A stretch of DNA of 64,000 nucleotides from IMG/VR virus record IMGVR_UViG_3300044979_000004, positions 25,200 to 89,199 of that record. One strand, given 5' to 3'. Source of the stretch: a virus. The position numbers were made by a program, and so were the translations under genes. Of this stretch, positions 1-64,000 are shown piece after piece; positions within the stretch are counted from its first letter, which is position 1; the number at the start of each line of letters is the position of its first letter. The notes below the pieces were generated by a model. It had not been told where the DNA came from, did not search any database, and saw only the letters and a program-made list of their open reading frames with translations.

Positions 1-2
1 GA

Positions 3-362
3 GATGAAAGATTGTACTTTCTCAACTCCTGTGAAGGATTAGAAGAAATCTACAGTGAAATGGAAAAATTTACTGGAACCAGCGACGATGCTCACGATGA
101 TATCATCTCTGCCATCTCTCTTCTGGTAGAACAGTTCGGAGGCTACGCTGACACCGATTCTAGAGTCAACTCTGTCAATCAAGACTACGTGAGTAACTTA
201 CAAGCTCAGGATTTGCATAACCGACTTTATTGCCTAGGTAAATATGCTAGTTTGAATCAGACCGATGACAACCCAGTAACCCAGTTTCAGGTAAATCAGG
301 CCGCAAATGCATTTCCTATTCAAGAGCCTTATGTTGATGTTTTAGGAGATTTGATGTCCTAG
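3..362 (+). CDS. terL: terminase large subunit, C-terminal part (gene starts before the window)
   Basis: Frame is open from the window edge; HDDIISA resembles the HDDxxDA motif at the end of the TerL nuclease domain; lies upstream of the portal. Confidence 0.7.
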   Translation, partial: DERLYFLNSCEGLEEIYSEMEKFTGTSDDAHDDIISAISLLVEQFGGYADTDSRVNSVNQDYVSNLQAQDLHNRLYCLGKYASLNQTDDNPVTQFQVNQAANAFPIQEPYVDVLGDLMS

Positions 363-371
363 GAGGCGGCT

Positions 372-542
372 ATGCCAGATAAGAGCGTTGAAGCTATCAA
401 GAAAGCCGTAATCGCAGATTTCGAAAAACTAGGAACCGGCGAGAAAGTGTACTCCAAAGTCTTCAGCTTGCATATTTTGACAAAGTATGCTACACTGTTG
501 TATAAGCTCTATCAGAAATCGGAGCAGAAAGGAAAGGAATAG
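372..542 (+). CDS. small hypothetical protein (56 aa, MPDKSVEAIKK...)
   Basis: AGGAGG RBS at 361, ATG at 372, TAG at 540-542; below the ORF-track length cutoff. Confidence 0.55.
   Translation: MPDKSVEAIKKAVIADFEKLGTGEKVYSKVFSLHILTKYATLLYKLYQKSEQKGKE
477..506 (+). promoter_or_regulatory. sigma70-type promoter upstream of the GIY-YIG nuclease
   Basis: TTGACA (477-482), 18-nt spacer, TATAAG (501-506) preceded by TG. Confidence 0.5.
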
Positions 543-545
543 TCG

Positions 546-1127
546 ATGCATGTTTACTTGATTCAGAACATTGTGAATGGCAAGTGCTACGTCGGGCAAC
601 ACGCGGGCGATGATTTGGATAAGTATTGGAAACATAACGTCCGAGCCGCACTGGCAGGTCGGGGAAATAAGCTATTTCTATACCGAGCCATCCGTAAATA
701 CGGACCTGAAAATTTCACTATAAGAACGATCCATACCCCTGTAGATGCAGAGGACATGACGCGGGCTGAAATAGCGTATATAAAGTTTTTCGGGACTCAG
801 GATGACGAACTGGGATACAACATTACAGCAGGCGGTCCGGGAAGGCTCGGCACTACAAGCATCTGCTCTTCAGAGACCCGAAAGAAAATGTCTGACACGC
901 GAAAAGGCGTTCCAAAAACAGAAGAATGGGCTAAAGCTATTGGCGATTCTCAAAGAGGCCGCAGTTTAACACCCGAGCACATCGCCGCATTAAAAGCCGG
1001 TCAGAAAGGCTGTAAAAAACCTCCGAGAACGGAAGAGCATAAGAAAAGGCTAAGAGAAAGCAGGGAACGTAACCGACTGGCTAAATTGACGCAGCGGGAG
1101 GAGTATAATGGCAGTGATTCAGCCTGA
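546..1127 (+). CDS. free-standing GIY-YIG homing endonuclease with NUMOD3-like C-terminal repeats
   Basis: N-terminal VYLIQNIVNGKCYVGQ, later GYN motif, C-terminal SETRKKMS...KG and EEHKKRL repeats. Confidence 0.9.
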   Translation: MHVYLIQNIVNGKCYVGQHAGDDLDKYWKHNVRAALAGRGNKLFLYRAIRKYGPENFTIRTIHTPVDAEDMTRAEIAYIKFFGTQDDELGYNITAGGPGRLGTTSICSSETRKKMSDTRKGVPKTEEWAKAIGDSQRGRSLTPEHIAALKAGQKGCKKPPRTEEHKKRLRESRERNRLAKLTQREEYNGSDSA

Positions 1128-3462
1128 CGGCAATAATCAAAATAGGGATTTAACTCCTCTTGATTATAATACAAATGGTGATATCAAAACAGTAGATGCA
1201 ACTACTGCATTAGTAGTAGGATCAGCTACTAGAGCTGAATCATACATCTCATCGAAACAATACTCACTAATGTGGAGAGACTCGGATTTACTCTATCAAT
1301 CACCCCGTCCAATTTCGGTCTTCGAAAACACATATATCCTTTAGAATGAATGACTTGGGGATATTAAAACCTTTTTTAATTGACTTGAACGCTGAAATGC
1401 CAACAAGGCGGAAGCAGGCGAAAGCCGGGCACCGTGAGAGACTAAACAAAGAGGCGCTTTAGAAATAAAGTGATGCGATAGTCCGTTCTCATGGGAACAA
1501 CAACCATGAGAGTTAGACAGAAATGATCTAACTCAATTAGTGATAAAACTAGTTGATAACACATAAAGAGAGCCTAATGTACAAAGATTTACTGTTGCCA
1601 AGGTAGTGAATGCAATCGTCCCACAACTTTACAAGGGATTATTTTACCAAGACCCACCAATGGTACTCCGTCCGCGTCCAGGTACATCACAAAATGTAAC
1701 CGATGCAAAGACGGCGATGATTTCTTATCTACTAGATGAATGCAATTTTCGAGAAGAGACTAAAATTGGTTTGGAACAAATGGCATTTCTTGGTACGGGA
1801 CTTTGGAAGTGGGGAATTACCTACAAGAAGGTAATTACCAAAAAGCGCCAAGCTAGCACCACCAGCATTACATCTTCGACAACGACACCCAATGCTGAAT
1901 CTGCGAATCTGACTATTCCGACGAATGCGCCGCCCAGTATTACCGTATCGGAAAGGTATGTTCCTCGACCTTACCTAGAAAGTAGAGAAATTAGTAAAGT
2001 ACTAGTTGATCCTCATTGCCCGGTCGGTGACATTCGTAGGGCAGATTGGGCAATTGACGTACGATACATGGACTTCTATCAGCTACAAGAGTTGATTAGG
2101 GGAATAGCAACGCTACCAGAGGACCATCCGGATAAGAAAGGATGGATTCTACCTAGCGAGATAGAGTTGAAGGCATGGTTTATGCCTCCTTCTAACGCGG
2201 GGACTCCTGCTCAGTTAGTGTCAGATCAAGCAGCATTGATTCGGGGAGTAGTAAACCACTCAGAAGAGATCAATGTTCAAACTTCTCCAGATTTGCTGTT
2301 TAAGAAACTAGAAGTTCTAGAGTACTGGGATAAGAAGAGAAAAATTCTAGTTATTGATCGTAAAAAGACAATCTATAAAGGAGATAATACTTTCGGAGTT
2401 ATTCCCTTCCTGTCGGCTAATTGGTGGAATCGCCCACGAGCTTTCTATGGCATGGGACTTGGACTTATTGTTGGACAGAACCAAAGAGTAGATCAAGGCA
2501 TAGTAAACGCGTTGCTAAAGATTCTATCTTTCGGAGTGAACCCCATCTATCTCCGGCGCAGAGATGCCAACACACCAACCCAGATGATTCGGACAGGTCT
2601 TGGAAAGATTCTATCTGTTGATGGTGAAGTTGACAAGGCTTACAAACTTCTGGAAACCCCAAAGGTTCCACCCGATGTTTGGAGCGCACTGGCCGAATCA
2701 GAGAAGGCTACCGAAAGTAGCTCAGGCGCAGATGCTCAACTCGTACAAGGATCATCAGCCGGTCCACGAAGTTCTATGGGTCGAACAGCAGGCGGTGCTG
2801 CGCAATTAGGGCAGGCTTCTGCTACAAGGTTAGACGGGCCGCTTGACAATTTTATTGAACAGGTTTTCAAACCCTGGATGTACATTCTAGATGGTCTTGT
2901 ATTTGAGTATTTCTCAGATCAAGAAATCTTCACCATCCTTGGTGAGGAGATGGGCAAGGACTTCGAAGTCGATCTACAGGCTTACCATGACTCTGTAATT
3001 GAGTATGAAACGCTGGCAGGCGCAAGTCTAGCAGCGAAGAGAACCATGAGCCAATCAATGACCTTGATTACTCAGATTTTCGAAAACCCAAACATTCAAG
3101 AGAACCTAGCTGACATCAACGAAGAGTATGTTGACTTCAAGCGCATCCTCAAGATGTGGATGGAATCAACCGAGTGGAAGGACTTCAACGATATCGTCAA
3201 GCCAATGACGCAACAGATGAAGGACAAGCGACAAGCCAAGTCGCAAGCCGCTCAGCAACAATCAAAACTAGCATCGCAACAGCAAATCAGCCAACAGAAC
3301 TTCGGACAGAAGCAGCAGCTACAACAAGAAGCCGCTCAGCAACGAATTCAGAAGGACTTGATTGTTGGGTCGTTCTTGAACTCCTCTAAATCAGAGGCAG
3401 AGACAGGAACACCAAATGCAACCGGCGAGGGTGGAGCAGATCAACAGCCCGCTGAACTATAG
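1108..3462 (+). CDS. portal protein, join(1108..1340,1569..3462), about 708 aa, split by a group I intron
   Basis: Position between terL and scaffold/capsid; P22-like portal features including a Gln-rich C-terminal coiled coil; removing 1341-1568 joins ...ENTYI-L(CT/A)-EPNVQRFTVAKVVNAIVP in frame. Confidence 0.85.
1341..1568 (+). ncRNA. group I self-splicing intron without internal ORF (228 nt)
   Basis: P1 pairs exon ATATCCU(1340) with GGGATAT (1358-1364), with U-G at the splice site. P3 CCTTTTT/AAAGAGG; P7 GACTA (1440)/TAGTC (1479) in GAGAGACTAAA and GCGATAGTCC contexts; P8 and P9 hairpins; terminal G1568 restores the frame. Confidence 0.9.
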
Positions 3463-3527
3463 AAAAGTAACCGAACGGTTACAAATTAGAAAGTAACCGT
3501 TCGGTATCATCTCACTTAGGAGGATAA

Positions 3528-3899
3528 GTGGATATCGAAAAAAAGTATGAACCTGAGATGGAACTGAAGCCAAAGGAGATTGCGGATCTAGCAGCCATCG
3601 TCAGGCATCCTGGTTTCGCGGTAATCCAAAAGATTTCACGCTGTATGGTGGATCATTTTGTTCTAGCCTGGATCAATGCCAAGTCGGATACAGAAGTCCT
3701 CATAGCACACAAGAAAGCACAAGTGGCTGCACAATTTTACGAAGGACAGATCGCACGCATCAGCGAAGAAATTGCTAATTACGGAATGTTGGTAAACACC
3801 GACAATCAAACACCACTGGATGTAACAGAAGTACTGGAGATGGGAGAGTCTGTAGATTACAGCAACCAACTTGGTATAGCGGAAGAGGAGCCGTTTTAA
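3528..3899 (+). CDS. hypothetical head-assembly protein between portal and scaffold
   Basis: AGGAGG RBS, GTG start, position typical of P22/N4-like head modules. Confidence 0.6.
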   Translation: MDIEKKYEPEMELKPKEIADLAAIVRHPGFAVIQKISRCMVDHFVLAWINAKSDTEVLIAHKKAQVAAQFYEGQIARISEEIANYGMLVNTDNQTPLDVTEVLEMGESVDYSNQLGIAEEEPF

Positions 3900-3902
3900 C
3901 CC

Positions 3903-4949
3903 ATGAGTGAAAATGCCATTGAAGAAGTAACAGTTCAGGAAATTATTCCTGTTGAACTACCAGAGCAGAGATACGAATTTCAGCCTGTTGATGATGAGGG
4001 AAGGCCCATCGGCGGACGCCAAGTAATCAAATACAGAACAAATGACGAGCTACGTGATCAACTTGTTAATCAGAACACCCTTCTGATTCGCAAGCTTCGC
4101 AAAGAGACTCGCAACAATCGCCTAGGCATTTCAGCAAAGGATGAGATTCCTGAAGATGCGCCAAAGTATACCGGGCCTATCGAATTCAAGCCGCGTGTAA
4201 TTGGCGACGATGAGCGCTATGACATTTCTAGACGCCTCCTCGATCCTAGCACCGCAATGGACGCAACAGCACAACTTCTAGAAGCTCAGCTTGGTGCTCC
4301 CCTATCCACGTTGGGACAGACTCTATCTGATATCCAGACCGAGAACCTGAAGCTACGCGCTAGAGTAGAAGTCAATGCATTTATGCAAGACAACCCAGAC
4401 TATTATAAGTGTGGAGAGAACTTCGAAGCAATTACATCATGGATGCTACGCTACGATCTAGCTCCAGTGAAGGCTAACTTTCAGAAGGCATACGACACTT
4501 TGAAGAGTGTTGGAGCACTAGTTGAAGGTCCGAGAGTGGAAATTCAAGCACCCGTACAGGCCCCACAGACCGTACAGGCGCTTCAGCCTGTAGTCGAGGA
4601 GATTGAGAGACAGGAGATTCCGGTAGAGCCTGTTGCAGCTCCGCCAGTGACGCCTGTAGTGCGCGTCCCCTCTGGTCTGACTCGTGACAATAGTTCTGAA
4701 ATTGGACCCGTACAAGCACCTGGAAGTGATATCGTCTACGAGGCGACGTTTGGCGGAGAGATTAAGAAAGTCAACGGAGTCGAGACGGTAGTTGGCGGTC
4801 AAAAGAGAGTATTCACAGGCGCGGCTGCTATTGATGCTATGCCTGGAGAGGAATACAAGAGACGCCTGCTGCATGAGCCGGGATTTGCCAAAAAGGTACA
4901 AGCCCTAGACGAAGCTGCTCTGGCCGCAAGACGCGCCAAGAGGCAGTAA
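3903..4949 (+). CDS. probable capsid scaffolding protein
   Basis: Acidic, helical and Pro-rich; located upstream of the major capsid gene. Confidence 0.6.
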   Translation: MSENAIEEVTVQEIIPVELPEQRYEFQPVDDEGRPIGGRQVIKYRTNDELRDQLVNQNTLLIRKLRKETRNNRLGISAKDEIPEDAPKYTGPIEFKPRVIGDDERYDISRRLLDPSTAMDATAQLLEAQLGAPLSTLGQTLSDIQTENLKLRARVEVNAFMQDNPDYYKCGENFEAITSWMLRYDLAPVKANFQKAYDTLKSVGALVEGPRVEIQAPVQAPQTVQALQPVVEEIERQEIPVEPVAAPPVTPVVRVPSGLTRDNSSEIGPVQAPGSDIVYEATFGGEIKKVNGVETVVGGQKRVFTGAAAIDAMPGEEYKRRLLHEPGFAKKVQALDEAALAARRAKRQ

Positions 4950-5377
4950 TGGTTATCTTGCGCAAAGCTGTAGATGATGATATTCAGGGCATTTGGGATT
5001 TGAATGCTCTGATCAGGCCGAGAGAGCCTATAACCACTTTGAAAGCGGTGTTTTCACAGCCTGAAACTGTTGCGTGGGTTATGATCGACAATTTTAGAGT
5101 TGTTGGGGCTTTAGTGGGAAAAACAAAATTTTCCCTACCGTACATTCATTCCATCGCCGTTGAGCCTTCATATAGGAGACAAAGATGGGCGTCCAAGTTA
5201 GTAAATGAGTTTGAACTACACTTTAGCCGAAAAGGTAAAGGAAATTATTGGCTTCAAGTAAGACACGACAATCCGGCACAAAAGCTGTACTTCGATTTAG
5301 GGTACAGAGTCGAGAGTGTTGATGAGAATTTTTATGGTCCGGAGTTGCATGGTTTATGCATGTACAAAAGGCCATAG
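4949..5377 (+). CDS. GNAT (RimI-like) acetyltransferase
   Basis: IHSIAVEPSYRRQRWASKLV (motif A) and LQVRHDNPAQKLYFDLGY (motif B). Confidence 0.85.
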   Translation: MVILRKAVDDDIQGIWDLNALIRPREPITTLKAVFSQPETVAWVMIDNFRVVGALVGKTKFSLPYIHSIAVEPSYRRQRWASKLVNEFELHFSRKGKGNYWLQVRHDNPAQKLYFDLGYRVESVDENFYGPELHGLCMYKRP

Positions 5378-5421
5378 CGTATTAAATACGCGCCTTTAGT
5401 TTGGCCGCGTATTGTTTACGC
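5377..5421. promoter_or_regulatory. tandem 15-bp dyad sites (GCGTATTAAATACGC and GCGTATTGTTTACGC)
   Basis: Two palindromes 30 bp apart upstream of the capsid gene; the motif recurs elsewhere in the window. Confidence 0.6.
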
Positions 5422-5431
5422 ATGTACTATT

Positions 5432-5600
5432 TGGCATTCGCAGTCGGATTACTGTAGAGCCACCAACTAGCGTGAGGCAACTTCGGTTGAAGTCTTAACT
5501 GAAGTCAGAGAAACCACAGTCGGATTACTGTGTGAGTAGCTGACGCATAAGGACAGGAATTTCTAGGCATTGGAGGATGCAATAGAAGCTTCCCTAATCA
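5432..5600 (+). ncRNA. structured 5' leader of the major capsid gene with duplicated CAGT-CGGATT-ACTG hairpins
   Basis: Identical hairpins at 5441 and 5517, plus stems ACTTCGGTTGA/TTAACTGAAGT, GTCAG/CTGAC and TTTCTA/TAGAAG. Confidence 0.5.
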
Positions 5601-5615
5601 ATAAGGATAACTACT

Positions 5616-6650
5616 ATGGCTGGCTACAGTCCGTCTAGCAATCAACAGTCTAATTTGCCTCAGTCAACGGTTCGTTACTACGACAAAAAGTTTCGTGAGA
5701 ACCTTAAGGCACAGACCCCATTCGTGGCATGTTCAGAGCGTCTTGACCTGCCTATGAAGTCAGGTAACCAGTACGAGATGTTCATGTACGTTCCTCTTGC
5801 GGCTAACACCGTACAGACTTTGGAAGGTACAGTAGGTTCGGGTATTTCAGTACAGGTTCTAACCACAACTGCAACCATCGGTGAATACGCTGATTACGCA
5901 AACTTCTCAAGTCTGTCACTTGCTACCGCAATTGACAACACTGTCGAGAACGTTGCGCGTGAGCTTGCTTACCGCCTTGGTGAGTCTCTAAGCGCCCTTG
6001 TCCGTGCAACCGCTGACGGTGCAAACGCTGTTGACTCAAGCGTGCTGACACAGCTTGGCGCTTCAAGCTTGACTTCATTCACAACTTTGAGTCTTAACCA
6101 GATTCGTAACTCTGTCCAGAGTCTTGCTGGCCGTTCGGTTCGTCCGTTCGACGAAGCTTCAAAGACATTCTGCGGAGTTATTCACCCATTTGCGCTAGGC
6201 GACGTTCTTGCAGATCAGAGCAACGACTCACCTATCGACATTCTGAAGCACACCCCAGTGGGTCTTGCTCGTATGGAAGACTTGCTATCAACCGATCTAG
6301 CAGAAATGATCGAGCTTCCAAGCTCCGGTGTACGTTTCTTCCAGACAAACCAGGTTACTCAGACTACCAACTACAAGGGCGTAACGGGTCTAACGGCTCT
6401 ACGTACCTACATCTTTGGTCGTGACGGCATCTTCAGCATTAAGCTTGGTGCGCAGGGTGACACTGGCTTCGGTGACGGAGAGTGGCAGAACATCAAGTGC
6501 AACATTGTTCAGAATGCTGAGCCAACTGTTGCTGATCCTGAAGGTCTAATCCCCGGATGGACTAGCTACAAGGTTCACTTCACAACTTCGCTTGGACCTG
6601 ATACTACCATCCGTATCCGCGAAATCGACGCTGCATCTGCGATTAGCTAA
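5616..6650 (+). CDS. major capsid protein (N4 gp56-like, HK97 fold)
   Basis: 344 aa; TIGEYADY and C-terminal ADPxG...GW segments typical of this family; follows the scaffold and is followed by a terminator. Confidence 0.85.
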   Translation: MAGYSPSSNQQSNLPQSTVRYYDKKFRENLKAQTPFVACSERLDLPMKSGNQYEMFMYVPLAANTVQTLEGTVGSGISVQVLTTTATIGEYADYANFSSLSLATAIDNTVENVARELAYRLGESLSALVRATADGANAVDSSVLTQLGASSLTSFTTLSLNQIRNSVQSLAGRSVRPFDEASKTFCGVIHPFALGDVLADQSNDSPIDILKHTPVGLARMEDLLSTDLAEMIELPSSGVRFFQTNQVTQTTNYKGVTGLTALRTYIFGRDGIFSIKLGAQGDTGFGDGEWQNIKCNIVQNAEPTVADPEGLIPGWTSYKVHFTTSLGPDTTIRIREIDAASAIS

Positions 6651-6662
6651 GATGCGCTAGCA

Positions 6663-6690
6663 TAGGGGAGCCTAAAAACTCCCCTAATTT
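6663..6690 (+). terminator. intrinsic terminator after the major capsid gene
   Basis: TAGGGGAG/CTCCCCTA stem followed by a short T run. Confidence 0.6.
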
Positions 6691-6712
6691 AGCTAATTAA
6701 GGAGAAAACAGA

Positions 6713-7198
6713 ATGTCTCAATTTAATTACGTTGGATCAGGTAACCCCACCAATGTGCCAGCACCGGGTTCAGAAGTCGCTAACTATTTGGACACTCTGA
6801 ATGATGCGTTGTGGTTCAGCACTGGAAGCGGTTGGGTTCCAAATTCACTGGCAGCGACGAAAAGTGCGCTACTATCTCAGACGGCTGCAACACAGGCCAA
6901 TGTTCTAACCTTCTCGGCCCCTAAGACGGGTATGTACCGCATCGACACTTATGCGGTGCAGATCGGAGCAACAGGCGGAACCCTTCCGTCAACCGCAGTA
7001 GCATACACTGAGGGTGATTCGGGTGCAACCGAGACTGGGCTTGCTGTTCAGACAACTGGGACCGGAACCAACAACGGCGACAACAAGAGTGGTTCAGTTA
7101 TCATCAACGCTAAAGGAGGAACCAACATCGTTGTCTCATCGGCCTCTGCCGCTACACTTACCTACACACTTAAAGCGCGTGTAGAATTCTTGGGATAA
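6713..7198 (+). CDS. probable capsid decoration / virion protein
   Basis: Gly/Thr/Ser-rich beta-type protein directly after the capsid gene; strong RBS. Confidence 0.55.
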   Translation: MSQFNYVGSGNPTNVPAPGSEVANYLDTLNDALWFSTGSGWVPNSLAATKSALLSQTAATQANVLTFSAPKTGMYRIDTYAVQIGATGGTLPSTAVAYTEGDSGATETGLAVQTTGTGTNNGDNKSGSVIINAKGGTNIVVSSASAATLTYTLKARVEFLG

Positions 7199-7225
7199 TA
7201 CCCAAACTAATAGGAGAAATCAAAC

Positions 7226-8380
7226 ATGGCTTATCAAGCTACTACGGGTTTGGGAGTTGCCGCTAAGATCGTATCTCCGGGTAATGTGTCTGCAAAGACC
7301 GTTAACGGATATAACGAGATTGTGCTTTCACTTAGCGGAGCAAACGGACCTACAACATTTCAGCTAATCCCGCAACTTCAGGATGTCGCTGGAAATGAAA
7401 TCATTGCTGGTACTGCGTTTACCTTGTCGGCAGTTGCGGCCTCGTCTCCTGGTGCCCTCACCCTTACAGGTGTAGCTGCATCAGCCAATGGGACGGCGGT
7501 ATATAGCGGAACCATCACAGGCGGTGGATCGAATGCATACGTGGGGTACTCATTCACGATTGCTGGATTTACTAATTCTGTGAACAACGGCGTATTCATT
7601 TGCACAGCAAGCACTGGAAGCGCACTGACACTTGAGAACCTTGTAGCTGTTGCGGAAACGCACGCTGCTACAGCGACCCCCCTAGAGGGCACTGCTGTAT
7701 ATACAGGCACAATCACTGGCGCTGGTACCGCTCTAACCCTAACGGGAGTGGCAGCATCATCTGGTGGGAATGCAGTTTACAGCGGAACCATCACAGGTGG
7801 TGCAAGCAACGGTCTAGTAAATCAGATTTTTGCTGTCACTGGCTTTACGAATTCTGCTAACAACGGAACATTCGTTGCGGTTGCAAGTTCTGCAAGCACA
7901 CTGACACTTAACAACGTGGCTGCGGTTGCTGAGACTCACGCAGGCACGGCCACTACAACATACGCTGGTCTAACTTTCACGGTTACCGGGTTTGCTGCTG
8001 CCAATAACAATGGAACATTCATTGCTACTGCGTCAACATCAACTACCCTGACTCTTGAGAATCCAGCAGCTACCGCTGTGACAGCAGCCGGTACTGCTAC
8101 GACTCAGGAAATCGAGGGTGGTAACGATTTGACCTACGTTGAGTATGGGTTCAAGACACTGACTGGGAACACCTATCAGCCTTCTGGAACACCTACACAG
8201 ATCGTCACAGTGTCCCCAACGGGTCTTGTGACTGCCGTGGCAAAGGGTGAAGGTCAAGTTGAGACTTCGTATCCTACATTCGATAACTCGATTGGGGACG
8301 TGGTTTCACCGGGCAACATCATGAATGGGCTGCCAATCAACAAGATTTACGCAGAAAATCGCGTTGTCGTGCTGATCTAA
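7226..8380 (+). CDS. virion surface protein: Ig-like (Big_2-like) domain with three nested beta-repeats
   Basis: C-terminal IVTVSPTGLVTAVAKGEGQV is Big_2-like; three copies of an approximately 76-aa repeat. Confidence 0.65.
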   Translation: MAYQATTGLGVAAKIVSPGNVSAKTVNGYNEIVLSLSGANGPTTFQLIPQLQDVAGNEIIAGTAFTLSAVAASSPGALTLTGVAASANGTAVYSGTITGGGSNAYVGYSFTIAGFTNSVNNGVFICTASTGSALTLENLVAVAETHAATATPLEGTAVYTGTITGAGTALTLTGVAASSGGNAVYSGTITGGASNGLVNQIFAVTGFTNSANNGTFVAVASSASTLTLNNVAAVAETHAGTATTTYAGLTFTVTGFAAANNNGTFIATASTSTTLTLENPAATAVTAAGTATTQEIEGGNDLTYVEYGFKTLTGNTYQPSGTPTQIVTVSPTGLVTAVAKGEGQVETSYPTFDNSIGDVVSPGNIMNGLPINKIYAENRVVVLI

Positions 8381-8394
8381 CACAAGGAGAACCA

Positions 8395-8688
8395 ATGGAA
8401 CACGAGGAAGAGGAGCTTCTGGTTTCAGTTCTACGTAGGAACAATCGAGTACGGCGCGGAGTTGAACGTAAACTGCGCCGTATTCTAGAAGATCAACGCA
8501 ATCGTCTGGACTTGATGTTTACAGCCCTCTGCGATGCGGATACAACAGCACAGGATGCGATTCAAGAAATCTGGGAGCGCGGTGGTTTAAATTGCAGCCC
8601 AGATGATGTTCAATCGATCATCGACTTGACAGTAGAGGCCCTACACGCTCTTAAGTCAAACACCCGCAATGCAGAATCGCAATCTTAA
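8395..8688 (+). CDS. hypothetical protein
   Basis: AGGAG RBS, 97-aa ORF within the operon. Confidence 0.6.
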   Translation: MEHEEEELLVSVLRRNNRVRRGVERKLRRILEDQRNRLDLMFTALCDADTTAQDAIQEIWERGGLNCSPDDVQSIIDLTVEALHALKSNTRNAESQS

Positions 8689-8859
8689 AAGTTTCTCTTC
8701 ATATGGATTCCGTGAATGGTGGATTACTGGAAACGGAAGAAATATGGAGTACTTGTAATCAGTTAGGCAGGCCAGCCGCTTGATTACACCCCTACCGATT
8801 GAGAGTCATGGACTTCGGCGGGATGGGGACACGTTATTAGCATTCGTTAGAGGAGAACG

Positions 8860-9516
8860 ATGCCTACAGCACAGGAAATACAAGCAACTCAGGGAACACG
8901 CCTAAGTGAGACTAACCCATGGGACAGCTACGGCGACGAACTCGGAGTGAAGATGACGCCGGAACTCGCATCAGCAGTCGATGCCTACTCGCAGAAACGT
9001 TGGCAGAAAGACAAGGTTGGCTCTGAAACTCAGGAAGTCCTTGCCGAACAGAGAGAAATGAATGATGAGTTGGCTCAGCAATATCAATGGTTGACCAAAG
9101 AGGAATACGCTAACCAAGAAGCCAGAGTGGGGACCGTACTAGACTACGCATCTTTCATACAGAAACTACGCAGTATAGGGCTAGTGTGCCATTACCGTCA
9201 GCATCCGCACCATGACAAGGCGATTTTGTACATCTCTAGAAATGGACTGTCCGAGCCTGAACTTGCCTGTTGGGCGCAGATAAATGGACCTATGCCTGAG
9301 CTTTCTATGTTTAATTTTGATGACCACGGCGTTCCTTTGGCCGAGAAAAGACGCGGCTGGAGAACATGCTTACTTCAAATAATCCTAAAAGGGTTCATAA
9401 CTGAGGAAGTAGCAAACAAGTTGTTTGGGAAGCCTCGACTGACCAAAGAATTTGACAGATATAACTCAACGTTGTACGGGTTTAGAAATCGCGGAAAGGG
9501 ATGGGATGCCGAGTAA
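8860..9516 (+). CDS. hypothetical protein in the morphogenesis module
   Basis: GAGGAG RBS, 218 aa, preceded by a structured intergenic region. Confidence 0.65.
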   Translation: MPTAQEIQATQGTRLSETNPWDSYGDELGVKMTPELASAVDAYSQKRWQKDKVGSETQEVLAEQREMNDELAQQYQWLTKEEYANQEARVGTVLDYASFIQKLRSIGLVCHYRQHPHHDKAILYISRNGLSEPELACWAQINGPMPELSMFNFDDHGVPLAEKRRGWRTCLLQIILKGFITEEVANKLFGKPRLTKEFDRYNSTLYGFRNRGKGWDAE

Positions 9517-9835
9517 AGACCCGGATTACTTCAAAAGATACTACCGACTTAACAAAGACAAGAGACAGGCTAATGATCGCTTCAGACGTTATGGAATCAC
9601 TCAGGAACAATATGATGAACTGCTAAAAAATCAGGATTACAAATGTAGAATTTGCAAAATCGATAAAGCAGACAATAGAGGCGGTAGCTGGCACACAGAC
9701 CATGACCATAAAACAGGAATTGTTCGATCACTTTTGTGTTCTTGCTGTAACAGTATGTTGGGCCACGCAAAAGATGATCCAGAGATTCTGAAACAAGCAG
9801 CAACATACCTTGAATTGCAGTATGTTGCTTATTAA
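9506..9835 (+). CDS. endonuclease VII-like homing nuclease
   Basis: YGIT..Y..LL..Q..KCRIC, HTDHDHKTG.VR.LLC..CN..LG; likely start is ATG 9506. Confidence 0.85.
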   Translation: MPSKDPDYFKRYYRLNKDKRQANDRFRRYGITQEQYDELLKNQDYKCRICKIDKADNRGGSWHTDHDHKTGIVRSLLCSCCNSMLGHAKDDPEILKQAATYLELQYVAY

Positions 9836-9858
9836 GGCTAGAGGAGAGCCTAAGACTA

Positions 9859-10488
9859 ATGGGTAATTTGAATGACATCGTAGGCAAGACAGATGCGCCT
9901 ACTCAGACTGCTGAAACACCATCAACCAAGACCAAGATTTCGAAGGAAGTTGAAGCACTAGAACTTGAGAACCTTAGACTGGATGCAGAGACTAAGAAAT
10001 TAGCTCTTGAAGCAGCACAGCTTGAAATTCGTGCTAAGAAGGCGCAGATTCAGGATTTGGAAGAAAGCCTAGCAGAGCGTGAACTGAAACGTGAGAATAA
10101 GCGCCAGCGCAGCCTTACAAACGGGGAAACCCTTAAGAGCCTTGACCGTGATGACAAAGCAGCGCAGAAGCGTTGTAACCACAAGAAAGGCGGAAACGGT
10201 ATTGTCGGAGTTAAGGGCGGACGAGGCGATGCTCCACAGCACGCCATCCTTCTACACACCTTTGCAAACGGTGATACGTGGGTTCGTTGCCTACGCTGCG
10301 GTAAGACGTGGAAGCCACCTGTAGAACGCGCTTACAAGTCACGCGAAGACTATCTTACTGCCTACGCAGAGTATCAGGCAGCATTGAATTTCCAGACCAA
10401 CAACTCACCATCCAGTTCGTACATGTTCAAGTATTCTGACAACGGAGAGTACTACCGTCAGGTCACAGAACACACCACGCTCCGCTGA
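9859..10488 (+). CDS. hypothetical coiled-coil protein with a Zn-ribbon-like motif
   Basis: GAGGAG RBS; CNH...CLRC. Confidence 0.6.
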   Translation: MGNLNDIVGKTDAPTQTAETPSTKTKISKEVEALELENLRLDAETKKLALEAAQLEIRAKKAQIQDLEESLAERELKRENKRQRSLTNGETLKSLDRDDKAAQKRCNHKKGGNGIVGVKGGRGDAPQHAILLHTFANGDTWVRCLRCGKTWKPPVERAYKSREDYLTAYAEYQAALNFQTNNSPSSSYMFKYSDNGEYYRQVTEHTTLR

Positions 10489-10995
10489 GTGCCTATGAAG
10501 ATATGCTCTGAATGTAGTGAAAAACAACTAGCCAAAGGCTTGTGTAGAAGGCACTATTACGCTGCAAAGCGTGCTAGTGCCAGCCCACACGACATCGAGG
10601 TTTACAAAAACAAACCACTCGCTAGGGCTGCTCAAAAGTGGGCCAATCAGACGGACGAGGAACGAATCGCGTACTCTGCAAAGTATAAAGAGGGTATCCG
10701 TAAGCGCAGGGAAAAATTATTTGATTACGTTCCTAACAAGTGTGCTTTATCAAAGTTGTCCAAGTGTACAATAAGCAACAAAGCTCTACATCGTGACCAT
10801 GATCATACATGCCCATGCGGAAGACCTAGAGGCTGTAATGATTGTTTCCGTGGCTTACTGTGCAATTATCACAACGCAGTAGTTCTGCCGGTCTTGGAGT
10901 CTTTAGAACTTGAATATATTCCTGAACTGGTCAAAGCATATTTAAAAGGCAGGCCACTTAAACAAGCTGACTTTTCTTTGCCAACAGTGGGATAA
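10489..10995 (+). CDS. endonuclease VII-like nuclease
   Basis: AKGLCRRHY Zn module; HRDHDH...RGLLCNYHN. Confidence 0.75.
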   Translation: MPMKICSECSEKQLAKGLCRRHYYAAKRASASPHDIEVYKNKPLARAAQKWANQTDEERIAYSAKYKEGIRKRREKLFDYVPNKCALSKLSKCTISNKALHRDHDHTCPCGRPRGCNDCFRGLLCNYHNAVVLPVLESLELEYIPELVKAYLKGRPLKQADFSLPTVG

Positions 10996-11005
10996 GAGGA
11001 ATTTT

Positions 11006-11242
11006 ATGGCACCAGGAGCAAGCGTAACTATCCCATTTACTACCAGTGCGCCAGGGCCTTTCACCTTGGCGCACAATTTGGGCTATATACCTTCAACGGT
11101 AATTTTTGAGATGACCAACTCCAATGCCGGAACCGTTTGGTTTCAAAGTCAGAGATATGATTCAGAGAATCTTTATCTAGAAGCGTCTGATGCTGGTGTT
11201 AGTGGATACGCCATTGTTTACGGCAGTTGCAGCGGTTGTTAG
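11006..11242 (+). CDS. small virion protein, paralog of the N-terminus of the next gene
   Basis: FTTSAPG.FTL.HNLG.IP...WFQ..RYD.ENLYL.ASDAGV.G is shared with 11256..12605. Confidence 0.7.
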   Translation: MAPGASVTIPFTTSAPGPFTLAHNLGYIPSTVIFEMTNSNAGTVWFQSQRYDSENLYLEASDAGVSGYAIVYGSCSGC

Positions 11243-11255
11243 GAGAGCATAGATA

Positions 11256-12605
11256 ATGCCAGCACAGACCCAAGTAGCCTTCACCACTTCCGCCCCCGGT
11301 AACTTTACCCTACCACACAATCTAGGAGTCATACCAGGATCGGTAATTTTTGAGTTCACATCTGGTGGAGTTGTATGGTTTCAAAATACCCGCTATGATG
11401 CGGAAAATCTATATCTAGTAGCATCTGATGCTGGCGTGACTGGGTTCGCAATTGTGTTCGCAAGTACAACACCGTCTTGCAACATGCAGAACCTAAACTC
11501 CACTATTAGATTACAAGAAGTGGTAGACGATGCTTCAACACTCGGAGATGTGGCTCCAGCCTTGGCAACAGGCGGCGCAAGCATGGCACCGGCCCTAAGT
11601 ATTGCTAATGATGTGATGCAAGCACTTATCAACGGCGGTCCAGCGGGACAACCGTTCAATTGGAAGTGGAATCGATATAATCTTCCGCCATTCGCCACGA
11701 TAAGTTTGCAACAAGACTATTTCATCCCTAACCTAGTCAATCTTGGATGGATTGAAAGTGCGTGGGCAGTGAATATCAATCAGACATCAATTCCTAAGCA
11801 GAAGACCTTTCTAGAGGTTCGCAAGGATTTAGAAGTCTCATATGACCAGACCACGTACCCAGGAAAGGTTTGCTGGCTTCCCAACAAGATGCTAACAGTT
11901 GGCACATGGGGACAAGCTCCACTAGGGCCTCAACCCGGTTACCCAAGCGGTCAGACGACCGTTGCTGGACCTGGATTGACGGGACAACAGAACCCCGGCC
12001 CAGGCGTGATTTACACCAACCCAATCGGAACACTGATTACTCCGATGAATGCAACTACGGCTATTGCTGATCCCTATGGTAATCTATGGTGCCTGACAAC
12101 ATTTGGTCAGTGTGGCGATACCGAACCGACATGGCCCACTAACCCAACGTTCCCAACCCTTCGCAACCCGAACATTCTGCCGACAACGGTAGTTGACGGG
12201 TCATGCGTGTGGACAGCTATTAACCCGAACGGACAAGGTATAAGACTCGATCCAATTCCTCCTCAAACAGGGGTTGTTTGGATGATTCAGATTGTTGGGC
12301 AGATGAGGGCACCAAGGTTCTTTAACCTTAGTCAGTATATCAATCCGATTCCAGACGATTTTGAATGGGCCTTCAAACAGGGCTTCTTTGCTCAGTGTTA
12401 TCGAAGAAATCCGGACCCTAGAGTACGTGCTAAGTTCCAACAAGAACAGCAACTCTGGTTGGATGCTCTTGATAAGGCTGTCAAGCAAGTTGACCGTGAG
12501 ATGGACGATTTCGGATTCTACCCTACCTCCATGATCCTCGACACAGGTTGGGGCGTGAACCCGATTAATCCCGCGCAACCCTTCGGTCCCTGGACCGGAT
12601 GGTAA
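11256..12605 (+). CDS. probable head-tail adaptor / tail protein
   Basis: Position; PFNWKWNR segment paralogous to PFAWRWNR in 13399..14319; DGSCVWT module. Confidence 0.55.
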   Translation: MPAQTQVAFTTSAPGNFTLPHNLGVIPGSVIFEFTSGGVVWFQNTRYDAENLYLVASDAGVTGFAIVFASTTPSCNMQNLNSTIRLQEVVDDASTLGDVAPALATGGASMAPALSIANDVMQALINGGPAGQPFNWKWNRYNLPPFATISLQQDYFIPNLVNLGWIESAWAVNINQTSIPKQKTFLEVRKDLEVSYDQTTYPGKVCWLPNKMLTVGTWGQAPLGPQPGYPSGQTTVAGPGLTGQQNPGPGVIYTNPIGTLITPMNATTAIADPYGNLWCLTTFGQCGDTEPTWPTNPTFPTLRNPNILPTTVVDGSCVWTAINPNGQGIRLDPIPPQTGVVWMIQIVGQMRAPRFFNLSQYINPIPDDFEWAFKQGFFAQCYRRNPDPRVRAKFQQEQQLWLDALDKAVKQVDREMDDFGFYPTSMILDTGWGVNPINPAQPFGPWTGW

Positions 12606-12651
12606 TGATTCTAAATGACTTATTGTAATCCGGTATCTAGATAGAAAATGT

Positions 12652-12680
12652 TTGACAAATGTCTAGTGCCGTGTTATAAT
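12652..12680 (+). promoter_or_regulatory. consensus sigma70 promoter, probably giving a leaderless nuclease mRNA
   Basis: TTGACA-17-TATAAT with ATG 6 nt downstream (12687). Confidence 0.75.
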
Positions 12681-12686
12681 AGGTGT

Positions 12687-13322
12687 ATGAATGATAAAAG
12701 ACATACTCATTGTAAGCAAGGACACGAGCTTACTGATGAAAATACTTACCAAGTCTACAATAAGAACGGGACCAAGAATGGAAGACGGTGCCGACTTTGC
12801 ACTAAAACACCTGCCGCTTTAGCATATAAGAATGCCAAAGCTAAAGAGTATTACGCAAACGATCCTGAGAAATTCAAAGCCGTTCAGAGGGATTATCGGT
12901 CTAGAACATACGTTCCAAAAGTAAAGCTGCCTAAGACGCATTGCAAACGGGGCCATGAATGGATACATGAAAATATCTACACATGGACTACCAAACAGAA
13001 CCACGTTTTAACGTGTTGTAAACTCTGCGCTAAAGAGAAATACTCTAGAAGAGCACTTCAAGTTAGAGAAAACCACTTGCAAAGAGCGTTTGGTCTAACG
13101 TTGCAACAATTTGGAACCATGCTAGAGGAGCAAGGTGGGACTTGTTATCTTTGTAAGACTACTGTACCGGGCGGCAACGGTGATTTTCACGTTGACCATT
13201 GTCACAAGTCAGGTAAAATAAGGAAACTACTTTGTATGGAGTGCAACCGGGCGTTAGGAGCGGTAAAGGACGATCCAGTTCTTCTCAGGCGAATGGCTGA
13301 CTACCTAGAACAGCATCAGTAA
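12687..13322 (+). CDS. endonuclease VII-like homing nuclease with two THCK.GHE Zn modules
   Basis: HVDHCHKSGKIRKLLCMECNRALG. Confidence 0.85.
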   Translation: MNDKRHTHCKQGHELTDENTYQVYNKNGTKNGRRCRLCTKTPAALAYKNAKAKEYYANDPEKFKAVQRDYRSRTYVPKVKLPKTHCKRGHEWIHENIYTWTTKQNHVLTCCKLCAKEKYSRRALQVRENHLQRAFGLTLQQFGTMLEEQGGTCYLCKTTVPGGNGDFHVDHCHKSGKIRKLLCMECNRALGAVKDDPVLLRRMADYLEQHQ

Positions 13323-13340
13323 AAACACAAACACCACTTA

Positions 13341-13388
13341 TACCCCTAGATATAGGCGCTAAAGCCGTCTAGGGGTATTTTTCTTTTT
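13341..13388 (+). terminator. intrinsic terminator after the nuclease gene
   Basis: TACCCCTAGA/TCTAGGGGTA stem followed by TTTTTCTTTTT. Confidence 0.65.
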
Positions 13389-13398
13389 GGAGATATAA

Positions 13399-14319
13399 AT
13401 GCCCGCATCAACAATCACAATTGCACAAACGGCGAACTGGGCAAGACGTTTCGTGTTCCTTCGCAACCTACAGCAGGGAAATTTTAACGAGCCTGCCATT
13501 ACGAGCGCCAATACAATTCTACAGACGATTGTGGGTGCGCCTTTTGCGTGGCGTTGGAACCGAGCGGTCATCGGATTCGTCACAGTCCCAGGACAACAGG
13601 ACTATACTATCTTCAATTGGCAACCCGATGAAGACCTAAGTTTAGGATATGTGTTGGTGGACAGCAATGGATACTCTCAGCAGGTTACAACTCCTGGTGA
13701 AACTGGGTCTACGATTCCCACATTCAATCCAACAGTGGGACAGACTACTTCTGATGGATCAGTTGTGTGGACCAATATGGGATCGATTGGGGTTGGTAAT
13801 ACATCGACTGAGTACAACTTCGACTGGATCGAAACAGCATCGGTACAAGAGACTACCAATCAGTGTACTAAGTCGTGGAAAGAAATATCAGTAAAACTGA
13901 ATCTTGCTCTTGAGTCAGCGCAAAGTCGCCCGCACGATGTATCGGCGCAGTATCAGGATGCTAACGGAAATATCACGTTCCGTTTAATGCCTACTCCAGA
14001 CAAAGCGTACCCGGTGGTGCTATCGATTCAGCAGAAACCTCCGGTCATTAACAGCATGGGAGACACTTGGGGACCGATTCCTGATGAATACAGTCGTCTT
14101 TACAATTGGGGGTTTCTAGCCCTAGCGTATCTGTATGCTGATGATGCGAGATTCACTGCCGCTAACCAGAAGTTTATAGCGGCCCTTCTAAGCACATCTC
14201 AAGGTCTATCACAGACTGAGCGCAATATTTGGCTCAACAACTGGCAGGCCCTTACCGGCGTGCCTCTTGAGAATGCTAGCAAGGTTCAACAAGGATTCAC
14301 TGGACGGAGTAACCTATAA
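13399..14319 (+). CDS. probable tail adaptor protein, paralog of 11256..12605
   Basis: Shared WRWNR, QQDY, WIE.A and IPDE/D segments. Confidence 0.55.
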   Translation: MPASTITIAQTANWARRFVFLRNLQQGNFNEPAITSANTILQTIVGAPFAWRWNRAVIGFVTVPGQQDYTIFNWQPDEDLSLGYVLVDSNGYSQQVTTPGETGSTIPTFNPTVGQTTSDGSVVWTNMGSIGVGNTSTEYNFDWIETASVQETTNQCTKSWKEISVKLNLALESAQSRPHDVSAQYQDANGNITFRLMPTPDKAYPVVLSIQQKPPVINSMGDTWGPIPDEYSRLYNWGFLALAYLYADDARFTAANQKFIAALLSTSQGLSQTERNIWLNNWQALTGVPLENASKVQQGFTGRSNL

Positions 14320-14603
14320 TGCCATCAAAAGTAGCCCTACCAATCAACACCTTTCAGCTAGCTAACGGCGCTCCAGTGGCGAACGGAAACCTTCTAATCA
14401 GGTTGAGCCAGCCGGGATCGGTTGATGATGCGCAAATCAACGCTAACTTCACCAGCATATCCCTTAACTCTAGCGGGCAGATTGAGGGTAGTCCTACGTT
14501 TTGGCCGAATGCTGATATTCTTCCGGCTGGAACCTACTACATTTTGTTGGTATTTTCATCATCAGGACAGAGAGTGGCCGGTGCTAACAAGTTAACGGTA
14601 TAG
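14319..14603 (+). CDS. small fibre-anchor-like protein, paralog of 17797..18132
   Basis: FQ...G..VANG.L..RL.Q, FWPN..I.P..TYY..., SGQ shared between the two. Confidence 0.6.
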   Translation: MPSKVALPINTFQLANGAPVANGNLLIRLSQPGSVDDAQINANFTSISLNSSGQIEGSPTFWPNADILPAGTYYILLVFSSSGQRVAGANKLTV

Positions 14604-14611
14604 GAGAGACG

Positions 14612-17509
14612 ATGAACATTTTTAAGAAGCTATTAGGACTGGCCGTTATTGCGCTAGCAGTTGTAACTCCTAACTACGCGCAACAGTATCAGTCACAAAC
14701 CGCTCCAATTTACGCGACGAACGCCAAGTACGCCAATGGAGTATCACCTGGATTTGCTCTGACAGCGGGAACAGGGTTGAACATTTTGGTAGGACAGGGT
14801 ACGAGTTTTTGCAATACGGTGATTCAGGAAAGAACTACTACTGCCGCTGACACGCCTTTGGCACTTACTGCCAGTACGACAAATTATGTCTACCTTGATA
14901 CCACAGCTAATTGCGCTCCTGCGGTGAGCACTTCTGTATTTACAGCGACACAAATCCCATTGGCGAGAGTTGTAACAGGTACATCGTCTATTACCTCAAT
15001 TGATGACGTGCGCGGGTACTTCTTTAACTCAGCAGGCACCCCTGGAGATGGAACGGTTACCAACTTGGTTGTTGGAAATCTGTCACCACTATTCACGTCA
15101 GGAGTGACTAATCCGACCAGCACGCCAAGCGTATCGTATACACTATCTACAACGGCCAATGACACTGTATTCGCTAACTTTAGCGGATCAACAGGTGCCC
15201 CTTCATGGTGGACACTGGCAGCGGGAGCAAACATCACGTTTACCCCTTCTGGTAGCACGCTAATCATTGCAGCGACAGGCGGTGGAGGCGGAAGTCTCAC
15301 TCTTGAGCACAATGGCGTGGCACTTACGGACCAATCACTTCTTAATTTCAGTGACACTACTCCTTCGGCACCGGCTGGCAATGAGAATGTGACGTTTCAA
15401 TCGAACTCAGGTGGTGCGCTGTCCGGATACATTCCGACCACAGCCTCGCAACTTCAATTTACCCCTACCCCGCCAATATCAGGACAGTACGTGGTTGTGT
15501 ATGCCACAGCGGTAACCCCAATCGCAGGAGGTCTTGGACCGGGTTGCGGCATGACTTCAGTGCCAACAGGGTCCACTTTTTCTACCATAAATTCGCTTAT
15601 AGCCGGAAACAACTCTTGCGGCAACGGTCTAACCTCTAACCAATGGGGAGCACTTTGGAGCAACTACACACTGCCTTCATATGTGGTGCCTGCCAATGTA
15701 ACGGCAATTTACGCGTTTGCGGTTAACAGTTTCGGACCCTGGTATCCTGGTACTTCAACTGTCGCGGTGACTTGTACGCCAGTTGGATCAGGTGCAGTTA
15801 ATTTGTACACTGCCAGTCAAGCGTACAATCTAACTCAGTTTACACAGCTTCTTTCAACTGCAACGGGAAGCAATATTGGGTCCACGACTTGTACGGGATA
15901 TGTGAACTATTCAAACCCTCCGCCATCAGGCGCGGTTACTACTTTGAACATGCCGAGCATTGGCTTGATTGTCTATTACACAGGTTCGGCTCCGCCCGCT
16001 ACGAACACTATCAATGTTGGTTCACCATTGTTCTACAATGCTGCGGATAACACTCTTGGAATCGACCCTAACGCGGAATTCCCTGCAAGCAGACTAGTAG
16101 GTGTGACAGTAAGTACACTACCTGCTGCTGCGGTAACCGTTGGAACTGTGACTCTGATCAAGGACGGAACTACATCCACTGATTGTACAACAGGTGGAGG
16201 TTCTAACCCTGTAGTTTGTTACTCTAACGGAACTGCCTACTCAGCATATGGAGGAGGCGGTGGAAGCGGAATCACAGCTTTAACTGGAGACGTAACGGCT
16301 ACGGGACCGGGTTCTGTTGCAGCTACAGTTGTGGACATCCCTCCTCACGTAGCACTAACCGGAACACCATCACCAGGGCAAGTTCCAACAGCAACAGGAG
16401 GCACTTCTGCCACATGGCAGACTCCTTCGGCTGCATCGAACAGTCCTCAGACAGTTCTTTTACCTAACGATACCACTACGGGAACAACTGTCGGACTAAT
16501 GGCTTGCTGGAATACGTCAGCCATTCACCAACAGGAAGTTGTAAATTGTCCTGCTGGTACAGCTTCAAATGGCACGGACAATAACCCTCCTATTGTCGGT
16601 GTGTGTGTAGCCGGTTGCGGAACAAGCGGACTAGCAACTATCCAATTTGCCGGTCAGGTAAGTTGGAACTGCGACATGCAACTTGTGACTCCAACTGTCG
16701 GCAACGGCTATTGGGTTCAGGTGTCGGCAACTACTGCTGGTGAATGTACGCAACCAACAGGGTCATTTGCACCATCACCAAATGAGAACCCTGAAGGTAA
16801 CACAGTACTAGGACGTGTACTAGCTCTCAACTCCGGAGTGGGAACGGCTGGAACAATTGAATTGCTGCCGTTCGGCTCATACGGACTTGGTAACGGTACG
16901 GGACCAGCAGTAACTAATTTTGCGTTGCTGTTCAACGGTTCACCTTTTGGGGCAATGTCGTATTCGGGTCAGGAACCATCTACATTCACCGTTCCATATG
17001 CAATCGCCACAAACGGCTTGTTTATACACCAACCAGGCTCCAACGCGGGTGCGGTGATTGGCAACGCCGGATTGGGAGTAAGCGGAACGGACATCTCTTT
17101 TGATATGTTTGTTCACGGTTCTGGAAGTCCGCCTCAATCGATGTTCCGATTCGATGGCTCTCAGTATCAACCGCCATCGGCTTGCGGCTCTGGAGGGTTC
17201 GCGGCTTGCAGTTCAGCTACCGGAACTATCACACTTGGCGGACACAACGGAAACTTCGATCCTGGCAACAGTACAGGAGTCTTTATCATCAAGCTAGCAG
17301 GAAATGCCACAACGTTTACTCCGGTAACGGATGACAACCCTGGTCATATTCTGACGTTTGAATTTGAAGCTCCTGCCAGCGGAGGACCGTTTACTTGGGC
17401 ATGGCCAAGTGGCTTTGTGAACGCACCAACTATATCACTTTCATCAGGGGCAAATGCAATTGTAGCTCAGTTCCTATTCGATGGCACTAACTATAATTAC
17501 ATCCCATAG
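14612..17509 (+). CDS. tail fibre / adhesin-like protein with an N-terminal signal peptide
   Basis: 965 aa, Gly/Thr/Ser-rich; MNIFKK-LLGLAVIALAVV-TPNYA/QQ; located in the tail module. Confidence 0.65.
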   Translation: MNIFKKLLGLAVIALAVVTPNYAQQYQSQTAPIYATNAKYANGVSPGFALTAGTGLNILVGQGTSFCNTVIQERTTTAADTPLALTASTTNYVYLDTTANCAPAVSTSVFTATQIPLARVVTGTSSITSIDDVRGYFFNSAGTPGDGTVTNLVVGNLSPLFTSGVTNPTSTPSVSYTLSTTANDTVFANFSGSTGAPSWWTLAAGANITFTPSGSTLIIAATGGGGGSLTLEHNGVALTDQSLLNFSDTTPSAPAGNENVTFQSNSGGALSGYIPTTASQLQFTPTPPISGQYVVVYATAVTPIAGGLGPGCGMTSVPTGSTFSTINSLIAGNNSCGNGLTSNQWGALWSNYTLPSYVVPANVTAIYAFAVNSFGPWYPGTSTVAVTCTPVGSGAVNLYTASQAYNLTQFTQLLSTATGSNIGSTTCTGYVNYSNPPPSGAVTTLNMPSIGLIVYYTGSAPPATNTINVGSPLFYNAADNTLGIDPNAEFPASRLVGVTVSTLPAAAVTVGTVTLIKDGTTSTDCTTGGGSNPVVCYSNGTAYSAYGGGGGSGITALTGDVTATGPGSVAATVVDIPPHVALTGTPSPGQVPTATGGTSATWQTPSAASNSPQTVLLPNDTTTGTTVGLMACWNTSAIHQQEVVNCPAGTASNGTDNNPPIVGVCVAGCGTSGLATIQFAGQVSWNCDMQLVTPTVGNGYWVQVSATTAGECTQPTGSFAPSPNENPEGNTVLGRVLALNSGVGTAGTIELLPFGSYGLGNGTGPAVTNFALLFNGSPFGAMSYSGQEPSTFTVPYAIATNGLFIHQPGSNAGAVIGNAGLGVSGTDISFDMFVHGSGSPPQSMFRFDGSQYQPPSACGSGGFAACSSATGTITLGGHNGNFDPGNSTGVFIIKLAGNATTFTPVTDDNPGHILTFEFEAPASGGPFTWAWPSGFVNAPTISLSSGANAIVAQFLFDGTNYNYIP

Positions 17510-17518
17510 GAGAACGAC

Positions 17519-17794
17519 ATGAAGATAGACTTCATTAGATCAGCATTCAGTGAGCCAGACGGCAACGGATCGTCTTCACGAATATTGATTGCCATTCTTA
17601 TTGCATTTACACTAGGGGTAGGGATCGCATTCTCTACCCTAGTGTTTTCCAAGAGAGTAACAATCGATCAGTTCGAAGGGTACATGTCTTCTGGAGCAAA
17701 CTTTATCATAACTACATGCGGCCCACTGTACGGTATCAACAAAGTGTCGGACGCTTATAAGAACAGACCTGGGCAAAACAACCAAGGACAATAA
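17519..17794 (+). CDS. small membrane protein (holin-like)
   Basis: SSSR motif followed by a hydrophobic helix and a second weaker hydrophobic segment. Confidence 0.5.
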   Translation: MKIDFIRSAFSEPDGNGSSSRILIAILIAFTLGVGIAFSTLVFSKRVTIDQFEGYMSSGANFIITTCGPLYGINKVSDAYKNRPGQNNQGQ

Positions 17795-17796
17795 GC

Positions 17797-18132
17797 ATGG
17801 CAATAAACCAAATTTCGGGCGGAGCATTTCAAGATTCTGTCGGTAACGTGTTAGCTAACGGCTATCTTGTATTCCGATTAAATCAAGATGCAACCGTGAC
17901 TACCAATCCGCAAATCTGCTCAGACTATGAGGTAACAGTCCCGTTGGATGAGAATGGCAATGTAGTCCTATCGCCTGCTTATTCCTTCTGGCCAAATGAT
18001 CAGCTAACACCAAGCAACACATTTTACACGGTAACAGCTTACTCGGCAAGTGGCCAGTTAGTTTGGGGACCATCTTACAATCGTGTACTCTCATCACCAT
18101 CCCCATTTGATATTGGCGCATGGACGCCTTAA
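17797..18132 (+). CDS. small fibre-anchor-like protein, paralog of 14319..14603
   Basis: Shared motifs as above. Confidence 0.6.
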   Translation: MAINQISGGAFQDSVGNVLANGYLVFRLNQDATVTTNPQICSDYEVTVPLDENGNVVLSPAYSFWPNDQLTPSNTFYTVTAYSASGQLVWGPSYNRVLSSPSPFDIGAWTP

Positions 18133-18144
18133 AGGAGAACTACA

Positions 18145-20889
18145 GTGCCCAATAATTTAGGCCTAGCAGGGTCGAGCGCCCAGAAACAAACCAGATTTGC
18201 TCCCATCTTTACGAGCCGATTCTTTTCCGGACTTTGGACAAACCGCTCTCCTTTGCGCGATGCCACTACGTCTCGCATTGTTGAGAAATTTTATGGTCAA
18301 GCCGGGGATGCCTTGATCGCCGGAACGAATGTAGAGATTACAACGAAGCTTACTTTGGCCCGTAGACCCGGACTATCACTATATGACAGCTTCGACACCT
18401 TTACTGGAACAGACAGGTTCTACGAGTTTAAGCTGTTCAACACAACTACTGAACAGATCAATGTCATGATCGACACCGCCAATACCTTGTACTCACTCTT
18501 CGCCAGCGTGCGCAAGACTGTTTTCACAAAGAGCACAGGTGCCGGACAATCGTTCATGCAGTCAGTGGGAAATATCCTGTACTTTGGGGATGGGGTTGAT
18601 AACAAGAAGTGGCTACAAACTCTATTCGCTTGGACTGCAAACACCCCATTGGGGACAGGAACCACACCGTTTTTCACTACCTATTATACTGATTTTGTTG
18701 GCAACATACAGCAGCTTGTTGGCACCAATGTGCCAATTACCGGAACCGTTCTTACAGCGCCAAGCCCCGGCGTTGGTCCTGTACTAACTATCAACTCTAG
18801 CGTAGCTCTAAATTCTATCGTTGCTGTTGGAGATGAGATTACGTTTCCAAATGTCATGGTTGCAACGTGGCTGGAAAATCAAACATCAACGATTCTGAGT
18901 ATTACCGGCACATCAATGGTTGTGACGTATCCGCTGCAATGGCTTCAAGCAGCAGGAACTACCGCAGAGACAGTTAGTGGTATTGTGTATAATGGAGGCA
19001 CACCTACAACCGGCTCAGTCGAACCTAGTAACACAGGCGGATTAAACCAAACTGCCAGCGTAGTTACGCCTGGAGCCAGCGGCTATACATATGTCACTGC
19101 AACCATCGGAACATTGACAATTGATGGCTCAGCAGTGTGGGCAAATAGAGGCAATCCGGTAGAGAATTGGGGACTGTCTAATATCAATAATGCCCCGATG
19201 GTGCCGTTGCCCACAGCAACAACACATATTGGGCGAGGCGGGCAGATTCCTTTCTATGTAGCGGACAGCACCGTTTATTCAGTTGGGGAATTTGTAATTG
19301 ATACTAACAACAATATTCAGAAATGCACAACGGCTGGAACTACTGGCCTAGCAGGACCAACCTTTAATACAGTGTTGGGACAAACCACAGCGGATGGCTC
19401 AGTAGTATGGACGTTAGAATACACTGGAGCAACGAGCGCAACTAACGGTGGCTGGAGATACTGCGTAGCTCTGGTCAACACTTTAGACAACACCGTGTCC
19501 AATTGCTCACCCTTGTCTTTGACTGTTGGTAATTTCACTGGAGCACAAGGAGTATTCATTCCACCGGGCGCAGGATTGCCAGCAAACTCCTCAGGTGCAG
19601 TAAGTATAGACACTCAAGCGGATTACGTAGCAATTTTCAGGACCACAGATGGGCAATCGGTTCCATTTTTGATTCCATCTACAAGTGGAGTCTTGAGCGC
19701 TACATTACCACTTGCTGAATACTTACAACTCGGATTTATTGACACCGTGCCAGATTCACAGTTGAATAACCTTGTGTCCGGTGCTATTGCAGGAGAGAAC
19801 ACCCCTCCTGCACCAGGAGCAATCAACCTTGCCTACCATTTGGGATGTATTTGGTACAGTATTGGAAATGTGGTATACTACACTTCTGGACCAGCGACAC
19901 CAGTAGGCAACGGACTGAACGGCACTAATCCGTTAAATACAGATAGTATGCCTTCTCTAGTCAAGCGCCTTGTACCTACGGCAACTGGCATGTTGGTGTT
20001 TACTGTATCGGATGTTTATCTGATTCAAGGAAGCAACACCGCCAATAGCCCAATTCTACCAGCACTGCCAATTCTTCCCGGTATTGGACTTCTTAGTTAC
20101 AATGCTTTGGACCTGAACGGGTCACTGATTGGTCTGTTTACTACAGACAACCAATTCTTGATTCTAGACCCTTCGAACGGAACTACATACGCAGGTCTGC
20201 CAATTGGGGATCAGTTGCTCATGAACAATGGCAACCCAGGCCAGAGTTGGAATCCGGCTACTGCCTATGTTGCATGGCACGTACAAGGTATGGATCAGGG
20301 CTGGTATCTTTGTGATGGTGTAAATGGATGGTATAAACTAATTCCGACGCCTTCACCAGAAGGACCGGGTTATACATGGTCACCTTTTGCCACGATCACA
20401 GGCGGAGCGGGAGCAGTTCAAAGCGTTGAAATTACACCGGGCGTACACAGGCTACTTGTTGCTCCCGTTGGAACTGGCTACATTCTACAGAGAAATCTAA
20501 ATGTGTGGACGGATAATGGAACACCGTATCCTGCGAACGCAACAGTCGGCTCAGCCGTACTGACGCAGCCCGGACAGGTTGCAACGGTTGCTCACATCGT
20601 AACAGATTGTGTGAAGATCGGTTCTCCGCTTTCTCTTGGAGTCTTGGTGGACGAAGCGCTGCCTTATTATACCGGGCCTATTGACATCTTGAAACGTTGG
20701 GTGTCTGATCCACCAGGATTGAAAGAAAGTAGATCATTCTGGAGTCAACGATTCTATCTCTCGGAATTAGAAGATGAATCTGCCACAATGCGGCACATGC
20801 AAATTGTGATAATTTTCGACCCTAGCGACACGGTGGCCAACGAAATTCAGACATTGACCATATTTGGAGCCTTTTTGCAGGAGCAATAG
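18145..20889 (+). CDS. tail nozzle / DNA stabilisation protein (P22 gp10-like position)
   Basis: 914 aa beta-rich protein with N-terminal L.RRPG; precedes the ejection genes. Confidence 0.6.
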   Translation: MPNNLGLAGSSAQKQTRFAPIFTSRFFSGLWTNRSPLRDATTSRIVEKFYGQAGDALIAGTNVEITTKLTLARRPGLSLYDSFDTFTGTDRFYEFKLFNTTTEQINVMIDTANTLYSLFASVRKTVFTKSTGAGQSFMQSVGNILYFGDGVDNKKWLQTLFAWTANTPLGTGTTPFFTTYYTDFVGNIQQLVGTNVPITGTVLTAPSPGVGPVLTINSSVALNSIVAVGDEITFPNVMVATWLENQTSTILSITGTSMVVTYPLQWLQAAGTTAETVSGIVYNGGTPTTGSVEPSNTGGLNQTASVVTPGASGYTYVTATIGTLTIDGSAVWANRGNPVENWGLSNINNAPMVPLPTATTHIGRGGQIPFYVADSTVYSVGEFVIDTNNNIQKCTTAGTTGLAGPTFNTVLGQTTADGSVVWTLEYTGATSATNGGWRYCVALVNTLDNTVSNCSPLSLTVGNFTGAQGVFIPPGAGLPANSSGAVSIDTQADYVAIFRTTDGQSVPFLIPSTSGVLSATLPLAEYLQLGFIDTVPDSQLNNLVSGAIAGENTPPAPGAINLAYHLGCIWYSIGNVVYYTSGPATPVGNGLNGTNPLNTDSMPSLVKRLVPTATGMLVFTVSDVYLIQGSNTANSPILPALPILPGIGLLSYNALDLNGSLIGLFTTDNQFLILDPSNGTTYAGLPIGDQLLMNNGNPGQSWNPATAYVAWHVQGMDQGWYLCDGVNGWYKLIPTPSPEGPGYTWSPFATITGGAGAVQSVEITPGVHRLLVAPVGTGYILQRNLNVWTDNGTPYPANATVGSAVLTQPGQVATVAHIVTDCVKIGSPLSLGVLVDEALPYYTGPIDILKRWVSDPPGLKESRSFWSQRFYLSELEDESATMRHMQIVIIFDPSDTVANEIQTLTIFGAFLQEQ

Positions 20890-20961
20890 AATCAACAACT
20901 TACAAGGAAACGATGAACAAGGGAAATAGAACAAATCATCCGATCCACAGGGAGATTTAAA

Positions 20962-21198
20962 ATGCCAGCATTAAGTGATGCAATCGGGCAGGATTTGAGT
21001 AACTATGTTGGTGTAGAGCCAATAAGTGCCCAATCTAATCCCACAACAGCCAATGGGGGCACCGTAAGTCTATTGCCGGTAGGCACTGGATTTATTAGAT
21101 GCCCTCTACCAATCCTGTCCCAAGCATCGGATCAGCTTAGATCATTTTATCTAGGCAACCGTGCAACACAGAATAGAATCTACGTAGCCCAGAGCTAA
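20962..21198 (+). CDS. hypothetical virion protein
   Basis: GGGAG RBS, within the operon. Confidence 0.5.
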   Translation: MPALSDAIGQDLSNYVGVEPISAQSNPTTANGGTVSLLPVGTGFIRCPLPILSQASDQLRSFYLGNRATQNRIYVAQS

Positions 21199-21205
21199 GG
21201 AATAA

Positions 21206-21649
21206 ATGATCACGAGTCGATACATAACTGCGGAAGACTACCCGTTATTGGAAACAAGTTTAGCTGCTGATCCCTACCATAAAGGAACGTCAATAGATTT
21301 CTTCAAAGAGCAGAACACCGTTACAAGTGTGTATTCATTTGATGATGAGTTGATCTTGTTCACGAGAGGAAAAGTAGTATCAACCAGTGGACCGGCGTTC
21401 ATACAACTTGACATTCAATTTATCAACAACGAAAGTCGGGCTAAAAACCTGATAGTCATGTTGACAGGATTTTATGAATTGGAGAAGAAATCCAGACAAG
21501 AAGGATTTGCCGGATTCATATTCCACAGCGATGTACCTTTACTCCGGAAGTTTTGCATTCGCAGGCTAGGATTCAGCGAATGGGGAGACTTCTTGGTGAA
21601 AGTTTTTGAACAAGCGCCCCTTGACACGGGCCTAGGAGTTGAGGTATAA
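21206..21649 (+). CDS. hypothetical protein, possibly a degenerate acetyltransferase fold (P22 gp14-like position)
   Basis: Sits between nozzle and ejection genes; C-terminal F..RLGF. Confidence 0.4.
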   Translation: MITSRYITAEDYPLLETSLAADPYHKGTSIDFFKEQNTVTSVYSFDDELILFTRGKVVSTSGPAFIQLDIQFINNESRAKNLIVMLTGFYELEKKSRQEGFAGFIFHSDVPLLRKFCIRRLGFSEWGDFLVKVFEQAPLDTGLGVEV

Positions 21650-21650
21650 T
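21621..21650 (+). promoter_or_regulatory. sigma70-type promoter in front of the ejection-protein genes
   Basis: TTGACA-18-TATAAT. Confidence 0.55.
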
Positions 21651-22443
21651 GGCTTATACACATACACGGACCATCTTCGAATGGGACGAGAAGCGTATTA
21701 AATACGTCAAGGTTTATGATGAAGGCTACGAATGGGACGGACCAGTAGATCAAGCGTGCGGCTCGACTCCGCAACAGAACCAGATTGAAGGTGCGCAGCA
21801 AAACTTTATGACCCAAGCGCAGTCTCAGGCGTCAACGGTATTTGGGGGAGCATCACAGGCGTTTAACAGTCTGATGAGCGCGTTTGCACCAATCGTCGCA
21901 GCCGGTCCAAGTCAACAAGGCTTCTCACAGCAACAGCTTTCGAATCTCAATTCCCAGGCTATCACACAGACGGGCATTTCTTACAAGAACGCTAAAGAAG
22001 CAGTCGGAGAGGCACAATCATCCGTTGGTGGCGGCAACGTATCTCTACCAAGTGGAACCCAAACTGGAGAGGATTTGGGACTGGCCGAAAGTGCCGCTAA
22101 CCAAACTTCCAGCGAACTTGGGCAGATTACACAAGCCAATTATGAAAAAGGTAATGCAAATTATAATGCCGCCGTATCTGGAGAGCTAGCAGCGCCGGGT
22201 GTTTTTTCGGCTTCAACCGGAGCAACCGGGGCGGCTACAAGCGCAGGATCAGCAGCCGCAAGCACGGCCAATCAAATCGCGTCGCAGAATAATTCATGGG
22301 TAGGAGCCGTTACCGGCCTAGCCGGGGCGTTGGGCGGTGCAGCATTAGGTGACCCGGCTCTGTTTGCAGGAAGTAGCAGTTCACAGGGCGCACAAGATGC
22401 CCAACAGGTATCGAACTATCAATCAGATGGAAATGGATTCTAG
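21649..22443 (+). CDS. DNA ejection (internal virion) protein 1
   Basis: Ala/Gln/Ser/Gly-rich with a C-terminal glycine zipper; podovirus synteny. Confidence 0.6.
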   Translation: MAYTHTRTIFEWDEKRIKYVKVYDEGYEWDGPVDQACGSTPQQNQIEGAQQNFMTQAQSQASTVFGGASQAFNSLMSAFAPIVAAGPSQQGFSQQQLSNLNSQAITQTGISYKNAKEAVGEAQSSVGGGNVSLPSGTQTGEDLGLAESAANQTSSELGQITQANYEKGNANYNAAVSGELAAPGVFSASTGATGAATSAGSAAASTANQIASQNNSWVGAVTGLAGALGGAALGDPALFAGSSSSQGAQDAQQVSNYQSDGNGF

Positions 22444-22452
22444 GAGCGTTAA

Positions 22453-25344
22453 ATGGATAACACATCACAGCCACAAGATCAGAGCACAAGTAGTAGCTCC
22501 TACGCAGGCCACATTTCTCTTCCGGATGACGGTCAGGTTTTAAGCACCGATCAGCCTGCTTCCGGGTCCGAGACTCTTACGCCTCCTACTCCTCCCACAC
22601 AGGGACAACCTGCTGGCGCTCCTACACAAGGACAACCTGCGCCCGGACAGCAGCCTCAACAAAGCGCTACAGGTGCCCAAGGACAGCCTGCGGGAAAAGG
22701 GCCTGATCTAAGTAAGCCCCAAGGCCAACAGACTCCTGGCGGTGCTCCACAGGCTCCTCCTGTTCCCCCTGCGGTGCAGAAGGCGTCTATATTCCACCAA
22801 GTCGCGGAAGCTCTTGCTGGCGGTCCCCGTTACAAATACGATGTTGATGCCAACGGTAACATGCAGAAGACCCCCGTTCCGGTCAGCAACGCGCATATTG
22901 GCATGGCAATCGCTCTTGAAGCTCTTCAGGGAACCTTGACTGGACTCAGCACACACGGCCCCCAAGCAGCCGCTCGCGGCGGACTAGAGGCTTTAGAACA
23001 GGGAAAGCAGCAAGTCCAACAGCGTGATCAGCAACAGCAGAAGATGGCAAGTGATGATTATGCTCGTAAAACTCAAATTGCTGAGACTAACATGCGTATG
23101 TACTCCATGGCACGTCAAGTCGGAAAAATGAATGAAGAGTCCACCGATGCTTATATCGGCCAGTATCACGACCTAGCAACAAAACTTCAGAGTGAGTTTC
23201 CTGGTCAAGTTAAAGGGCCTATCAAGTATAGCGATTTCGGAAAGTACAATGTGACCCAAGACAATGCTATTCCGTTCTCCAAGGTTCCTAGATTGGATGC
23301 AAATGGACAACAGGCATTGGATGCGCGTGGCGTTCCTCAATGGGATATTAACTATCTCATTGTTGATCCCAAGCTAAAGGCTAGTGGTCTGTTCGACAAA
23401 GATACGATTTCGACATTGAAGGAAATGGGCAAGCTTCCTGGCGACAGTGGAGACATGCTAACCAACACCCCTATGTCCCTGATGATGGCTCTTGGCTTAA
23501 AGTCTCAGGCCGCGCAATGGCAAGTTTCTAAGCAGACGTTCGGACACTTCTTTAATGATGTTGATGGAGCGGCAGCGAAGCCAGAAGCACCATCGACTTA
23601 CAAGCCAACTACATCACCAACGTTGCCAGCTAATATTCAGCCTCTTGCGGACACAGCAGCCAGCAAGTATGGCGTTCCTCCTGAATATATCAGAGGCTTG
23701 ATTTCTCAAGAGAGCGCAGGAAACCCCAACGCTGTAAGTCCTACTGGAGCTAAAGGTCTAATGCAGTTGACCAGTGGAACTGCAAAGGCCATGGGAGTAC
23801 AAGACCCTATGAATCCACAGCAAAATGTGGACGGAGGGACAAAGTATTTCTCACAACTCCTACATCAATACAACGATCCTAAACTGGCGTTCGCAGCTTA
23901 TTACTCTGGACCCGGCGCTATCGACAAGAACGGGAAGATTGTGGACACAGATCAACACACAGCAGCAGACACGCAAAAGTATGTTGATGGCGTTACGGCG
24001 AAGGTTGGATTACAATCTCAGCCCACAGCGGTTCCTCAAGCTAACCCAGATGCTAAACCGGGAACAGTAGAAGGACAAACAAATCCGTCTACACGTTTGA
24101 GTCAAGCTCAATGGTCCGCTAAGTTTCCTCAGAGTCCCTCCGATTTTGCCGCTTTCAATGGCGTACTTTCTCAGACGGAAGATAACTACGGACAAGCAAT
24201 TGCCCACATGAACGCAACTGGACAACAGAGTGCAGCCGCAAACGTAAGCGCATTCCTGGGTGGTCCTGATGCGATTGCACTTCATGATCGCAATAGAGCA
24301 GAGCAAATTCAACAGCACACGCTGGATGCACAAGCTGCCAAGACTGAAAAGTTGGCGGCAGACAAATCGGCCCTTGACATCCAAGCGCAGCAGAAGAAGC
24401 AAGCTGTTCTCGGAACTTTGGAATCGGCTCAGATTCCTGCCGACGCTTTGAAACAAGACCCGAAGGCTGTCATTCAGAATCTAAACGCACAGGGAGTCAC
24501 CTTGCCTCCCGAAGCGATTAGAGATGCTATGGCTATTGCTAAATACGAAGCTCCAATTAACATTGCTTCAAATAAGCTATGGTTCAAGGACGCATCGTTG
24601 AATCAGCAAGATTTGCTTGATGTGGTCAGGCAGTTCAACCCAACGTACGATGTCGGTAATTATGCCCCATTGCACGCATTTACTGCTCCTAATAGTCCGG
24701 CGTCCAAGACGTTCTCGGCTGCTGCCGGTATCGCCAATCACTTGAACCAGCTAGAACAAGCTGCTCAAGAGATTTCTAACAAGGGCAATGGCGCGGGACA
24801 ATATCCGGCCTTGAACGCTTTGAAGAATTACTACAACTATCAGAGTGGCCAAGCTGATTACGCAACTCTGCAAGCATTGACCAATGCAGTCAACGGTGAA
24901 ATTCCAAAGGTTCTGTCGGGTGGTTTTGCTCCTGATAAAGCTCAAGTCGATGCCGTCATGAAGAACATGACAGCAGATAATTCTCTACAACAGATTACAA
25001 AGCTAGTGGATATGTATACAGGTGTCATGCACGGCAAAGTTCAACCGTTTGATGAACAATATAATCAAATATCTGGATCAGCCGATAAGCATTTGCAGAA
25101 CATTCCTAAATCTTTGGATGCTTTATTTCAGAAACACGGCTACGACACGCCATGGGCACAGCAGAATCAGCAACTAAATAACGGACAACAGACGAGACAG
25201 CAACAGCCACAACCACAACAGGCTAATACTGTACCCGCTGGAGCTTTTGCGGTTCGCAATACTCAAGGTCAAATTGCTGGCTACAAAGATGCTCAAGGTA
25301 AGATCACACTATTTAATCAGACTCAGCAGCAACCAACACAATAA
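22453..25344 (+). CDS. DNA ejection protein 2 with a lytic transglycosylase (SLT) domain
   Basis: QESAGNPNAVSPTGAKGLMQL...NVDGGTKYF...AAYYSG. Confidence 0.85.
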   Translation: MDNTSQPQDQSTSSSSYAGHISLPDDGQVLSTDQPASGSETLTPPTPPTQGQPAGAPTQGQPAPGQQPQQSATGAQGQPAGKGPDLSKPQGQQTPGGAPQAPPVPPAVQKASIFHQVAEALAGGPRYKYDVDANGNMQKTPVPVSNAHIGMAIALEALQGTLTGLSTHGPQAAARGGLEALEQGKQQVQQRDQQQQKMASDDYARKTQIAETNMRMYSMARQVGKMNEESTDAYIGQYHDLATKLQSEFPGQVKGPIKYSDFGKYNVTQDNAIPFSKVPRLDANGQQALDARGVPQWDINYLIVDPKLKASGLFDKDTISTLKEMGKLPGDSGDMLTNTPMSLMMALGLKSQAAQWQVSKQTFGHFFNDVDGAAAKPEAPSTYKPTTSPTLPANIQPLADTAASKYGVPPEYIRGLISQESAGNPNAVSPTGAKGLMQLTSGTAKAMGVQDPMNPQQNVDGGTKYFSQLLHQYNDPKLAFAAYYSGPGAIDKNGKIVDTDQHTAADTQKYVDGVTAKVGLQSQPTAVPQANPDAKPGTVEGQTNPSTRLSQAQWSAKFPQSPSDFAAFNGVLSQTEDNYGQAIAHMNATGQQSAAANVSAFLGGPDAIALHDRNRAEQIQQHTLDAQAAKTEKLAADKSALDIQAQQKKQAVLGTLESAQIPADALKQDPKAVIQNLNAQGVTLPPEAIRDAMAIAKYEAPINIASNKLWFKDASLNQQDLLDVVRQFNPTYDVGNYAPLHAFTAPNSPASKTFSAAAGIANHLNQLEQAAQEISNKGNGAGQYPALNALKNYYNYQSGQADYATLQALTNAVNGEIPKVLSGGFAPDKAQVDAVMKNMTADNSLQQITKLVDMYTGVMHGKVQPFDEQYNQISGSADKHLQNIPKSLDALFQKHGYDTPWAQQNQQLNNGQQTRQQQPQPQQANTVPAGAFAVRNTQGQIAGYKDAQGKITLFNQTQQQPTQ

Positions 25345-25353
25345 GGTGGACTA

Positions 25354-28020
25354 ATGGATCAGCAACAAGTACAAACCGGAACACCACAGGCAGGAGGTTC
25401 AACGCAGCTTCCTGCCGGATTTACTGTAGACTCGACACCATATCAGCCTCAACCTTCAGCCGGACAACCGGCTTCAGGACTACCGGCTGGATATACAGTA
25501 GATTCTACCCCGCAACCGGCTCCTCATCAGACAGCCATACAGAAAGTTACATCGGGACTGGAAGGTGACAAAGGATCGGATTGGGAAAGTCCTGTCCTGG
25601 GGCAAGGTATTTCTGGTGCCATTAAATCGGGTGCGGGAGGTTTGGGTAATATTCTTGACATGCTTAATCACCCAAGCCGTACAGCTATTTCGGTTGGTAA
25701 CGAAAAGCCTGAAGATGAAGTCATGGTAAGAAACGCAGCCAACTCTTACCGAAAGGCGCACCCCGACGCAACCCATGAGCAGGTACAGGCATTTATTCAG
25801 CAGTACGTTCAAGCTCCTGTATCGAGTCACATCCAAGATGCGGCTAACTGGCTACGTTCTGGTGGAGAGCCTACAGGCTTTTGGCAGAAGGTTGGCGCTG
25901 TTGGAGAACAGGCCCTAGAGTGGATCGGAACAGACGGAATATCTAAGATGGCATCGGCTCCTGCTAAAGCAGCCGAAGTCGGAAAAGCGGTTGAAGCTGT
26001 TGACACGGTTGGGCACGCTAAGCAGACATCAATGATCGCTCAAGTGTTGAAGTCAAATCCAAAGCTAGCCGGTTTGGTGGCGATGGGATTGAAAGCTGGA
26101 AAAGATGCTCTGACAATGGGAACTGGGAATGCTGTACAAACCCTGGTCCACACTGAAGACCCAAATCAGGCAGCTAGCGCTGGAATTACTGGCGGATTGA
26201 CTGCCGGAGTGTTGAGTGGAGTTGGAAGTGGAATTTCAGCACTTGCATCCAAAGGCGGCTCAGCGGCCAGTGATATTGCGGAACTAGGGCAAACTGCCGC
26301 TAACGCTCCTACCGGAGCGGAAGTCAACAATCAATTGGCGGACAGCGTAAATCAAACTGTTGCACCTGAGTTACAATCAGCACAATATGCCTTGACTGAG
26401 GCTGAAGGCGGTCTAGCCAATGCTGCTCAGTCCCCTCGTGATCTTGGAGTAGGCGCACCTGAAAGTGCGGCCATTACTGCTCAAGCTCAGAAGGCCGCAA
26501 AGGATGCTTACGAACAGCTTGGTACTAATTACGAGAAAGCTTCTAATGCAATTAAGACCAAATTAGCAGGGGTAAACAGAGACTTCAACGGCAGCGCATT
26601 ACAGAAGGCAGCGCAAGACATCATGGGTACAGCAGAGGCAACAAAAGACCCAATTGGTGAGACTCTAAGCATTGCCAACCCTGCCAGCGCCAAAGTAACG
26701 TCTCAGCTACAGAAGCTTGCTGATCCAGCAAGTGAGTTGGCAGTTGATGAAGACGGTAACTCACAGCAACTCACAGCCGATAAGTTGCTAGGTTACGCAA
26801 AGCAAATCAAAGAGAACCTGCGCGGAACTGGTTGGGCCACAGACGAGCAAAGGGCAGATAGAGATGTTTATCACAAACTTCTAGATGGCGTTCATGCTGA
26901 TCTGGAAGACCTTGCTAACAAGCACGTACAGGCGAACCCCACTGAGAACGCCCAAGCAGAACAAGGGGTACTTGGTGCTGTTCAGAAAATGAACTCTGAC
27001 TACAAAGCGGGTATCGCACGGTTCAAGAACACCGATGTTCAAGCCTTGTTGAAAGGCGGGGACAATGATGTAGCTGGAAGATTGATGCGAGGCGGTACAA
27101 GTGTAAGTGACATTAACACTGTACGAGATGCAATCGGAAAGCAGGCGTTTGGAAAGCTAGCAGATAGCTCACTACAACGAATGGCAGCGGACGCAGTTGA
27201 CGCAACTACGGGAGACTTCAGTTTCAAGAAATTCTTGAGTAATTGGAATCGTATTCCTCCCGCAACACGCTCTGCTATGTTCCAAGATTCCACAAAAAGC
27301 GGAGCCTTAGAGCAAGCACTTTATCAGACACAGGCTATTAACAAATCTGGTGTGATTCCTGAAATGACACAGAAGTTGAAAGATGTGAACACTACTGTAT
27401 CACAGTTGCTAGGTAATGGGGATGTTAGTACATTATTGAAAGACCCAGAACGTGTAACTAATCTTTCTCAGACTCTTGGGCCAGATGGAATGCAAAGCCT
27501 CGGAACCTCTATTCTTCAGAACCAACTTCGTGAAGCAAGCACCGATGTAGCCGGAAAGGTAAAAACTCCTGATACAGGTAAGGTTCTAGACTTCATCAAG
27601 TCGTTGAAGGATTCTCCGGAAGTTGTGGATGCATTATTTAAGCCAACACCGCAGGCTGAGCAAGCGTACACTAAACTGATTGGACAGCTACAAAACGTAC
27701 AATCAGTCAAGAACGCTATCAAGGCCGGAATCATTGCTCCTACCATTGCTGGAGCCATCGGGTCTGGTCCTATTGGGCACATCATCGGCGGAATTCTTAC
27801 AGCCGGGGAATTGGGCACAGCAACAGGCAGGGCAGTTCTTGAACATATCGCCAATAGTCCGAACAATTGGGCGACTCTCAGAGCCATCGACAACACTGTG
27901 AAAAGTCCCCTTGCCAAAACAGCCGGACGTGTGTTACAATACGGAGGTATGAAGGCGGCAAGTGGAAGCAGCCAGCAAGACGTACTTAACAGCACATCGG
28001 ATGTTTTGGGAGGAAGATGA
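25354..28020 (+). CDS. DNA ejection protein 3
   Basis: 888 aa Ala-rich helical protein with N-terminal LPAG(F/Y)TVD repeats; synteny. Confidence 0.6.
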   Translation: MDQQQVQTGTPQAGGSTQLPAGFTVDSTPYQPQPSAGQPASGLPAGYTVDSTPQPAPHQTAIQKVTSGLEGDKGSDWESPVLGQGISGAIKSGAGGLGNILDMLNHPSRTAISVGNEKPEDEVMVRNAANSYRKAHPDATHEQVQAFIQQYVQAPVSSHIQDAANWLRSGGEPTGFWQKVGAVGEQALEWIGTDGISKMASAPAKAAEVGKAVEAVDTVGHAKQTSMIAQVLKSNPKLAGLVAMGLKAGKDALTMGTGNAVQTLVHTEDPNQAASAGITGGLTAGVLSGVGSGISALASKGGSAASDIAELGQTAANAPTGAEVNNQLADSVNQTVAPELQSAQYALTEAEGGLANAAQSPRDLGVGAPESAAITAQAQKAAKDAYEQLGTNYEKASNAIKTKLAGVNRDFNGSALQKAAQDIMGTAEATKDPIGETLSIANPASAKVTSQLQKLADPASELAVDEDGNSQQLTADKLLGYAKQIKENLRGTGWATDEQRADRDVYHKLLDGVHADLEDLANKHVQANPTENAQAEQGVLGAVQKMNSDYKAGIARFKNTDVQALLKGGDNDVAGRLMRGGTSVSDINTVRDAIGKQAFGKLADSSLQRMAADAVDATTGDFSFKKFLSNWNRIPPATRSAMFQDSTKSGALEQALYQTQAINKSGVIPEMTQKLKDVNTTVSQLLGNGDVSTLLKDPERVTNLSQTLGPDGMQSLGTSILQNQLREASTDVAGKVKTPDTGKVLDFIKSLKDSPEVVDALFKPTPQAEQAYTKLIGQLQNVQSVKNAIKAGIIAPTIAGAIGSGPIGHIIGGILTAGELGTATGRAVLEHIANSPNNWATLRAIDNTVKSPLAKTAGRVLQYGGMKAASGSSQQDVLNSTSDVLGGR

Positions 28021-28355
28021 GCGTCTTTAAAACCGTAGTAATCACACTGTCGGTATCTACTCTGTTGGTGTGGAACCTTGCGCTAACGCTAGGATTCTCT
28101 GGTGTGGCCGGACGATTGGAAGTTGTATCACAGCAGAACACACAATTGATCGCGCACTCACAAGAGCAGGATAGCACTATTGCAACCCTGATCGATGTGC
28201 AAGTCGAAGATCATAAGCAGCTACATAGTGACACTGCCACCGAAGATGCAATCATCAAGAAGTTGAACGAAGTGATCGTTGCTATTAACGAAGACAGAAC
28301 GCCATCTACGCCGTCTCCTTCTAAAGAAGACAATAGTATTGCAAGGGGGCGCTAG
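28017..28355 (+). CDS. membrane-anchored coiled-coil protein
   Basis: N-terminal hydrophobic helix. Confidence 0.5.
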   Translation: MSVFKTVVITLSVSTLLVWNLALTLGFSGVAGRLEVVSQQNTQLIAHSQEQDSTIATLIDVQVEDHKQLHSDTATEDAIIKKLNEVIVAINEDRTPSTPSPSKEDNSIARGR

Positions 28356-28762
28356 TGCTTAGGCAAGACGAAGTACAGAAGAGTCAGCTAGTATTGGCAG
28401 GCTGGCAGCACGGACATAGGTACGGCGGGTATCTAGCCGCCTCTATGGTAATGTCGTGTATTGCTAATAGACAAAGACTTGGGTGGGGATCGTGGATGGA
28501 AGTAATCGACGCAATCCCCTCTCGATCTGCTACAATCGAACAGCCCAAAGGCACTCCCTCTATATGGGAACCTCACTTCGTCAAGTTGCTACATGAAGTA
28601 GAAGCTATATTTGATGGAAGTAAGGACTATGCTAAAGGCGCACTATACTGGTTTGATTCAGCAGAACCAGTTACTAATCCATGGTTTCAGGAAAAGATAT
28701 TAGGAGATGGTATCTCTCATCCTGTTGTAGGAAATATGAATTCTTTGATGTTCTTGAGGTAA
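28355..28762 (+). CDS. possible SleB/Hydrolase_2-like cell wall hydrolase
   Basis: V..CIANR, D..KGALYW and terminal GN..F pattern; divergent. Confidence 0.4.
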   Translation: MLRQDEVQKSQLVLAGWQHGHRYGGYLAASMVMSCIANRQRLGWGSWMEVIDAIPSRSATIEQPKGTPSIWEPHFVKLLHEVEAIFDGSKDYAKGALYWFDSAEPVTNPWFQEKILGDGISHPVVGNMNSLMFLR

Positions 28763-29049
28763 TGATGATTGATCCTATCATATCACCTATAGTGTTGTAC
28801 GAAGCTATTAAATTCTGGCTACCTGTTAGTGCTTTCTTTTTCGGCATCTACAAAGGTTGGGACTGGGTAAAAAGCACGATTAACGAAATTAAAACCGATG
28901 TAAAGGAAATGAAGGCAAGCATCTTAGAGCAGCGACAAGACTTCAGATCATTCCTGCTCCCACTGTTTGCTGTCGCGCAAGGCCAAGCGGCTAAAGCTCA
29001 GCCTGTTAGAGCTAAGAGAACTAGAAAAACACCAATCAAGAAGAAGTAG
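28762..29049 (+). CDS. holin-like membrane protein
   Basis: One transmembrane segment, coiled coil and basic tail; TAATG coupling with tandem Met starts. Confidence 0.45.
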   Translation: MMIDPIISPIVLYEAIKFWLPVSAFFFGIYKGWDWVKSTINEIKTDVKEMKASILEQRQDFRSFLLPLFAVAQGQAAKAQPVRAKRTRKTPIKKK

Positions 29050-29052
29050 CCC

Positions 29053-29081
29053 TTGACAAATGGTTTGCCATTTGGTATAAT
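29053..29081 (+). promoter_or_regulatory. consensus sigma70 promoter, probably giving a leaderless mRNA
   Basis: TTGACA-17-TATAAT with ATG at 29090 and no SD sequence. Confidence 0.75.
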
Positions 29082-29089
29082 GGTTCCAT

Positions 29090-29791
29090 ATGGGACATAA
29101 GACAGGCCGTAAGGCTATAGACCTTGCTGGTCAATATTTTGAAAGATTGTGGGTGTTAAAGAGACACGGGACAAGAAATAACGGTAGACACGTTGTTTGG
29201 GAATGTTTGTGTCTATGTGGCAAGATTACCTACCAATATTCACAAAAGCTATTGCGTGGCAAGGTTAAAAGTTGCGGGTGCTTAAAAAAAGAAAAAGCAG
29301 CAGCAGGTATAAGCCCCAGGAAAAAAAGGCCATATGAACATCTATACAACAAGTTAGTGAAACGGGCTAAAGAGAGGGGTTACACGGTAAATTATTCCTA
29401 TTATTCGTACCTACAGCTAGTACACAGAAATAAATGGTGCCATTACTGCCACAAGAAACTACAGTTTAGTATAGTTAGTAGCAGTGGCGACAGACGCTTG
29501 AAGAACCAGGGCTACCAAGTTGACCGAAAGGATTCTAGTAGAGGCTATGAGGAGGGAAATTGCGTAGCGTGCTGCTTTAGGTGTAACTATGCAAAAGGTA
29601 ACACGTGTTCCCATGATGAGTGGCATGAAATGACTAGACCGTGGCGTGAAGGAATTTTGCCAATTGTGGAAGAGTCACTGGAACCGTCAGAGCCTCTAAA
29701 CGAAGCGACTGTCCGAGTCGGCAATTCGTTGATACATTCGTATGTGCCAGAAGATAAAGTCCGCAGAGACTATGAATACGAAGAAATCTAG
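29090..29791 (+). CDS. HNH-type homing endonuclease
   Basis: DLAGQ.F.RL.V, W.C.C.CG, SCGC, VDRKDSSRGY..GNCV.CC..CN..K. Confidence 0.85.
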   Translation: MGHKTGRKAIDLAGQYFERLWVLKRHGTRNNGRHVVWECLCLCGKITYQYSQKLLRGKVKSCGCLKKEKAAAGISPRKKRPYEHLYNKLVKRAKERGYTVNYSYYSYLQLVHRNKWCHYCHKKLQFSIVSSSGDRRLKNQGYQVDRKDSSRGYEEGNCVACCFRCNYAKGNTCSHDEWHEMTRPWREGILPIVEESLEPSEPLNEATVRVGNSLIHSYVPEDKVRRDYEYEEI

Positions 29792-29805
29792 TGTAGGAGA
29801 AAATT

Positions 29806-30054
29806 ATGGATAAGGCAATACCATTCGCAGAGAGGCCCGCAATACAGTTCATGTGTCTGCCCAAAAAAGAAGGCATTGAGGGAAAAATTGTGTTAAACCC
29901 GGACCAGGCTGGATTCGGGACGGTCATTTTGGAATTTGTTAATGTATCCGGGTGTGTGACGCCACAGAATAGAACTGTTTCTGTATATCCCACTCCCTCT
30001 GAGCTTTTTGAATTAAAAAAGACTCTTGATTTGTACTTCTCGGAAAAGACGTAA
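29806..30054 (+). CDS. hypothetical protein
   Basis: AGGAG RBS. Confidence 0.5.
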   Translation: MDKAIPFAERPAIQFMCLPKKEGIEGKIVLNPDQAGFGTVILEFVNVSGCVTPQNRTVSVYPTPSELFELKKTLDLYFSEKT

Positions 30055-30122
30055 ACGAGTCAGGGCGAGAGAGGAACATGCTGTATGATTACGAAAACGA
30101 AGAAATGTAGTATAGGAGGAAA

Positions 30123-30230
30123 ATGGTAACAGTTACTTTAACGGCGGCTGTAGTGAAATGGCTCATCGTGCTGTACGGAGTCAATGTAGTTTTGCTAGCA
30201 GCCAATTTGTACCTCAAGTTCAAGAAATAG
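30123..30230 (+). CDS. 35-aa single-pass membrane peptide
   Basis: AGGAGG RBS; MVTVTLTAAVVKWLIVLYGVNVVLLAANLYLKFKK. Confidence 0.55.
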   Translation: MVTVTLTAAVVKWLIVLYGVNVVLLAANLYLKFKK

Positions 30231-30233
30231 CGC

Positions 30234-30262
30234 TTGACAGGCTCCTGCAATTCTGATACAAT
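30234..30262 (+). promoter_or_regulatory. sigma70 promoter
   Basis: TTGACA-17-TACAAT. Confidence 0.7.
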
Positions 30263-30268
30263 GGTTTT

Positions 30269-30340
30269 GTAGATTGAACCGTGGTCATTTGTGCAGCTTT
30301 CCGGTTGAACACAAAAGTGAGGATAGGCGGTTCAATCTAC
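30269..30340 (+). ncRNA. rod-like RNA hairpin at the predicted transcript 5' end
   Basis: Perfect 13-bp closing stem GTAGATTGAACCG/CGGTTCAATCTAC; inner TTTGTG/CACAAA and CAGC/GTTG stems. Confidence 0.55.
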
Positions 30341-30655
30341 ACGAAGGAGAATGATGCTATTTGAGGATGATATTGGATACATGACGTTTCATTTCGACTC
30401 GGAAGGAGACCCTGTGGACTTGGAAATGTGTGCCAATGTGCCTGAGATTCTAAATGACCATCAAATGATGGAAAAAATTTCATCGTATCTAATCAGGAGA
30501 CTAAATGGAAATTCAGTACAGTCGCAAAACCAAGCTGATCGAAACAGCTTACCGTCTAGGTGAGTTTTTTACGACCAAGATTCAACACCTTCTAGTCACT
30601 TCTCAGTTACATGATTGGGACAAGGTAACAACTTCACAGAAGTAAATGGAGGCAG

Positions 30656-31960
30656 ATGGCAGACGTATCGTATACGCTGGAAGAAGTCATAAGCAATATG
30701 AAGTGGTTTATTGAGCATTACGGCAAAGCCACTCGAAAGGAATACAGAGCAGCCGAAGCCAAAGGCGCTCTCCCAGAAAGTGTCTGGGGAAAGCACTTCA
30801 AGAGTTTCACGGAATTTAAGGAAGCAGCCTCAGCGGAGATTCCAAAGGTGTCCTCCGAAGAAGAGAAGCACGAATTTAAGGACAATGTGTGGAACGTTCA
30901 TATTCCACAAACTTCGATTCGCACCCTTCCGGAACTGTTGGAACATTGTAAGGTAGACACATCGATCTGGCGCGTTGAGAGGTTCATCGTCAACAAGTGG
31001 GAGATGGGCGCTAAGAATGCAGACGGAGATGTAATTGTTACTCCTTTGTTTCAAGTGAAGGCTACGCTCGTTCAGAAGGATGAGGTCATAGCGGCTCGTA
31101 AAGAAATCGAAGACTTGAAGGAAGAGGCAAAGAAGTTCGCACATGAACCGTTTGATGTTGTGAAGCTAAGTCCTCTACAGTTCTCCGGCAATTCTTTAGA
31201 GATTCTTATACCTGACCTTCATGCCGGTAAGTTCGCCTGGGGCAAGGAAACAGGTCATCAGGATTATGATACACCCACAGCAATTCAAACGTATGAACGT
31301 GCGTTGGATAACATTTTATCGCAAGCTGCACACTATGTCATAGACGAGATTGTACTAGGTGTTGGCAACGATCTGTTGAACTCAGATGATTACAACAGTC
31401 AGACGACAAAGGGAACTCTAGTCAACAGTGACACGAGGTATCAGAAAACTTACAAAGCTGTGAGACAGATGATTGTACGTGCTGTTGAGAAGTGCCGCAC
31501 TTACACAAAGAAGGTAGTCGTAAAGGTAATCCCTGGTAACCATGATACACAGTCGATGTTTACCTTGGGAGATTCCTTGGAATGTTGGTTCCACAATTAC
31601 AAGGATGTGGAAATTGACAACGCCCCGACGCCTCACAAGTTCTACACATGGGGAAAAGTTCTTCTAGGCTTTACCCACGGGGACAAAGGAAAGAAGGCCG
31701 ATTACGGAATTTGGATGGCCACAGAGCGTCCAGAAGATTTCGGCAAGTCCAAGTTTCGTGAGATTCATATTGGGCATACACATGGGTTGAAGGTAGATGA
31801 AAAGTTCGGAGTTAGAGTGCGAACATTTGCAGCCCTCTGTCCGCCCGATGCTTGGCACTCTGCGGAACACTTTGTAGGAAACTTGAGACAGGCTGAGGCA
31901 ATTGTCTGGAACAAGGAAGCAGGACGAATTGCGGAGTTTATCCATACGGAGCTAGACTAA
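30656..31960 (+). CDS. calcineurin-like metallophosphoesterase
   Basis: DLH, GND, GNHD, HGD and GHTH motifs. Confidence 0.85.
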   Translation: MADVSYTLEEVISNMKWFIEHYGKATRKEYRAAEAKGALPESVWGKHFKSFTEFKEAASAEIPKVSSEEEKHEFKDNVWNVHIPQTSIRTLPELLEHCKVDTSIWRVERFIVNKWEMGAKNADGDVIVTPLFQVKATLVQKDEVIAARKEIEDLKEEAKKFAHEPFDVVKLSPLQFSGNSLEILIPDLHAGKFAWGKETGHQDYDTPTAIQTYERALDNILSQAAHYVIDEIVLGVGNDLLNSDDYNSQTTKGTLVNSDTRYQKTYKAVRQMIVRAVEKCRTYTKKVVVKVIPGNHDTQSMFTLGDSLECWFHNYKDVEIDNAPTPHKFYTWGKVLLGFTHGDKGKKADYGIWMATERPEDFGKSKFREIHIGHTHGLKVDEKFGVRVRTFAALCPPDAWHSAEHFVGNLRQAEAIVWNKEAGRIAEFIHTELD

Positions 31961-32145
31961 TGAGCTACAGTTTCCATACAGAAGAGGATTTATTTCCTTT
32001 GCAATATGCACGTCAGGGTGATATAGTCAAATTAGATGGACTCTGGTATCGTATCGAACGCAAGACGACTACAGCCGTTTCGTTGAGCCGGTATTATTGG
32101 TATCACCGACTCTGGGACCGGCTGACGAAAGGAAAGGAAGTATAA
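31960..32145 (+). CDS. small hypothetical protein
   Basis: TAATG coupling; resembles the next gene. Confidence 0.55.
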   Translation: MSYSFHTEEDLFPLQYARQGDIVKLDGLWYRIERKTTTAVSLSRYYWYHRLWDRLTKGKEV

Positions 32146-32360
32146 TGTTTTCACCCTTGGATTTGTTTCCATTGAAAGTGAACGCTACATTCCCGTTTGC
32201 CGATGTGAATGTAGGTGAGGTTTTCAGCATTGGAACCGAGCGATACAAACTTCTTAGCAGGAATGCGTGCAGCGTTCGCCTGCTCCAATGGTTCAGAATT
32301 TATGATTGGGCATTAGCAGCAATCGGGAGGAAAGTTGTCGAATCGTCAAGAAAGATTTAA
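32145..32360 (+). CDS. small hypothetical protein
   Basis: TAATG coupling; shares DLFPL with the previous gene. Confidence 0.55.
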   Translation: MFSPLDLFPLKVNATFPFADVNVGEVFSIGTERYKLLSRNACSVRLLQWFRIYDWALAAIGRKVVESSRKI

Positions 32361-32772
32361 CAGTCCATATCCAGACGGAGGCCCGCACGGTTTTGCGGTA
32401 GCTACCGGACAATTACAGTTGCAGCAACAGAAGCCGACAAAAGGCAAGTATCTGCCAACAGACCCGGCAGCAAGAAAGAAGATTCCATTGTTCTCTGGAC
32501 TCATGAAGTATTTTCCCGACGCGCTCGTAGCGGTAGCCAAGGTATCTCAGGCTGGAAATGATCAGCACAATCCGGGCGAAAAATTGCACTGGAGCAGAGA
32601 TAAATCTTCAGACCATGAAGACACTCTTATGCGTCATCTTTTGGAGTCCGGTGAAGTTGATGTGGACGGCCACAGGCATTCAGCTAAGATGGCGTGGCGT
32701 GCTCTAGCCACTCTTCAGTTAGAGATTGAAGCGGCGGAAGGTAAAGGAGAACAAAGTGCCAGCGAAAAGTAG
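32335..32772 (+). CDS. dATP/dGTP diphosphohydrolase-like protein (DUF5664-like)
   Basis: FPDAL.AVAKVS..GN..H...W......D.LMRHL...H...AWRAL. Confidence 0.7.
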   Translation: MSNRQERFNSPYPDGGPHGFAVATGQLQLQQQKPTKGKYLPTDPAARKKIPLFSGLMKYFPDALVAVAKVSQAGNDQHNPGEKLHWSRDKSSDHEDTLMRHLLESGEVDVDGHRHSAKMAWRALATLQLEIEAAEGKGEQSASEK

Positions 32773-32902
32773 AGCACAGGTCGGTTTCATCATGAGTAAC
32801 CCTGAGAAGTTTGGCGGGAAGAAGAAAGCTCTTAACGAGTGGGTGAAGCCCACAAAAGGGAAGAAACTTCCCAAGAAGGTAAAAAGTGGAAAAGGCAAGT
32901 AG
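32756..32902 (+). CDS. small basic protein (MPAKSRAQ...LPKKVK)
   Basis: AGGAG RBS, GTG start; common phage basic-peptide pattern. Confidence 0.55.
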   Translation: MPAKSRAQVGFIMSNPEKFGGKKKALNEWVKPTKGKKLPKKVKSGKGK

Positions 32903-33012
32903 TCAACCAAGAGCCAACAACGAGCAAGGTGGATGGTCGGTTTTTGAAAAGTGGGCAGGAATGAAGTGGTTCTCAAACGGACCCTTACTGCCGCCTTGTG
33001 AGGAGAAGGAAA

Positions 33013-33765
33013 ATGTCCCAATCACCAACGGAACTAGCAAAACTGGAAGCAAGCGCCCAAAGCGTCGTAAGTAACTCAACCTCGTGGATTTTGCAGCATG
33101 AGCGGTTGATCATCATTGTTTTAGTCCTGGCCTTGTTAGGATGGGGGACTGAGAAAGCGTTCGACCTTGTAGCGAGTCGCGATAAGCAGGCGGCTACACT
33201 GACCGCGCAGACCCTCGCGGCACAGCAACAGAAGGATCAGGAGTTGAGTCAAGCTGTAGCACAAACTACGGCCCAATATCAAGCCCTGGTACAGACGTTG
33301 ACACAACAGAACACACAGTTGGCTACGGCTGTATCCGCAAGAAACAAAGCGTTGACCGTTCAGCAAACTACTGACACCACGCTGACGCCATCGCAGCTAA
33401 CGGATAGATGGGCGAATTTAGCGAAAGTGGACTCCGGCAAAATCGCTGTGTCCGGAGATACGATTGTGGTTACCCCTGATGCGGCTTTGGATACAGTGCA
33501 GCAACTAGAACAAGTTCCAGTGTTGACGTTAAATCTTGAGGATGAAACTACTCAGCTAACCAACACCAAGAGTGAACTGGCAAGTGCAAATCAAGCTATC
33601 GGCCAACAGAAAGCAGATATCACCGGACTGACCGCGCAGATCGCAGATCAAAAGAAAGCTGACGCAACAGAGCTGGCTGCGGAAAAAGCGGCAGCTCGTA
33701 AGAGCAAGTTGAAGTGGTTTGGTGCAGGATTCGTAGCAGGATTCATTGCGGGGCACATATGGTAA
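33013..33765 (+). CDS. membrane-anchored coiled-coil protein (spanin-like candidate)
   Basis: N-terminal transmembrane segment, long coiled coil and hydrophobic C-terminus. Confidence 0.5.
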   Translation: MSQSPTELAKLEASAQSVVSNSTSWILQHERLIIIVLVLALLGWGTEKAFDLVASRDKQAATLTAQTLAAQQQKDQELSQAVAQTTAQYQALVQTLTQQNTQLATAVSARNKALTVQQTTDTTLTPSQLTDRWANLAKVDSGKIAVSGDTIVVTPDAALDTVQQLEQVPVLTLNLEDETTQLTNTKSELASANQAIGQQKADITGLTAQIADQKKADATELAAEKAAARKSKLKWFGAGFVAGFIAGHIW

Positions 33766-33910
33766 GTTCAAAACGCCATCTGTTTCCTTGGTATAAAATT
33801 GTTTGGAACCTCATTTGGGTTTTGCCTCTACTAATTAGCTTTAGCCTATTGTATATCTGTGTGCTATGTGCTCAGGGGCCTAGACGGGCAAATGAGGTAA
33901 AGAATTCAAT

Positions 33911-34099
33911 ATGGTAGAAATCAAGGCAACCATAGGACAATATGCCGATTATTTTGATACTGGAATGTGGTCTATGAAAGATGGGAACATGGTTGGACCA
34001 GAAGATTTGACTATGCGACAGTTAAGGGACTTTCTACTAGCAAGTGGTGGCTGTGTTTATCTTGGTAAGGATAATAGATTTCATTGGATACCAAAGTAG
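33911..34099 (+). CDS. 62-aa hypothetical protein with a capsid-like N-terminal peptide
   Basis: ATIGQYADY versus ATIGEYADY in the major capsid protein. Confidence 0.5.
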   Translation: MVEIKATIGQYADYFDTGMWSMKDGNMVGPEDLTMRQLRDFLLASGGCVYLGKDNRFHWIPK

Positions 34100-34107
34100 T
34101 TAAATGT

Positions 34108-34183
34108 GGGTTAGTAGCTCAATTGGGAGAGCATTCCCCTTGCACGGGAACGGTTGCAGGTTCGATGCCTGTCTGATCCACCA
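34108..34183 (+). tRNA. tRNA-Ala(UGC)
   Basis: Cloverleaf, G3-U70 pair, loop CT-TGC-AC, encoded CCA. Confidence 0.9.
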
Positions 34184-34308
34184 AAGTTACGAATGGTCGC
34201 CGCTGAGAGGGCACTCCGATGCGGCCTAAGACGAGCAAAGCGTCTGCCATTTCAGCGGCACGCCGGAACACTGTGATTTGCAGTCATAAGATTCGGCATG
34301 TCGTGTTT

Positions 34309-34383
34309 AGTCGCCTAGCTCAGAGGCAGAGCATCGCACCTACACTGCGAGGGTCGAGATTTCGAAATTCTCGGTGACTACCA
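34309..34383 (+). tRNA. tRNA-Val(UAC) with non-canonical C33
   Basis: Stem TCGCA/TGCGA, loop CC-TAC-AC, encoded CCA. Confidence 0.85.
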
Positions 34384-34436
34384 ATTTGGAACATAAACGT
34401 TCCATAACAGCCGTTAACGTAACATTTATGTTACAC

Positions 34437-34510
34437 TCGCAGTTCGTCCAACGGCAGGACAGCGGACTTTGACTCCGTGAATCAAAGTTCGAATCTTTGA
34501 CTGCGGGCCA
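34437..34510 (+). tRNA. tRNA-Gln(UUG)
   Basis: Loop CT-TTG-AC, GTTCGAATC T-arm, CCA. Confidence 0.9.
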
Positions 34511-34518
34511 TGTTTTAA

Positions 34519-34593
34519 GCGGGATTAGTGTTAGTGGTAGCAAGCTAGTCTTCCAAACTAGAAGGGTCAGTCCGAGTCTGACATTCCGCTCCA
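34519..34593 (+). tRNA. tRNA-Gly(UCC) with variant T-loop (TCCGAGT)
   Basis: GCG start, loop CT-TCC-AA, U discriminator, CCA. Confidence 0.85.
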
Positions 34594-34604
34594 ATTCAGA
34601 TTTC

Positions 34605-34680
34605 GCCTCTGTAGTTCAGTTGGTAGAGCATCGGTTTTGTAAACCGAATGTCGCCCGTTCGATCCGGGCCGGAGGCTCCA
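34605..34680 (+). tRNA. tRNA-Thr(UGU)
   Basis: Loop TT-TGT-AA, CCA. Confidence 0.9.
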
Positions 34681-34689
34681 GTTTCACAC

Positions 34690-34765
34690 AGGTTCATGGT
34701 CTAACGGCTATGATGCGCGTCTCCAAAACGCTGCGGTTACGGTTCGAATCCGTATGAGCCTGCCA
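34690..34765 (+). tRNA. tRNA-Trp(CCA)
   Basis: Loop CT-CCA-AA, GGTTCGAATCC, CCA. Confidence 0.85.
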
Positions 34766-34781
34766 AAAGATTAGGAGGAAC

Positions 34782-35402
34782 ATGCAACCAGTAATTATTG
34801 ATCTATCCCATTACAACGGAGTGGTAGACTTCAACAAGGTAAAAGCAGACGGAATCGAAGCTGTGATCCTCAAGGCAACCCAGGGAACGTCTATGACAGA
34901 TTCCAAGCTAGCCTCAAATGCTTTGGCGGCGAGAGCGGCTGGCTTGCTGATTGGAGCATATCACTACGGAGTGGCCGGTGACCCAGAAGCCCAGGCGGAA
35001 TACTTTTTGTCAGCTATCGCGCAAATTGATACAGTTGATACATTCCTTGCTGTCCTAGACTTTGAACGTGGTACATCTAATATGAGTCTAGCCGATGCCA
35101 AGACATTTCTCGACACGGTTCAGGGGAAGATGGGAGTTGTCCCAACTCTCTACACAGGCGAATACCTAAAGAGCTTCGGCAAGCAGTCAACCCTTCTCGG
35201 ATACCCCCTCTGGTTGTCAGAATACGGCCCTCAGGCTAAGCTGCCTGCCGGTTTTGACACTTGGACCTTCTGGCAGTTTACGAACGGCGTTGTAGGCCCT
35301 CTACCGCACACTATTAACGGCGTTACGGGCATTGTTGACATCAGTTATTTCAACGGCACGGTAGACGAACTCAAGGCGTTTTGGGCAGCACACTCTTCAT
35401 AG
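34782..35402 (+). CDS. GH25 lysozyme (endolysin)
   Basis: IDLSHYNG, KATQG, GAYHY, LDFE, WQFT, VDIS motifs. Confidence 0.92.
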   Translation: MQPVIIDLSHYNGVVDFNKVKADGIEAVILKATQGTSMTDSKLASNALAARAAGLLIGAYHYGVAGDPEAQAEYFLSAIAQIDTVDTFLAVLDFERGTSNMSLADAKTFLDTVQGKMGVVPTLYTGEYLKSFGKQSTLLGYPLWLSEYGPQAKLPAGFDTWTFWQFTNGVVGPLPHTINGVTGIVDISYFNGTVDELKAFWAAHSS

Positions 35403-35423
35403 TCTCACTAGGCGGTAACATTT

Positions 35424-35467
35424 AACCCCAGTCCTCTGATAAAGGATTGGGGTTTCTTGTCTTTTTG
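35424..35467 (+). terminator. intrinsic terminator after the endolysin
   Basis: AACCCCAGTCCT/AGGATTGGGGTT stem followed by a T-rich tract. Confidence 0.7.
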
Positions 35468-35510
35468 GTAACACATAGTAAACAATACGGGGAAACAATT
35501 GAAACATAAA

Positions 35511-37145
35511 ATGTCAACGTTCGCAAGAACGATCACTGAACAAAAATACTCAGACACCAAGCCAGATGGAAGTAAAGAGACTTGGGCAGATATCGCACAC
35601 AGAGTTGCTACTAACGTACTGAAATCAATCAACGCACCACAGGAACAGATAGATATAACTGAAAGACTTATTTTAGAGAGGAAGTTTATCCCAGGAGGAC
35701 GGTATTTGTATGCGTCCGGCAGACCATTCCATCAGGTTCAGAATTGCTTGCTGATGAGAGCGGAGGATAGCAGGGAAGGATGGGCAGACCATCTCCACAA
35801 GTGCGCCATGGCTCTTATGACAGGCGCAGGCATCGGAATCACTTACGGCCTTGTACGGCCTCGTGGTGCGGTAATTAAACGCACAGGTGGACTAGCTACC
35901 GGGCCTATCGCCCTCATGCAGATTACAAACGAGTGTGGACGCGGGATCATGCAAGGCGGCAGTCGTCGCTCGGCAATCTGGGCCGGACTTCCCTGGTGGC
36001 ATAAAGACGTTATGGAGTTTATCGGACTGAAGAACTGGTCACCGGAAGTACGGGCACTTAAGGCTAAGGACTTCAATTTCCCGGCCACAATGGATATGAC
36101 GAACATATCGGTTCAGCTAGACGATGAGTTTTTCAAAGCGTATCACGATACGCAGCATGACAAGCATCAATGGGCCTCGGACGTGTACTGGGCTGTTGTC
36201 CAACAAATGCTTAAAACCGCAGAACCAGGATTCAGCATTGACTGCGGAAAGAATGCTGGTGAAGATTTAAGGAACGCTTGTACTGAGGTTACTAGTTATG
36301 ATGATTCCGATATTTGTAACCTTGGTAGTATTAATATGGCTAACATCTCGTCATTGGAGGAAATGAACGAGGCAACTAAGTATGGAACTGAATTCCTGCT
36401 AGCCGGTACATTGTACAGCGACATTCCATATGACAAGGTAGGGGAGATTCGGGAGAAGAACCGCCGCCTCGGATTAGGCTTGATGGGACTGCACGAATGG
36501 TTATTGAAGAAAGGATATGACTATGCCGGAAACGAAGAACTTGAGACGTATCTTAACGTCTATACGCAGAGCGGCATTATCGCGAATGCCCTGGCGGACA
36601 AACTTGGTATCAGCAGGCCAGTTAAAACACGAGCCATCGCTCCAACCGGAACAATTGGAATTATTGCGGAAACTACTACGGGAATGGAGCCGATCTTCTG
36701 CGTAGCTCTTAAGAGACGATATCTGGACGGGAACGTGTGGAAATATCAGTACGTCATCGACCCCACAGCCAAGCGCCTGATTGAGAGTGGTGTTGATCCG
36801 GACACTATTGAGGATGCCTACACCTTAGCCAAGAACGTTGAAAAGCGTGTAGCGTTCCAAGCATGGCTACAGAAATTCGTAGACCACTCGATTAGCAGTA
36901 CGATTAACTTACCGGCATGGGGAACCGAGTACAATAACGAAAGCACTGTGCAAAGTTTTGGGGACATGCTGATCAAATACCTGCCCGATCTTAGAGGGAT
37001 AACGTGCTACCCTGATGGCGCAAGAGGCGGACAGCCACTCACGCCGGTCAAGTACGCGACGGCAATGAAACACGAGGGAGAGATTTTTATAGAGGCAATG
37101 GATATTTGTGAATTAAGCAAGGGCGGGGGTGCATGTGGTTCGTGA
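35511..37145 (+). CDS. nrdJ: class II (adenosylcobalamin-dependent) ribonucleotide reductase
   Basis: PGGR, NC, NACTE (NPCxE variant), CNLGSIN, RRLGLG, APTGT, C-terminal Cys pair; no small-subunit gene nearby. Confidence 0.85.
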   Translation: MSTFARTITEQKYSDTKPDGSKETWADIAHRVATNVLKSINAPQEQIDITERLILERKFIPGGRYLYASGRPFHQVQNCLLMRAEDSREGWADHLHKCAMALMTGAGIGITYGLVRPRGAVIKRTGGLATGPIALMQITNECGRGIMQGGSRRSAIWAGLPWWHKDVMEFIGLKNWSPEVRALKAKDFNFPATMDMTNISVQLDDEFFKAYHDTQHDKHQWASDVYWAVVQQMLKTAEPGFSIDCGKNAGEDLRNACTEVTSYDDSDICNLGSINMANISSLEEMNEATKYGTEFLLAGTLYSDIPYDKVGEIREKNRRLGLGLMGLHEWLLKKGYDYAGNEELETYLNVYTQSGIIANALADKLGISRPVKTRAIAPTGTIGIIAETTTGMEPIFCVALKRRYLDGNVWKYQYVIDPTAKRLIESGVDPDTIEDAYTLAKNVEKRVAFQAWLQKFVDHSISSTINLPAWGTEYNNESTVQSFGDMLIKYLPDLRGITCYPDGARGGQPLTPVKYATAMKHEGEIFIEAMDICELSKGGGACGS

Positions 37146-37707
37146 GTGCTTGGTACAAAATTGTGAAAAGGCACACAAATCTCGTGGGCTTTGTGCAACA
37201 CATTACGAGCACTGGTACAGACATGGAAGATACGTTCATTTAGTGCTTCCTAAGACCGTCCGTAAAGTATGTAGTATAGAAGGGTGCTATCAGCTAGCAG
37301 ACGCTAAAACCATGTGTCCACCACATTACCGAAGATGGAGGCGTGACCAAGGCCTAGATCAGAAACAGACTAAAGAGTATGCTGCTAAATTTCAACGAAC
37401 TTTACAAGGCAGGTGGACAGCACTTAAGCAAGCAGCAAAGAATAAAGATTTAGGATTCAACATCACAAAGGAGCAGCATCGATATTTGCTATCTCTTCCT
37501 TGCGAGTATTGTAAGGAATCTCTTAATGAAACAGGACACGCTTTAGATAGAAAAGATAGTACTGTTGGCTATCTTTTCACAAATGTAGTCCCGTGCTGCT
37601 ATAATTGCAATAAGATTAAAAATGACATACTAACTTACGAAGAAATGTTAGCCGCCATGGAAGCAGTTTTAGAAGTTAGAGCAAAGAATAACCCCTCCAA
37701 AACATAG
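37129..37707 (+). CDS. HNH-type homing endonuclease
   Basis: Two C..GLC..HY Zn modules; LDRKDS..GY...NVVPCC..CN..K. Confidence 0.85.
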   Translation: MHVVRECLVQNCEKAHKSRGLCATHYEHWYRHGRYVHLVLPKTVRKVCSIEGCYQLADAKTMCPPHYRRWRRDQGLDQKQTKEYAAKFQRTLQGRWTALKQAAKNKDLGFNITKEQHRYLLSLPCEYCKESLNETGHALDRKDSTVGYLFTNVVPCCYNCNKIKNDILTYEEMLAAMEAVLEVRAKNNPSKT

Positions 37708-37743
37708 AAGGGGTATTTGAGAGTTGTGGAAGTTAGGAATAAG

Positions 37744-37775
37744 AGGCCGGGTTAAACCCCGGCCTTATCTTTCTT
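37744..37775. terminator. hairpin terminator at the convergence of the two genome arms
   Basis: AGGCCGGG/CCCGGCCT stem between convergent genes. Confidence 0.6.
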
Positions 37776-38171
37776 GGTGAGTACTCGATCCTCCACGTAG
37801 CCAATAATGCTAGGAACTAGTTTGGTCGGATGGAAGTAATCCCAGGACAGGTATGCGCCGGAGTGCGACATGTCGAATGTGCCGAAAACCTTACTGTCCC
37901 TATCCATAAGAAGCTCTTGCAGATCGGCTTCCGCTGTCTTGTGATGATCCAGCACTGTGATTTTAGTGGCCTTCGATGCCAGTTCCAACATGACCGGCTT
38001 CTTGTAACTGAAGTCCAACATGTATACTTCGCGCCCCGTAACGTCCGGTGGAGGGTTGCCGTGGATGGCCGGGTAGAATTCCCAGTCAGGGTGTGCCAGC
38101 CAACATGCCCAAGCTGCGGTAAACCCGTCCTGGCATGGGCTATGATAGATTACTAGCGGTTTGTTATTCAT
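37752..38171 (-). pseudogene. DHH-family phosphoesterase, C-terminally truncated
   Basis: YH..C.DG, LDFS, LDHH, SGA.L.W motifs; stops just after VEDR and lacks the DHHA1 half. Confidence 0.6.
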
Positions 38172-38436
38172 TTGCCCTCATGTGAACACATTTTGTACTT
38201 ACCATTTACTTCTCCGTTGTTCATGTCGGTAACATGAAATACTTCTCCATGCTGCCCGTTGAATTTTCCGCACTCCGGACACTGGTTGTCCATAAACATT
38301 TTCACAATTCCGGCAGCAAGTGTACGACTTCCGTGCCCGTCAATTGTTATTACAGTGTTTGGATAGCACAAATTGCCCTCATGTTTCAGGACAACTACCG
38401 TTGAATCACTTAGTTCAACAATTTCAGCAGACTTCT

Positions 38437-38832
38437 TTACGCTTGACATGATTTAAATCCCCAATCTCTTACTTTCTTCGTTGTAAACACCAAGGACCAT
38501 GAGGTTCCGTAAGGTGTAATAATGCTGTGCGAGAACTCAGCCGGTCTATACAAAATTGACCCTGGCCTGCGTTTGTAGACCTTGTATTCGTCCTGATCGC
38601 CTACACGTTCCAAATACCCGTTCCACAGCAGAATGGTCAAGAAACTCCAGGGATGATCATGACAGGCCGGATGCCAACATGGAGCATCCAGCCGGTGCAA
38701 GTAAAGATTGCCCCAAGGAGTCTTGAGAAGGGTAAACCTGTAGAAGACTTCTCCCAATTCCTTCCAGCCAATTTCTTTGTACGGAAGAATCTTGCACAAC
38801 AGGGCTAGCATGAATACCCCCTGAATCCCCAC
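38437..38832 (-). CDS. cupin-fold protein
   Basis: LYLH..., HDHPW, GYLE and H.I pattern. Confidence 0.6.
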   Translation of the reverse strand: MGIQGVFMLALLCKILPYKEIGWKELGEVFYRFTLLKTPWGNLYLHRLDAPCWHPACHDHPWSFLTILLWNGYLERVGDQDEYKVYKRRPGSILYRPAEFSHSIITPYGTSWSLVFTTKKVRDWGFKSCQA

Positions 38833-39424
38833 TTCTCACCGCACCTAACACAGCAGTGGTCATAATCCCCATCGTCATCTTCCACCCATTGTGACCATGA
38901 GTGTACGAAATAACATACACTACTGTCCAAAGTTTCGATCACAAATTGGATAAACAGTCTTGGAACCTGAAACAGCCAGCAGTATCTCATTCTGGTAGCC
39001 CCTCGATCTGTTCCAGCAAGTTCGACAACGCTTCGGGAAAGTTCTGGCCATTGGCTTCTAGATCGTTGTAGCGTTGGTCCACTTTGGTGTCGGGGGACAG
39101 CCGAATTGTGTCCCCCTCGTCCTCATAAATATCAATTGATCCCAGGTATCTCATGCGGAAACGTAGCCCTCCATGTTCTTAGCAACAGGAATCTGATCGA
39201 TGATACGAGCCATTTTATACGCCTGCATGTCATCTTTGTATTTAGCCAAAGTGTCTATTGTAAGATGAACCATCTCAAAAGTGATCATGGCTTTGATGAA
39301 CTTCTCTCGTTCTTGAACAGTCAGCCCTTGTTTCTGCATTTTCTCATTGAGCTGGTTAGCAACAGCTTCTACCAGTTCTCCAAATTCTTGAAGATGTGCA
39401 TAACGAGTGCCGATGTCGTCAAGA

Positions 39425-39706
39425 TTAGGCGCTGGCCGGGGAGGTAGGATTTGCGGTGTCTGCTCCATTCGTCTCCTTATCGGGGTTGATCTTGCTGCGC
39501 TTGACCTTGCACTTTTTATTGCATTTGCTGCAACGCCACGTTCCCAAGCCGCACTGACTGTACTCGTTAGCTGCCCGGTCTTCCTCGGACCGCTTGACGG
39601 GAGGCTTCTTACCAGGCTCTCCACAGCAAATGCTTGTGTAGTTGAATGTGATCCTAAGTGCTACCTTTGGGAGTTTCTTCTTTGATTTCAACTTCTTGTT
39701 CTTCAC
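39425..39706 (-). CDS. small basic Zn-finger protein
   Basis: S.CC...C..C...C. Confidence 0.45.
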   Translation of the reverse strand: MKNKKLKSKKKLPKVALRITFNYTSICCGEPGKKPPVKRSEEDRAANEYSQCGLGTWRCSKCNKKCKVKRSKINPDKETNGADTANPTSPASA

Positions 39707-40156
39707 TTTGTTCCTTTCGGTATTACATTAGAACGTGAGTATTAACTCTGTTCCTTTTGGAAGTGGGACTACATCCCAGCACTCTCGTGCTGGGCCTAGC
39801 TGGTCTACAGCCTCGATCCCCACTTGTCCTCCGGGGGTTGAAGGCCAAATGATAAGCCATTTTGCTCCGTTTTCTTCTGTATGTACTACGAGCAGTGTAT
39901 CTTTCCCATCGACCTTGCCAATGGAACCGATGGGCAAGTCTTTGGCCTTGATGTAGCCCGGATTAGTGCTGTTATTGAGTCGTGCCTTCATTTGTCTCCT
40001 TTTAGGTCTTTCGGCAGTTCTGTCCACGTTACGAACCAGATTGCATTATCGTAGCTATCGTTGATCTTCCGATGATGCAATCCGTACTTCTTGATCTTCT
40101 TTTTTACTAAGCCGTCGATGAAGTCTAGAGCATCCTCAATGGATGCCACGAACTCC

Positions 40157-41269
40157 TTAGTCTTTGGATTCGGCTTCATTCTGCTCCTTGCGTAAGCGTT
40201 CGACTTCGGATTTAACCTCCGAGAACAACCCTGAATTAACTCTAAGCTCGTTCACGGCATTTGTCAACCCCTGTCCGATATTTTTCTCTTTAAATTTTAC
40301 CCACGGTCCCGATTGCTTCAAAGCGCCAATTGTAACAGCATACGAAAGGAAGTCGGAGAGGGTGTCGATACCATCTTCATACATTAGATTGATAAACGTC
40401 TCTTTCATCGGCACCCCCATTTTATTCTTCACGGCCTTGACTTTCAAGGTATGTCCCGTAGGTGACTCTTTAGGGCCAATAACGTCTTTCCTTCTAACAT
40501 CTAGACGAAGAGATGCGTAGAACTTCAACGCCTTACCGCCTGTAGTAGTCTCAGGGGAGCCGAATATAACGCCAATCTTTTCCCTCAATTGGTTGATAAA
40601 AATAACGGTAACCTGATTTGCAGATGCCTTGCCAATTAACTTCCTACATGCTTGTGACATTAGCCTGGCTTGCAGCCCCATTGATGCGTCTCCCATTTCT
40701 CCATCTAGCTCAGCACGAGGTACAAGGGCTGCAACAGAGTCTACCACAATTAGACTAACTGCGCAGCTATCGATCAGAGCTTCCACAGTCTCTAAAGCAT
40801 CTTCGCCAGAGGAAGGCTGCGAAATCAACAATTCGTCCACATTTACCCCTAGTTTGGAGGCGTAGGACACATCAATTGCATGTTCGGCATCAACAATGGC
40901 GCACAGATTATTGGTATTCTTTTGCTCTTGTGCTATAATATGTAGGCACAAAGTTGTCTTGCCCGAACTTTCTGGTCCAAAAATTTCAATAATTCGTCCA
41001 CGAGGCATTCCTCCAGAGCCGATAACTCCGTAATCCAAAGTCGGCAAATTGGTTGCAATGCTCGGCACGGGTTTTCCAACCTTACTGCCTAATCTTACTA
41101 TAGAATTGGTAGTGTCCAGTTGTTTGTTAAGGGCCTTTTCTACTGCTTTGAGAGCAGCAAACTTATCTTCCTTCGTTTCAAGAACTTTAGACTTTGTATC
41201 CTTTTTTTCTTGAATAGGTTCTTCTTGTTGTAGAGATGCTGCTAGATCAGCTAGTATGTTTTTTCCCAT
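40157..41269 (-). CDS. recA: RecA recombinase
   Basis: GPESSGKTT, DAEHA, VVDSVAAL, QARLMSQA, GGKALKFYAS. Confidence 0.97.
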   Translation of the reverse strand: MGKNILADLAASLQQEEPIQEKKDTKSKVLETKEDKFAALKAVEKALNKQLDTTNSIVRLGSKVGKPVPSIATNLPTLDYGVIGSGGMPRGRIIEIFGPESSGKTTLCLHIIAQEQKNTNNLCAIVDAEHAIDVSYASKLGVNVDELLISQPSSGEDALETVEALIDSCAVSLIVVDSVAALVPRAELDGEMGDASMGLQARLMSQACRKLIGKASANQVTVIFINQLREKIGVIFGSPETTTGGKALKFYASLRLDVRRKDVIGPKESPTGHTLKVKAVKNKMGVPMKETFINLMYEDGIDTLSDFLSYAVTIGALKQSGPWVKFKEKNIGQGLTNAVNELRVNSGLFSEVKSEVERLRKEQNEAESKD

Positions 41270-41699
41270 TTGCCTCCGTTAAAAGTTCCTGCAATTTTTC
41301 TTGGTATCTGCTCGCTGCTTCTATCTCGGTGTCGAAGACTCCATATTGTTTTCTCTTGCCAAAGAACATTATTCGTACTCGCCACTTACCTAGAGCTTTG
41401 CTAAAATCATAGCCCTTACCGTGACGATGAAGTTTGAAATAGCTGCGTTTGTTTTGATTTTGCTCGGTCTTTGTAGACCATTTGATATTTCCCGGCTCAT
41501 AATTGCCGTCATTGTTTATTCTGTCCAGTGAATGCTTGTCAGAAGGTCTAGTTCCTATTTCTTTTAGAAACTGCGAAAACGAAGCGAAGAGAAATTTGAT
41601 TCCCCTCGCTCCGTAGTCTTTATACCCGACATATTTTGGATTATTGCATCTGCGCCTGGCATCCTTAAATGCACAGTATTCAACTCGTGGCTTCCGCAT
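41247..41699 (-). CDS. HNH endonuclease with an AP2-like domain
   Basis: YGARGI, SLDRINNDGNYEPGN.KW, KWRVRI...G.F.TE.EAA. Confidence 0.85.
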   Translation of the reverse strand: MRKPRVEYCAFKDARRRCNNPKYVGYKDYGARGIKFLFASFSQFLKEIGTRPSDKHSLDRINNDGNYEPGNIKWSTKTEQNQNKRSYFKLHRHGKGYDFSKALGKWRVRIMFFGKRKQYGVFDTEIEAASRYQEKLQELLTEANGKKHTS

Positions 41700-42120
41700 T
41701 ATTCCCCTGTGCTGCTTCCTGTTGTAGCTTGAAGTTAGCCACAGTACTCATGAACTGTAACCAACGCTTGAAGAACTTCGATCCCTGAAGTTGAATGATC
41801 ACATCATCCTGGCCGCTTGTGTGCATCTCGTCAAGCTGTTGGACGATTTCCCCATGGTTGTTGAACCAAGCCCACCAGCAATGCTCACAATTCCTATGCC
41901 GTGGCTGTCGGCTCAGATCGAGCCTGTGCTTGCAAGCGATGACCTTTGGCAGTTGGATGGTCACGTATTGTTTACGTAACTTCCTCATATCCGCTTCGGT
42001 CAGTTCTTTAGGTGCGAGGACTTCTGGAACCTCAGTAACCTCTGCTCCGTCTGCTGGAGCTTCGATTACCTCGTACTCCTTGTCGAGGAGGGCCTGTTCA
42101 GCGTTAGTCAATTCCTGCAT
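41680..42120 (-). CDS. hypothetical protein
   Basis: GGAGG RBS. Confidence 0.55.
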   Translation of the reverse strand: MQELTNAEQALLDKEYEVIEAPADGAEVTEVPEVLAPKELTEADMRKLRKQYVTIQLPKVIACKHRLDLSRQPRHRNCEHCWWAWFNNHGEIVQQLDEMHTSGQDDVIIQLQGSKFFKRWLQFMSTVANFKLQQEAAQGNNAEATS

Positions 42121-42274
42121 AACTAGCCTCCCAGATAATCAATTTGCTCTCAGCTTCAGTTAGTTTAGGCTCTACAAGGCCGTACTTCTGGAGAACCATT
42201 TCTCTCTGAATTTTATTCTTGCAGTCCGCAAGTTCTTCTGTCATGCTATCTTTTACTTCCTTCATGTTTCCTTT

Positions 42275-42688
42275 TCATTTTCTAATTGCTGTAAAGTATT
42301 TAGATACCGGGCTGATTCCCCTCTTGCGGAATAGGCTCCCTATAATTTGTTCTACATTTGCTCGTTCCTGTTGAGTAAATCTTGGTTCTATCTCAAGGAA
42401 GTAAGTGTTAATAAATAGTTGTCCTAGACGTGATCCGATGTCATCCAGCCCATCGCTTACACAGGCATCGACATCAATGAAGAAGTCCAAGGCTGTTGGC
42501 CGAGCAGGGTTAGACGATCCAGGCATCTGATCAATCGTTGATGCCTTTACCCCGCTGCCGTTCTTGAGTCGGCTGTAATGTCCTTGGATGGTATCCGAAC
42601 CATCCTCTGTGTAACTATACGGGTCACCGATAATCTCATCAAATGCCCTCTTATTTCTTGCCTGTCTTTCGCTTTTTGTTAGACCCAC
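42275..42688 (-). CDS. hypothetical protein
   Basis: In-operon ORF. Confidence 0.55.
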   Translation of the reverse strand: MGLTKSERQARNKRAFDEIIGDPYSYTEDGSDTIQGHYSRLKNGSGVKASTIDQMPGSSNPARPTALDFFIDVDACVSDGLDDIGSRLGQLFINTYFLEIEPRFTQQERANVEQIIGSLFRKRGISPVSKYFTAIRK

Positions 42689-43091
42689 CTTTTCCCCTAA
42701 GAGCGTTTATTGCTTTCGCTCTAATTTTTGTTCCAACTCTTCCCGGCACTGTGAACCTATCTTTGGACAGGACACAGCTAAATGGAGGAGCGATTAGATA
42801 GCTAGCGGCATTTCCTAGACTCTTGTAGCTGTCTTGGAAAACAGCTATACCTTTGTTGCATGGCCAGCAGATCAATCCACGAACTAGTCCTGTTGTGTGA
42901 CAGTGATCAACCGATAGTACTAGTCCTTGTCCCTTCTTTCCATGCTTCTTTTTGCAAATTGCACAACATCCTTCTTGGTATTGCAATACTTTGTTATACT
43001 CAGATAGAGTAATGTTGTACTCTCTTTGTAGTCGTAGGTCTTTTGCCCTTTCTCTTTTCTCTTTCAGTGTCATCAATTTTCCAAGAAGCAA
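42651..43091 (-). CDS. endonuclease VII-like nuclease (resolvase or homing nuclease)
   Basis: CAIC, VDHCHTTGLVRGLIC..CN. Confidence 0.85.
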   Translation of the reverse strand: MLLGKLMTLKEKRERAKDLRLQREYNITLSEYNKVLQYQEGCCAICKKKHGKKGQGLVLSVDHCHTTGLVRGLICWPCNKGIAVFQDSYKSLGNAASYLIAPPFSCVLSKDRFTVPGRVGTKIRAKAINALRGKGGSNKKRKTGKK

Positions 43092-43585
43092 CCCAAATCG
43101 ATTAGCTTCAGTTGTGTTTGGTCTGTATCTGGATCAACATAAATTCCCACGTTGCCCGTACAAATATCTGTGCATTCGACTCCGGACCGTGACCCTGACC
43201 ACAGGCTGCTCACCAACGAGTCTAACACTCGGCATGTGTTGTTCGCAAGTACTGACCATTTTAGAGGCTTGCAGTAGTCCATAACAACTATTCCAGAGCG
43301 CCAACTGCAATAGTAAACAGTAGGAAGATAGGGGACCAATGCTGCATACTTCTTGAACGTATTGATCTTCCGGATTGCTTTTAGTTCAGCGATGGCATGG
43401 TCAATACCGTCCAGGCTGTTTTTAGGTATCTTGACCACCAAAGGCAATCCTCGTACTTTATAGACATCGCGGAACGCTCCTTCACCTTTGTCTATCTCTT
43501 TCATGCGGATTCCGAGAGACTGGATTTCTTCTAATGTCATCGGATCGTTGTCAATAAACAGGTCTACTAGATCGTCTACAGTCAT
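43073..43585 (-). CDS. minimal protein-kinase-like protein
   Basis: GEGAFRDVY, VVKIP, helix-C Glu, DICTGNV, IDLG. Confidence 0.7.
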   Translation of the reverse strand: MTVDDLVDLFIDNDPMTLEEIQSLGIRMKEIDKGEGAFRDVYKVRGLPLVVKIPKNSLDGIDHAIAELKAIRKINTFKKYAALVPYLPTVYYCSWRSGIVVMDYCKPLKWSVLANNTCRVLDSLVSSLWSGSRSGVECTDICTGNVGIYVDPDTDQTQLKLIDLGCFLEN

Positions 43586-45600
43586 ACATTGATTTCCCCG
43601 TCAGGCTCAGATGGTGCCGTTGCTTCTAGAGCCTGCTTTAGTGCTGTCAAAGGCATGTTAAGGGCTGTAAGCTGCTTTTCATAGCCGATGGTTGACTTTG
43701 CATCCATTGCAGCTATTTTGCCTTCAGTTAGTTTGTGGACCGTACTTGTGGCCCCATTGAAGTACAGCGTGGTACTGCCGCCCGCACTGTATCGTGATAG
43801 GCTGCAAGTCATTAGCATTTCCGGGGCAAACGATCCTTCAGTCTGAATGAATGCCCCTTGTGTAAGCATGTCCTTAGTTACTTCCCCAACCCTAGACCGA
43901 TTGATAGTCAAGAACACATCTGCGTCCTTCGCTACCTGACTAGCTCCGTCCACACTATCTGACGTTGCCAATCTGTTCTCTCCGATGCGGTGAGGCTGCA
44001 ACAGTATCACGATCTGCACCCCATAGTCCTTACCAATTTTAGTAAGTCTTTTACTGATCTGCGACAAATGTTCGGTTCGATTCTTACCTTTGATAGTGGT
44101 GTCACATAAAAGTTGCAGGTTATCAACCATTATCCATGTTGCCCCGTATCTACGGATGATATCAATGATCAACTTGTAGATGTCTTCTTCAGTAGAATAG
44201 TGAGGATAGCATAGGAGTAAATCCCCCGGTCTATTGGCTGCAATCTCCTTGACTTTAGGTATAGCATCTTTGAACTGCGCCGTCAACCCTTCGGCCTCTT
44301 CTAAGGTCTTTGGCAGGTTGTCTGATATTCCCGATTTGTGGCACACCCAACGACGAGCTTGTTTCGCCCTGGTCATTTCTAGACATACAATGGCCCCTAC
44401 TTCCTGATACTGATCCACCATGTATTCGATCAGGTTCATTCCTACCACACTCTTGCCAGACTTCTCCGGCCCTAGAAGCATGATGCAGTCGCCTTCGTCA
44501 AATTGCACTAGATCGCCAATCAAAGGCCAGATGTATTTCTGACCGGCCCCTTTACCGTCAATCTCCTCAGTAAGCTCATCTAGAGCGTCTACGATGTCCT
44601 TGGTGCCCTCTACATCAAACAGAACGGCATTGGCCTTCAACTCTTGGAACTTCTCCAGCGTCCCGGCTCCGGCAGTAAACCATTCGTTGATGTCCTTGCC
44701 GTTGCGAACCTTGCCATCTTCTGTTGTGACTTCAAACACGGGCAGGACAATCTTCCAGCATTTCTCAATTCCCACTCGGCACGCTAGTTCTTGTGCTGCC
44801 CTCTGTCCAACCTTGTCGTTGTCGTAGAGAATATATACCTTTTCTACCGCGTCCAATTTTGTAACCCATTCCGCCTTCTTTATGTTAGCGCCAGGAACTC
44901 CGCATGTGTTTGAAATGCCTTTATCCACTGCACAAATACAGTCCATCTCTCCCTCGACAAGGATAATCTCGGATACACCTTCCGTAAGTGCTTCGATGTT
45001 AAAAAGAGTTGCATCCCACCCATGCGGGGAATTAAAGTCCTTGGGAATCTTCTTTAGATCGCTAGGATCAGGAAGTGTTCTGTATTTAGCCCAGATACAA
45101 TTTCCGTTCAGGATGTAAGGGATAACAAGTGCTCTTACCTCTCCGGTTGACTTAAAGAAGTGTTTCTCCTTCAAGCCAAGTTTGAATTCTTTAATAGCCT
45201 CAATGGAAATGCCTCGCACGTTGATGAGATAATCCAATGCGTCTGTATCGGCTAGAAGTGCCGTGTGCAGAGCGTCTACATCCGGCAATTGATCTGCCTT
45301 CTTTTCAGAAGAGGCCCAGTCTTTTTGCGATTGAAAGTCTTTACTAACAAGACCTAAGTGCTGTTTCAGTCCGTATAAGTTGGAACTTTTTCCGCAGCGT
45401 TGGCATAAGTGAAGCCCGTCCCTAGCTTTCTGCTCACTGCTTGTGCCATGTATCTCGACATAACAGTGATCGGCTTTGGAACAATATGGACAGGCCCCTA
45501 ATATGATATTTGGTGCTGTTCCTAGTTTCCAAGTCCAGCCTTGTTGAATTATTAGCTGTAATGCTGCGCTTCCTTGCATTTGCTGTGGCACACCTGACAT
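43582..45600 (-). CDS. primase-helicase (Zn finger, TOPRIM and DnaB-like domains)
   Basis: CPYC...CQRC, VEGEMD, YDND..G, GPEKSGKS, VDNLQ. Confidence 0.9.
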   Translation of the reverse strand: MSGVPQQMQGSAALQLIIQQGWTWKLGTAPNIILGACPYCSKADHCYVEIHGTSSEQKARDGLHLCQRCGKSSNLYGLKQHLGLVSKDFQSQKDWASSEKKADQLPDVDALHTALLADTDALDYLINVRGISIEAIKEFKLGLKEKHFFKSTGEVRALVIPYILNGNCIWAKYRTLPDPSDLKKIPKDFNSPHGWDATLFNIEALTEGVSEIILVEGEMDCICAVDKGISNTCGVPGANIKKAEWVTKLDAVEKVYILYDNDKVGQRAAQELACRVGIEKCWKIVLPVFEVTTEDGKVRNGKDINEWFTAGAGTLEKFQELKANAVLFDVEGTKDIVDALDELTEEIDGKGAGQKYIWPLIGDLVQFDEGDCIMLLGPEKSGKSVVGMNLIEYMVDQYQEVGAIVCLEMTRAKQARRWVCHKSGISDNLPKTLEEAEGLTAQFKDAIPKVKEIAANRPGDLLLCYPHYSTEEDIYKLIIDIIRRYGATWIMVDNLQLLCDTTIKGKNRTEHLSQISKRLTKIGKDYGVQIVILLQPHRIGENRLATSDSVDGASQVAKDADVFLTINRSRVGEVTKDMLTQGAFIQTEGSFAPEMLMTCSLSRYSAGGSTTLYFNGATSTVHKLTEGKIAAMDAKSTIGYEKQLTALNMPLTALKQALEATAPSEPDGEINV

Positions 45601-46157
45601 TCAAAGTTCTCCAATTTACTTTTTAGGTCTGAATTTTCTTGTTGCAATTTTACTATCATAGCAGAAAGGTCATTACATCTGCGCTTATTAATGGATTGTT
45701 CTTTTCTAGTAGACCATTTTACATTCCCTATCTCATAGTTCTTGTCAGGGTCTACTCTATCCAAACTCATACCTTCTGGCCTGTTGCCTACTTCTGCTAT
45801 GAACTGCTCAAATGATTCAAATTTAAACTCTATTCCCCTGCCTCCATAATAATCATAACCTACGGATTTAGGATTAGTACACCTTTGTCTAGCATTGGCG
45901 TATGCTCTGTATTCAGGAGTGACACTATCACGCACGTTATACCCATGTATAGTATTCCTCTTTGTTACCATTTCAGAAGATAAACATCCACAGCTTTTAG
46001 TAAACTTACTTCGTAAAGTACTCCCACTTACAATACATTCTGTACCGCAATCGCACATGCAGTTCCATAACACATGTCTATCCGTTCCTCTTCCCGCTAT
46101 GGATATTACATGTAATCTACCAAACTTCTGTCCTGTTAATTCTTTTACTTTGCTCAA
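45552..46157 (-). CDS. HNH-type homing endonuclease
   Basis: LTGQKFGRL, CDCG, SCGC, YGGRGI, SLDR.D...YE.GNVKW. Confidence 0.88.
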   Translation of the reverse strand: MSKVKELTGQKFGRLHVISIAGRGTDRHVLWNCMCDCGTECIVSGSTLRSKFTKSCGCLSSEMVTKRNTIHGYNVRDSVTPEYRAYANARQRCTNPKSVGYDYYGGRGIEFKFESFEQFIAEVGNRPEGMSLDRVDPDKNYEIGNVKWSTRKEQSINKRRCNDLSAMIVKLQQENSDLKSKLENFECQVCHSKCKEAQHYS

Positions 46158-46169
46158 TTAGTTAACTCC

Positions 46170-46198
46170 ATTGTACATCATCTGGCCTAAAAAGTCAA
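46170..46198 (-). promoter_or_regulatory. sigma70 promoter upstream of the HNH and primase-helicase genes
   Basis: TTGACT-17-TACAAT on the - strand. Confidence 0.65.
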
Positions 46199-46295
46199 GG
46201 GCCAACTGTCGTCGGCCCTATTTTGCCTCACACTATATTAGATGCACCAAGAATGAAAAAGTTGGCTATTTATTTTGGGGCTTACGGTACTTTAG

Positions 46296-47495
46296 TTACG
46301 TATTGTCCTTCAACAGGAACGCATTGCTCACTATCTTCATTTGCTTACGGCCAATGCCTCTCGCGTGTCCTTCGATTGCCGTCTTCACAACGACTCCCTC
46401 CCGGATGTTTTTGGCTCCCGGCACTTTAGAGATTCCATCCACATGTTTCTGAACCGCTTCCAAGCTATATGGACCTACAAAGAGCACAGGAACGCTATGA
46501 TCCCAAATGTGGATCACTTCAGGATCAGACTCATCGGCCCATGTTCCATCTGACTTACGAATGTCGAATACAAAGAACTGAGGCTCTTTGCTGCCGTACT
46601 CATACCCAGCTTGAGTGGGACAAACTTCCCCCCACAAGACGTAACCGGGATTAGCCTCGCACCATTTACCGATCCACGGCTGCGTATTTAATACGCGCCT
46701 GAATATGCAGTTCGAATCAGGTGACTTCCACAAGTTCCTACTGCCCGCATACTGCTTCCCATCGAGGTAAATGAAGCGTGCGTTGGACCCGTGAATCTTC
46801 TCCGTGACGATTACCCTCTCGCCTTCCGTGAACGTGTTCGGATGATTCTTCAAAGCCTCTACGTCATAGATCGGGATACCGAGAGCCACAGATTCAGACT
46901 TACCGTCAGTCATGGCTTCTAGTCTGAAGAACTGTCTGACCAGGCGCGTGATGTAATTTACCCATCCACGTAGGCTCTTGGGATAGCCTTTAACCTTGGC
47001 CTTTGGAGCGTGTTCGTTTGAGCCACCAGCTTCGAACTTGACCGCATCGGGGTCATAATGCGTGATGCCTAACAGGTCTGATACGTCTGTTCCTTCAGGA
47101 AAGTCGGACTCAAGTTGTGTAGAATGGTTTCCAGACAACGATCTAAGTTCGAAAAAATCAGTGACAGGAAGTAACAACCCTTCTGACCACTCGCCACGGA
47201 ACTTACGAACGGTAATTCTCCTGCGCTTTTCAGGCACTTGAAAGGTTGTCCCAGGTTCGGTCGGCTCACACATATACTGCGACCAGATAAAAGAGAATGG
47301 CTCAGTCTGAGGAACAACCGAGTCGGGTTGAATGTAAACGCCTAAGTCTCCGACCTTAAACTGACCTTTACGAGATACCACCTGATATTCCCCTACGGGA
47401 ATAATCTCTAGGCTGTCGGCATTGTTATGGGGTAAAACTTCCCGTACGGTAACAATGTTCGCTTGGTGATTAGCTTTCTTGATTGTATTTGTCAT
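46296..47495 (-). CDS. RNA ligase, DRB0094/Rnl5-like with an N-terminal OB fold
   Basis: H.NAD.LE OB domain, TEKIHGSN, GEV, FDI, REGVV, K.VS..FL. Confidence 0.88.
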   Translation of the reverse strand: MTNTIKKANHQANIVTVREVLPHNNADSLEIIPVGEYQVVSRKGQFKVGDLGVYIQPDSVVPQTEPFSFIWSQYMCEPTEPGTTFQVPEKRRRITVRKFRGEWSEGLLLPVTDFFELRSLSGNHSTQLESDFPEGTDVSDLLGITHYDPDAVKFEAGGSNEHAPKAKVKGYPKSLRGWVNYITRLVRQFFRLEAMTDGKSESVALGIPIYDVEALKNHPNTFTEGERVIVTEKIHGSNARFIYLDGKQYAGSRNLWKSPDSNCIFRRVLNTQPWIGKWCEANPGYVLWGEVCPTQAGYEYGSKEPQFFVFDIRKSDGTWADESDPEVIHIWDHSVPVLFVGPYSLEAVQKHVDGISKVPGAKNIREGVVVKTAIEGHARGIGRKQMKIVSNAFLLKDNT

Positions 47496-47829
47496 ATCTC
47501 TCTTTCAGTAACTTGTATCGTCTTGCAACATGACTGTTACGTAACAGCTTTTTTCTATCAGCATTGTACACTGTCAGCAGTCCATCCGTATAATCTTTTG
47601 GCCAGAACTGATCGCTCGTTAGGTCAACTATCTTATGATCGATGACATTGTAGAAGTGCCTAGCCTTACCAACAAAACATCCCTTTAACTCGCCACCGAG
47701 GATATCTTGCACAAGAAGGGCAGTTGGAACGCACTGCCCGAACGATTTGTTATCCCGATGCGTCTGTCCTTTGTATGCCGTGTCCATGCACCAGGCATTA
47801 TGGAGCGCTGTTTTATTGAGGTTATCCAT
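47470..47829 (-). CDS. YunG-like protein
   Basis: GQC..TAL.VQD.LGG, HFYN, DLT..QF. Confidence 0.7.
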   Translation of the reverse strand: MDNLNKTALHNAWCMDTAYKGQTHRDNKSFGQCVPTALLVQDILGGELKGCFVGKARHFYNVIDHKIVDLTSDQFWPKDYTDGLLTVYNADRKKLLRNSHVARRYKLLKERYDKYNQES

Positions 47830-48210
47830 TCTTTCCTTCCCAATAAAAGGTATCTTGATCTATTTGATACGCGGACCCCGACATAACCGCTACTGACTTC
47901 CCAGTTAATATGGCAGGTTGGCCGCTCCAATTTCTAAGGGCTTGCCAGAACCTTTCATGAGGATGGTTAATACAGTATCTCACGAATGATGCTAGTACAG
48001 GATCAGATTTAATCATACTTCCTTCCAAATTTCATGCTTACAGATTGGACACGACACTATCAAAAAGGAGTCGTTTATACAACATGCAGTTTGTCCTGTG
48101 AATATCCTCGCTTCGCCCACTGAAAACTCTACTTCTGTGCGGCATAAAGTACACGCTGCCACGTGCTTAATTGTCTCAGGAAGTTTACCTACTTTGATAA
48201 CTCTCATGTA

Positions 48211-48450
48211 TTACCTATCTCCCTCGTGAAGTGCGCTTTGCCCCAAGTCCTTGTTTAACTTGTCGCAAAGAACTGTAGCCTCGGCCAACGGCTCTGACTT
48301 GCTTATCTGTGTGGGAGAGCCTGTATAGTCGTTAACATACACAGCATAGCCAATATTAGTTGATTTAATGTAGAAGTAGCCCCTAGCCGGATCAACTCCA
48401 CATCCTGTCAGCATGATTACCAAAATGATTGCTGCGATTAGTTTCTTCAT
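48211..48450 (-). CDS. small lipoprotein
   Basis: MKK, hydrophobic core, LTGC lipobox. Confidence 0.7.
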   Translation of the reverse strand: MKKLIAAIILVIMLTGCGVDPARGYFYIKSTNIGYAVYVNDYTGSPTQISKSEPLAEATVLCDKLNKDLGQSALHEGDR

Positions 48451-48454
48451 GTCG

Positions 48455-50083
48455 TTATCCCTTCTGTGCCTTACCTGCGCCGATCAGCTTACTGGCCCAA
48501 CCCCTCGTCATGTTATGAGGTATAGGCTTCTTTTTGTAGATGCGCTTCAACATCCTCAACTGTCCGGGTGTCGGCTCTAGTTTGTGCCAGGGTGCATCTC
48601 TCTGCACTAATTTTAGCACATCCGGAGCAAATGTCTTAACCATGTTGTCGGCTGCTGCGAATGCTGAATCAAGTGAGTCACGCTCACCTTTGTATCTCTT
48701 GCCTTTTAGCTTACCACGTACTTCCCATTTGTCAAGTAAATTCTGCGTTACCCTGATTTCATCTTTGTCGGGCAGCAACATGACGTAGCCGCCAGTCGGC
48801 GCAGGGTGCCAGATCATCTCAGTATGAGCGTCAATCTCAGCCGGTATCTTCGGCTCCCACAAGTTGACTTCCTCAATAAATGCTTTAAGTTCGTTTATGT
48901 CTTTCAACGAAGTAAAGTCGATATGTGGGAATAGTTCTTGTTCCGCCTCAATAAGTTTTACAGCTTCTACCAAACCTTTTCCCTGCAAGTCCAGTTGGGA
49001 TGGCATTCCCAAGAGTGATGGCAGCATGATGAGGTTGTGTCTAGACGTGCTATCAACAACGTCGATCACAAGGCAATCAATCTTGCCAACGTACAGCCTT
49101 GTTCCTCTCCCAATGCACTGCGTAAACAGAACGCTTGACTTGGTAGGACGTGCTAGAATAATACAGGAGATTGCCGGGTCATCGTAGCCTTCCGTCAATA
49201 CTCCACAATTGGTCAGAACGTCTATCTTGCCTGCTTTGTGGTCTGCAATCTTTTGTGCTCTGTCCGGATCATCTCCCCAAACCGCCTCGGCTTTAACTCC
49301 GGCATCTTGAAACGCCTTGGCCAAGTCCTGCGCGTGCTGAATATCAACGGTAAAGGCGATGGTACGTCTGCCTTTTGCCTTCTCAATCCATGTCTTGACA
49401 ATGAGCTTGTTACGCGCTGGAGTGTTCACAGTCTGAGCTAGCTCTGATTGATTGAAGTCTCCAGCTTGTGTACTTACTTCGTCTAACGAAGTTTGAGTAT
49501 GAACTCTTATGCCTTTAACATCTACGAGCCACTTGTCTTCAATGGCTCTCCTGATATCATATGTATATACAATCTTGTCGTAGATTTCCGACAGCCCTTT
49601 ATTATCCGATCTTTGGGGAGTGGCAGTAAAGCCAACATGCAGCCTGCCGGAATCGGGCCGCATTACATCGGCCATCTCGTAGATGTTTTTATAGGAAGTA
49701 GAAGTAGAATGGTGGCACTCGTCCGTGATGATCGTCCTGATATTGTCCCACGGGAAGCGCTTAGCCCGGTCTGTGTTCTTTCTACCTATGGTTGCTACGC
49801 TTGCCACGATGATGTCTGACTCACCATCTGCCCAGTTTCCGGCCATCTCCTTCGAGATTTTGACGTGTGGATTAGACGTGTGCAGCTTGTCGATAGCCTG
49901 ATCAATCAGTTCTTCTCTATGCGCAAGCACAAGAGTCTGCCCAGGGATGTAATCTGGCAGATGAGCGAAGCACTGTGTCTTGCCGGTGCCTGTCGCCATG
50001 GCTACAACCTGACGGCTGATGCCTTTCTCGTGATTTGTCTTGATAGCGGCTAGCGCATCATTCTGGTAGTTTCTTAGTGGCAT
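48455..50083 (-). CDS. superfamily 2 DExH helicase
   Basis: ATGTGKT, DECHH, TAT, LTEGYD, QCIGRGTR. Confidence 0.93.
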   Translation of the reverse strand: MPLRNYQNDALAAIKTNHEKGISRQVVAMATGTGKTQCFAHLPDYIPGQTLVLAHREELIDQAIDKLHTSNPHVKISKEMAGNWADGESDIIVASVATIGRKNTDRAKRFPWDNIRTIITDECHHSTSTSYKNIYEMADVMRPDSGRLHVGFTATPQRSDNKGLSEIYDKIVYTYDIRRAIEDKWLVDVKGIRVHTQTSLDEVSTQAGDFNQSELAQTVNTPARNKLIVKTWIEKAKGRRTIAFTVDIQHAQDLAKAFQDAGVKAEAVWGDDPDRAQKIADHKAGKIDVLTNCGVLTEGYDDPAISCIILARPTKSSVLFTQCIGRGTRLYVGKIDCLVIDVVDSTSRHNLIMLPSLLGMPSQLDLQGKGLVEAVKLIEAEQELFPHIDFTSLKDINELKAFIEEVNLWEPKIPAEIDAHTEMIWHPAPTGGYVMLLPDKDEIRVTQNLLDKWEVRGKLKGKRYKGERDSLDSAFAAADNMVKTFAPDVLKLVQRDAPWHKLEPTPGQLRMLKRIYKKKPIPHNMTRGWASKLIGAGKAQKG

Positions 50084-50095
50084 CGGGTATTTCCT

Positions 50096-50410
50096 TCATT
50101 TCGGCCTCCATCCCTTCACTCTAGTAAATCGTACTACTAGGTTGTCTTCCGTTGTTGATAGAACTTCTATCTTAAGTTTGCCATCATGTACGGCCCGGTG
50201 ACACTGCGCACAAAGAGTCAGAATGTTGTTCATGTCATTTGTGCCCTGCTGTGATCTAAAAATGACATGATGCGGATGGAGATTTGACCTGTCGCTACAA
50301 TGGCGGCACTTCCAGTCATCTCTCCAATAGACCATGGTTGGATAGCGTTTAGTTGCTGCTGTCATTTGAACCAAATGGGAAAATACGCCCCGTAGTTCAG
50401 GCAGAACCAC
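50096..50410 (-). CDS. HNH endonuclease
   Basis: RD.WKC.HC, HH...S..G.....N..TLC..CH..VH. Confidence 0.85.
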   Translation of the reverse strand: MVLPELRGVFSHLVQMTAATKRYPTMVYWRDDWKCRHCSDRSNLHPHHVIFRSQQGTNDMNNILTLCAQCHRAVHDGKLKIEVLSTTEDNLVVRFTRVKGWRPK

Positions 50411-50438
50411 TGAGCGTTAATGATGAAAAGTCTGAACG

Positions 50439-50864
50439 TCACTTTGTCCTCACACAGTACGGCTTGAATACATTCTTGCTTTCGTCAGGAACAGTGTTAG
50501 ATTCTCCGTCCGTGATTTCGGTCTTTGTTGTCTTCTCTTCAATCACGAACCAGCTTACCACATAATCCTTGATTGCGCAAGTCGCTTTGCCGTCTACGTA
50601 CAACGGCTCAACCTTCAGGGTCGGATCGCCGTAAAGCTCGTACTTGAGTTGTGTATTCTCCGCAGCAAGCTTAGTGTTGCTGGTTTGCAGCCGGACAATT
50701 TCCTCCTCAAGTGTCTTGAACCTCGCCTGCCACTCGTCAATCTGTTTCTCGCTGATGCGGTAAAAAGATTCGGGTGCATCCTGTGCTAGGGCAAATCCGG
50801 TACAAGCAAGAGTCGAAATTAACAACAATGAACAGATGGCAGAGAACCCGATAGCTTTAAACAT
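50439..50864 (-). CDS. exported coiled-coil protein
   Basis: Signal peptide ending ALA/QD. Confidence 0.55.
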   Translation of the reverse strand: MFKAIGFSAICSLLLISTLACTGFALAQDAPESFYRISEKQIDEWQARFKTLEEEIVRLQTSNTKLAAENTQLKYELYGDPTLKVEPLYVDGKATCAIKDYVVSWFVIEEKTTKTEITDGESNTVPDESKNVFKPYCVRTK

Positions 50865-51051
50865 TATCCGGCCACCCTTCTTTCAAGTTCTTTCGTGAAG
50901 TTAATGAGAACATCCGGTTCTAAGATAATCTCATCGGCTACAGTCATCCCGTTGTAGGTGTACAGCGCGACTCCTAGGAACCCGTTGGGATTCTTTTGGA
51001 GGTACACGCTGTCACCAAGATAGACATCGCCTTTAGTCGGGTGAATGAACA

Positions 51052-51771
51052 TTACTCTCCTCCTAGAACTTCGTTTGCTGGATCAGATAGCCAGTCAGCA
51101 AAAATCATCTCTGCTGCGGACCCATCCGAGTAGTCTTGGCTGATCCCCTCGTCATCCTTTTTGGCACTTCCGAGGACTTTCTTAGCCAATTGTAGCGCAG
51201 GCTTGATCGTGTTGTCAAGGGCAGACTGCTTGACGTAGAGATGAATAAAGGACATGGCTTCTGAGCCGATCAACCCCTTTAGTGTCTTAACGTGATTTTT
51301 GATTTCTTCTAGGGACATTTCTGATCCCTTGTCCACAAATCCTACTACAAATGACTTAATAGGAATAGGGACGGATTCCGTTCCCTCTTCTGTATTGGGA
51401 TTAGTCCATGTACCGTTGATATCTAGACTGGCAATCTCCCTGAGCTTTGCAATTCCTAAGGGTTGATACTTGTCACGAGGAATTCCTATCTCACTCATTA
51501 CTTCCACGATGCGGGTTAGATATTGAGCCTTCCTTTGTTTGATATCTAGGCTCTTAGTAAATTCAGCGAATGTATTGAAGTCGTTGTAATAACCGTTCTT
51601 TTTAACGGTATACAATAGTTCCCCAATATCAAATGCCGATGAGTTAACACTAGCAATTAACTGTTCAAGTTGCTTACGGACCTTTGCTGACTGTCCGGCA
51701 ACTGCTTCACCCACCAAAACTGATTTGCTCGTCTCCACCTTTCTCCTGTAAACTTTCGATAACTGGCACAT
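51052..51771 (-). CDS. hypothetical helical DNA-binding-type protein
   Basis: IGELL..VK....Y..F.TF.EF pattern; the true start is probably near 51710. Confidence 0.45.
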   Translation of the reverse strand: MCQLSKVYRRKVETSKSVLVGEAVAGQSAKVRKQLEQLIASVNSSAFDIGELLYTVKKNGYYNDFNTFAEFTKSLDIKQRKAQYLTRIVEVMSEIGIPRDKYQPLGIAKLREIASLDINGTWTNPNTEEGTESVPIPIKSFVVGFVDKGSEMSLEEIKNHVKTLKGLIGSEAMSFIHLYVKQSALDNTIKPALQLAKKVLGSAKKDDEGISQDYSDGSAAEMIFADWLSDPANEVLGGE

Positions 51772-52258
51772 CCGTTAACCACTCGGCCCCCAGTTTCTTC
51801 TTTGAAATTCTCATGGCATCTTCACCGTACTGCTGCCGGACAAGTCCCAGGATAAACTGCATCTGTTCCTTGTACGTCTGAACGTAGTGATCTACACTGT
51901 AGAAGTTAGCAACTTTGGGAGTGTAGTGAAACACGTTCTCACGAGGGCCTATTACGCATATGGTCTTTCCAAGAGCCAATGCGTAGCCGAACTCAACATG
52001 CCGTCCGCCGCGCTTCCAGCCTTGCAGCGGGTCTTCAGAAAAGAAGATGACTACATCGGCAGCAGCCACATCCTCTAGGTCGATCTGGGCAGTTGCTTCG
52101 TAGAACTCTTTTGAATGATCGCCCATATCGCTGTTCACATCTTCCGTCTCATTCAGCCAGCGGGAAGTAGTCTCAATGCCTACCTCCTTGCGCAGCCTTT
52201 CAGCTACTTCTTTAAATTCTTCCCTTCGCGCGTAGCGCCCTGCCAAATAAGCCTTCAA
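51707..52258 (-). CDS. nucleoside 2-deoxyribosyltransferase / nucleotide N-glycosidase fold protein
   Basis: YLAG, DL..V..AD, GG..VEFGYA.ALGK. Confidence 0.8.
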   Translation of the reverse strand: MKAYLAGRYARREEFKEVAERLRKEVGIETTSRWLNETEDVNSDMGDHSKEFYEATAQIDLEDVAAADVVIFFSEDPLQGWKRGGRHVEFGYALALGKTICVIGPRENVFHYTPKVANFYSVDHYVQTYKEQMQFILGLVRQQYGEDAMRISKKKLGAEWLTDVPVIESLQEKGGDEQISFGG

Positions 52259-53277
52259 TTGATGTCCTCCTTGTTGATCATCTTCCAGATTGCCTTCTTG
52301 TAGTCTCCTTCATCAATTAGAGCGAAGCAGACACTTGAGTATTTAATACGCGTCTCCTCTTTGAAGAACTCAGCGAACTCTTTGCGAGTAGTACACACCT
52401 TCAAAGCCTCTTCTACGATGGACGTTACCGCTTTAAAGATTTGGTCGTATTCGGTTGTGCGCGTATTTAATACGCTTTCCTGCTTCTTAGCTTCCTGCTC
52501 CTCGTAGAACTTCTTTCTGTTCTCCAGATAGGTAGGAAATTTGATCTTCAACTTGAAAGGCGTTTTGCCGGGAATGTGGTATGTCACCACATAGCCCTCA
52601 AAGTGATTTCCCCAATCATCTCCGGTTAGTGCATCGCGCAAGCTTAGACCGTGCCATACAGGCGCTCTCAGATTGTTCTTTTTGGCATAGTTAAAAACGT
52701 CAAAAGGAGGCAACTCTTCTCCTGTTTCGTTATTGATAATAGCCAGTAAAAACAGTCCGTCCTTTTTGTATTTGATCACGTGTTCCTGAACGGTTTGGCA
52801 GATGATTTCGAACACTGGTGTATAGCCTTCGGGGAAAACAAGTTTACCGTGCTCCTCGATATGATCTTCAAGCCATTTGGTCGCCCACTTAGCATGGTCG
52901 GATGTGAAAGACCCTTTGGTGGCAATTCCCCAGTGAATACCGTAGCGCCAGAAGATACCTAATGAACCGTTGACCTTCTCTTGAATCACAGGAGGGCCAT
53001 ACACGTCATCTATAGTCTCCAGGCGTTCGTCGGTTTCTACGTCCTGTCCTTTGGAAAAGAATTTCTCGAAAGGACGAGCGATGATTTCAGTGGTATTTGT
53101 ATCTACAATCAGCCCACGGCACTTCCGCGTGACATCATCCCAAACGTGATCGAACAAACACTTCCGGCTGTAATGATAAAGAGCTAAGGGCAGAGTTGGG
53201 TGAAAATTTACCTGCACAATTCCACGTTGAATGTGATCCAACAACTTCTTTGTATCAAGATATTCAGCTAACTTCAT
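52255..53277 (-). CDS. RNA ligase, T4 Rnl1-like
   Basis: CRGLI, RPFEKFF, EKVNGSLG, ATKGSF, FE, EGYV, KIKF..Y. Confidence 0.9.
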   Translation of the reverse strand: MKLAEYLDTKKLLDHIQRGIVQVNFHPTLPLALYHYSRKCLFDHVWDDVTRKCRGLIVDTNTTEIIARPFEKFFSKGQDVETDERLETIDDVYGPPVIQEKVNGSLGIFWRYGIHWGIATKGSFTSDHAKWATKWLEDHIEEHGKLVFPEGYTPVFEIICQTVQEHVIKYKKDGLFLLAIINNETGEELPPFDVFNYAKKNNLRAPVWHGLSLRDALTGDDWGNHFEGYVVTYHIPGKTPFKLKIKFPTYLENRKKFYEEQEAKKQESVLNTRTTEYDQIFKAVTSIVEEALKVCTTRKEFAEFFKEETRIKYSSVCFALIDEGDYKKAIWKMINKEDIN

Positions 53278-53307
53278 GCCCTCTCCTTGGCGTGTGCTTA
53301 GTGCGTT

Positions 53308-53613
53308 TTACTTCTTTGTTGCCGGTGCCGTTGCTGGCTTTGCCGGTATAGGTGCGGTTGCTGGCTTGGATTCAACAAGGGTACCATTAGGCCCCAAGAT
53401 ATATCCAGGGTGATTCTTAGCAATGTCAATTGACAGTGCCTTCAAATCTGCCTGTGCCTGTGAGAATTCGGAGGCAACTTTCTGCAATCCGGCTCTCTCG
53501 CTAAATGAGAGGTCTGGAACCGCAGGAACAGAATCAATGGCTTGTGCCACGGCTACCCCAATCATCAGTCCCAGAAGTGCTGTTCCGATCAAATTAAAAC
53601 GGGATTTCGTCAT
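53308..53613 (-). CDS. small exported protein
   Basis: Signal peptide MTKSRFNLIGTALLGLMIGVAVA; Pro/Ala/Lys tail. Confidence 0.55.
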   Translation of the reverse strand: MTKSRFNLIGTALLGLMIGVAVAQAIDSVPAVPDLSFSERAGLQKVASEFSQAQADLKALSIDIAKNHPGYILGPNGTLVESKPATAPIPAKPATAPATKK

Positions 53614-54454
53614 CCAACCCTCCAACGTATTCTCCATCAATTGCGGCGTTGACTTCTGCTTCTTGCTGAGCCACGCTTTCCTGTTCGGCTTCAAGCTGTT
53701 TCTGCGCGGGCTTCTTGAGGCTGTCAATATAAGACAGGTAGATCGCCCCAAATTTCTCGCGCTCGTCCTCTGTGATCATCTTAAAGTCAGAGAACCGAGG
53801 TACGAAACTCTTGAACTTGCCACTGGTGATTTCTTTTACAGACAACTTGAACTTCACATCAAAGAGATTGGGATTCTTCCCCTGCGCCTTTGCCATGGCA
53901 ATAACCCTTGAGAGGTTCTGCATACCAGATTCAAACTCCGGCTTAGCCTTAGAACGGATGTACATGCGAACCGGCAACTGATACACCGTGTCCAAAAGTG
54001 TAACCTGGTAGTGAGCATCACACGGCGGGATTAGCGCCTTGTTAGTTGACCCACCATTTGCCTCTTTGTACTCTCTCCACGGTCCCCAGTCTTGTTTAGG
54101 ACAGTTCGCACACGTTACAGCTTGAGGGATTTTCGCCTTAGGATCAGGCTTAATCAGATCATTACTGTAACACATCAAATTCTCAAAAGTTCTATTCAAT
54201 TCTCCTGCATTGCCAATATGATACTGGCGTTGCTCGTGCGGCATAACAAGAAGGGTAGCCCAGATTTCATCGAACATATCCCCGGTTTCGCTGATTCGCA
54301 GTTTGCCTTTAATAGCTCCTTCAATTTGACTATTAGGTTGCACAATAGTCAAAGTTCCGGGCTTCACGGCGAACAATTTGTTCCCAAAATCTATTCCCAA
54401 TCCACCTTGTTCAATCGCTTCGGTGTTGTTAAGTACGGTAAGTTCAGTTCCCAT
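53594..54454 (-). CDS. probable ssDNA-binding protein with a Zn site (gp32-like)
   Basis: Acidic C-terminal tip DDEIPF, Cys cluster, adjacent to an exonuclease; AGGAG RBS before ATG 54454. Confidence 0.6.
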   Translation of the reverse strand: MGTELTVLNNTEAIEQGGLGIDFGNKLFAVKPGTLTIVQPNSQIEGAIKGKLRISETGDMFDEIWATLLVMPHEQRQYHIGNAGELNRTFENLMCYSNDLIKPDPKAKIPQAVTCANCPKQDWGPWREYKEANGGSTNKALIPPCDAHYQVTLLDTVYQLPVRMYIRSKAKPEFESGMQNLSRVIAMAKAQGKNPNLFDVKFKLSVKEITSGKFKSFVPRFSDFKMITEDEREKFGAIYLSYIDSLKKPAQKQLEAEQESVAQQEAEVNAAIDGEYVGGLDDEIPF

Positions 54455-54545
54455 TCTTCTCCTTAAGTTTCCCTCGGAGGGGCAGCAGTCATTAACCTCT
54501 GGAGGGAACCGCTGCCCCATTGCCGATAAATCTCAATCAATACAT

Positions 54546-55721
54546 CTATTCTAACACAGGTCCAAGCGACTTGTCAATACTTTTTTCTACAATTCCCAAC
54601 AATCTTTTCGCCTGAGTTTCCTCATACTTCTTCGCACAAGCTTGGCACGGCTCTTGAGTACCATTGCACTTCGTTGGCCTGACTCCCTTATAAGTACCAG
54701 ACTTCGGGCAGGCAACCTTGTGGATTTCTGCCTTTTCGTTGTCCTTCTGCCGCTTTTTCCACACCCGGTGTTCTTCCTTTTGTTCCATCATGCGTTCGTC
54801 CACAATTTGCATGGTTCTTGTGAGTACCAAAGCAGCTTCGAATGCGGCCCAATCGTCTTCAATGGTCTCCGGCCCCAGGTGCCATGCGTCGAAGTCGGCT
54901 GTGTCTTTACTCAACCTGATTATCCAACGATCTTTTACGTGTTCCCCGGTTTCCTCCTCATACGCTTTCAAATATGCAGCCGTCTGTAATAGGAACTCAT
55001 TGTACAGGTAGTTGGAAGTCTTCCAATCACAAATTGTCAGATGGTCTTTATATTTGGTCTTGCAGCAATCAGGATTATCACAAGAATCGGTAAGACACAA
55101 GCCGTCCATCGTCCCGGCATACCTAAATTTTCGGCTGTAGATTTTGCGCTCAGTAGAAATAAAACGGACATTGTGTTGAACCATCCAGTCAAGCGCAGCA
55201 ATGCAGGCACTCTTGGCCCGCATATCCTCTGGAGTATTGTCCAGTACCAACGCAGTCTGAGCTTCGTCACCTGCTAGAAGGGTTTTGATATAAACCTCAA
55301 TCCAAGAATGAGCTACGTGTCCAACTTCTCCGGCGTCCTCTAGCTTTTCCTTGTGGGCAGTCTTGCTAAGTTTGATAATCTCATCAAAGGTTGCCTTGCT
55401 CATACTCATGCTGGCATCTGACCCGGTGCCTACTACAAATGTAGATGCCAGTTTGTCAATCTTCTGAGCCATCATTTTGCAAGCCCAGGGAATCAGGATT
55501 TTTGATTTGTCAACGCTGTGAGACACTGAACTTACGCCCGGAATTTCTTCTAGGCCGTGTTTAGTCGGGAGTAAATAGCAATGTTGAGCAGGGTCGTACC
55601 TAATCTCAATGGTATGATTGTAGAACCAATAACTTTCAGTTAGCCCACCAAACCTCTGAATGAACTGTTCGATGTTTACCTGATCTTGTTGATTCTGTTG
55701 CTGTGCTTCTTGGTTTTCCAT
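54546..55721 (-). CDS. PD-(D/E)XK exonuclease
   Basis: G...H..IE, E, YAGT.D, DWKTS, Q..AY. Confidence 0.8.
   Translation of the reverse strand: MENQEAQQQNQQDQVNIEQFIQRFGGLTESYWFYNHTIEIRYDPAQHCYLLPTKHGLEEIPGVSSVSHSVDKSKILIPWACKMMAQKIDKLASTFVVGTGSDASMSMSKATFDEIIKLSKTAHKEKLEDAGEVGHVAHSWIEVYIKTLLAGDEAQTALVLDNTPEDMRAKSACIAALDWMVQHNVRFISTERKIYSRKFRYAGTMDGLCLTDSCDNPDCCKTKYKDHLTICDWKTSNYLYNEFLLQTAAYLKAYEEETGEHVKDRWIIRLSKDTADFDAWHLGPETIEDDWAAFEAALVLTRTMQIVDERMMEQKEEHRVWKKRQKDNEKAEIHKVACPKSGTYKGVRPTKCNGTQEPCQACAKKYEETQAKRLLGIVEKSIDKSLGPVLE
54548..54577 (-). promoter_or_regulatory. sigma70 promoter for the SSB-like gene
   Basis: TTGACA-18-TAGAAT on the - strand. Confidence 0.55.
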
Positions 55722-56075
55722 CCGATCCTTAAAATTCCATTAAGCTGCTTCTTTTCCATGCAGCGTCCACAGTACTGATTCTTCCGGCCCCAACGTCCGT
55801 AGATTGTCCACATGGCACAACCTACGAACCAACAAGCAAGGCGTCTAAGCTTCCATTTAATCCAGTCAGTCAAGATGCCATGATCCTCTCTATCGGTTCA
55901 ATGTTAGCTTCCGATACCTTGACGTGCCTGCCTTTACCAACAGGCATAATCTCGGCCAGACCGTTGACCCACGCATCAAACCGGCCAATGTACCAGCCAG
56001 ATTTGTAGTACCTTACCAATGTTCCCAGTACCAAACCTTCTGGTACTGGGATGACAACCTTACGCTTCGGCATTT

Positions 56076-56333
56076 TTACGCCTCTACCATCTCAAAGTCG
56101 ATGGTTTCTTGCACTCGTTGGCTGCGCTGCTCTCGTTCGAAGAACTCACGCTCGGCCCTCTTGAACCCCCTGATCCACCAGGATCGCTGCGGCTGATTGT
56201 TAAAAGGGCAGTTGTAGAAAGGAATTCTAATCCCAAATGCCGATGCTCCGGCCTTAGTTACGTTTTCTTCTCGGTTCTGAATCTTAGCAGGCTGCGCTAG
56301 AACTGTACGGCTAAATACTTTACGTCTCATCAT
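56076..56333 (-). CDS. Rmf-like small protein
   Basis: G..A...CPF...QRSWW.RG...A resembles ribosome modulation factor CPY...QRSQWLGGW. Confidence 0.55.
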   Translation of the reverse strand: MMRRKVFSRTVLAQPAKIQNREENVTKAGASAFGIRIPFYNCPFNNQPQRSWWIRGFKRAEREFFEREQRSQRVQETIDFEMVEA

Positions 56334-56339
56334 ATACCC

Positions 56340-56368
56340 ATTATACACAATTTCGTAGAAAAAAGCAA
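56340..56368 (-). promoter_or_regulatory. sigma70 promoter (leaderless mRNA) overlapping an upstream terminator hairpin
   Basis: TTGCTT-17-TATAAT with ATG 6 nt downstream; AAGCCCGTA/TACGGGCTT hairpin adjacent. Confidence 0.6.
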
Positions 56369-56678
56369 GCCCGTATTATTGGCGCTACGGGCTTGAGGTT
56401 AGGATGTTACAGCTATTGAAACAGTTCTTCTTTGAAGAGTTTCTTGCTATTGGTCTTGAGTTGCTGCTCAATAAACCGGGCAATCTGCTTGAAGGTTTTC
56501 CGCTTCCGAATAGATGTACCGTCATTTAAATCTGCCAAGGAATACAGGCTGGTAGGATCGTCACCCACGTACTCTCCAAGAGTATCGTTAAGGCCCGACA
56601 GGGCTAGGGCTTTTCTTCCAAGGGCCATATCAGTGCCATCATAATAAAACCTACAATTTCTTTGCGCAGGCTTTTTGA

Positions 56679-57263
56679 TTAGCTTCTTGTCTGCCAACAT
56701 CTTATCAAAAACTCCCAAACAGCAAAACTTGTGGGTTTCGGTGATCTGGTTGACCGTATGCAGACTTCCGTTGCCCTCTCGGTTAGATTCCATTCAGTCG
56801 AGTACACTTCCGTATCGAACATTTCGTCATCTAACTCCTGCACAGAAACGACCCCTAGGCATTTTGCCTTTGGTGCGAATACGTGCATCTTCCTTTGTAT
56901 TCTTTTGACCGTTGCTCCGCTATCTACAAAGTCATCTACTATAATGTACTTCTTAGTACCATCAAATCCCTCTACGTTATTTCCTGAATGGTTTTCGTCG
57001 TCCTCTTTGCGAACGAGTACCATTTCCTTTTCCAGGCGCAATGCAAGAATTGGACCGATAAGAGTACCAGATGATCCACTAAAAACTATCGTATCGTACG
57101 GTGCCGATATGGTTCGCATGGCCCTGGCTGCGTCTTGTGCGTGCTTCTTGAGGGATGCCGTACACACGAACTTTGTTATCCAACTCGATCCCCTATATCT
57201 CTCTCGCTTTACCATGCCACTCCTATGACATTGCTGCTGCAAAGGCTTTGCTGGCGGATTCAT
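56679..57263 (-). CDS. type I phosphoribosyltransferase-fold protein
   Basis: PRPP-binding loop IIVDDFVDSGAT; upstream LVRK. Confidence 0.75.
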   Translation of the reverse strand: MNPPAKPLQQQCHRSGMVKRERYRGSSWITKFVCTASLKKHAQDAARAMRTISAPYDTIVFSGSSGTLIGPILALRLEKEMVLVRKEDDENHSGNNVEGFDGTKKYIIVDDFVDSGATVKRIQRKMHVFAPKAKCLGVVSVQELDDEMFDTEVYSTEWNLTERATEVCIRSTRSPKPTSFAVWEFLIRCWQTRS

Positions 57264-57744
57264 CCGATTCTTTCAGATACTCGCCCGTGCTTTGGATCGA
57301 GCGATGGCCCAAATATTGACGAACCCGCTGAATTCCGATCTTATCAATCGTCTCCATAGCACAGGCGTGCTTTAGAGCGTGTGGGTGAAGTTTGTGCGCC
57401 GGAATGCCTGCCCTCTTGCCAGCCCGCTGCATGAGCTTTAGGACGCCGTTGCGGGTCATGGGAAACAATCGCTCGTGTTGTTTTAGTGTCTGTGCAAGCT
57501 CTGTCAGCCTGTCCGCCTCATTAAGCTCCGGCTCCGGGTGCCTAACGAATGGCTGCGTGGTCTTCATGGACCCTTTCAACCTTTGGACAGTAACGTAGCC
57601 GTCTCGGATGTTAGCCTTGGTCAAACTGATCAATTCACTCACCCTCAATGCATGTAAAAATCCCACGGCTATCATCAACTTTTGGCGCTCGTTTGGTATC
57701 TCTCGTATTAACTTAACGATTTCATCCTTGGTTAAGTATTGCAT
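57223..57744 (-). CDS. minimal tyrosine recombinase (catalytic domain only)
   Basis: LRVSE, RLKG, HALKH, LGH.SIQST..Y. Confidence 0.85.
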   Translation of the reverse strand: MQYLTKDEIVKLIREIPNERQKLMIAVGFLHALRVSELISLTKANIRDGYVTVQRLKGSMKTTQPFVRHPEPELNEADRLTELAQTLKQHERLFPMTRNGVLKLMQRAGKRAGIPAHKLHPHALKHACAMETIDKIGIQRVRQYLGHRSIQSTGEYLKESDESASKAFAAAMS

Positions 57745-59497
57745 CGACTTCTACCTTTCTGGTTGTCTCTTCGAAAATGCCCTCAATCGTGTCAACGAAT
57801 CCATATATGCCATGGTTGCGTTCTAACCATCGTCCAGTATGACCACTCTCCCCACGACACGGTAATCCATTGTCCGTGTTAAGAGTTTGGAGTCGCTTCA
57901 TCAAGTGTCTAGCGTGTTCCACGTTCTGACATATGTGTTTGATTCGGTGGTGTCGAGGGGAGCGGCCATAGTTGTACACAATGAGTGATATATAAATCAC
58001 AGTCTTCATAGTACCAAAACCTCTCTAGGCTGTCAAGCCTTCGGCTTCGGCCTTCGCATGACTCCAGCCGTCTTGCCACACACGCACCGTTGTCGGCTTC
58101 TTAGGATCGCGCCTGATCGATGCAATCGAGTAGGGCGGGATGTTCTTCCACCCTCTCTTAAACGCAAACTTCCCGGCTTCGTAAATGTCCGCGTCAGTGA
58201 CTTCGGGCGGAGGGAGATAGATGCACACTATGCCCTCCATTCCTTCGCTGTGTTGAACGCTTCCTCTTGAGAGCAAATCACACATTGCATGTGGGGCGGA
58301 AAACTGCCGACACCGTTGGCAATATGTACCACGTTGACGTGGTCCCCGACAGGGGTAAAGCTTAGTGAAGACACGGCTAGTACAGCCATATTCTCAGTCG
58401 TGACAGCGTACTGGCCCTCTTCAAGTTGTCCCAATGTAGTGAATTTCATGCTACCTTTCCTCTTAGTGAGGCCACAGCCTGATCCCAGGTGTCGCCAATT
58501 GCTAAAACGAGTTTGCCGTTCTTCTTACAGCCCACTCGTTTGTAGTTAATGTGGTCTTCAGTGAGGAAGCTTCCACCAAACTCTTTACGTCCAGCGTTGA
58601 GTACCTGTTCTTGTGCTGTCAAACGTGCCATGAATCTCCTGCTCCTAGTAGCTTTGTCCAGTACCATTCTGATCCCGTGCTTCGGCATCGGCCAGATGTT
58701 GACGGGCAGCGGCAAGCCGTGCTTGTAGCAGCACGCGCTCCTCGTTGCTGATCCCTTGGGTTAGTGCCAGTGTGTCGCGCTCAATCTCGGCGCGAAAGAA
58801 TGCTGCATTGTACTGCCGTGTGTCGTTCATGTTCTCCTTGTGTACTTTAGTTACTTAGAAGCTCTCGACAGTAACCTTGACGGTCCTGCCGTGGAGCTTG
58901 TTGTTGATCGCACGGATTTGCTGGCGAACTGTTTCCAGTTTCTCCTGCACGTCGCTCTCTCCGCCCAGGAATACAACAGGCACCCAGGTTCCATCTGCCT
59001 TGATAGCCACTTCACGGCCTTCTACCAGGGTCTTTCCGGCCAGTACCAAATCAGGATACTTGTCGGCCAGTGAGAACACGCGAAGATTGACAAGCAGAAT
59101 CGATCCGGCTAGCCCTGCGCGTTCGGTGTCCCGGTCAGTTACGAGGATGAAGTTGACGTGTGGCTTGGCTTCTGCAATGACCCGTTCAAGGTATGCATCG
59201 TCGTTAGTTGTGGTGAAACTGTATACATCAGGCGTATTTGATACGCGGCTCAATTTAGAACTCATGTGACTTCTCCTTAATCTTTTATTACCATTGTGGG
59301 GGACGCTCGGAGTCTTCTCGCGGTAATGGTCCGATATGAACTCCACTGCCTTACATGTGGATACCTACACGCACACCCACAATCTTTTGTCACAAACCTG
59401 CCATCCCTCTTATGTCCAAAGGACATCACCATGTTCATTCATGGTCTGTGCGGCGATTTCCTTTTCAGGTTCAGTTGGTCCGCACCGGAATGAGAGT

Positions 59498-59902
59498 TTA
59501 CTTCGTTGCGGTCTTTGTGGCCTTCTCAGCCTTCCGCCACACTCGCACCGCACCAGGAACCTCTCGCAGGATCACGGCAAGCCCGTTGCGGTATGCAAAC
59601 GTCCGGATGCTGGTAGAGACTGACTTCACCTTGTCCGCCGCAGCAGGCACATCGAAGAACTGGTCAGAATCGGCCTTAAGCTGATCGATGGGATATTTCA
59701 GACCGGCTGTACGTCCGCGCTTAGTCGGTACAGGTGCAGTACCAAAAGTGAATCCACTCCGGATTGTCTCCAACACGTTGCCAAGAACCTCTTCGTATGA
59801 AGGGATTTCAGGCTGAGATTCCACGTCTGCCGGTTCTTCCGGAACACGGGGAACGATTGCAATGTCCCTATCGGTTAATACAGAACTCTTTTTCTTAGAC
59901 AT
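59498..59902 (-). CDS. small putative DNA-binding protein
   Basis: RGR...KYP.DQL....FFDVP...VRVWR pattern; has its own promoter and a dyad site. Confidence 0.5.
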   Translation of the reverse strand: MSKKKSSVLTDRDIAIVPRVPEEPADVESQPEIPSYEEVLGNVLETIRSGFTFGTAPVPTKRGRTAGLKYPIDQLKADSDQFFDVPAAADKVKSVSTSIRTFAYRNGLAVILREVPGAVRVWRKAEKATKTATK

Positions 59903-59928
59903 CAGGTTGCTTTCCGCGCCTTAGCGCT

Positions 59929-59984
59929 GCGTATTTAATACGCAATTACAAGTCCATGGTACCACAACACAATCCGATTGTCAA
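59929..59984 (-). promoter_or_regulatory. sigma70 promoter with a 15-bp dyad just downstream of the start site
   Basis: TTGACA (59984-59979)-17-TACCAT; dyad at 59929-59943. Confidence 0.7.
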
Positions 59985-60431
59985 GGTTTATTTACTTGAC
60001 GTTGTGGTAGATGTGCTCTTAAACAGAGTACCACAGATGAAATTCAGCCAGAATGCCTTCCAAAACGTTAGCTGGCTAACCCCAAATACGGCCTTCAATG
60101 CTGCTGGCGCAACCAGATAATTGATTACCCACAACGTAGGCCATGCAAACAACAGTGATAACCCAATGACAAGAGCTACCACCCCGATTACCACTCCAGT
60201 TCCTAGTAAAACCTTTACCATAGTTCTCCTTTTACTTACGCTCTTACTTACTCCGGCTCGTAACCTCTTTCTCTTTGCTCCCGGTCCCAATCGGCGCTGC
60301 TTGTGTACGTCCGCAAGCGCTTTCTAGTTACCACTTTGGCAGCAACTAGAATCAAACCAATTGATAGCAGCAAGCTAAGCGCCATCAGTCCCAATCCCAT
60401 TAGCAGATGTGGCATTGTTGTCTCCAATCTC

Positions 60432-60466
60432 AGTACCATTATACCTCAGTACCATTTGTATGTCAA
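60432..60466 (-). promoter_or_regulatory. consensus sigma70 promoter with two ATGGTACTGAG direct repeats
   Basis: TTGACA-17-TATAAT; one repeat in the spacer and one directly after the -10 box. Confidence 0.75.
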
Positions 60467-60498
60467 GAGGTACTTAATCCTCTAAACATTTCCTCTAG

Positions 60499-61176
60499 TC
60501 AGGCCCAACTCGTATCCTCATCTTCCGGCATGATGGCTGCGTCCTTGTAGCCCTTGATTGCTTTGTTGCCGTTCATCCATGCTTTTTTGATGGGAGTGTT
60601 TACCGTTGCTGGCAACTTTTTAATACGATTGAGTAAAGACTTTGCAAACGGGGTAGCGGCCTTGACATTCATCGGCAAGTACAGCGGTAGTCCGGCTTCA
60701 AGCTCGCCCAGGGGGAACTCTCTGATCATCTCCATAGCCCACTCGCCGTGAGAACCGCGCTTCAAGGCTCCGGGTCCGCTTATGTCTACGTAATCGTCAA
60801 TCCCAGGATGGTAAACGACACAATGATTCGGGGAATCATCGGCGTCACCTACTCCGAGAATGGGCCATCCCGTTTCCTTGCTGATCACGTAGGCGAGACT
60901 GTGACACTGACCCGTGTTCAATGCGCGGCGGGCATTGTCGTTGATAACCCCTAAGTGCTTCTTAGGGGTTATCTCTAGAGGAATCTTCTTCTGGAACCCA
61001 TACGGCCCAGAGTAAGTGTCCACGGTGACGATCTGATTGCGGCGATTGTTGGTCGAATTATTTGTCTGCACGTTACGCCTCCGCTCCGGTGATAAACAAC
61101 TTCTCACCCAGAACTTCATTCCACTCGGCAAACATCGCCGTAACAAAGCCGGTGTCGTAAGCTTCCACATCTCCAA
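60499..61176 (-). CDS. papain/transglutaminase-like fold candidate
   Basis: GQCHSLA, HCVV, YVDI.G (Cys-His-Asp order). Confidence 0.45.
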   Translation of the reverse strand: MEMWKLTTPALLRRCLPSGMKFWVRSCLSPERRRNVQTNNSTNNRRNQIVTVDTYSGPYGFQKKIPLEITPKKHLGVINDNARRALNTGQCHSLAYVISKETGWPILGVGDADDSPNHCVVYHPGIDDYVDISGPGALKRGSHGEWAMEMIREFPLGELEAGLPLYLPMNVKAATPFAKSLLNRIKKLPATVNTPIKKAWMNGNKAIKGYKDAAIMPEDEDTSWA

Positions 61177-61612
61177 TAATGGTATCGTAGATGGTCAGCC
61201 CGCGTTCTTTCAGCCCCTCGTTCTGATCCCCATTGAGGAGATGCTTCTCGGCAACGATAGCCAGCTTCCGGTTATCGTTCTGGTAGAACGCATTGAGGAA
61301 TTGCAGGCACACCCCAACAGGAAAGCGTGAGTGTAGGTGCATCCGGTCTGCCCGGTATTGCTTCGACAATGCTACATGCGTCGGTGAGTGCTTCAATGAC
61401 ATGATTCCCATTCGGTAAATCTCCTTTGTCCGTGTTGGCTGTTGTACTGCGATTAGTGGTGATTGAGGCAAACCAAACCTGCGTCAATTAAAGCTTTTGC
61501 TTGCCGTCCGTAGGCTCCCTGTAAACTCCAAGCAAGCCCGGAATATACAAGCTCTTGGAACAGTTCGATGGTGCCTTGCTCATCTAGGTCACCATTCTCC
61601 CAGGCCATCATT

Positions 61613-61954
61613 TTATCCAATTGATCCATCGGCTTGATCCTCCGGCGCACCATCGCGCTCCACAAGTACCACAGTCGCCGCCAGTTCTGCAATCGCCACG
61701 CTTTCCTGATTGGTTGCGCGTCTGATCTTCTCGGCCAATCGAGTTGCTATAAACTCGTCAATACCGAAAATCTCGATGATCAGAGACTTCTCCTTGACTC
61801 CTTTATAGTATCCGGTTCCTTCGATCAAAGTGTAGCCGTCTACGTCTTTGTCTCCGGTAAGAATGTCGATAATCAGTGACCGATAGTTTGCCCGGTCTTC
61901 GCAGTAAATCCGATAGACGTTGGGTGTATCTTGAAGCGGTACTAAATGGGACAT
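61613..61954 (-). CDS. PII-like / SAM-lyase-like small protein
   Basis: GYT...G.G.Y.G..E.S..IE, LA..I...NQESV. Confidence 0.4.
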   Translation of the reverse strand: MSHLVPLQDTPNVYRIYCEDRANYRSLIIDILTGDKDVDGYTLIEGTGYYKGVKEKSLIIEIFGIDEFIATRLAEKIRRATNQESVAIAELAATVVLVERDGAPEDQADGSIG

Positions 61955-62599
61955 GGTTCAATCTCCTGATATCCGATGTGCATGGAGCCTTTCAGCATTA
62001 GCTGCTCCCACTCATCCGTTAATTGTTCGTTATAGTCGCTGAACTGATGTTCTCGATCATCCTGGCACGTCCTCAGATAGAACTCAGCACTAAATTCTAT
62101 GCCATTGAGTTGATAAGAAAACGTACCCATGTGAATGTCGCAGTTCTCGGCAGGCTCCTCGGCCTGAATGCGCGAGATATGCAGAGTCGCCATGATTAAG
62201 ACTCCTCTACAATCTCGACAACCTTTTCGCCCGTCCGCTCCAGCAAAGGAATTTCAAAGGCGAGATGTTCGAAAACCGATCCGATAAGGATTTCCCCACC
62301 CTTAGCGAACCACCAGATGTGTAGGTAATGCTCGACAACCATTCCAACACATCCGAATGCGGCCAGTACGACTACCTTGCGGGTAAGGTAGCGCTGCCAG
62401 TGAATGTGACGGACATCACGTAAATGTATGTCCTTCAAAGATTTGCTCATGCATAAGTACCATCCTCTCTTGTTAAAATGTTATTGTTGAGATGATAGCG
62501 ATTAGTACCACTGCCATCAGGATAGCTGCATCTCCGAGTGTGAACTCCTCTTCAGGATATTCTTCAGCTTCGGTTTGAACTAACTTGATCATATCAGAG

Positions 62600-63109
62600 T
62601 TACCTCAATTCGTCAAGAGATTTGTTTCTGATTGTCCACAAGTAATGCTCAACAAATGCATACTGCTCTTGCGGGAAGTGTCCAGTTTTGGCATACTCGT
62701 CAAACTGCCCGATCACTTCGGCGTATACGATACGCTTGAACCACTCCCGATGTGTTACTCCTAAGACTGTGTTATACCCCATCATCGGCCAGAATGTATT
62801 GTCCAGCCCAGGGTACTCGTCGATCTGTCGCCACATCTCCAGCATGGCCTTGTATTCACCCTCTCGGCTGAAGTCACCATCCGTGATGAGATGACAAGCA
62901 TCGTGCCACGCACGGAATAGCCAGTTGATCGTAGGATCACCAAAGACAGTACCAGTCGAGTAGTCTACGTTGATCTTGATGGAACCTCTCGCCCGATAGT
63001 CGGCCTTCATCGCAGCAAAGTCCGGGTAGCTGGTTCCTGACAACGTGTGCGGTACAAGGCTACCAAAGAATCGAACCAAACCATTAAACTCGTGATTAAG
63101 AACTGGCAT
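62600..63109 (-). CDS. hypothetical phage protein
   Basis: AAGGA RBS; FRAWHD..H...F...GE motif. Confidence 0.6.
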   Translation of the reverse strand: MPVLNHEFNGLVRFFGSLVPHTLSGTSYPDFAAMKADYRARGSIKINVDYSTGTVFGDPTINWLFRAWHDACHLITDGDFSREGEYKAMLEMWRQIDEYPGLDNTFWPMMGYNTVLGVTHREWFKRIVYAEVIGQFDEYAKTGHFPQEQYAFVEHYLWTIRNKSLDELR

Positions 63110-63536
63110 GTTATCCTTTCTTCACCTTAACAGGTGGCTGATATCCGTTAGGTGGCCGATAGCCACAGTTTAGGCAGTGTCCGCCGAATGTCATATGCCA
63201 CGCTGCGCAAGGCGGATTCGGTTTCTTTTTAAGAGTCCATTCGTGATGGGTCATGTTGTGCTGAGCCATGGTTAAAACTCCTACACTCTCACTACATCGA
63301 CGGATTCTGTACTGTTCACGTCCCAGGTTTCTACAGTTACCGATCCGTAGTTGAGTCGATGAGGAGCGATTTCTTCCTCAGTAGGGTAATGATCTAGAAC
63401 ACTCGCAACGTCTGAGCTTTCATGGCTCCACGTCCCTACAATCAAGTAAACGCGTCGTTTCTTAGGCATGTTGTTATCCTCTCACAGTTCGGATGTTTTG
63501 TCAAGTGAAAAAGTACCAGTAGTACCAGTATATTTT

Positions 63537-63731
63537 TCACACCATCGGGTAGACTATGATCTGCTTCCACCCGTTCCGGATTAGCTCTTGCGCCTCTTGA
63601 GTACCATTGGCAAACTCACCGGCAGTATCGCAATCACACGCATCTACAGCACGGATGAGCAGGCTTTTAAGCTTGTAGCCGCGTCGATAGATTGCTGCCC
63701 ATCCAGTGCGAGTTGTTACTAAACAATCCAT
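63537..63731 (-). CDS. small hypothetical protein
   Basis: GAGG RBS before ATG 63731. Confidence 0.45.
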   Translation of the reverse strand: MDCLVTTRTGWAAIYRRGYKLKSLLIRAVDACDCDTAGEFANGTQEAQELIRNGWKQIIVYPMV

Positions 63732-63739
63732 GACAAACC

Positions 63740-64000
63740 TCATCCTTTTGAATTCTTGCGCATGTATTTGAGAAATATTTTCTCTTGCGCAGCCCGACTC
63801 GCAGCCCAACTCGCAGCCCAACTCGCAGCCTCACTCGCAGCCTCACTCGCCCGACTCGCAGCCCAACTCGCAGCCCGACTCGCAGCCCGACTCGCAGCCC
63901 GACTCGCCCAACTCGCAGCCTCACTCGCAGCCTCACTCGCCCAACTCGCAGCCTCACTCGCCCAACTCGCAGCCTCACTCGCAGCCTCACTCGCAGCCTC
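63740..64000 (-). CDS. Ala-rich repeat protein, C-terminal part (S[W/R/E]AA repeats ...AAQEKIFLKYMRKNSKG)
   Basis: Open frame missing from the track because its start lies outside the window; TGA at 63742-63740. Confidence 0.65.
   Translation of the reverse strand, partial: EAASEAASEAASWASEAASWASEAASEAASWASRAASRAASRAASWAASRASEAASEAASWAASWAASRAAQEKIFLKYMRKNSKG
63788..64000. repeat. 12/9-bp tandem repeat ACTCGCAGCC(CG/CA/TC)
   Basis: Continuous array running to the window end. Confidence 0.95.

Follow-up and report, generated by a model that had tools for sequence, protein, structure and literature searches.

The lambda nut boxB element is an RNA hairpin bound by N protein. In the Cluster A mycobacteriophage L5 one phage protein, the repressor, acts at more than 20 short sites found genome-wide in promoters and in the short intergenic spaces of operons; in the sections available of the report on this system these stoperators are described as asymmetric 13-mers that a monomer binds and that work in a strictly orientation-dependent way (PMC9283540). 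Cluster K mycobacteriophages carry the SAS/ESAS elements, 11-19 conserved repeats per genome at translation starts. Half of the SAS have inverted repeats just upstream, and SAS are virtually absent from hosts and conserved across subclusters beside unrelated genes, their function and binder being given as unknown in the part of the source at hand (PMC3203893). In the IncP plasmid RK2 a dispersed short palindrome, the KorB operator OB, occurs both next to promoters and far from them and is bound by one dimeric, element-encoded global protein, according to the available text (PMC11790492).

The window analyzed here, a stretch of 64,000 nt, belongs to a phage genome of 89,199 bp (G000), in which a dispersed 15-bp dyad had been predicted from seven exact or one-mismatch copies and four looser CGTA-N5-TACG copies. 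All seven strong copies were found (Table 1), together with the loose ones at 5407/8, 30663/4, 41963/4 and 62721/2 and a fifth, not listed in the original prediction, at 16290/1, which may be a chance occurrence. No 15-mer with 0-1 mismatch was expected in 100 shuffles of the window, and the 11 copies of CGTA-N5-TACG compare with a shuffle mean of 0.40 (maximum 2). In the whole record the strict core CGTAT-N3-ATACG occurs 19 times against 0.03 in dinucleotide shuffles. Its 13 intragenic copies exceed the 0.55 expected (maximum 4) from 300 synonymous-codon shuffles. A whole-genome palindrome comparison revealed no rival palindrome of G000 approaching this enrichment, and the lone half-site CGTAT, outside palindromes, was not enriched (rank 450 of 512).

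Table 1. Copies of the palindrome and associated features in the window
Feature	Positions	Strand	Context
Exact site GCGTATTAAATACGC	5377..5391	+	Overlaps stop codon of ORF 4949..5377; upstream of capsid leader
Variant site GCGTATTGTTTACGC	5407..5421	+	Occupies spacer of a weak TTGGCC-18-TACTAT promoter-like pair (promoter by eye)
Loose CGTA-N5-TACG match	16290..16304		In 965-aa tail gene; arms without extension
One-mismatch site	21693..21707	+	Codons 15-19 of tail gene 21649..22443
Site ACGTATCGTATACGC	30663..30677	+	Codons 3-7 of DNA-repair exonuclease gene 30656..31960
Variant ACGTAAACAATACGT	41963..41977	-	Within conserved LRKQYVT coding motif
Exact site	46682..46696	-	In RNA ligase gene 46296..47495
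One-mismatch site	52337..52351	-	In T4 Rnl1-type RNA ligase gene 52255..53277
Exact site	52461..52475	-	RNA ligase gene 52255..53277, segment rich in indels
173-aa tyrosine recombinase homolog, catalytic domain only	57223..57744	-	Family core gene
One-mismatch site	59232..59246	-	Codons 7-11 of gene with ATG at ~59265
134-aa gene	59498..59902	-	Conserved target of the motif
Exact site	59929..59943	-	5' leader of 134-aa gene; 12 nt past -10 box
Sigma-70-like promoter TTGACA-17-TACCAT	59956..59984	-	Kept upstream of orthologs in G001, G003, G006/7
Site GCGTATCGTATACGC	62721..62735	-	Within ORF 62600..63109

The motif is common to this soil phage and its relatives, with about ten to forty copies per genome. 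CGTA-N5-TACG was counted 22 times in G001, 18 in G002, 11 in G003, 16 in G009 and 11 in Tunturi_3, a cultured Tunturiibacter phage related to G000, where about one copy is expected. Variant words are GTAT-N3-ATAC in G007 (38 copies, 1.8 expected; GTATACGATAC occurs there seven times), CCGTAY..RTACGG in G009 (16 copies) and TCTA-N5-TAGA in G004 (nine copies, 0.27 expected). The arms are a constant distance apart in every lineage (3 bp, which is 5 bp when measured from the invariant CGTA to TACG), and such a fixed geometry across genomes of about 50% protein identity, despite changed half-sites, points to long-term selection. The half-sites change in pairs between lineages and vary independently within a lineage, as predicted for one protein reading both of them. 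An asymmetric site read by a monomer, as in L5, was ruled out, since both dyad halves are fixed and change together between lineages. The dispersed network of short sites resembles the L5 stoperators, matching the "roadblock network" that had been put forward; it differs from L5, as that system is described in the excerpts available, in that the site is palindromic, mostly intragenic and without a family-wide orientation, in that the cultured relative Tunturi_3 is lytic, and in that no immunity repressor was found among 70 Pfam-scanned and 30 PHROG-scanned ORFs.

Five Acidobacteriaceae genomes (3.5-6.2 Mb, including Tunturiibacter strain X5P2) hold 1-7 copies each, below the 5-17 copies of a composition-control word in the same genomes. 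The density in G000 is about 260 times that in the host (19 in 89 kb versus 5 in 6.2 Mb), and Tunturi_3 has seven strict-Y copies in 98 kb against five in the 6.2 Mb of its host. Acidobacteriota is well supported as the host phylum by RecA, whose best 80 relatives are nearly all from this phylum, with few other taxa, and include the host strain of Tunturi_3. This assignment would suit sites of a host transcription factor or nucleoid protein exploited by the phage, and the lineage differences of the motif could then track different hosts. We consider this very unlikely in view of the host counts, since with 1-7 copies per host genome the host regulon would be tiny.

The asymmetric centre of the dyad had been said to follow the direction of transcription. 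This stands as a weak bias in G000, where the sense-strand centre is A in all seven strong sites of the window and TAA outnumbers TTA 11:2 in the whole genome (P 0.03 against the sense-strand A excess; the exceptions are at genome positions 7094 and 19707, and the gene strand is ambiguous for two of the 11), but not as a family-wide rule: the central base of 160 sites in eight related genomes is A in 37, T in 38, G in 51 and C in 34. The TAA/TTA centre common to 13 of the 19 strict cores of G000 is likewise unconstrained in relatives. In G001 the sense-strand centre is G in 15 sites and C in 2, and this purine bias in G000 and G001 is not predicted by a purely symmetric double-stranded site.

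Pair tables of 85 sites revealed no covariation at arm positions 0/14, 5/9 and 6/8, which lie outside the fixed CGTA/TACG, the pairs being no more complementary than shuffled ones (P 0.22-0.69), and no sense-strand excess of G-U-compatible mismatches (26 on the sense versus 25 on the antisense strand). The information content was about zero at each of 45 positions on either side of these sites. These results speak against both a promoter and a boxB-like RNA hairpin and favour a co-evolving, symmetric dsDNA-binding phage protein. A sigma-70 or phage promoter element was rejected, as the 85 sites have no conserved second element or flank at a fixed distance. The G000 hairpin, a 6-bp stem with a triloop, is moderately stable (median -5.6 kcal/mol); in relatives the hairpin is weak (median -2.5 to -4.0 kcal/mol) and just 4 bp of the stem are fixed. 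In G000 the element is similar to boxB in size (5-6 bp stem, 3-5 nt loop), and one copy lies in a promoter-proximal leader; unlike boxB it shows neither covariation nor a strand rule, its stem is weak in relatives and it is mostly intragenic, so the reading as a boxB-sized hairpin found no support.

A broader RNA-level role, in which a transcribed hairpin between cistrons near ribosome-binding sites is read by a phage RNA-binding protein or nuclease for translation, processing or mRNA stability, appears unlikely. Many non-coding sites are indeed intercistronic, 4-26 nt 5' of a Shine-Dalgarno sequence inside operons, one site is at about +5 to +20 of its transcript, and four occupy positions +8 to +22 of a coding region, inside a ribosome footprint; the hairpin stability and the 11:2 loop bias of G000 point the same way, as do the other small palindromes that G002 and G003 carry upstream of the 134-aa gene. 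Against it are the absent covariation, the equal wobble mismatches, the 4-bp stem and lack of strand bias in the family, and the location of most sites deep in genes, where a use for a hairpin is not obvious and an amino-acid cost is paid. The symmetry and the lineage-specific versions would also fit a protein recognising an RNA or ssDNA hairpin.

Some three quarters of all sites are intragenic, which is unusual for operators, and about 20% of the copies lie near gene starts. Non-coding sites number 20 of 85; three additional genomes have 9 of 38, 2 of 16 and 2 of 9. The sites are about 2-fold enriched in non-coding DNA and in the vicinity of start codons; despite this the majority are intragenic, and the sites are not confined to promoters or short intergenic spaces. 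A strong sigma-70-like promoter occurs within 40 nt of only 6 of 85 sites, compared with 4% at random. The placement just downstream of two promoters was borne out in one case, the site at 59929, which follows TTGACA-17-TACCAT; the second case was not confirmed. The sites at 5377 and 5407 lie where proposed, immediately 5' of the capsid leader, a conserved stretch of about 190 nt, and an inverted variant of the latter occupies the equivalent place in G001, L060 and L063.

Upstream of an AAA ATPase gene the sites form a hub, where a 7-kb interval contains 36 of 148 sites against 7.5% expected, with 4-11 sites per genome around the gene; three of the nine variant sites of G004 are also in this hub. 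Several HNH and Endonuclease VII genes are found in or near it. The ATPase gene has a site 4-10 nt 5' of its Shine-Dalgarno sequence in G000, G002 and G007, and the 17258/19740 paralogs and their G002 ortholog are each preceded by a site. A subset of sites recurs 4-15 nt 5' of Shine-Dalgarno sequences, in codons 3-11 of some genes and in the leader of the 134-aa gene. A dispersed short palindrome, with 19-38 copies per genome and a local cluster, is reminiscent of ParB/KorB networks, RK2 having twelve KorB operators; KorB, however, is a ParB-family CTPase, a domain not found among the 70 Pfam-scanned ORFs of these phages, and RK2 is a plasmid whereas the G000-type element is a lytic phage. As with SAS/ESAS, a repeated phage element is nearly absent from hosts and some copies are at gene starts. 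By the available description, however, SAS are asymmetric and include the ribosome-binding site, and ESAS have 17-bp arms with a variable spacer, whereas the G000 family has a single 13-15-bp palindrome of fixed spacing with about 20% of copies near starts.

The G000 sites are scattered through coding DNA on both arms, and ortholog comparison indicated that intragenic sites were acquired at the expense of amino-acid changes or an insertion. Three sites in two RNA ligase genes had been reported, and Pfam confirmed the two genes (RNA_ligase, RNA_lig_T4_1). The site at 46682..46696 is absent from orthologs and arose by replacing sequence, without an indel, with four residues changed to fit it; the one at 59232..59246 is inside an 8-codon insertion relative to G002. 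In G002 the position orthologous to 21693..21707 bears a copy with one mismatch, and the exonuclease codons bearing a site are the same in G001. Protein conservation partly accounts for the variant at 41963..41977. A functionless micro-palindrome spreading by gene conversion or nuclease-triggered repair could explain the insertion, the predominance of one centre among the strict cores of G000, the seven GTATACGATAC copies in G007 and the HNH and Endonuclease VII genes in or near the hub. The replacement without indel in the RNA ligase gene, the geometry maintained with altered half-sites at about 50% protein identity and the conserved gene-start positions make such an origin most improbable.

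The 134-aa product had been proposed as an autoregulated binder of the motif. This was not supported: it has no Pfam match and one sub-threshold PHROG match (E 0.0099, to a PHROG of unknown function), no DNA-binding fold is recognisable in it, and its ortholog was undetected in the motif-bearing Tunturi_3 (11 sites) and G009 (16 sites). Upstream of the ortholog in G000, G001 and G002, not in G003, a site comes after a consensus promoter; this marks the gene as a conserved target, which does not in itself make it the regulator. In G002 and G003 other small palindromes were seen by eye at the place of this site.

Scans of the G000 family (Pfam, 70 ORFs; PHROG, 30 ORFs) revealed no HTH, RHH or ParB family. 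Speculatively, the 173-aa tyrosine recombinase homolog is a candidate binder. It is encoded in all 10 genomes compared and retains Arg I, the RLKGS lysine, the two His and the Tyr, with Arg II replaced by Lys in 10 of 10. Its Protein Data Bank relatives are XerC, XerD and XerA, dimeric binders of inverted repeats. In the core sites of tyrosine recombinases a crossover region of 6-8 bp separates the inverted arms, and the palindrome was rejected as such a site because its arms are 3 bp (or 5 bp) apart in every lineage. The motif might still mark phage DNA for an enzyme or DNA-handling machine and not for a transcription factor, for example for a sequence-specific nicking or topoisomerase-like activity of the 173-aa homolog, or provide sites at which replication, recombination or condensation machinery loads. 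This is in line with the density contrast to the host, the scatter of sites through the coding DNA of both arms and the conservation of the 173-aa protein. Presence of the CGTA-type motif also tracks that of two genes, for a Cas4-type exonuclease and a T7 gp4-like primase-helicase (6 of 6 versus 0 of 3), a correlation that is confounded by phylogeny, and G004 has a variant motif without those genes. We regard a DNA mark as fairly unlikely, because the arm spacing does not suit known recombinase sites and the hub and gene-start preference suggests regulation. Its specific form, a self-DNA tag read by the 173-aa homolog, which would act on phage DNA only, as a sequence-specific nicking/topoisomerase-like enzyme or a DNA clamp, while the site versions (CGTA, GTAT, CCGTAC, TCTA) arose by enzyme-site co-evolution, seems quite improbable.

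The best explanation, to which we give an even chance, is that the 15-mer represents the high-affinity version of a family palindrome, (R)CGTAY-N3-RTACG(Y), bound as dsDNA by a putative symmetric, dimeric phage-encoded protein that co-evolves with its site. Two inverted half-sites at fixed spacing would be recognised by this sequence-specific protein, which may regulate or mark the phage DNA. At the hub and the gene-start sites it probably represses or blocks early or middle gene expression, and the many intragenic sites may be weaker or architectural targets. The operator or roadblock network originally suggested thus survives as a protein-binding, operator-like network of the whole family, with most sites inside genes and few near promoters.

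Culture studies of Acidobacteriota phages are only recent, and the words "palindrom" and "promoter" do not occur in the available portion of the publication on Tunturi_3. As this phage is cultivable, the binder can be sought directly. The motif could act as a signature by which metagenomic contigs are assigned to these phages, and the site versions, a natural series, lend themselves to studies of co-change in protein-DNA specificity. With its fixed geometry, lineage-specific half-site versions and more than 100-fold contrast to the hosts, the motif gives this phage family a testable regulatory or DNA-marking code.

The 89,199-bp phage record is ~93% complete by estimate, and the window covers its bases 25200-89199, so that genome coordinates equal window coordinates plus 25199. 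Structural genes are on the plus strand (genome ~17-63 kb) and early and replication genes on the minus strand (63-89 kb, then 1-16.7 kb). The nearest named relative is the Tunturiibacter phage Tunturi_3 (PP885686, 97.6 kb), a lytic podovirus infecting an acidobacterium. The best 80 genomic relatives of the phage RecA (49-55% identity) were nearly all from Acidobacteriota, including the Tunturi_3 host strain, supporting this phylum as the host. The major capsid protein retrieved 268 IMG/VR relatives, and the full analysis comprised Tunturi_3 and relative records, of which eight were taken up, seven of them complete; one 75-kb contig was left out.

All the copies of the dyad listed in the original prediction were present where it had placed them. 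Seven places in the window matched GCGTATTAAATACGC with no more than one mismatch, compared with none in 100 dinucleotide-preserving shuffles, and the looser form CGTA-N5-TACG occurred 11 times against a shuffle mean of 0.40. The whole genome (G000) carried 14 sites within one mismatch of the 15-mer and 19 copies of the strict core CGTAT-N3-ATACG, compared with 0.03 in shuffles. Enrichment was also maintained against the codon-preserving shuffle suggested with the original prediction, with 13 strict sites in genes versus a mean of 0.55 and a maximum of 4 in 300 synonymous-codon replicates. No other palindrome of the same genome (arms of 4-6 bp, gap of 0-10 bp) approached this enrichment. Solitary half-sites were neither enriched nor skewed, and a chi-like or half-site reading was rejected. 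The exact 15-mer was found across IMG/VR in 48 contigs, in a single copy each, which is the chance level, and this search revealed no multi-copy relative.

Features of the phage genome and of one relative (genome, coordinates of the whole genome, L057)
Feature	Coordinates	Strand	Remarks
RecA	window 40157-41269	-	bacterial-type; Pfam RecA E 8e-106
XerC/XerD homolog, 173 aa	window 57223-57744	-	catalytic domain only; Pfam Phage_integrase E 1e-21
134-aa gene	window 59498-59902	-	
Hub operon	genome 3680-4060	-	two hydrophobic peptides of 26-28 aa and a basic 59-aa protein
Terminator at hub operon end	genome 3399-3422		strong, intrinsic
HNH / Endonuclease VII-type nuclease gene (at least four)	genome 4083-4622	+	
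HNH / Endonuclease VII-type nuclease gene	genome 5042-5881	-	
HNH / Endonuclease VII-type nuclease gene	window 42651-43091	-	
HNH / Endonuclease VII-type nuclease gene	window 50096-50410	-	
Paralogous gene	genome 17258-17791		begins MSFN(N/Q)TF
Paralogous gene	genome 19740-20630		begins MSFN(N/Q)TF
Site	genome 11926-11940		
Sites with sense-strand TTA	genome 7094, 19707		
Capsid leader	window 5425-5615		~190 nt
Early promoter	window 59956-59984		
Early promoter	window 58008-58036		
Early promoter	window 60438-60466		
TGACAA-N1-TTGTCA, relative G009	e.g. 33540-33600		

CGTA-N5-TACG was likewise abundant in the relatives G001 (22 copies), G002 (18), G003 (11) and Tunturi_3 (11), each against 0.5-0.9 expected, and in G009 (16). 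The motif takes the form GCGTAT..ATACGC in G000 and CCGTAY..RTACGG in G009, and CGTAC and CGTAT halves are mixed in Tunturi_3. G007 retains only GTAT-N3-ATAC (38 copies versus 1.8 expected), and G004 has no CGTA-type site and nine copies of TCTA-N5-TAGA, compared with 0.27 expected, with the spacing unchanged; no clear equivalent was found in G005 and G008. Since protein identity among the compared genomes is only ~35-75%, the geometry has been kept over a long divergence, with the outer bases of both halves co-changing. Further palindromes were observed in G007 (GATGGT-N5-ACCATC, five copies versus 0.01 expected) and in G009 (TGACAA-N1-TTGTCA, six versus 0.02), the latter seemingly two TTGACA -35 boxes back to back; one of its copies directly adjoins a CGTA-type site and a consensus promoter.

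Five genomes of Acidobacteriaceae (3.5-6.2 Mb), among them that of the Tunturi_3 host strain X5P2, contained CGTAY-N3-RTACG in 5, 7, 3, 3 and 1 copies, and the reversed pattern, used as a composition control, in 7, 17, 5, 16 and 12. The motif was ~260-fold denser in G000 than in the host and is not a host word; a host-factor reading was rejected for lack of enrichment in these five genomes.

The original prediction had allowed for an RNA hairpin, and a protein reading the sequence of such a hairpin would be a less probable alternative to a double-stranded DNA site. The base pairs outside the invariant CGTA/TACG (0/14, 5/9 and 6/8) were no more complementary than shuffled partners (P 0.22, 0.69 and 0.22), a result that speaks against the hairpin. 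Double changes of the outer pair, such as A..T, numbered 9 versus 9.1 under independence, and mismatches compatible with G-U pairing were 26 on the sense strand and 25 on the antisense strand only. The median predicted hairpin energy was -5.6 kcal/mol in G000, and the hairpins of the relatives were weak (-2.5 to -4.0 kcal/mol). The flanks of the sites carried no information. Half-sites that vary independently at a fixed distance, and co-change only between lineages, are the signature that one protein subunit per half would leave, and from these comparisons we read the motif as the site of a putative phage-encoded, symmetric protein binding double-stranded DNA.

The claim that the asymmetric centre follows transcription held weakly in G000, in which the sense strand read TAA at 11 sites (two of ambiguous strand) and TTA at two (P 0.03 given the sense-strand excess of A), and did not hold across the family. 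Stop codons are not the cause of the bias in G000, because on reading the sequence either orientation leaves two open frames. In G001 the centre was G 15 times versus C twice, and centre bias was absent in the remaining genomes; all genomes pooled gave A 37, T 38, G 51, C 34. Seven sites of G007 shared the centre ACG/CGT. Shared centres, TAA in G000 and others elsewhere, may stem from a preference particular to the lineage or from the copying of one site to another. An apparent sense-strand bias of 15:3 for CGTAAAC.ATACG dissolved with the CGTAAT variant (~1:5; pooled ~16:8), and several sites of these two kinds are orthologous and hence not independent.

Genes were called with a home-made ORF and Shine-Dalgarno heuristic, and for several of the statistics windows or classes were picked after inspection. 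Of 85 CGTA-N5-TACG sites in five genomes, 20 were non-coding and 19 lay at most 30 nt from a start codon, versus 10% at random in each case, the distances to starts being approximate because the gene calls are heuristic; these fractions place most sites within genes. At seven of them the centre preceded the start by 23-27 nt, which leaves 4-6 nt between the site and the Shine-Dalgarno sequence downstream of it. G007 behaved likewise, with 9/38 sites non-coding and 7/38 near starts, and the near-start counts were 4/9 in G004 and 0/16 in G009. Sites clustered in a hub upstream of the AAA ATPase gene: the interval from 2 kb inside to 5 kb upstream of the ATPase start, which was set after the data were seen, held 36 of the 148 sites of eight genomes, with 7.5% expected. 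Three of the nine variant sites of G004 were within the hub.

In the G000 hub each cistron of a small minus-strand operon is preceded by a site, and the same site-before-gene arrangement was found at four consecutive genes of G007, whose hub also encodes a comparable small membrane peptide. One of the HNH / Endonuclease VII-type genes lies within the G000 hub on the opposite strand, with sites at its 5' end and internally; a gene of this type is likewise present in the G001 and G002 hubs. Some positions are conserved between genomes. At the ATPase gene, G000, G002 and G007 each have a site directly 5' of the Shine-Dalgarno sequence. The two MSFN(N/Q)TF paralogs and their G002 ortholog are each preceded by a site; in both paralogs 6 nt separate it from the downstream Shine-Dalgarno sequence, and the two centres are opposite, one TGA and the other TTA. 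The repair exonuclease gene carries a site at codons 3-7 in G000 and G001. A site adjoins the start of the capsid leader in G000 and, in the opposite orientation, in 3 of 71 relatives. Conservation of intragenic sites was mostly absent. The RNA ligase reads FRRVLNTQPW at its site in G000 and FRRAVKELKW or similar in the relatives, and one intragenic site falls in an 8-codon insertion, indicating that the DNA word was acquired at the expense of the protein.

The capsid leader itself is conserved far above the flanking genes and was found upstream of the capsid gene in six relative sequences (L059, L060, L061, L063, L066 and L067). It contains two copies of CAGTCGGATTACTG and long invariant runs, and resembles either a leader with RNA structure or an element that regulates the major capsid gene. 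The early promoters have an extended -10 box, TGGTAC(C/T)AT or TGGTATACT, a form shared by the orthologous promoters of G001, G003 and G007. A promoter reading of the sites was rejected, since their flanks are not conserved and only 6 of 85 lie near strong promoters. A hairpin promoter of the N4 type, serving an RNA polymerase carried in the virion, was unsupported, as none of the large virion proteins was recognised as such a polymerase: the 963-aa protein is an internal virion protein carrying a transglycosylase domain, and the 965-, 914- and 888-aa proteins matched nothing relevant.

The small basic 134-aa gene had been proposed to encode an autoregulated binder. Its product had no Pfam match, a single sub-threshold PHROG match (E 0.0099, unknown function), ten database homologs, all without names, and in an Atlas search only a weak lead to DUF7303. 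The AlphaFold2 model (mean pLDDT 70) was disordered in the N-terminal half and predicted a conserved, arginine-rich beta-alpha-beta-beta domain at the C terminus (pLDDT ~90); Foldseek found nothing in the PDB at E<=0.001, and the top VIA-align match, SpoVS (Z 5.1), was within noise. In G000, G001 and G002 the gene has a consensus promoter upstream, with a site after it; G006 and G007 have a half-degenerate GTAT-ACT-GTAC overlapping the -10 box (read by eye), and in G003 the promoter is kept and the site absent. Since the gene was undetectable in Tunturi_3 (11 sites) and G009 (16 sites), it is a recurrent target and not a credible universal binder.

Pfam searches covering 70 ORFs and PHROG searches covering 30 detected no classical DNA-binding regulator. 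The Tunturi_3 gp78 protein, annotated as a transcriptional regulator, was discarded, as G000-G004 have no homolog. In a phylogenetic profile only a primase-helicase, a Cas4-type exonuclease and two structural-module proteins tracked the CGTA-type motif (6/6 versus 0/3); none is an obvious reader of DNA sequence, and the pattern is confounded by phylogeny. XerC/XerD-type proteins bind inverted repeats as dimers. The 173-aa homolog, a core gene present in 10/10 genomes compared, encodes the sole core protein with relatives of this type and is a candidate binder of the sites. All ten orthologs retain Arg I, the Lys of the RLKGS motif, both His and the Tyr, and in all ten Arg II is replaced by Lys (HxLRH to HxLKH).

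The words "palindrom" and "promoter" were both absent from the Tunturi paper, the one paper covered on this phage group. As a network of sites the motif is comparable to the Cluster A mycobacteriophage stoperators, which are asymmetric and bound by a monomer and depend strictly on orientation (PMC9283540). It resembles the Cluster K SAS/ESAS repeats in linkage to gene starts, absence from the host and unknown function (PMC3203893), and the RK2 KorB operators in its form of a dispersed palindrome with a cluster (PMC11790492). Since the network lacks defining features of each of these systems, it is filed under the dispersed recognition-site networks of mobile genomes.

Follow-up and report, generated by a model that had tools for sequence, protein, structure and literature searches.

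A seven-letter DNA word arrayed in one orientation in a phage gene block and avoided in that orientation elsewhere

The window analysed here is a stretch of 64,000 nucleotides, covering bases 25200 to 89199 of a virus record that is 89,199 bases long and comes from an uncultured soil phage. Towards its right-hand end the seven-letter word AGTACCA recurs on the plus strand, reading TGGTACT on the sense (minus) strand of the genes of the array. Genes of this and the other uncultured genomes are crude open reading frame calls made in this analysis. The features concerned are these.

1-54656, no strand assigned: rest of the window; plus strand with 0 AGTACCA, 0 AGTACC and 1 GTACCA, complementary orientation at chance
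54546-55721, minus strand: exonuclease gene (391 aa, phrog_298), the final array gene in this genome, with 4 copies
54657-63606, minus strand (sense TGGTACT): AGTACCA array, 22 exact copies at a mean spacing of about 430 bp
56024-56050, no strand assigned: hairpin with a 10-bp stem and a 7-nt loop, formed by the copy at 56027 and the array's sole inverted copy (CCCAGTACCA ... TGGTACTGGG)
57223-57744, minus strand: gene for a stand-alone tyrosine-recombinase catalytic domain, 173 aa (Pfam PF00589, E 1.4e-21; also matched in phrogs)
58008-58036, minus strand: promoter-like TTGACA-17-TACTAT, 10/12 matches with the TG present (promoter scan)
60432-60466, minus strand: sigma-70-like promoter TTGACA-17-TATAAT, 12/12 matches (promoter scan)
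63512-63527, minus strand: pair of copies at 9-bp spacing, immediately before a TTGACA and within the inverted repeat GTGAAAAA/TTTTTCAC, by eye
63788-64000, minus strand: 12-bp tandem repeat, an open frame of EAAS/WAAS/RAAS repeats, at the end of both window and contig

Small lineage-specific proteins are encoded within the array, and its gene content and promoter-like sites suggest that the block is the first-expressed DNA. No DNA-binding family or domain was found in the subset of array proteins scanned, and there was a weak S-adenosylmethionine-lyase-like match (E 0.018). The tyrosine-recombinase gene was called in 9/9 fetched IMG/VR relatives (G001 and G003-G010), and at the matching place Tunturi 3, a cultured podovirus of Tunturiibacter psychrotolerans, has gp84, which is annotated as an 'integrase'. 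The phage itself has two podovirus traits, an SU10/P22-type portal and a 963-aa protein with matches to families of internal virion proteins and of transglycosylases, and it encodes its own RecA and two exonucleases.

Because the repeat at the contig end is a coding open frame, the contig stops there through a break in the assembly, and no genome terminus was seen. The array lies near the contig end on account of this break in coding tandem repeats. As the contig stops 394 bp beyond the array, its upstream limit is out of view. Three relatives (G001, G003 and G007) assembled as circles, with overlaps of 30, 97 and 127 bp.

Exact counting found the plus-strand word at all 22 coordinates given in the preliminary description, from 54657 to 63606, and confirmed the single inverted copy within the cluster (56041). 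The claim that the first 54 kb lack AGTACCA held for the plus strand, with none before 54657, but five inverted copies lie there. The 89-kb record as a whole has 22 forward copies, all in its last 9.4 kb, and 8 reverse copies; with 0 plus-strand copies outside 54657-63606, there is no similar density genome-wide. Dinucleotide shuffles of the window, counted on both strands, averaged 7.11 copies with a maximum of 14, and 0 of 100 reached 28. Within called genes of the array block there were 15 copies against 2.2 expected from synonymous-codon shuffles, so the enrichment stands above a codon-shuffled control. The reading frames of the window copies were xTG-GTA-CTx 9, xxT-GGT-ACT 7 and TGG-TAC-T 0, with 6 between gene calls; for the 93 copies of four genomes the corresponding numbers were 22, 41, 5 and 25. 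As the frames are mixed, one codon pair is not enough to explain the enrichment, which is due neither to chance nor to a single codon pair.

Several copies sit at positions of possible regulatory interest. Two lie directly before start codons, as had been noticed, that at 58010 by 1 nt and that at 62456 by 6 nt. The former (58010-58016) supplies the TGG and TACT of an extended -10, and ends 1 nt before the ATG of the gene at 57722-58009. The description of tandem pairs at promoter-like sites was right for 60432/60448, where the promoter is perfect, with one copy in the spacer (60448-60454) and another (60432-60438) beginning at the final base of the -10 hexamer. It was only partly borne out for 63512/63521, where the TTGACA is visible by eye and the promoter scan called no minus-strand promoter at 63512-63527.

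The AGTACCA array is common to five relatives: G001, whose proteins are about 50-60% identical to those of this phage, the fragment G002, G003, G004 and G006. Forward and reverse copies number 22/8 in this record, 23/6 in G001, 28/7 in G003 and 20/12 in G004, with 8/0 in the fragment, while G006 has 11 copies of CTGGTACT, with conserved flanks (GAGCTGGTACT). In the four genomes the arrays contain 91 of the 93 forward copies and 2 of the 33 reverse copies; inverted pairs are present inside or beside them. The arrays extend over 9-17 kb at about 1.3-2.5 copies per kb, an enrichment of about 10-fold in one block, on the sense strand of the block of small genes that comes before the genes for replication. 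The head of the array is abrupt in two complete relatives, with 4-7 copies within 70-150 bp and sparser copies thereafter. A terminator tool found a terminator just upstream of the head in G001 and G003, and the packed head copies of G003 lie upstream of its strongest promoter-like site.

By our own gene calls, 68 of the 93 sites are intragenic and 25 intergenic. When aligned they have the seven letters in common throughout, and neither the 45 positions upstream nor the 25 downstream carry information. Copies can abut at spacings of 7-9 bp, and this, with the uninformative flanks, would suit a scanning reader. Positions turn over between relatives and density is kept: the exonuclease orthologues carry 0 to 4 copies each, mostly elsewhere in the gene, at 14 sites spread over 11 alignment columns. 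An array kept in relatives at about 50-60% protein identity while its positions turn over supports the earlier suggestion of a directional DNA signal, and one that is under selection.

Two relatives use different 7-mers in the equivalent block. One has GCACAGG, with 19 of the 22 plus-strand copies within 14 kb, and the other, Tunturi 3, has CAGCGGA, with 24 of 25 copies in about 10 kb and 9 on the other strand. Since one of these words belongs to a cultured phage, the matter is open to experiment.

The word and its 6-letter cores are purged outside the arrays by DNA orientation, regardless of gene direction, which is a new finding. The two forward cores, summed over four genomes, occurred 7 times in late genes against 84.8 expected from synonymous-codon shuffles, about 0.08 of expectation or a purge of about 12-fold, whereas the reverse cores were at chance level under the same control (121 against 136.5). 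In same-sense genes outside the arrays there were 17 forward cores against 46.8 expected (four genomes, codon shuffles). Full 7-mers behaved likewise in late genes, with 23 sense-oriented copies against 19.6 expected and 1 antisense-oriented copy against 14.7. The purge is even along 47 kb of late genes and does not weaken further away from the convergent junction. When all 5-, 6- and 7-mers were ranked without bias by direction-independent asymmetry, GGTAC, GGTACT and TGGTAC came first, with counts of 4 against 56 and 4 against 64 in late genes, and 5 against 34 and 12 against 30 in same-sense blocks; a 44-kb fragment, G014, had GGTACT 13 against 1. The purge was weaker in the same-sense genes of G001 and G004, weak in the upstream block of Tunturi 3, and not significant in G009 by the codon-shuffle control. 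Reverse copies in early and middle genes were mildly depleted (74 against 95 expected, 0.78), which leaves room for some cost tied to transcription.

Whatever the explanation, it has to account for an orientation that is barred from the same DNA strand throughout the genome, irrespective of which way the genes run. We infer a reader of TGGTACT that would see one strand or one direction only, across the whole genome. With such a reader the word would be a polar signal for a one-way genome machine, acting in entry, replication or packaging, and not in local transcription; as extra copies appear harmful elsewhere, it would most likely be a hold or stop signal, wanted on the early segment only. 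We put forward tentatively, as a possibility with less than even prospects, that TGGTACT is an orientation-specific recognition word of this kind. The form we prefer is control of stepwise genome entry in this podovirus, whose internal virion protein has a transglycosylase domain; the loading sites for DNA entry of the original proposals, or hold sites, would fit as members of the class that survives, a one-way process acting genome-wide. The specificity of the reader would vary by lineage (TGGTACT, GCACAGG, CAGCGGA). Against a one-way machine, no reader came to light, we know of no signal for genome entry, the replication fork or packaging that takes the form of a dispersed 7-mer, and several copies at promoter positions point towards transcription. 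Headful packaging, if used, would leave no fixed leading end.

A reader acting on transcription is an alternative to such a machine. The copies could be asymmetric operators of a phage- or host-encoded early-gene regulator, whether a stoperator-type repressor or an activator, which we think rather unlikely. Copies crowd around the first promoter-like sites of the block, some in -10 or spacer positions, and within the array every copy points with transcription; the word varies by lineage, like co-evolving regulator-site pairs, and the array encodes lineage-specific small proteins. Stoperators are likewise asymmetric and orientation-dependent (PMC9283540). However, most copies are intragenic (68 of 93), the site is 7 bp without flanking information, and neighbouring copies may follow each other at 7 bp; the subset of array proteins scanned showed no DNA-binding domain, and the p163 family is absent from G006, where the array is still present. 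Orientation along transcription, sought genome-wide, holds inside the array and fails in late genes, which keep the blocking orientation at chance (7-mers 23 against 19.6) while the non-blocking one is purged about 12-fold. This is the opposite of what a transcription-oriented block predicts, and argues against the stoperator-like silencing first proposed. The same counts speak against the mRNA tag proposed alongside it. A co-transcriptional tag in the non-template strand or nascent RNA, boosting the processivity or stability of early transcripts like ops/RfaH or nut, would run in the same direction as the early genes and recur throughout long operons of small genes, as the word does, and a positive tag would do harm antisense to late genes and not in their sense strand, as observed. 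Yet across 47 kb the purge is as strong far from the convergent junction as near it, early and middle genes have lost few of their antisense-oriented copies (0.78), the head copies of G003 lie upstream of its strongest promoter-like site, and three unrelated words in related phages are ill-suited to a conserved, polymerase-bound reader. We therefore hold a tag to be improbable.

Host enzymes offer two further readers. That the word is the site of an orientation-dependent defence or restriction enzyme (for example Type III, Type ISP, Type IIL or BREX-like), with the purge as evasion and the array as a decoy or sink on the first-entering DNA, would account for three unrelated, asymmetric, contiguous 7-mers, each with an adenine, in related phages. 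The removal of one orientation regardless of gene direction resembles the bias of EcoP15I sites in T7, and the weak S-adenosylmethionine-lyase-like match (E 0.018) would also fit. But avoidance of the Type III or Type ISP sort should leave a single orientation, and both are kept (22/8, 23/6, 28/7, 20/12), including inverted pairs, which such an enzyme should cut; evasion leaves a 10-fold enrichment unexplained, and would not suit the conserved flanks of the G006 word. Such an enzyme seems to us a poor prospect. Least probable, and very unlikely in our estimate, is a Chi-like signal taming a host helicase-nuclease at a DNA end beside the array. CAGCGGA includes AGCGG, the Chi of Bacillus subtilis. 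The word is short, exact, clustered and in one orientation, with density conserved and position not, and terminally clustered sites have a precedent in the phages LLS and MD8 (20 against 3 and 32 against 0, PMC12315714). The active orientation, though, is neither tolerated nor favoured elsewhere but purged, late genes keeping about 0.08 of the number expected, and the phage has RecA and two exonucleases, modules that Chi-rich lambdoid phages lack (PMC12315714); these two points told against the Chi-like protection originally suggested. TGGTACT is under-represented against its control in three metagenome-assembled genomes with related capsid genes, which may not be the host's (317/627, 285/531 and 302/464, about 0.5-0.65), and CAGCGGA is only at about 0.8-2.3 times control in 31 genomes of the Terriglobia order.

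Returning to a polar signal read by a one-way DNA machine, the different words of related phages raise the prospect, which we rate as possible but below even, of a switchable, lineage-specific 7-letter 'address code' in an Acidobacteriota podovirus family, written on one strand of the early segment only and excluded from that strand in all other parts of the genome. From it the machine would tell the early segment apart and handle it in its own way. If true, this would be a kind of phage cis-element without a described counterpart, and would show by what means the first-acting DNA of a podovirus is marked. If the reader were instead a host defence enzyme, a new kind of evasion joined with a decoy would be at hand. 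Tunturi 3 gives the group a cultured member, whose own word is open to recoding, to moving and to use as bait.

Among known polar words, KOPS, read by FtsK, and SRS, read by SpoIIIE, are short, have a one-way DNA translocase as reader and are counter-selected in the wrong orientation. They are enriched along whole replichores, pointing to dif. The word described here is likewise short and polar with one orientation selected against, but its enrichment is confined to 9-17 kb, and elsewhere the permitted orientation occurs about as often as expected (121 against 136.5). Phage T7 keeps its EcoP15I sites, CAGCAG, in a single orientation with no enriched array. Our phages resemble it in having one orientation of a short asymmetric word removed irrespective of gene content, and differ in retaining both orientations, one of them enriched 10-fold in a single block. 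The ops elements are 12 nt long, stand singly or a few together in an operon leader, and are read on the non-template strand; here there are 20-28 copies of seven letters, mostly intragenic.

The Chi clusters of LLS (lambdoid) and MD8 (Pseudomonas) are alike in being a short, exact, asymmetric word, nearly in a single orientation, in one part of the genome and intragenic, with copy number mattering over position (PMC12315714). There the word is the host's known Chi, with copies beside a defined cos end, the active orientation is favoured genome-wide and recombination genes are absent (PMC12315714). In our phage the array orientation is purged outside the array, and RecA and exonucleases are present. 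The stoperators of Cluster A phages (L5 gp71 and the TipsytheTRex repressor) share with the array more than 20 asymmetric sites, a tie to gene direction and some sites in promoters (PMC9283540). Stoperators, however, are 13 letters long and occur throughout the genomes of temperate phages, in promoters and short intergenic gaps; on both arms they are oriented with transcription, and the repressor that binds them is known (PMC9283540). The word here is a 7-mer, intragenic in 68 of 93 cases and in one block only; its avoidance tracks the DNA strand and not transcription, and the scanned subset of array proteins yielded no repressor. The injection stop signal of T5 resembles the role we favour: it acts in cis, on the early-gene segment that goes in first, in a phage with stepwise entry (bioRxiv 10.1101/866236). 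In T5 the signal consists of inverted and direct repeats, with DnaA boxes, gathered in one non-coding place at the boundary of the DNA that enters first (bioRxiv 10.1101/866236), whereas the 7-mer is dispersed over 9-17 kb, mostly inside genes.

An exact search of the window matched all 22 plus-strand copies of AGTACCA that the preliminary description had placed between 54657 and 63606, as well as the single inverted copy within the cluster (56041). The word's claimed absence from the first 54 kb held for the plus strand, which has none before 54657; the same 54 kb contain five inverted copies. Dinucleotide-preserving shuffles of the window gave a mean of 7.11 copies on both strands, and 0 of 100 reached the 28 observed. 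The window is the final 64 kb of an 89,199-base virus record. Counted over that record, the word has 22 forward copies, none of them outside the last 9.4 kb, and 8 in reverse, which excludes a similar density genome-wide. The array-block genes lie on the minus strand, hence the sense-strand word TGGTACT, and we infer that they are early genes. By our own gene calls the window copies fall in mixed reading frames (xTG-GTA-CTx 9, xxT-GGT-ACT 7, TGG-TAC-T 0, between genes 6), and 15 intragenic array copies were observed where shuffling synonymous codons within each gene gave an expectation of 2.2. A single codon pair, another refuting outcome that had been raised, is thus also excluded. The array's sole inverted copy and a forward copy form a perfect 10-bp hairpin within a small gene (window 56024-56050).

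The record, rated 93% complete, carries the following genes.

Family A DNA polymerase
Primase-helicase, RecA, SF2 helicase, two RNA ligases and ribonucleotide reductase
SU10/P22-type portal
Two exonucleases
963-aa protein with matches to internal-virion-protein and transglycosylase families
L135:11458-11857 (G000:C1, the record's contig), minus strand, permuted (two-piece) tmRNA (Rfam, 81.8 bits)
tRNA genes, six outside the window (ARAGORN) and six tRNA matches clustered at window 34108-34762

There was no RNA polymerase among the record's proteins scanned. The major capsid protein (window 5616-6650) has 268 relatives in a viral contig collection and is 92-95% identical to its orthologues in three related IMG/VR genomes (G001, G003, G004), while orthologues of most other proteins are 50-65% identical. 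This points either to much stronger constraint on the capsid gene or to its recent exchange. A 173-aa protein (window 57223-57744) consists of a tyrosine-recombinase catalytic domain alone, without the N-terminal DNA-binding part. All nine IMG/VR relatives compared here carry it in their early block, and Tunturi 3, a cultured relative, has a gene annotated as 'integrase' at the matching position. A 113-aa early protein (window 61613-61954) has a weak, sub-threshold match (E 0.018) to S-adenosylmethionine lyases and is possibly an anti-restriction gene product. Where the late block starts lies a 589-aa ORF (L135:17772-19541) with no relative in the nine genomes and no PHROG match.

G001 has the same gene order as the record; most of its proteins are about 50-60% identical to those of the record, its capsid protein 95%. 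Over the entire protein, the G001 large terminase shares 54.6% identity with that of Tunturi 3 (PP885686.1), whose annotated gene order agrees with that of this family. Tunturi 3 is described as a podovirus with a genome of 97.6 kb whose isolation host was the acidobacterium Tunturiibacter psychrotolerans X5P2 (PMC11924767). Related capsid genes in three metagenome bins, one Bacteroidetes, one Bryobacteraceae and one Terriglobia, give a weak hint of the hosts. A near-identity search of the array block against a phage collection gave no match. In the literature collection searched, the papers listed held no account of the word in phages or of strand-specific over-represented heptamers in phage early regions, and nothing usable on the terminal repeats of T7.

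We compared the nine relatives (G001, G003-G010) as whole genomes, using our own longest-ORF calls for the uncultured genomes and setting compartments and array bounds by these calls and the outermost word copies. TGGTACT is the most clustered 7-mer in the record, G001, G003 and G004.

Arrays in related genomes (forward/reverse copies; extent)
G001: 23/6; 92903 to 10094, spanning the junction of the circular assembly
G003: 28/7; 9350 to 26407 (orientation as re-set in the analysis)
G004: 20/12; 71619 to 86289
G002 (5.7-kb fragment): 8/0; array bounds not defined
G006: 11 copies of CTGGTACT, with GAGCTGGTACT in six of them; 19170 to 29008

Across the record, G001, G003 and G004, 91 of 93 forward copies lie inside the arrays, as do 2 of 33 reverse copies. 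No arrays were found in G005 or G007. Two candidates were dropped: CGGTACT in G010, whose copies fall in late genes, and AAAGACG in G008, which looks like Lys-Asp codons.

When the 93 sites were aligned, information was confined to the seven letters, with none in the flanks. The 14 sites of the exonuclease orthologue occupy 11 alignment columns, and only five forward pairs share flanks between genomes, so array density is kept while positions turn over. The array starts abruptly in G001 (four copies in 70 bp) and G003 (seven in 150 bp), and some of these head copies abut directly. A strong terminator-like hairpin, which a terminator scan also picked up, lies 270-400 bp upstream of these heads. 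Density declines with distance from the head, and the orthologous gene at which the array stops varies between genomes. In G003 a dyad, GCGTATTAAATACGC, lies between terminator and array head (L100, about 10160-10180). G004 has a second small group of six forward 6-letter cores in 5 kb (L101:1-5000), including a full 7-mer at 2115, at the far end of the same-sense block just before the late genes.

The contig does not show where the record's own array begins upstream. Its end there is an assembly break, as tandem repeats within coding sequence occupy both ends of the contig: one end cuts off a pentapeptide-repeat protein (A[ND]L[SR][GS] units; G000:C1:1-394, minus strand, outside the window), and an EAAS/WAAS/RAAS four-residue repeat lies at the other (window 63788-64000). 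Terminal overlaps of 30 bp (G001), 97 bp (G003) and 127 bp (G007) are as in circular assemblies. There is a pentapeptide-like gene at the G001 contig junction and a six-residue repeat gene (YGDAQV-type) inside the G009 array.

Any reading of the arrays must now meet a new constraint: outside them the forward word is nearly absent, and this follows DNA strand. On the plus strand of the record's first 79 kb AGTACC occurs 0 times and GTACCA once, while their complements number 20 and 25 over the whole record. We summed the two 6-letter cores over four genomes, taking expectations from synonymous-codon shuffles.

Six-letter cores by gene class (observed; expected)
Late genes (opposite sense to the array), forward cores: 7; 84.8
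Late genes (opposite sense), reverse cores: 121; 136.5
Same-sense genes outside arrays, forward cores: 17; 46.8
Array plus same-sense genes, reverse cores: 74; 95.1

As forward cores are purged under both gene directions and reverse cores are near expectation, the cost of a copy is set by the DNA strand that carries it, not by its direction relative to the local gene. The forward depletion in same-sense genes is strong in two genomes (the record, G003) and weak in the other two (G001, G004). Late genes contain 0.38 of the expected number of the 5-letter core GGTAC. A ranking of all 5-, 6- and 7-mers by asymmetry that keeps its sign under either gene direction put GGTAC, GGTACT and TGGTAC at the top. 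Interior one-letter variants of the word were not depleted in the record, and the purge showed no gradient over 47 kb from the convergent junction of the two gene sets. In a 44-kb fragment, G014, GGTACT counts are 13 versus 1.

Other lineages use other words. G009, as distant from the record as G006 is, has GCACAGG in the same block: 19 of 22 plus-strand copies fall within 14 kb, and the first 350 bp hold four of these. The purge in G009 does not reach significance. In Tunturi 3, 24 of 25 sense-strand copies of CAGCGGA lie within about 10 kb, the other strand has 9, and the block also holds 13 CAGCGAA. The core CAGCGG is depleted downstream (middle genes 1 versus 7, late genes 6 versus 17, bins read by hand). 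The use of three unrelated 7-mers favours a reader with readily exchanged specificity; candidates are a phage protein particular to each lineage and a host enzyme that varies between strains. A phylogenetic profile gave p134, p163 and p90 as candidates; two further 'ORFs' proved to be tRNA genes. The p163 family has 37 unnamed homologues, none from G006. Among the array proteins scanned (Pfam, PHROGs) there was no DNA-binding family, a profile search against solved structures gave nothing with E below 0.3, and an Atlas search gave no usable match.

The explanation we prefer is tentative and still on the unlikely side: the word is read genome-wide on one strand or in one direction, the candidate processes being genome entry in stages, the polar stopping of a fork or another translocase, and a stop signal for packaging. 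The reader would sense one strand or direction along the whole genome; copies would be advantageous in the early segment and costly outside it. A scanning enzyme would account more readily than a row of bound proteins for copies that abut and for the graded avoidance of the 5-, 6- and 7-letter cores. Within this class, control of genome entry is our tentative choice, inferred from the podovirus core protein and the array's position over presumed first-acting genes. An mRNA tag, suggested in the preliminary description, does not fit late sense-oriented copies at chance level and purged antisense copies, and in G003 all seven head copies precede the top sigma-70-like site (TTGACA-17-TATTCT). If the word were an autonomous promoter or activator site, antisense copies should be avoided equally in early and late genes; the ratios are 0.78 and 0.08. 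By eye, several copies resemble TGG plus TACTNT, 17 bp from a TTGnnn hexamer; a scan supports only 58036..58008 (within the window). A promoter role was rejected: T stands two positions after the word in 28 of 93 sites, as expected by chance, and the aligned sites lack a -35 signal. Pure Type III restriction avoidance would leave one orientation; both persist here, one enriched. Nor did any conserved-flank locus carry the word or its complement across genomes using different words (three groups), as a guide RNA would require.

Two further candidates of the preliminary description, silencing and protection, also run against the purge. Stoperator-like silencing predicts the opposite of what is seen, with the late-blocking orientation at chance level and the harmless one purged. 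Under Chi-like protection the active orientation should be tolerated or favoured outside the cluster; here it is purged. TGGTACT is under-represented in the three metagenome bins of candidate host lineages, and the Tunturi 3 word is at about 0.8-2.3 times control in 31 Terriglobia-order genomes. Chi-type terminal clusters do have a real precedent in phages LLS and MD8, where, as described, such protectors go with a lack of recombination genes (PMC12315714), whereas the record has RecA and two exonucleases. Cluster A stoperators are described as 13-mers in intergenic gaps whose orientation follows transcription (PMC9283540); here, in contrast, the word is a 7-mer avoided by DNA strand.
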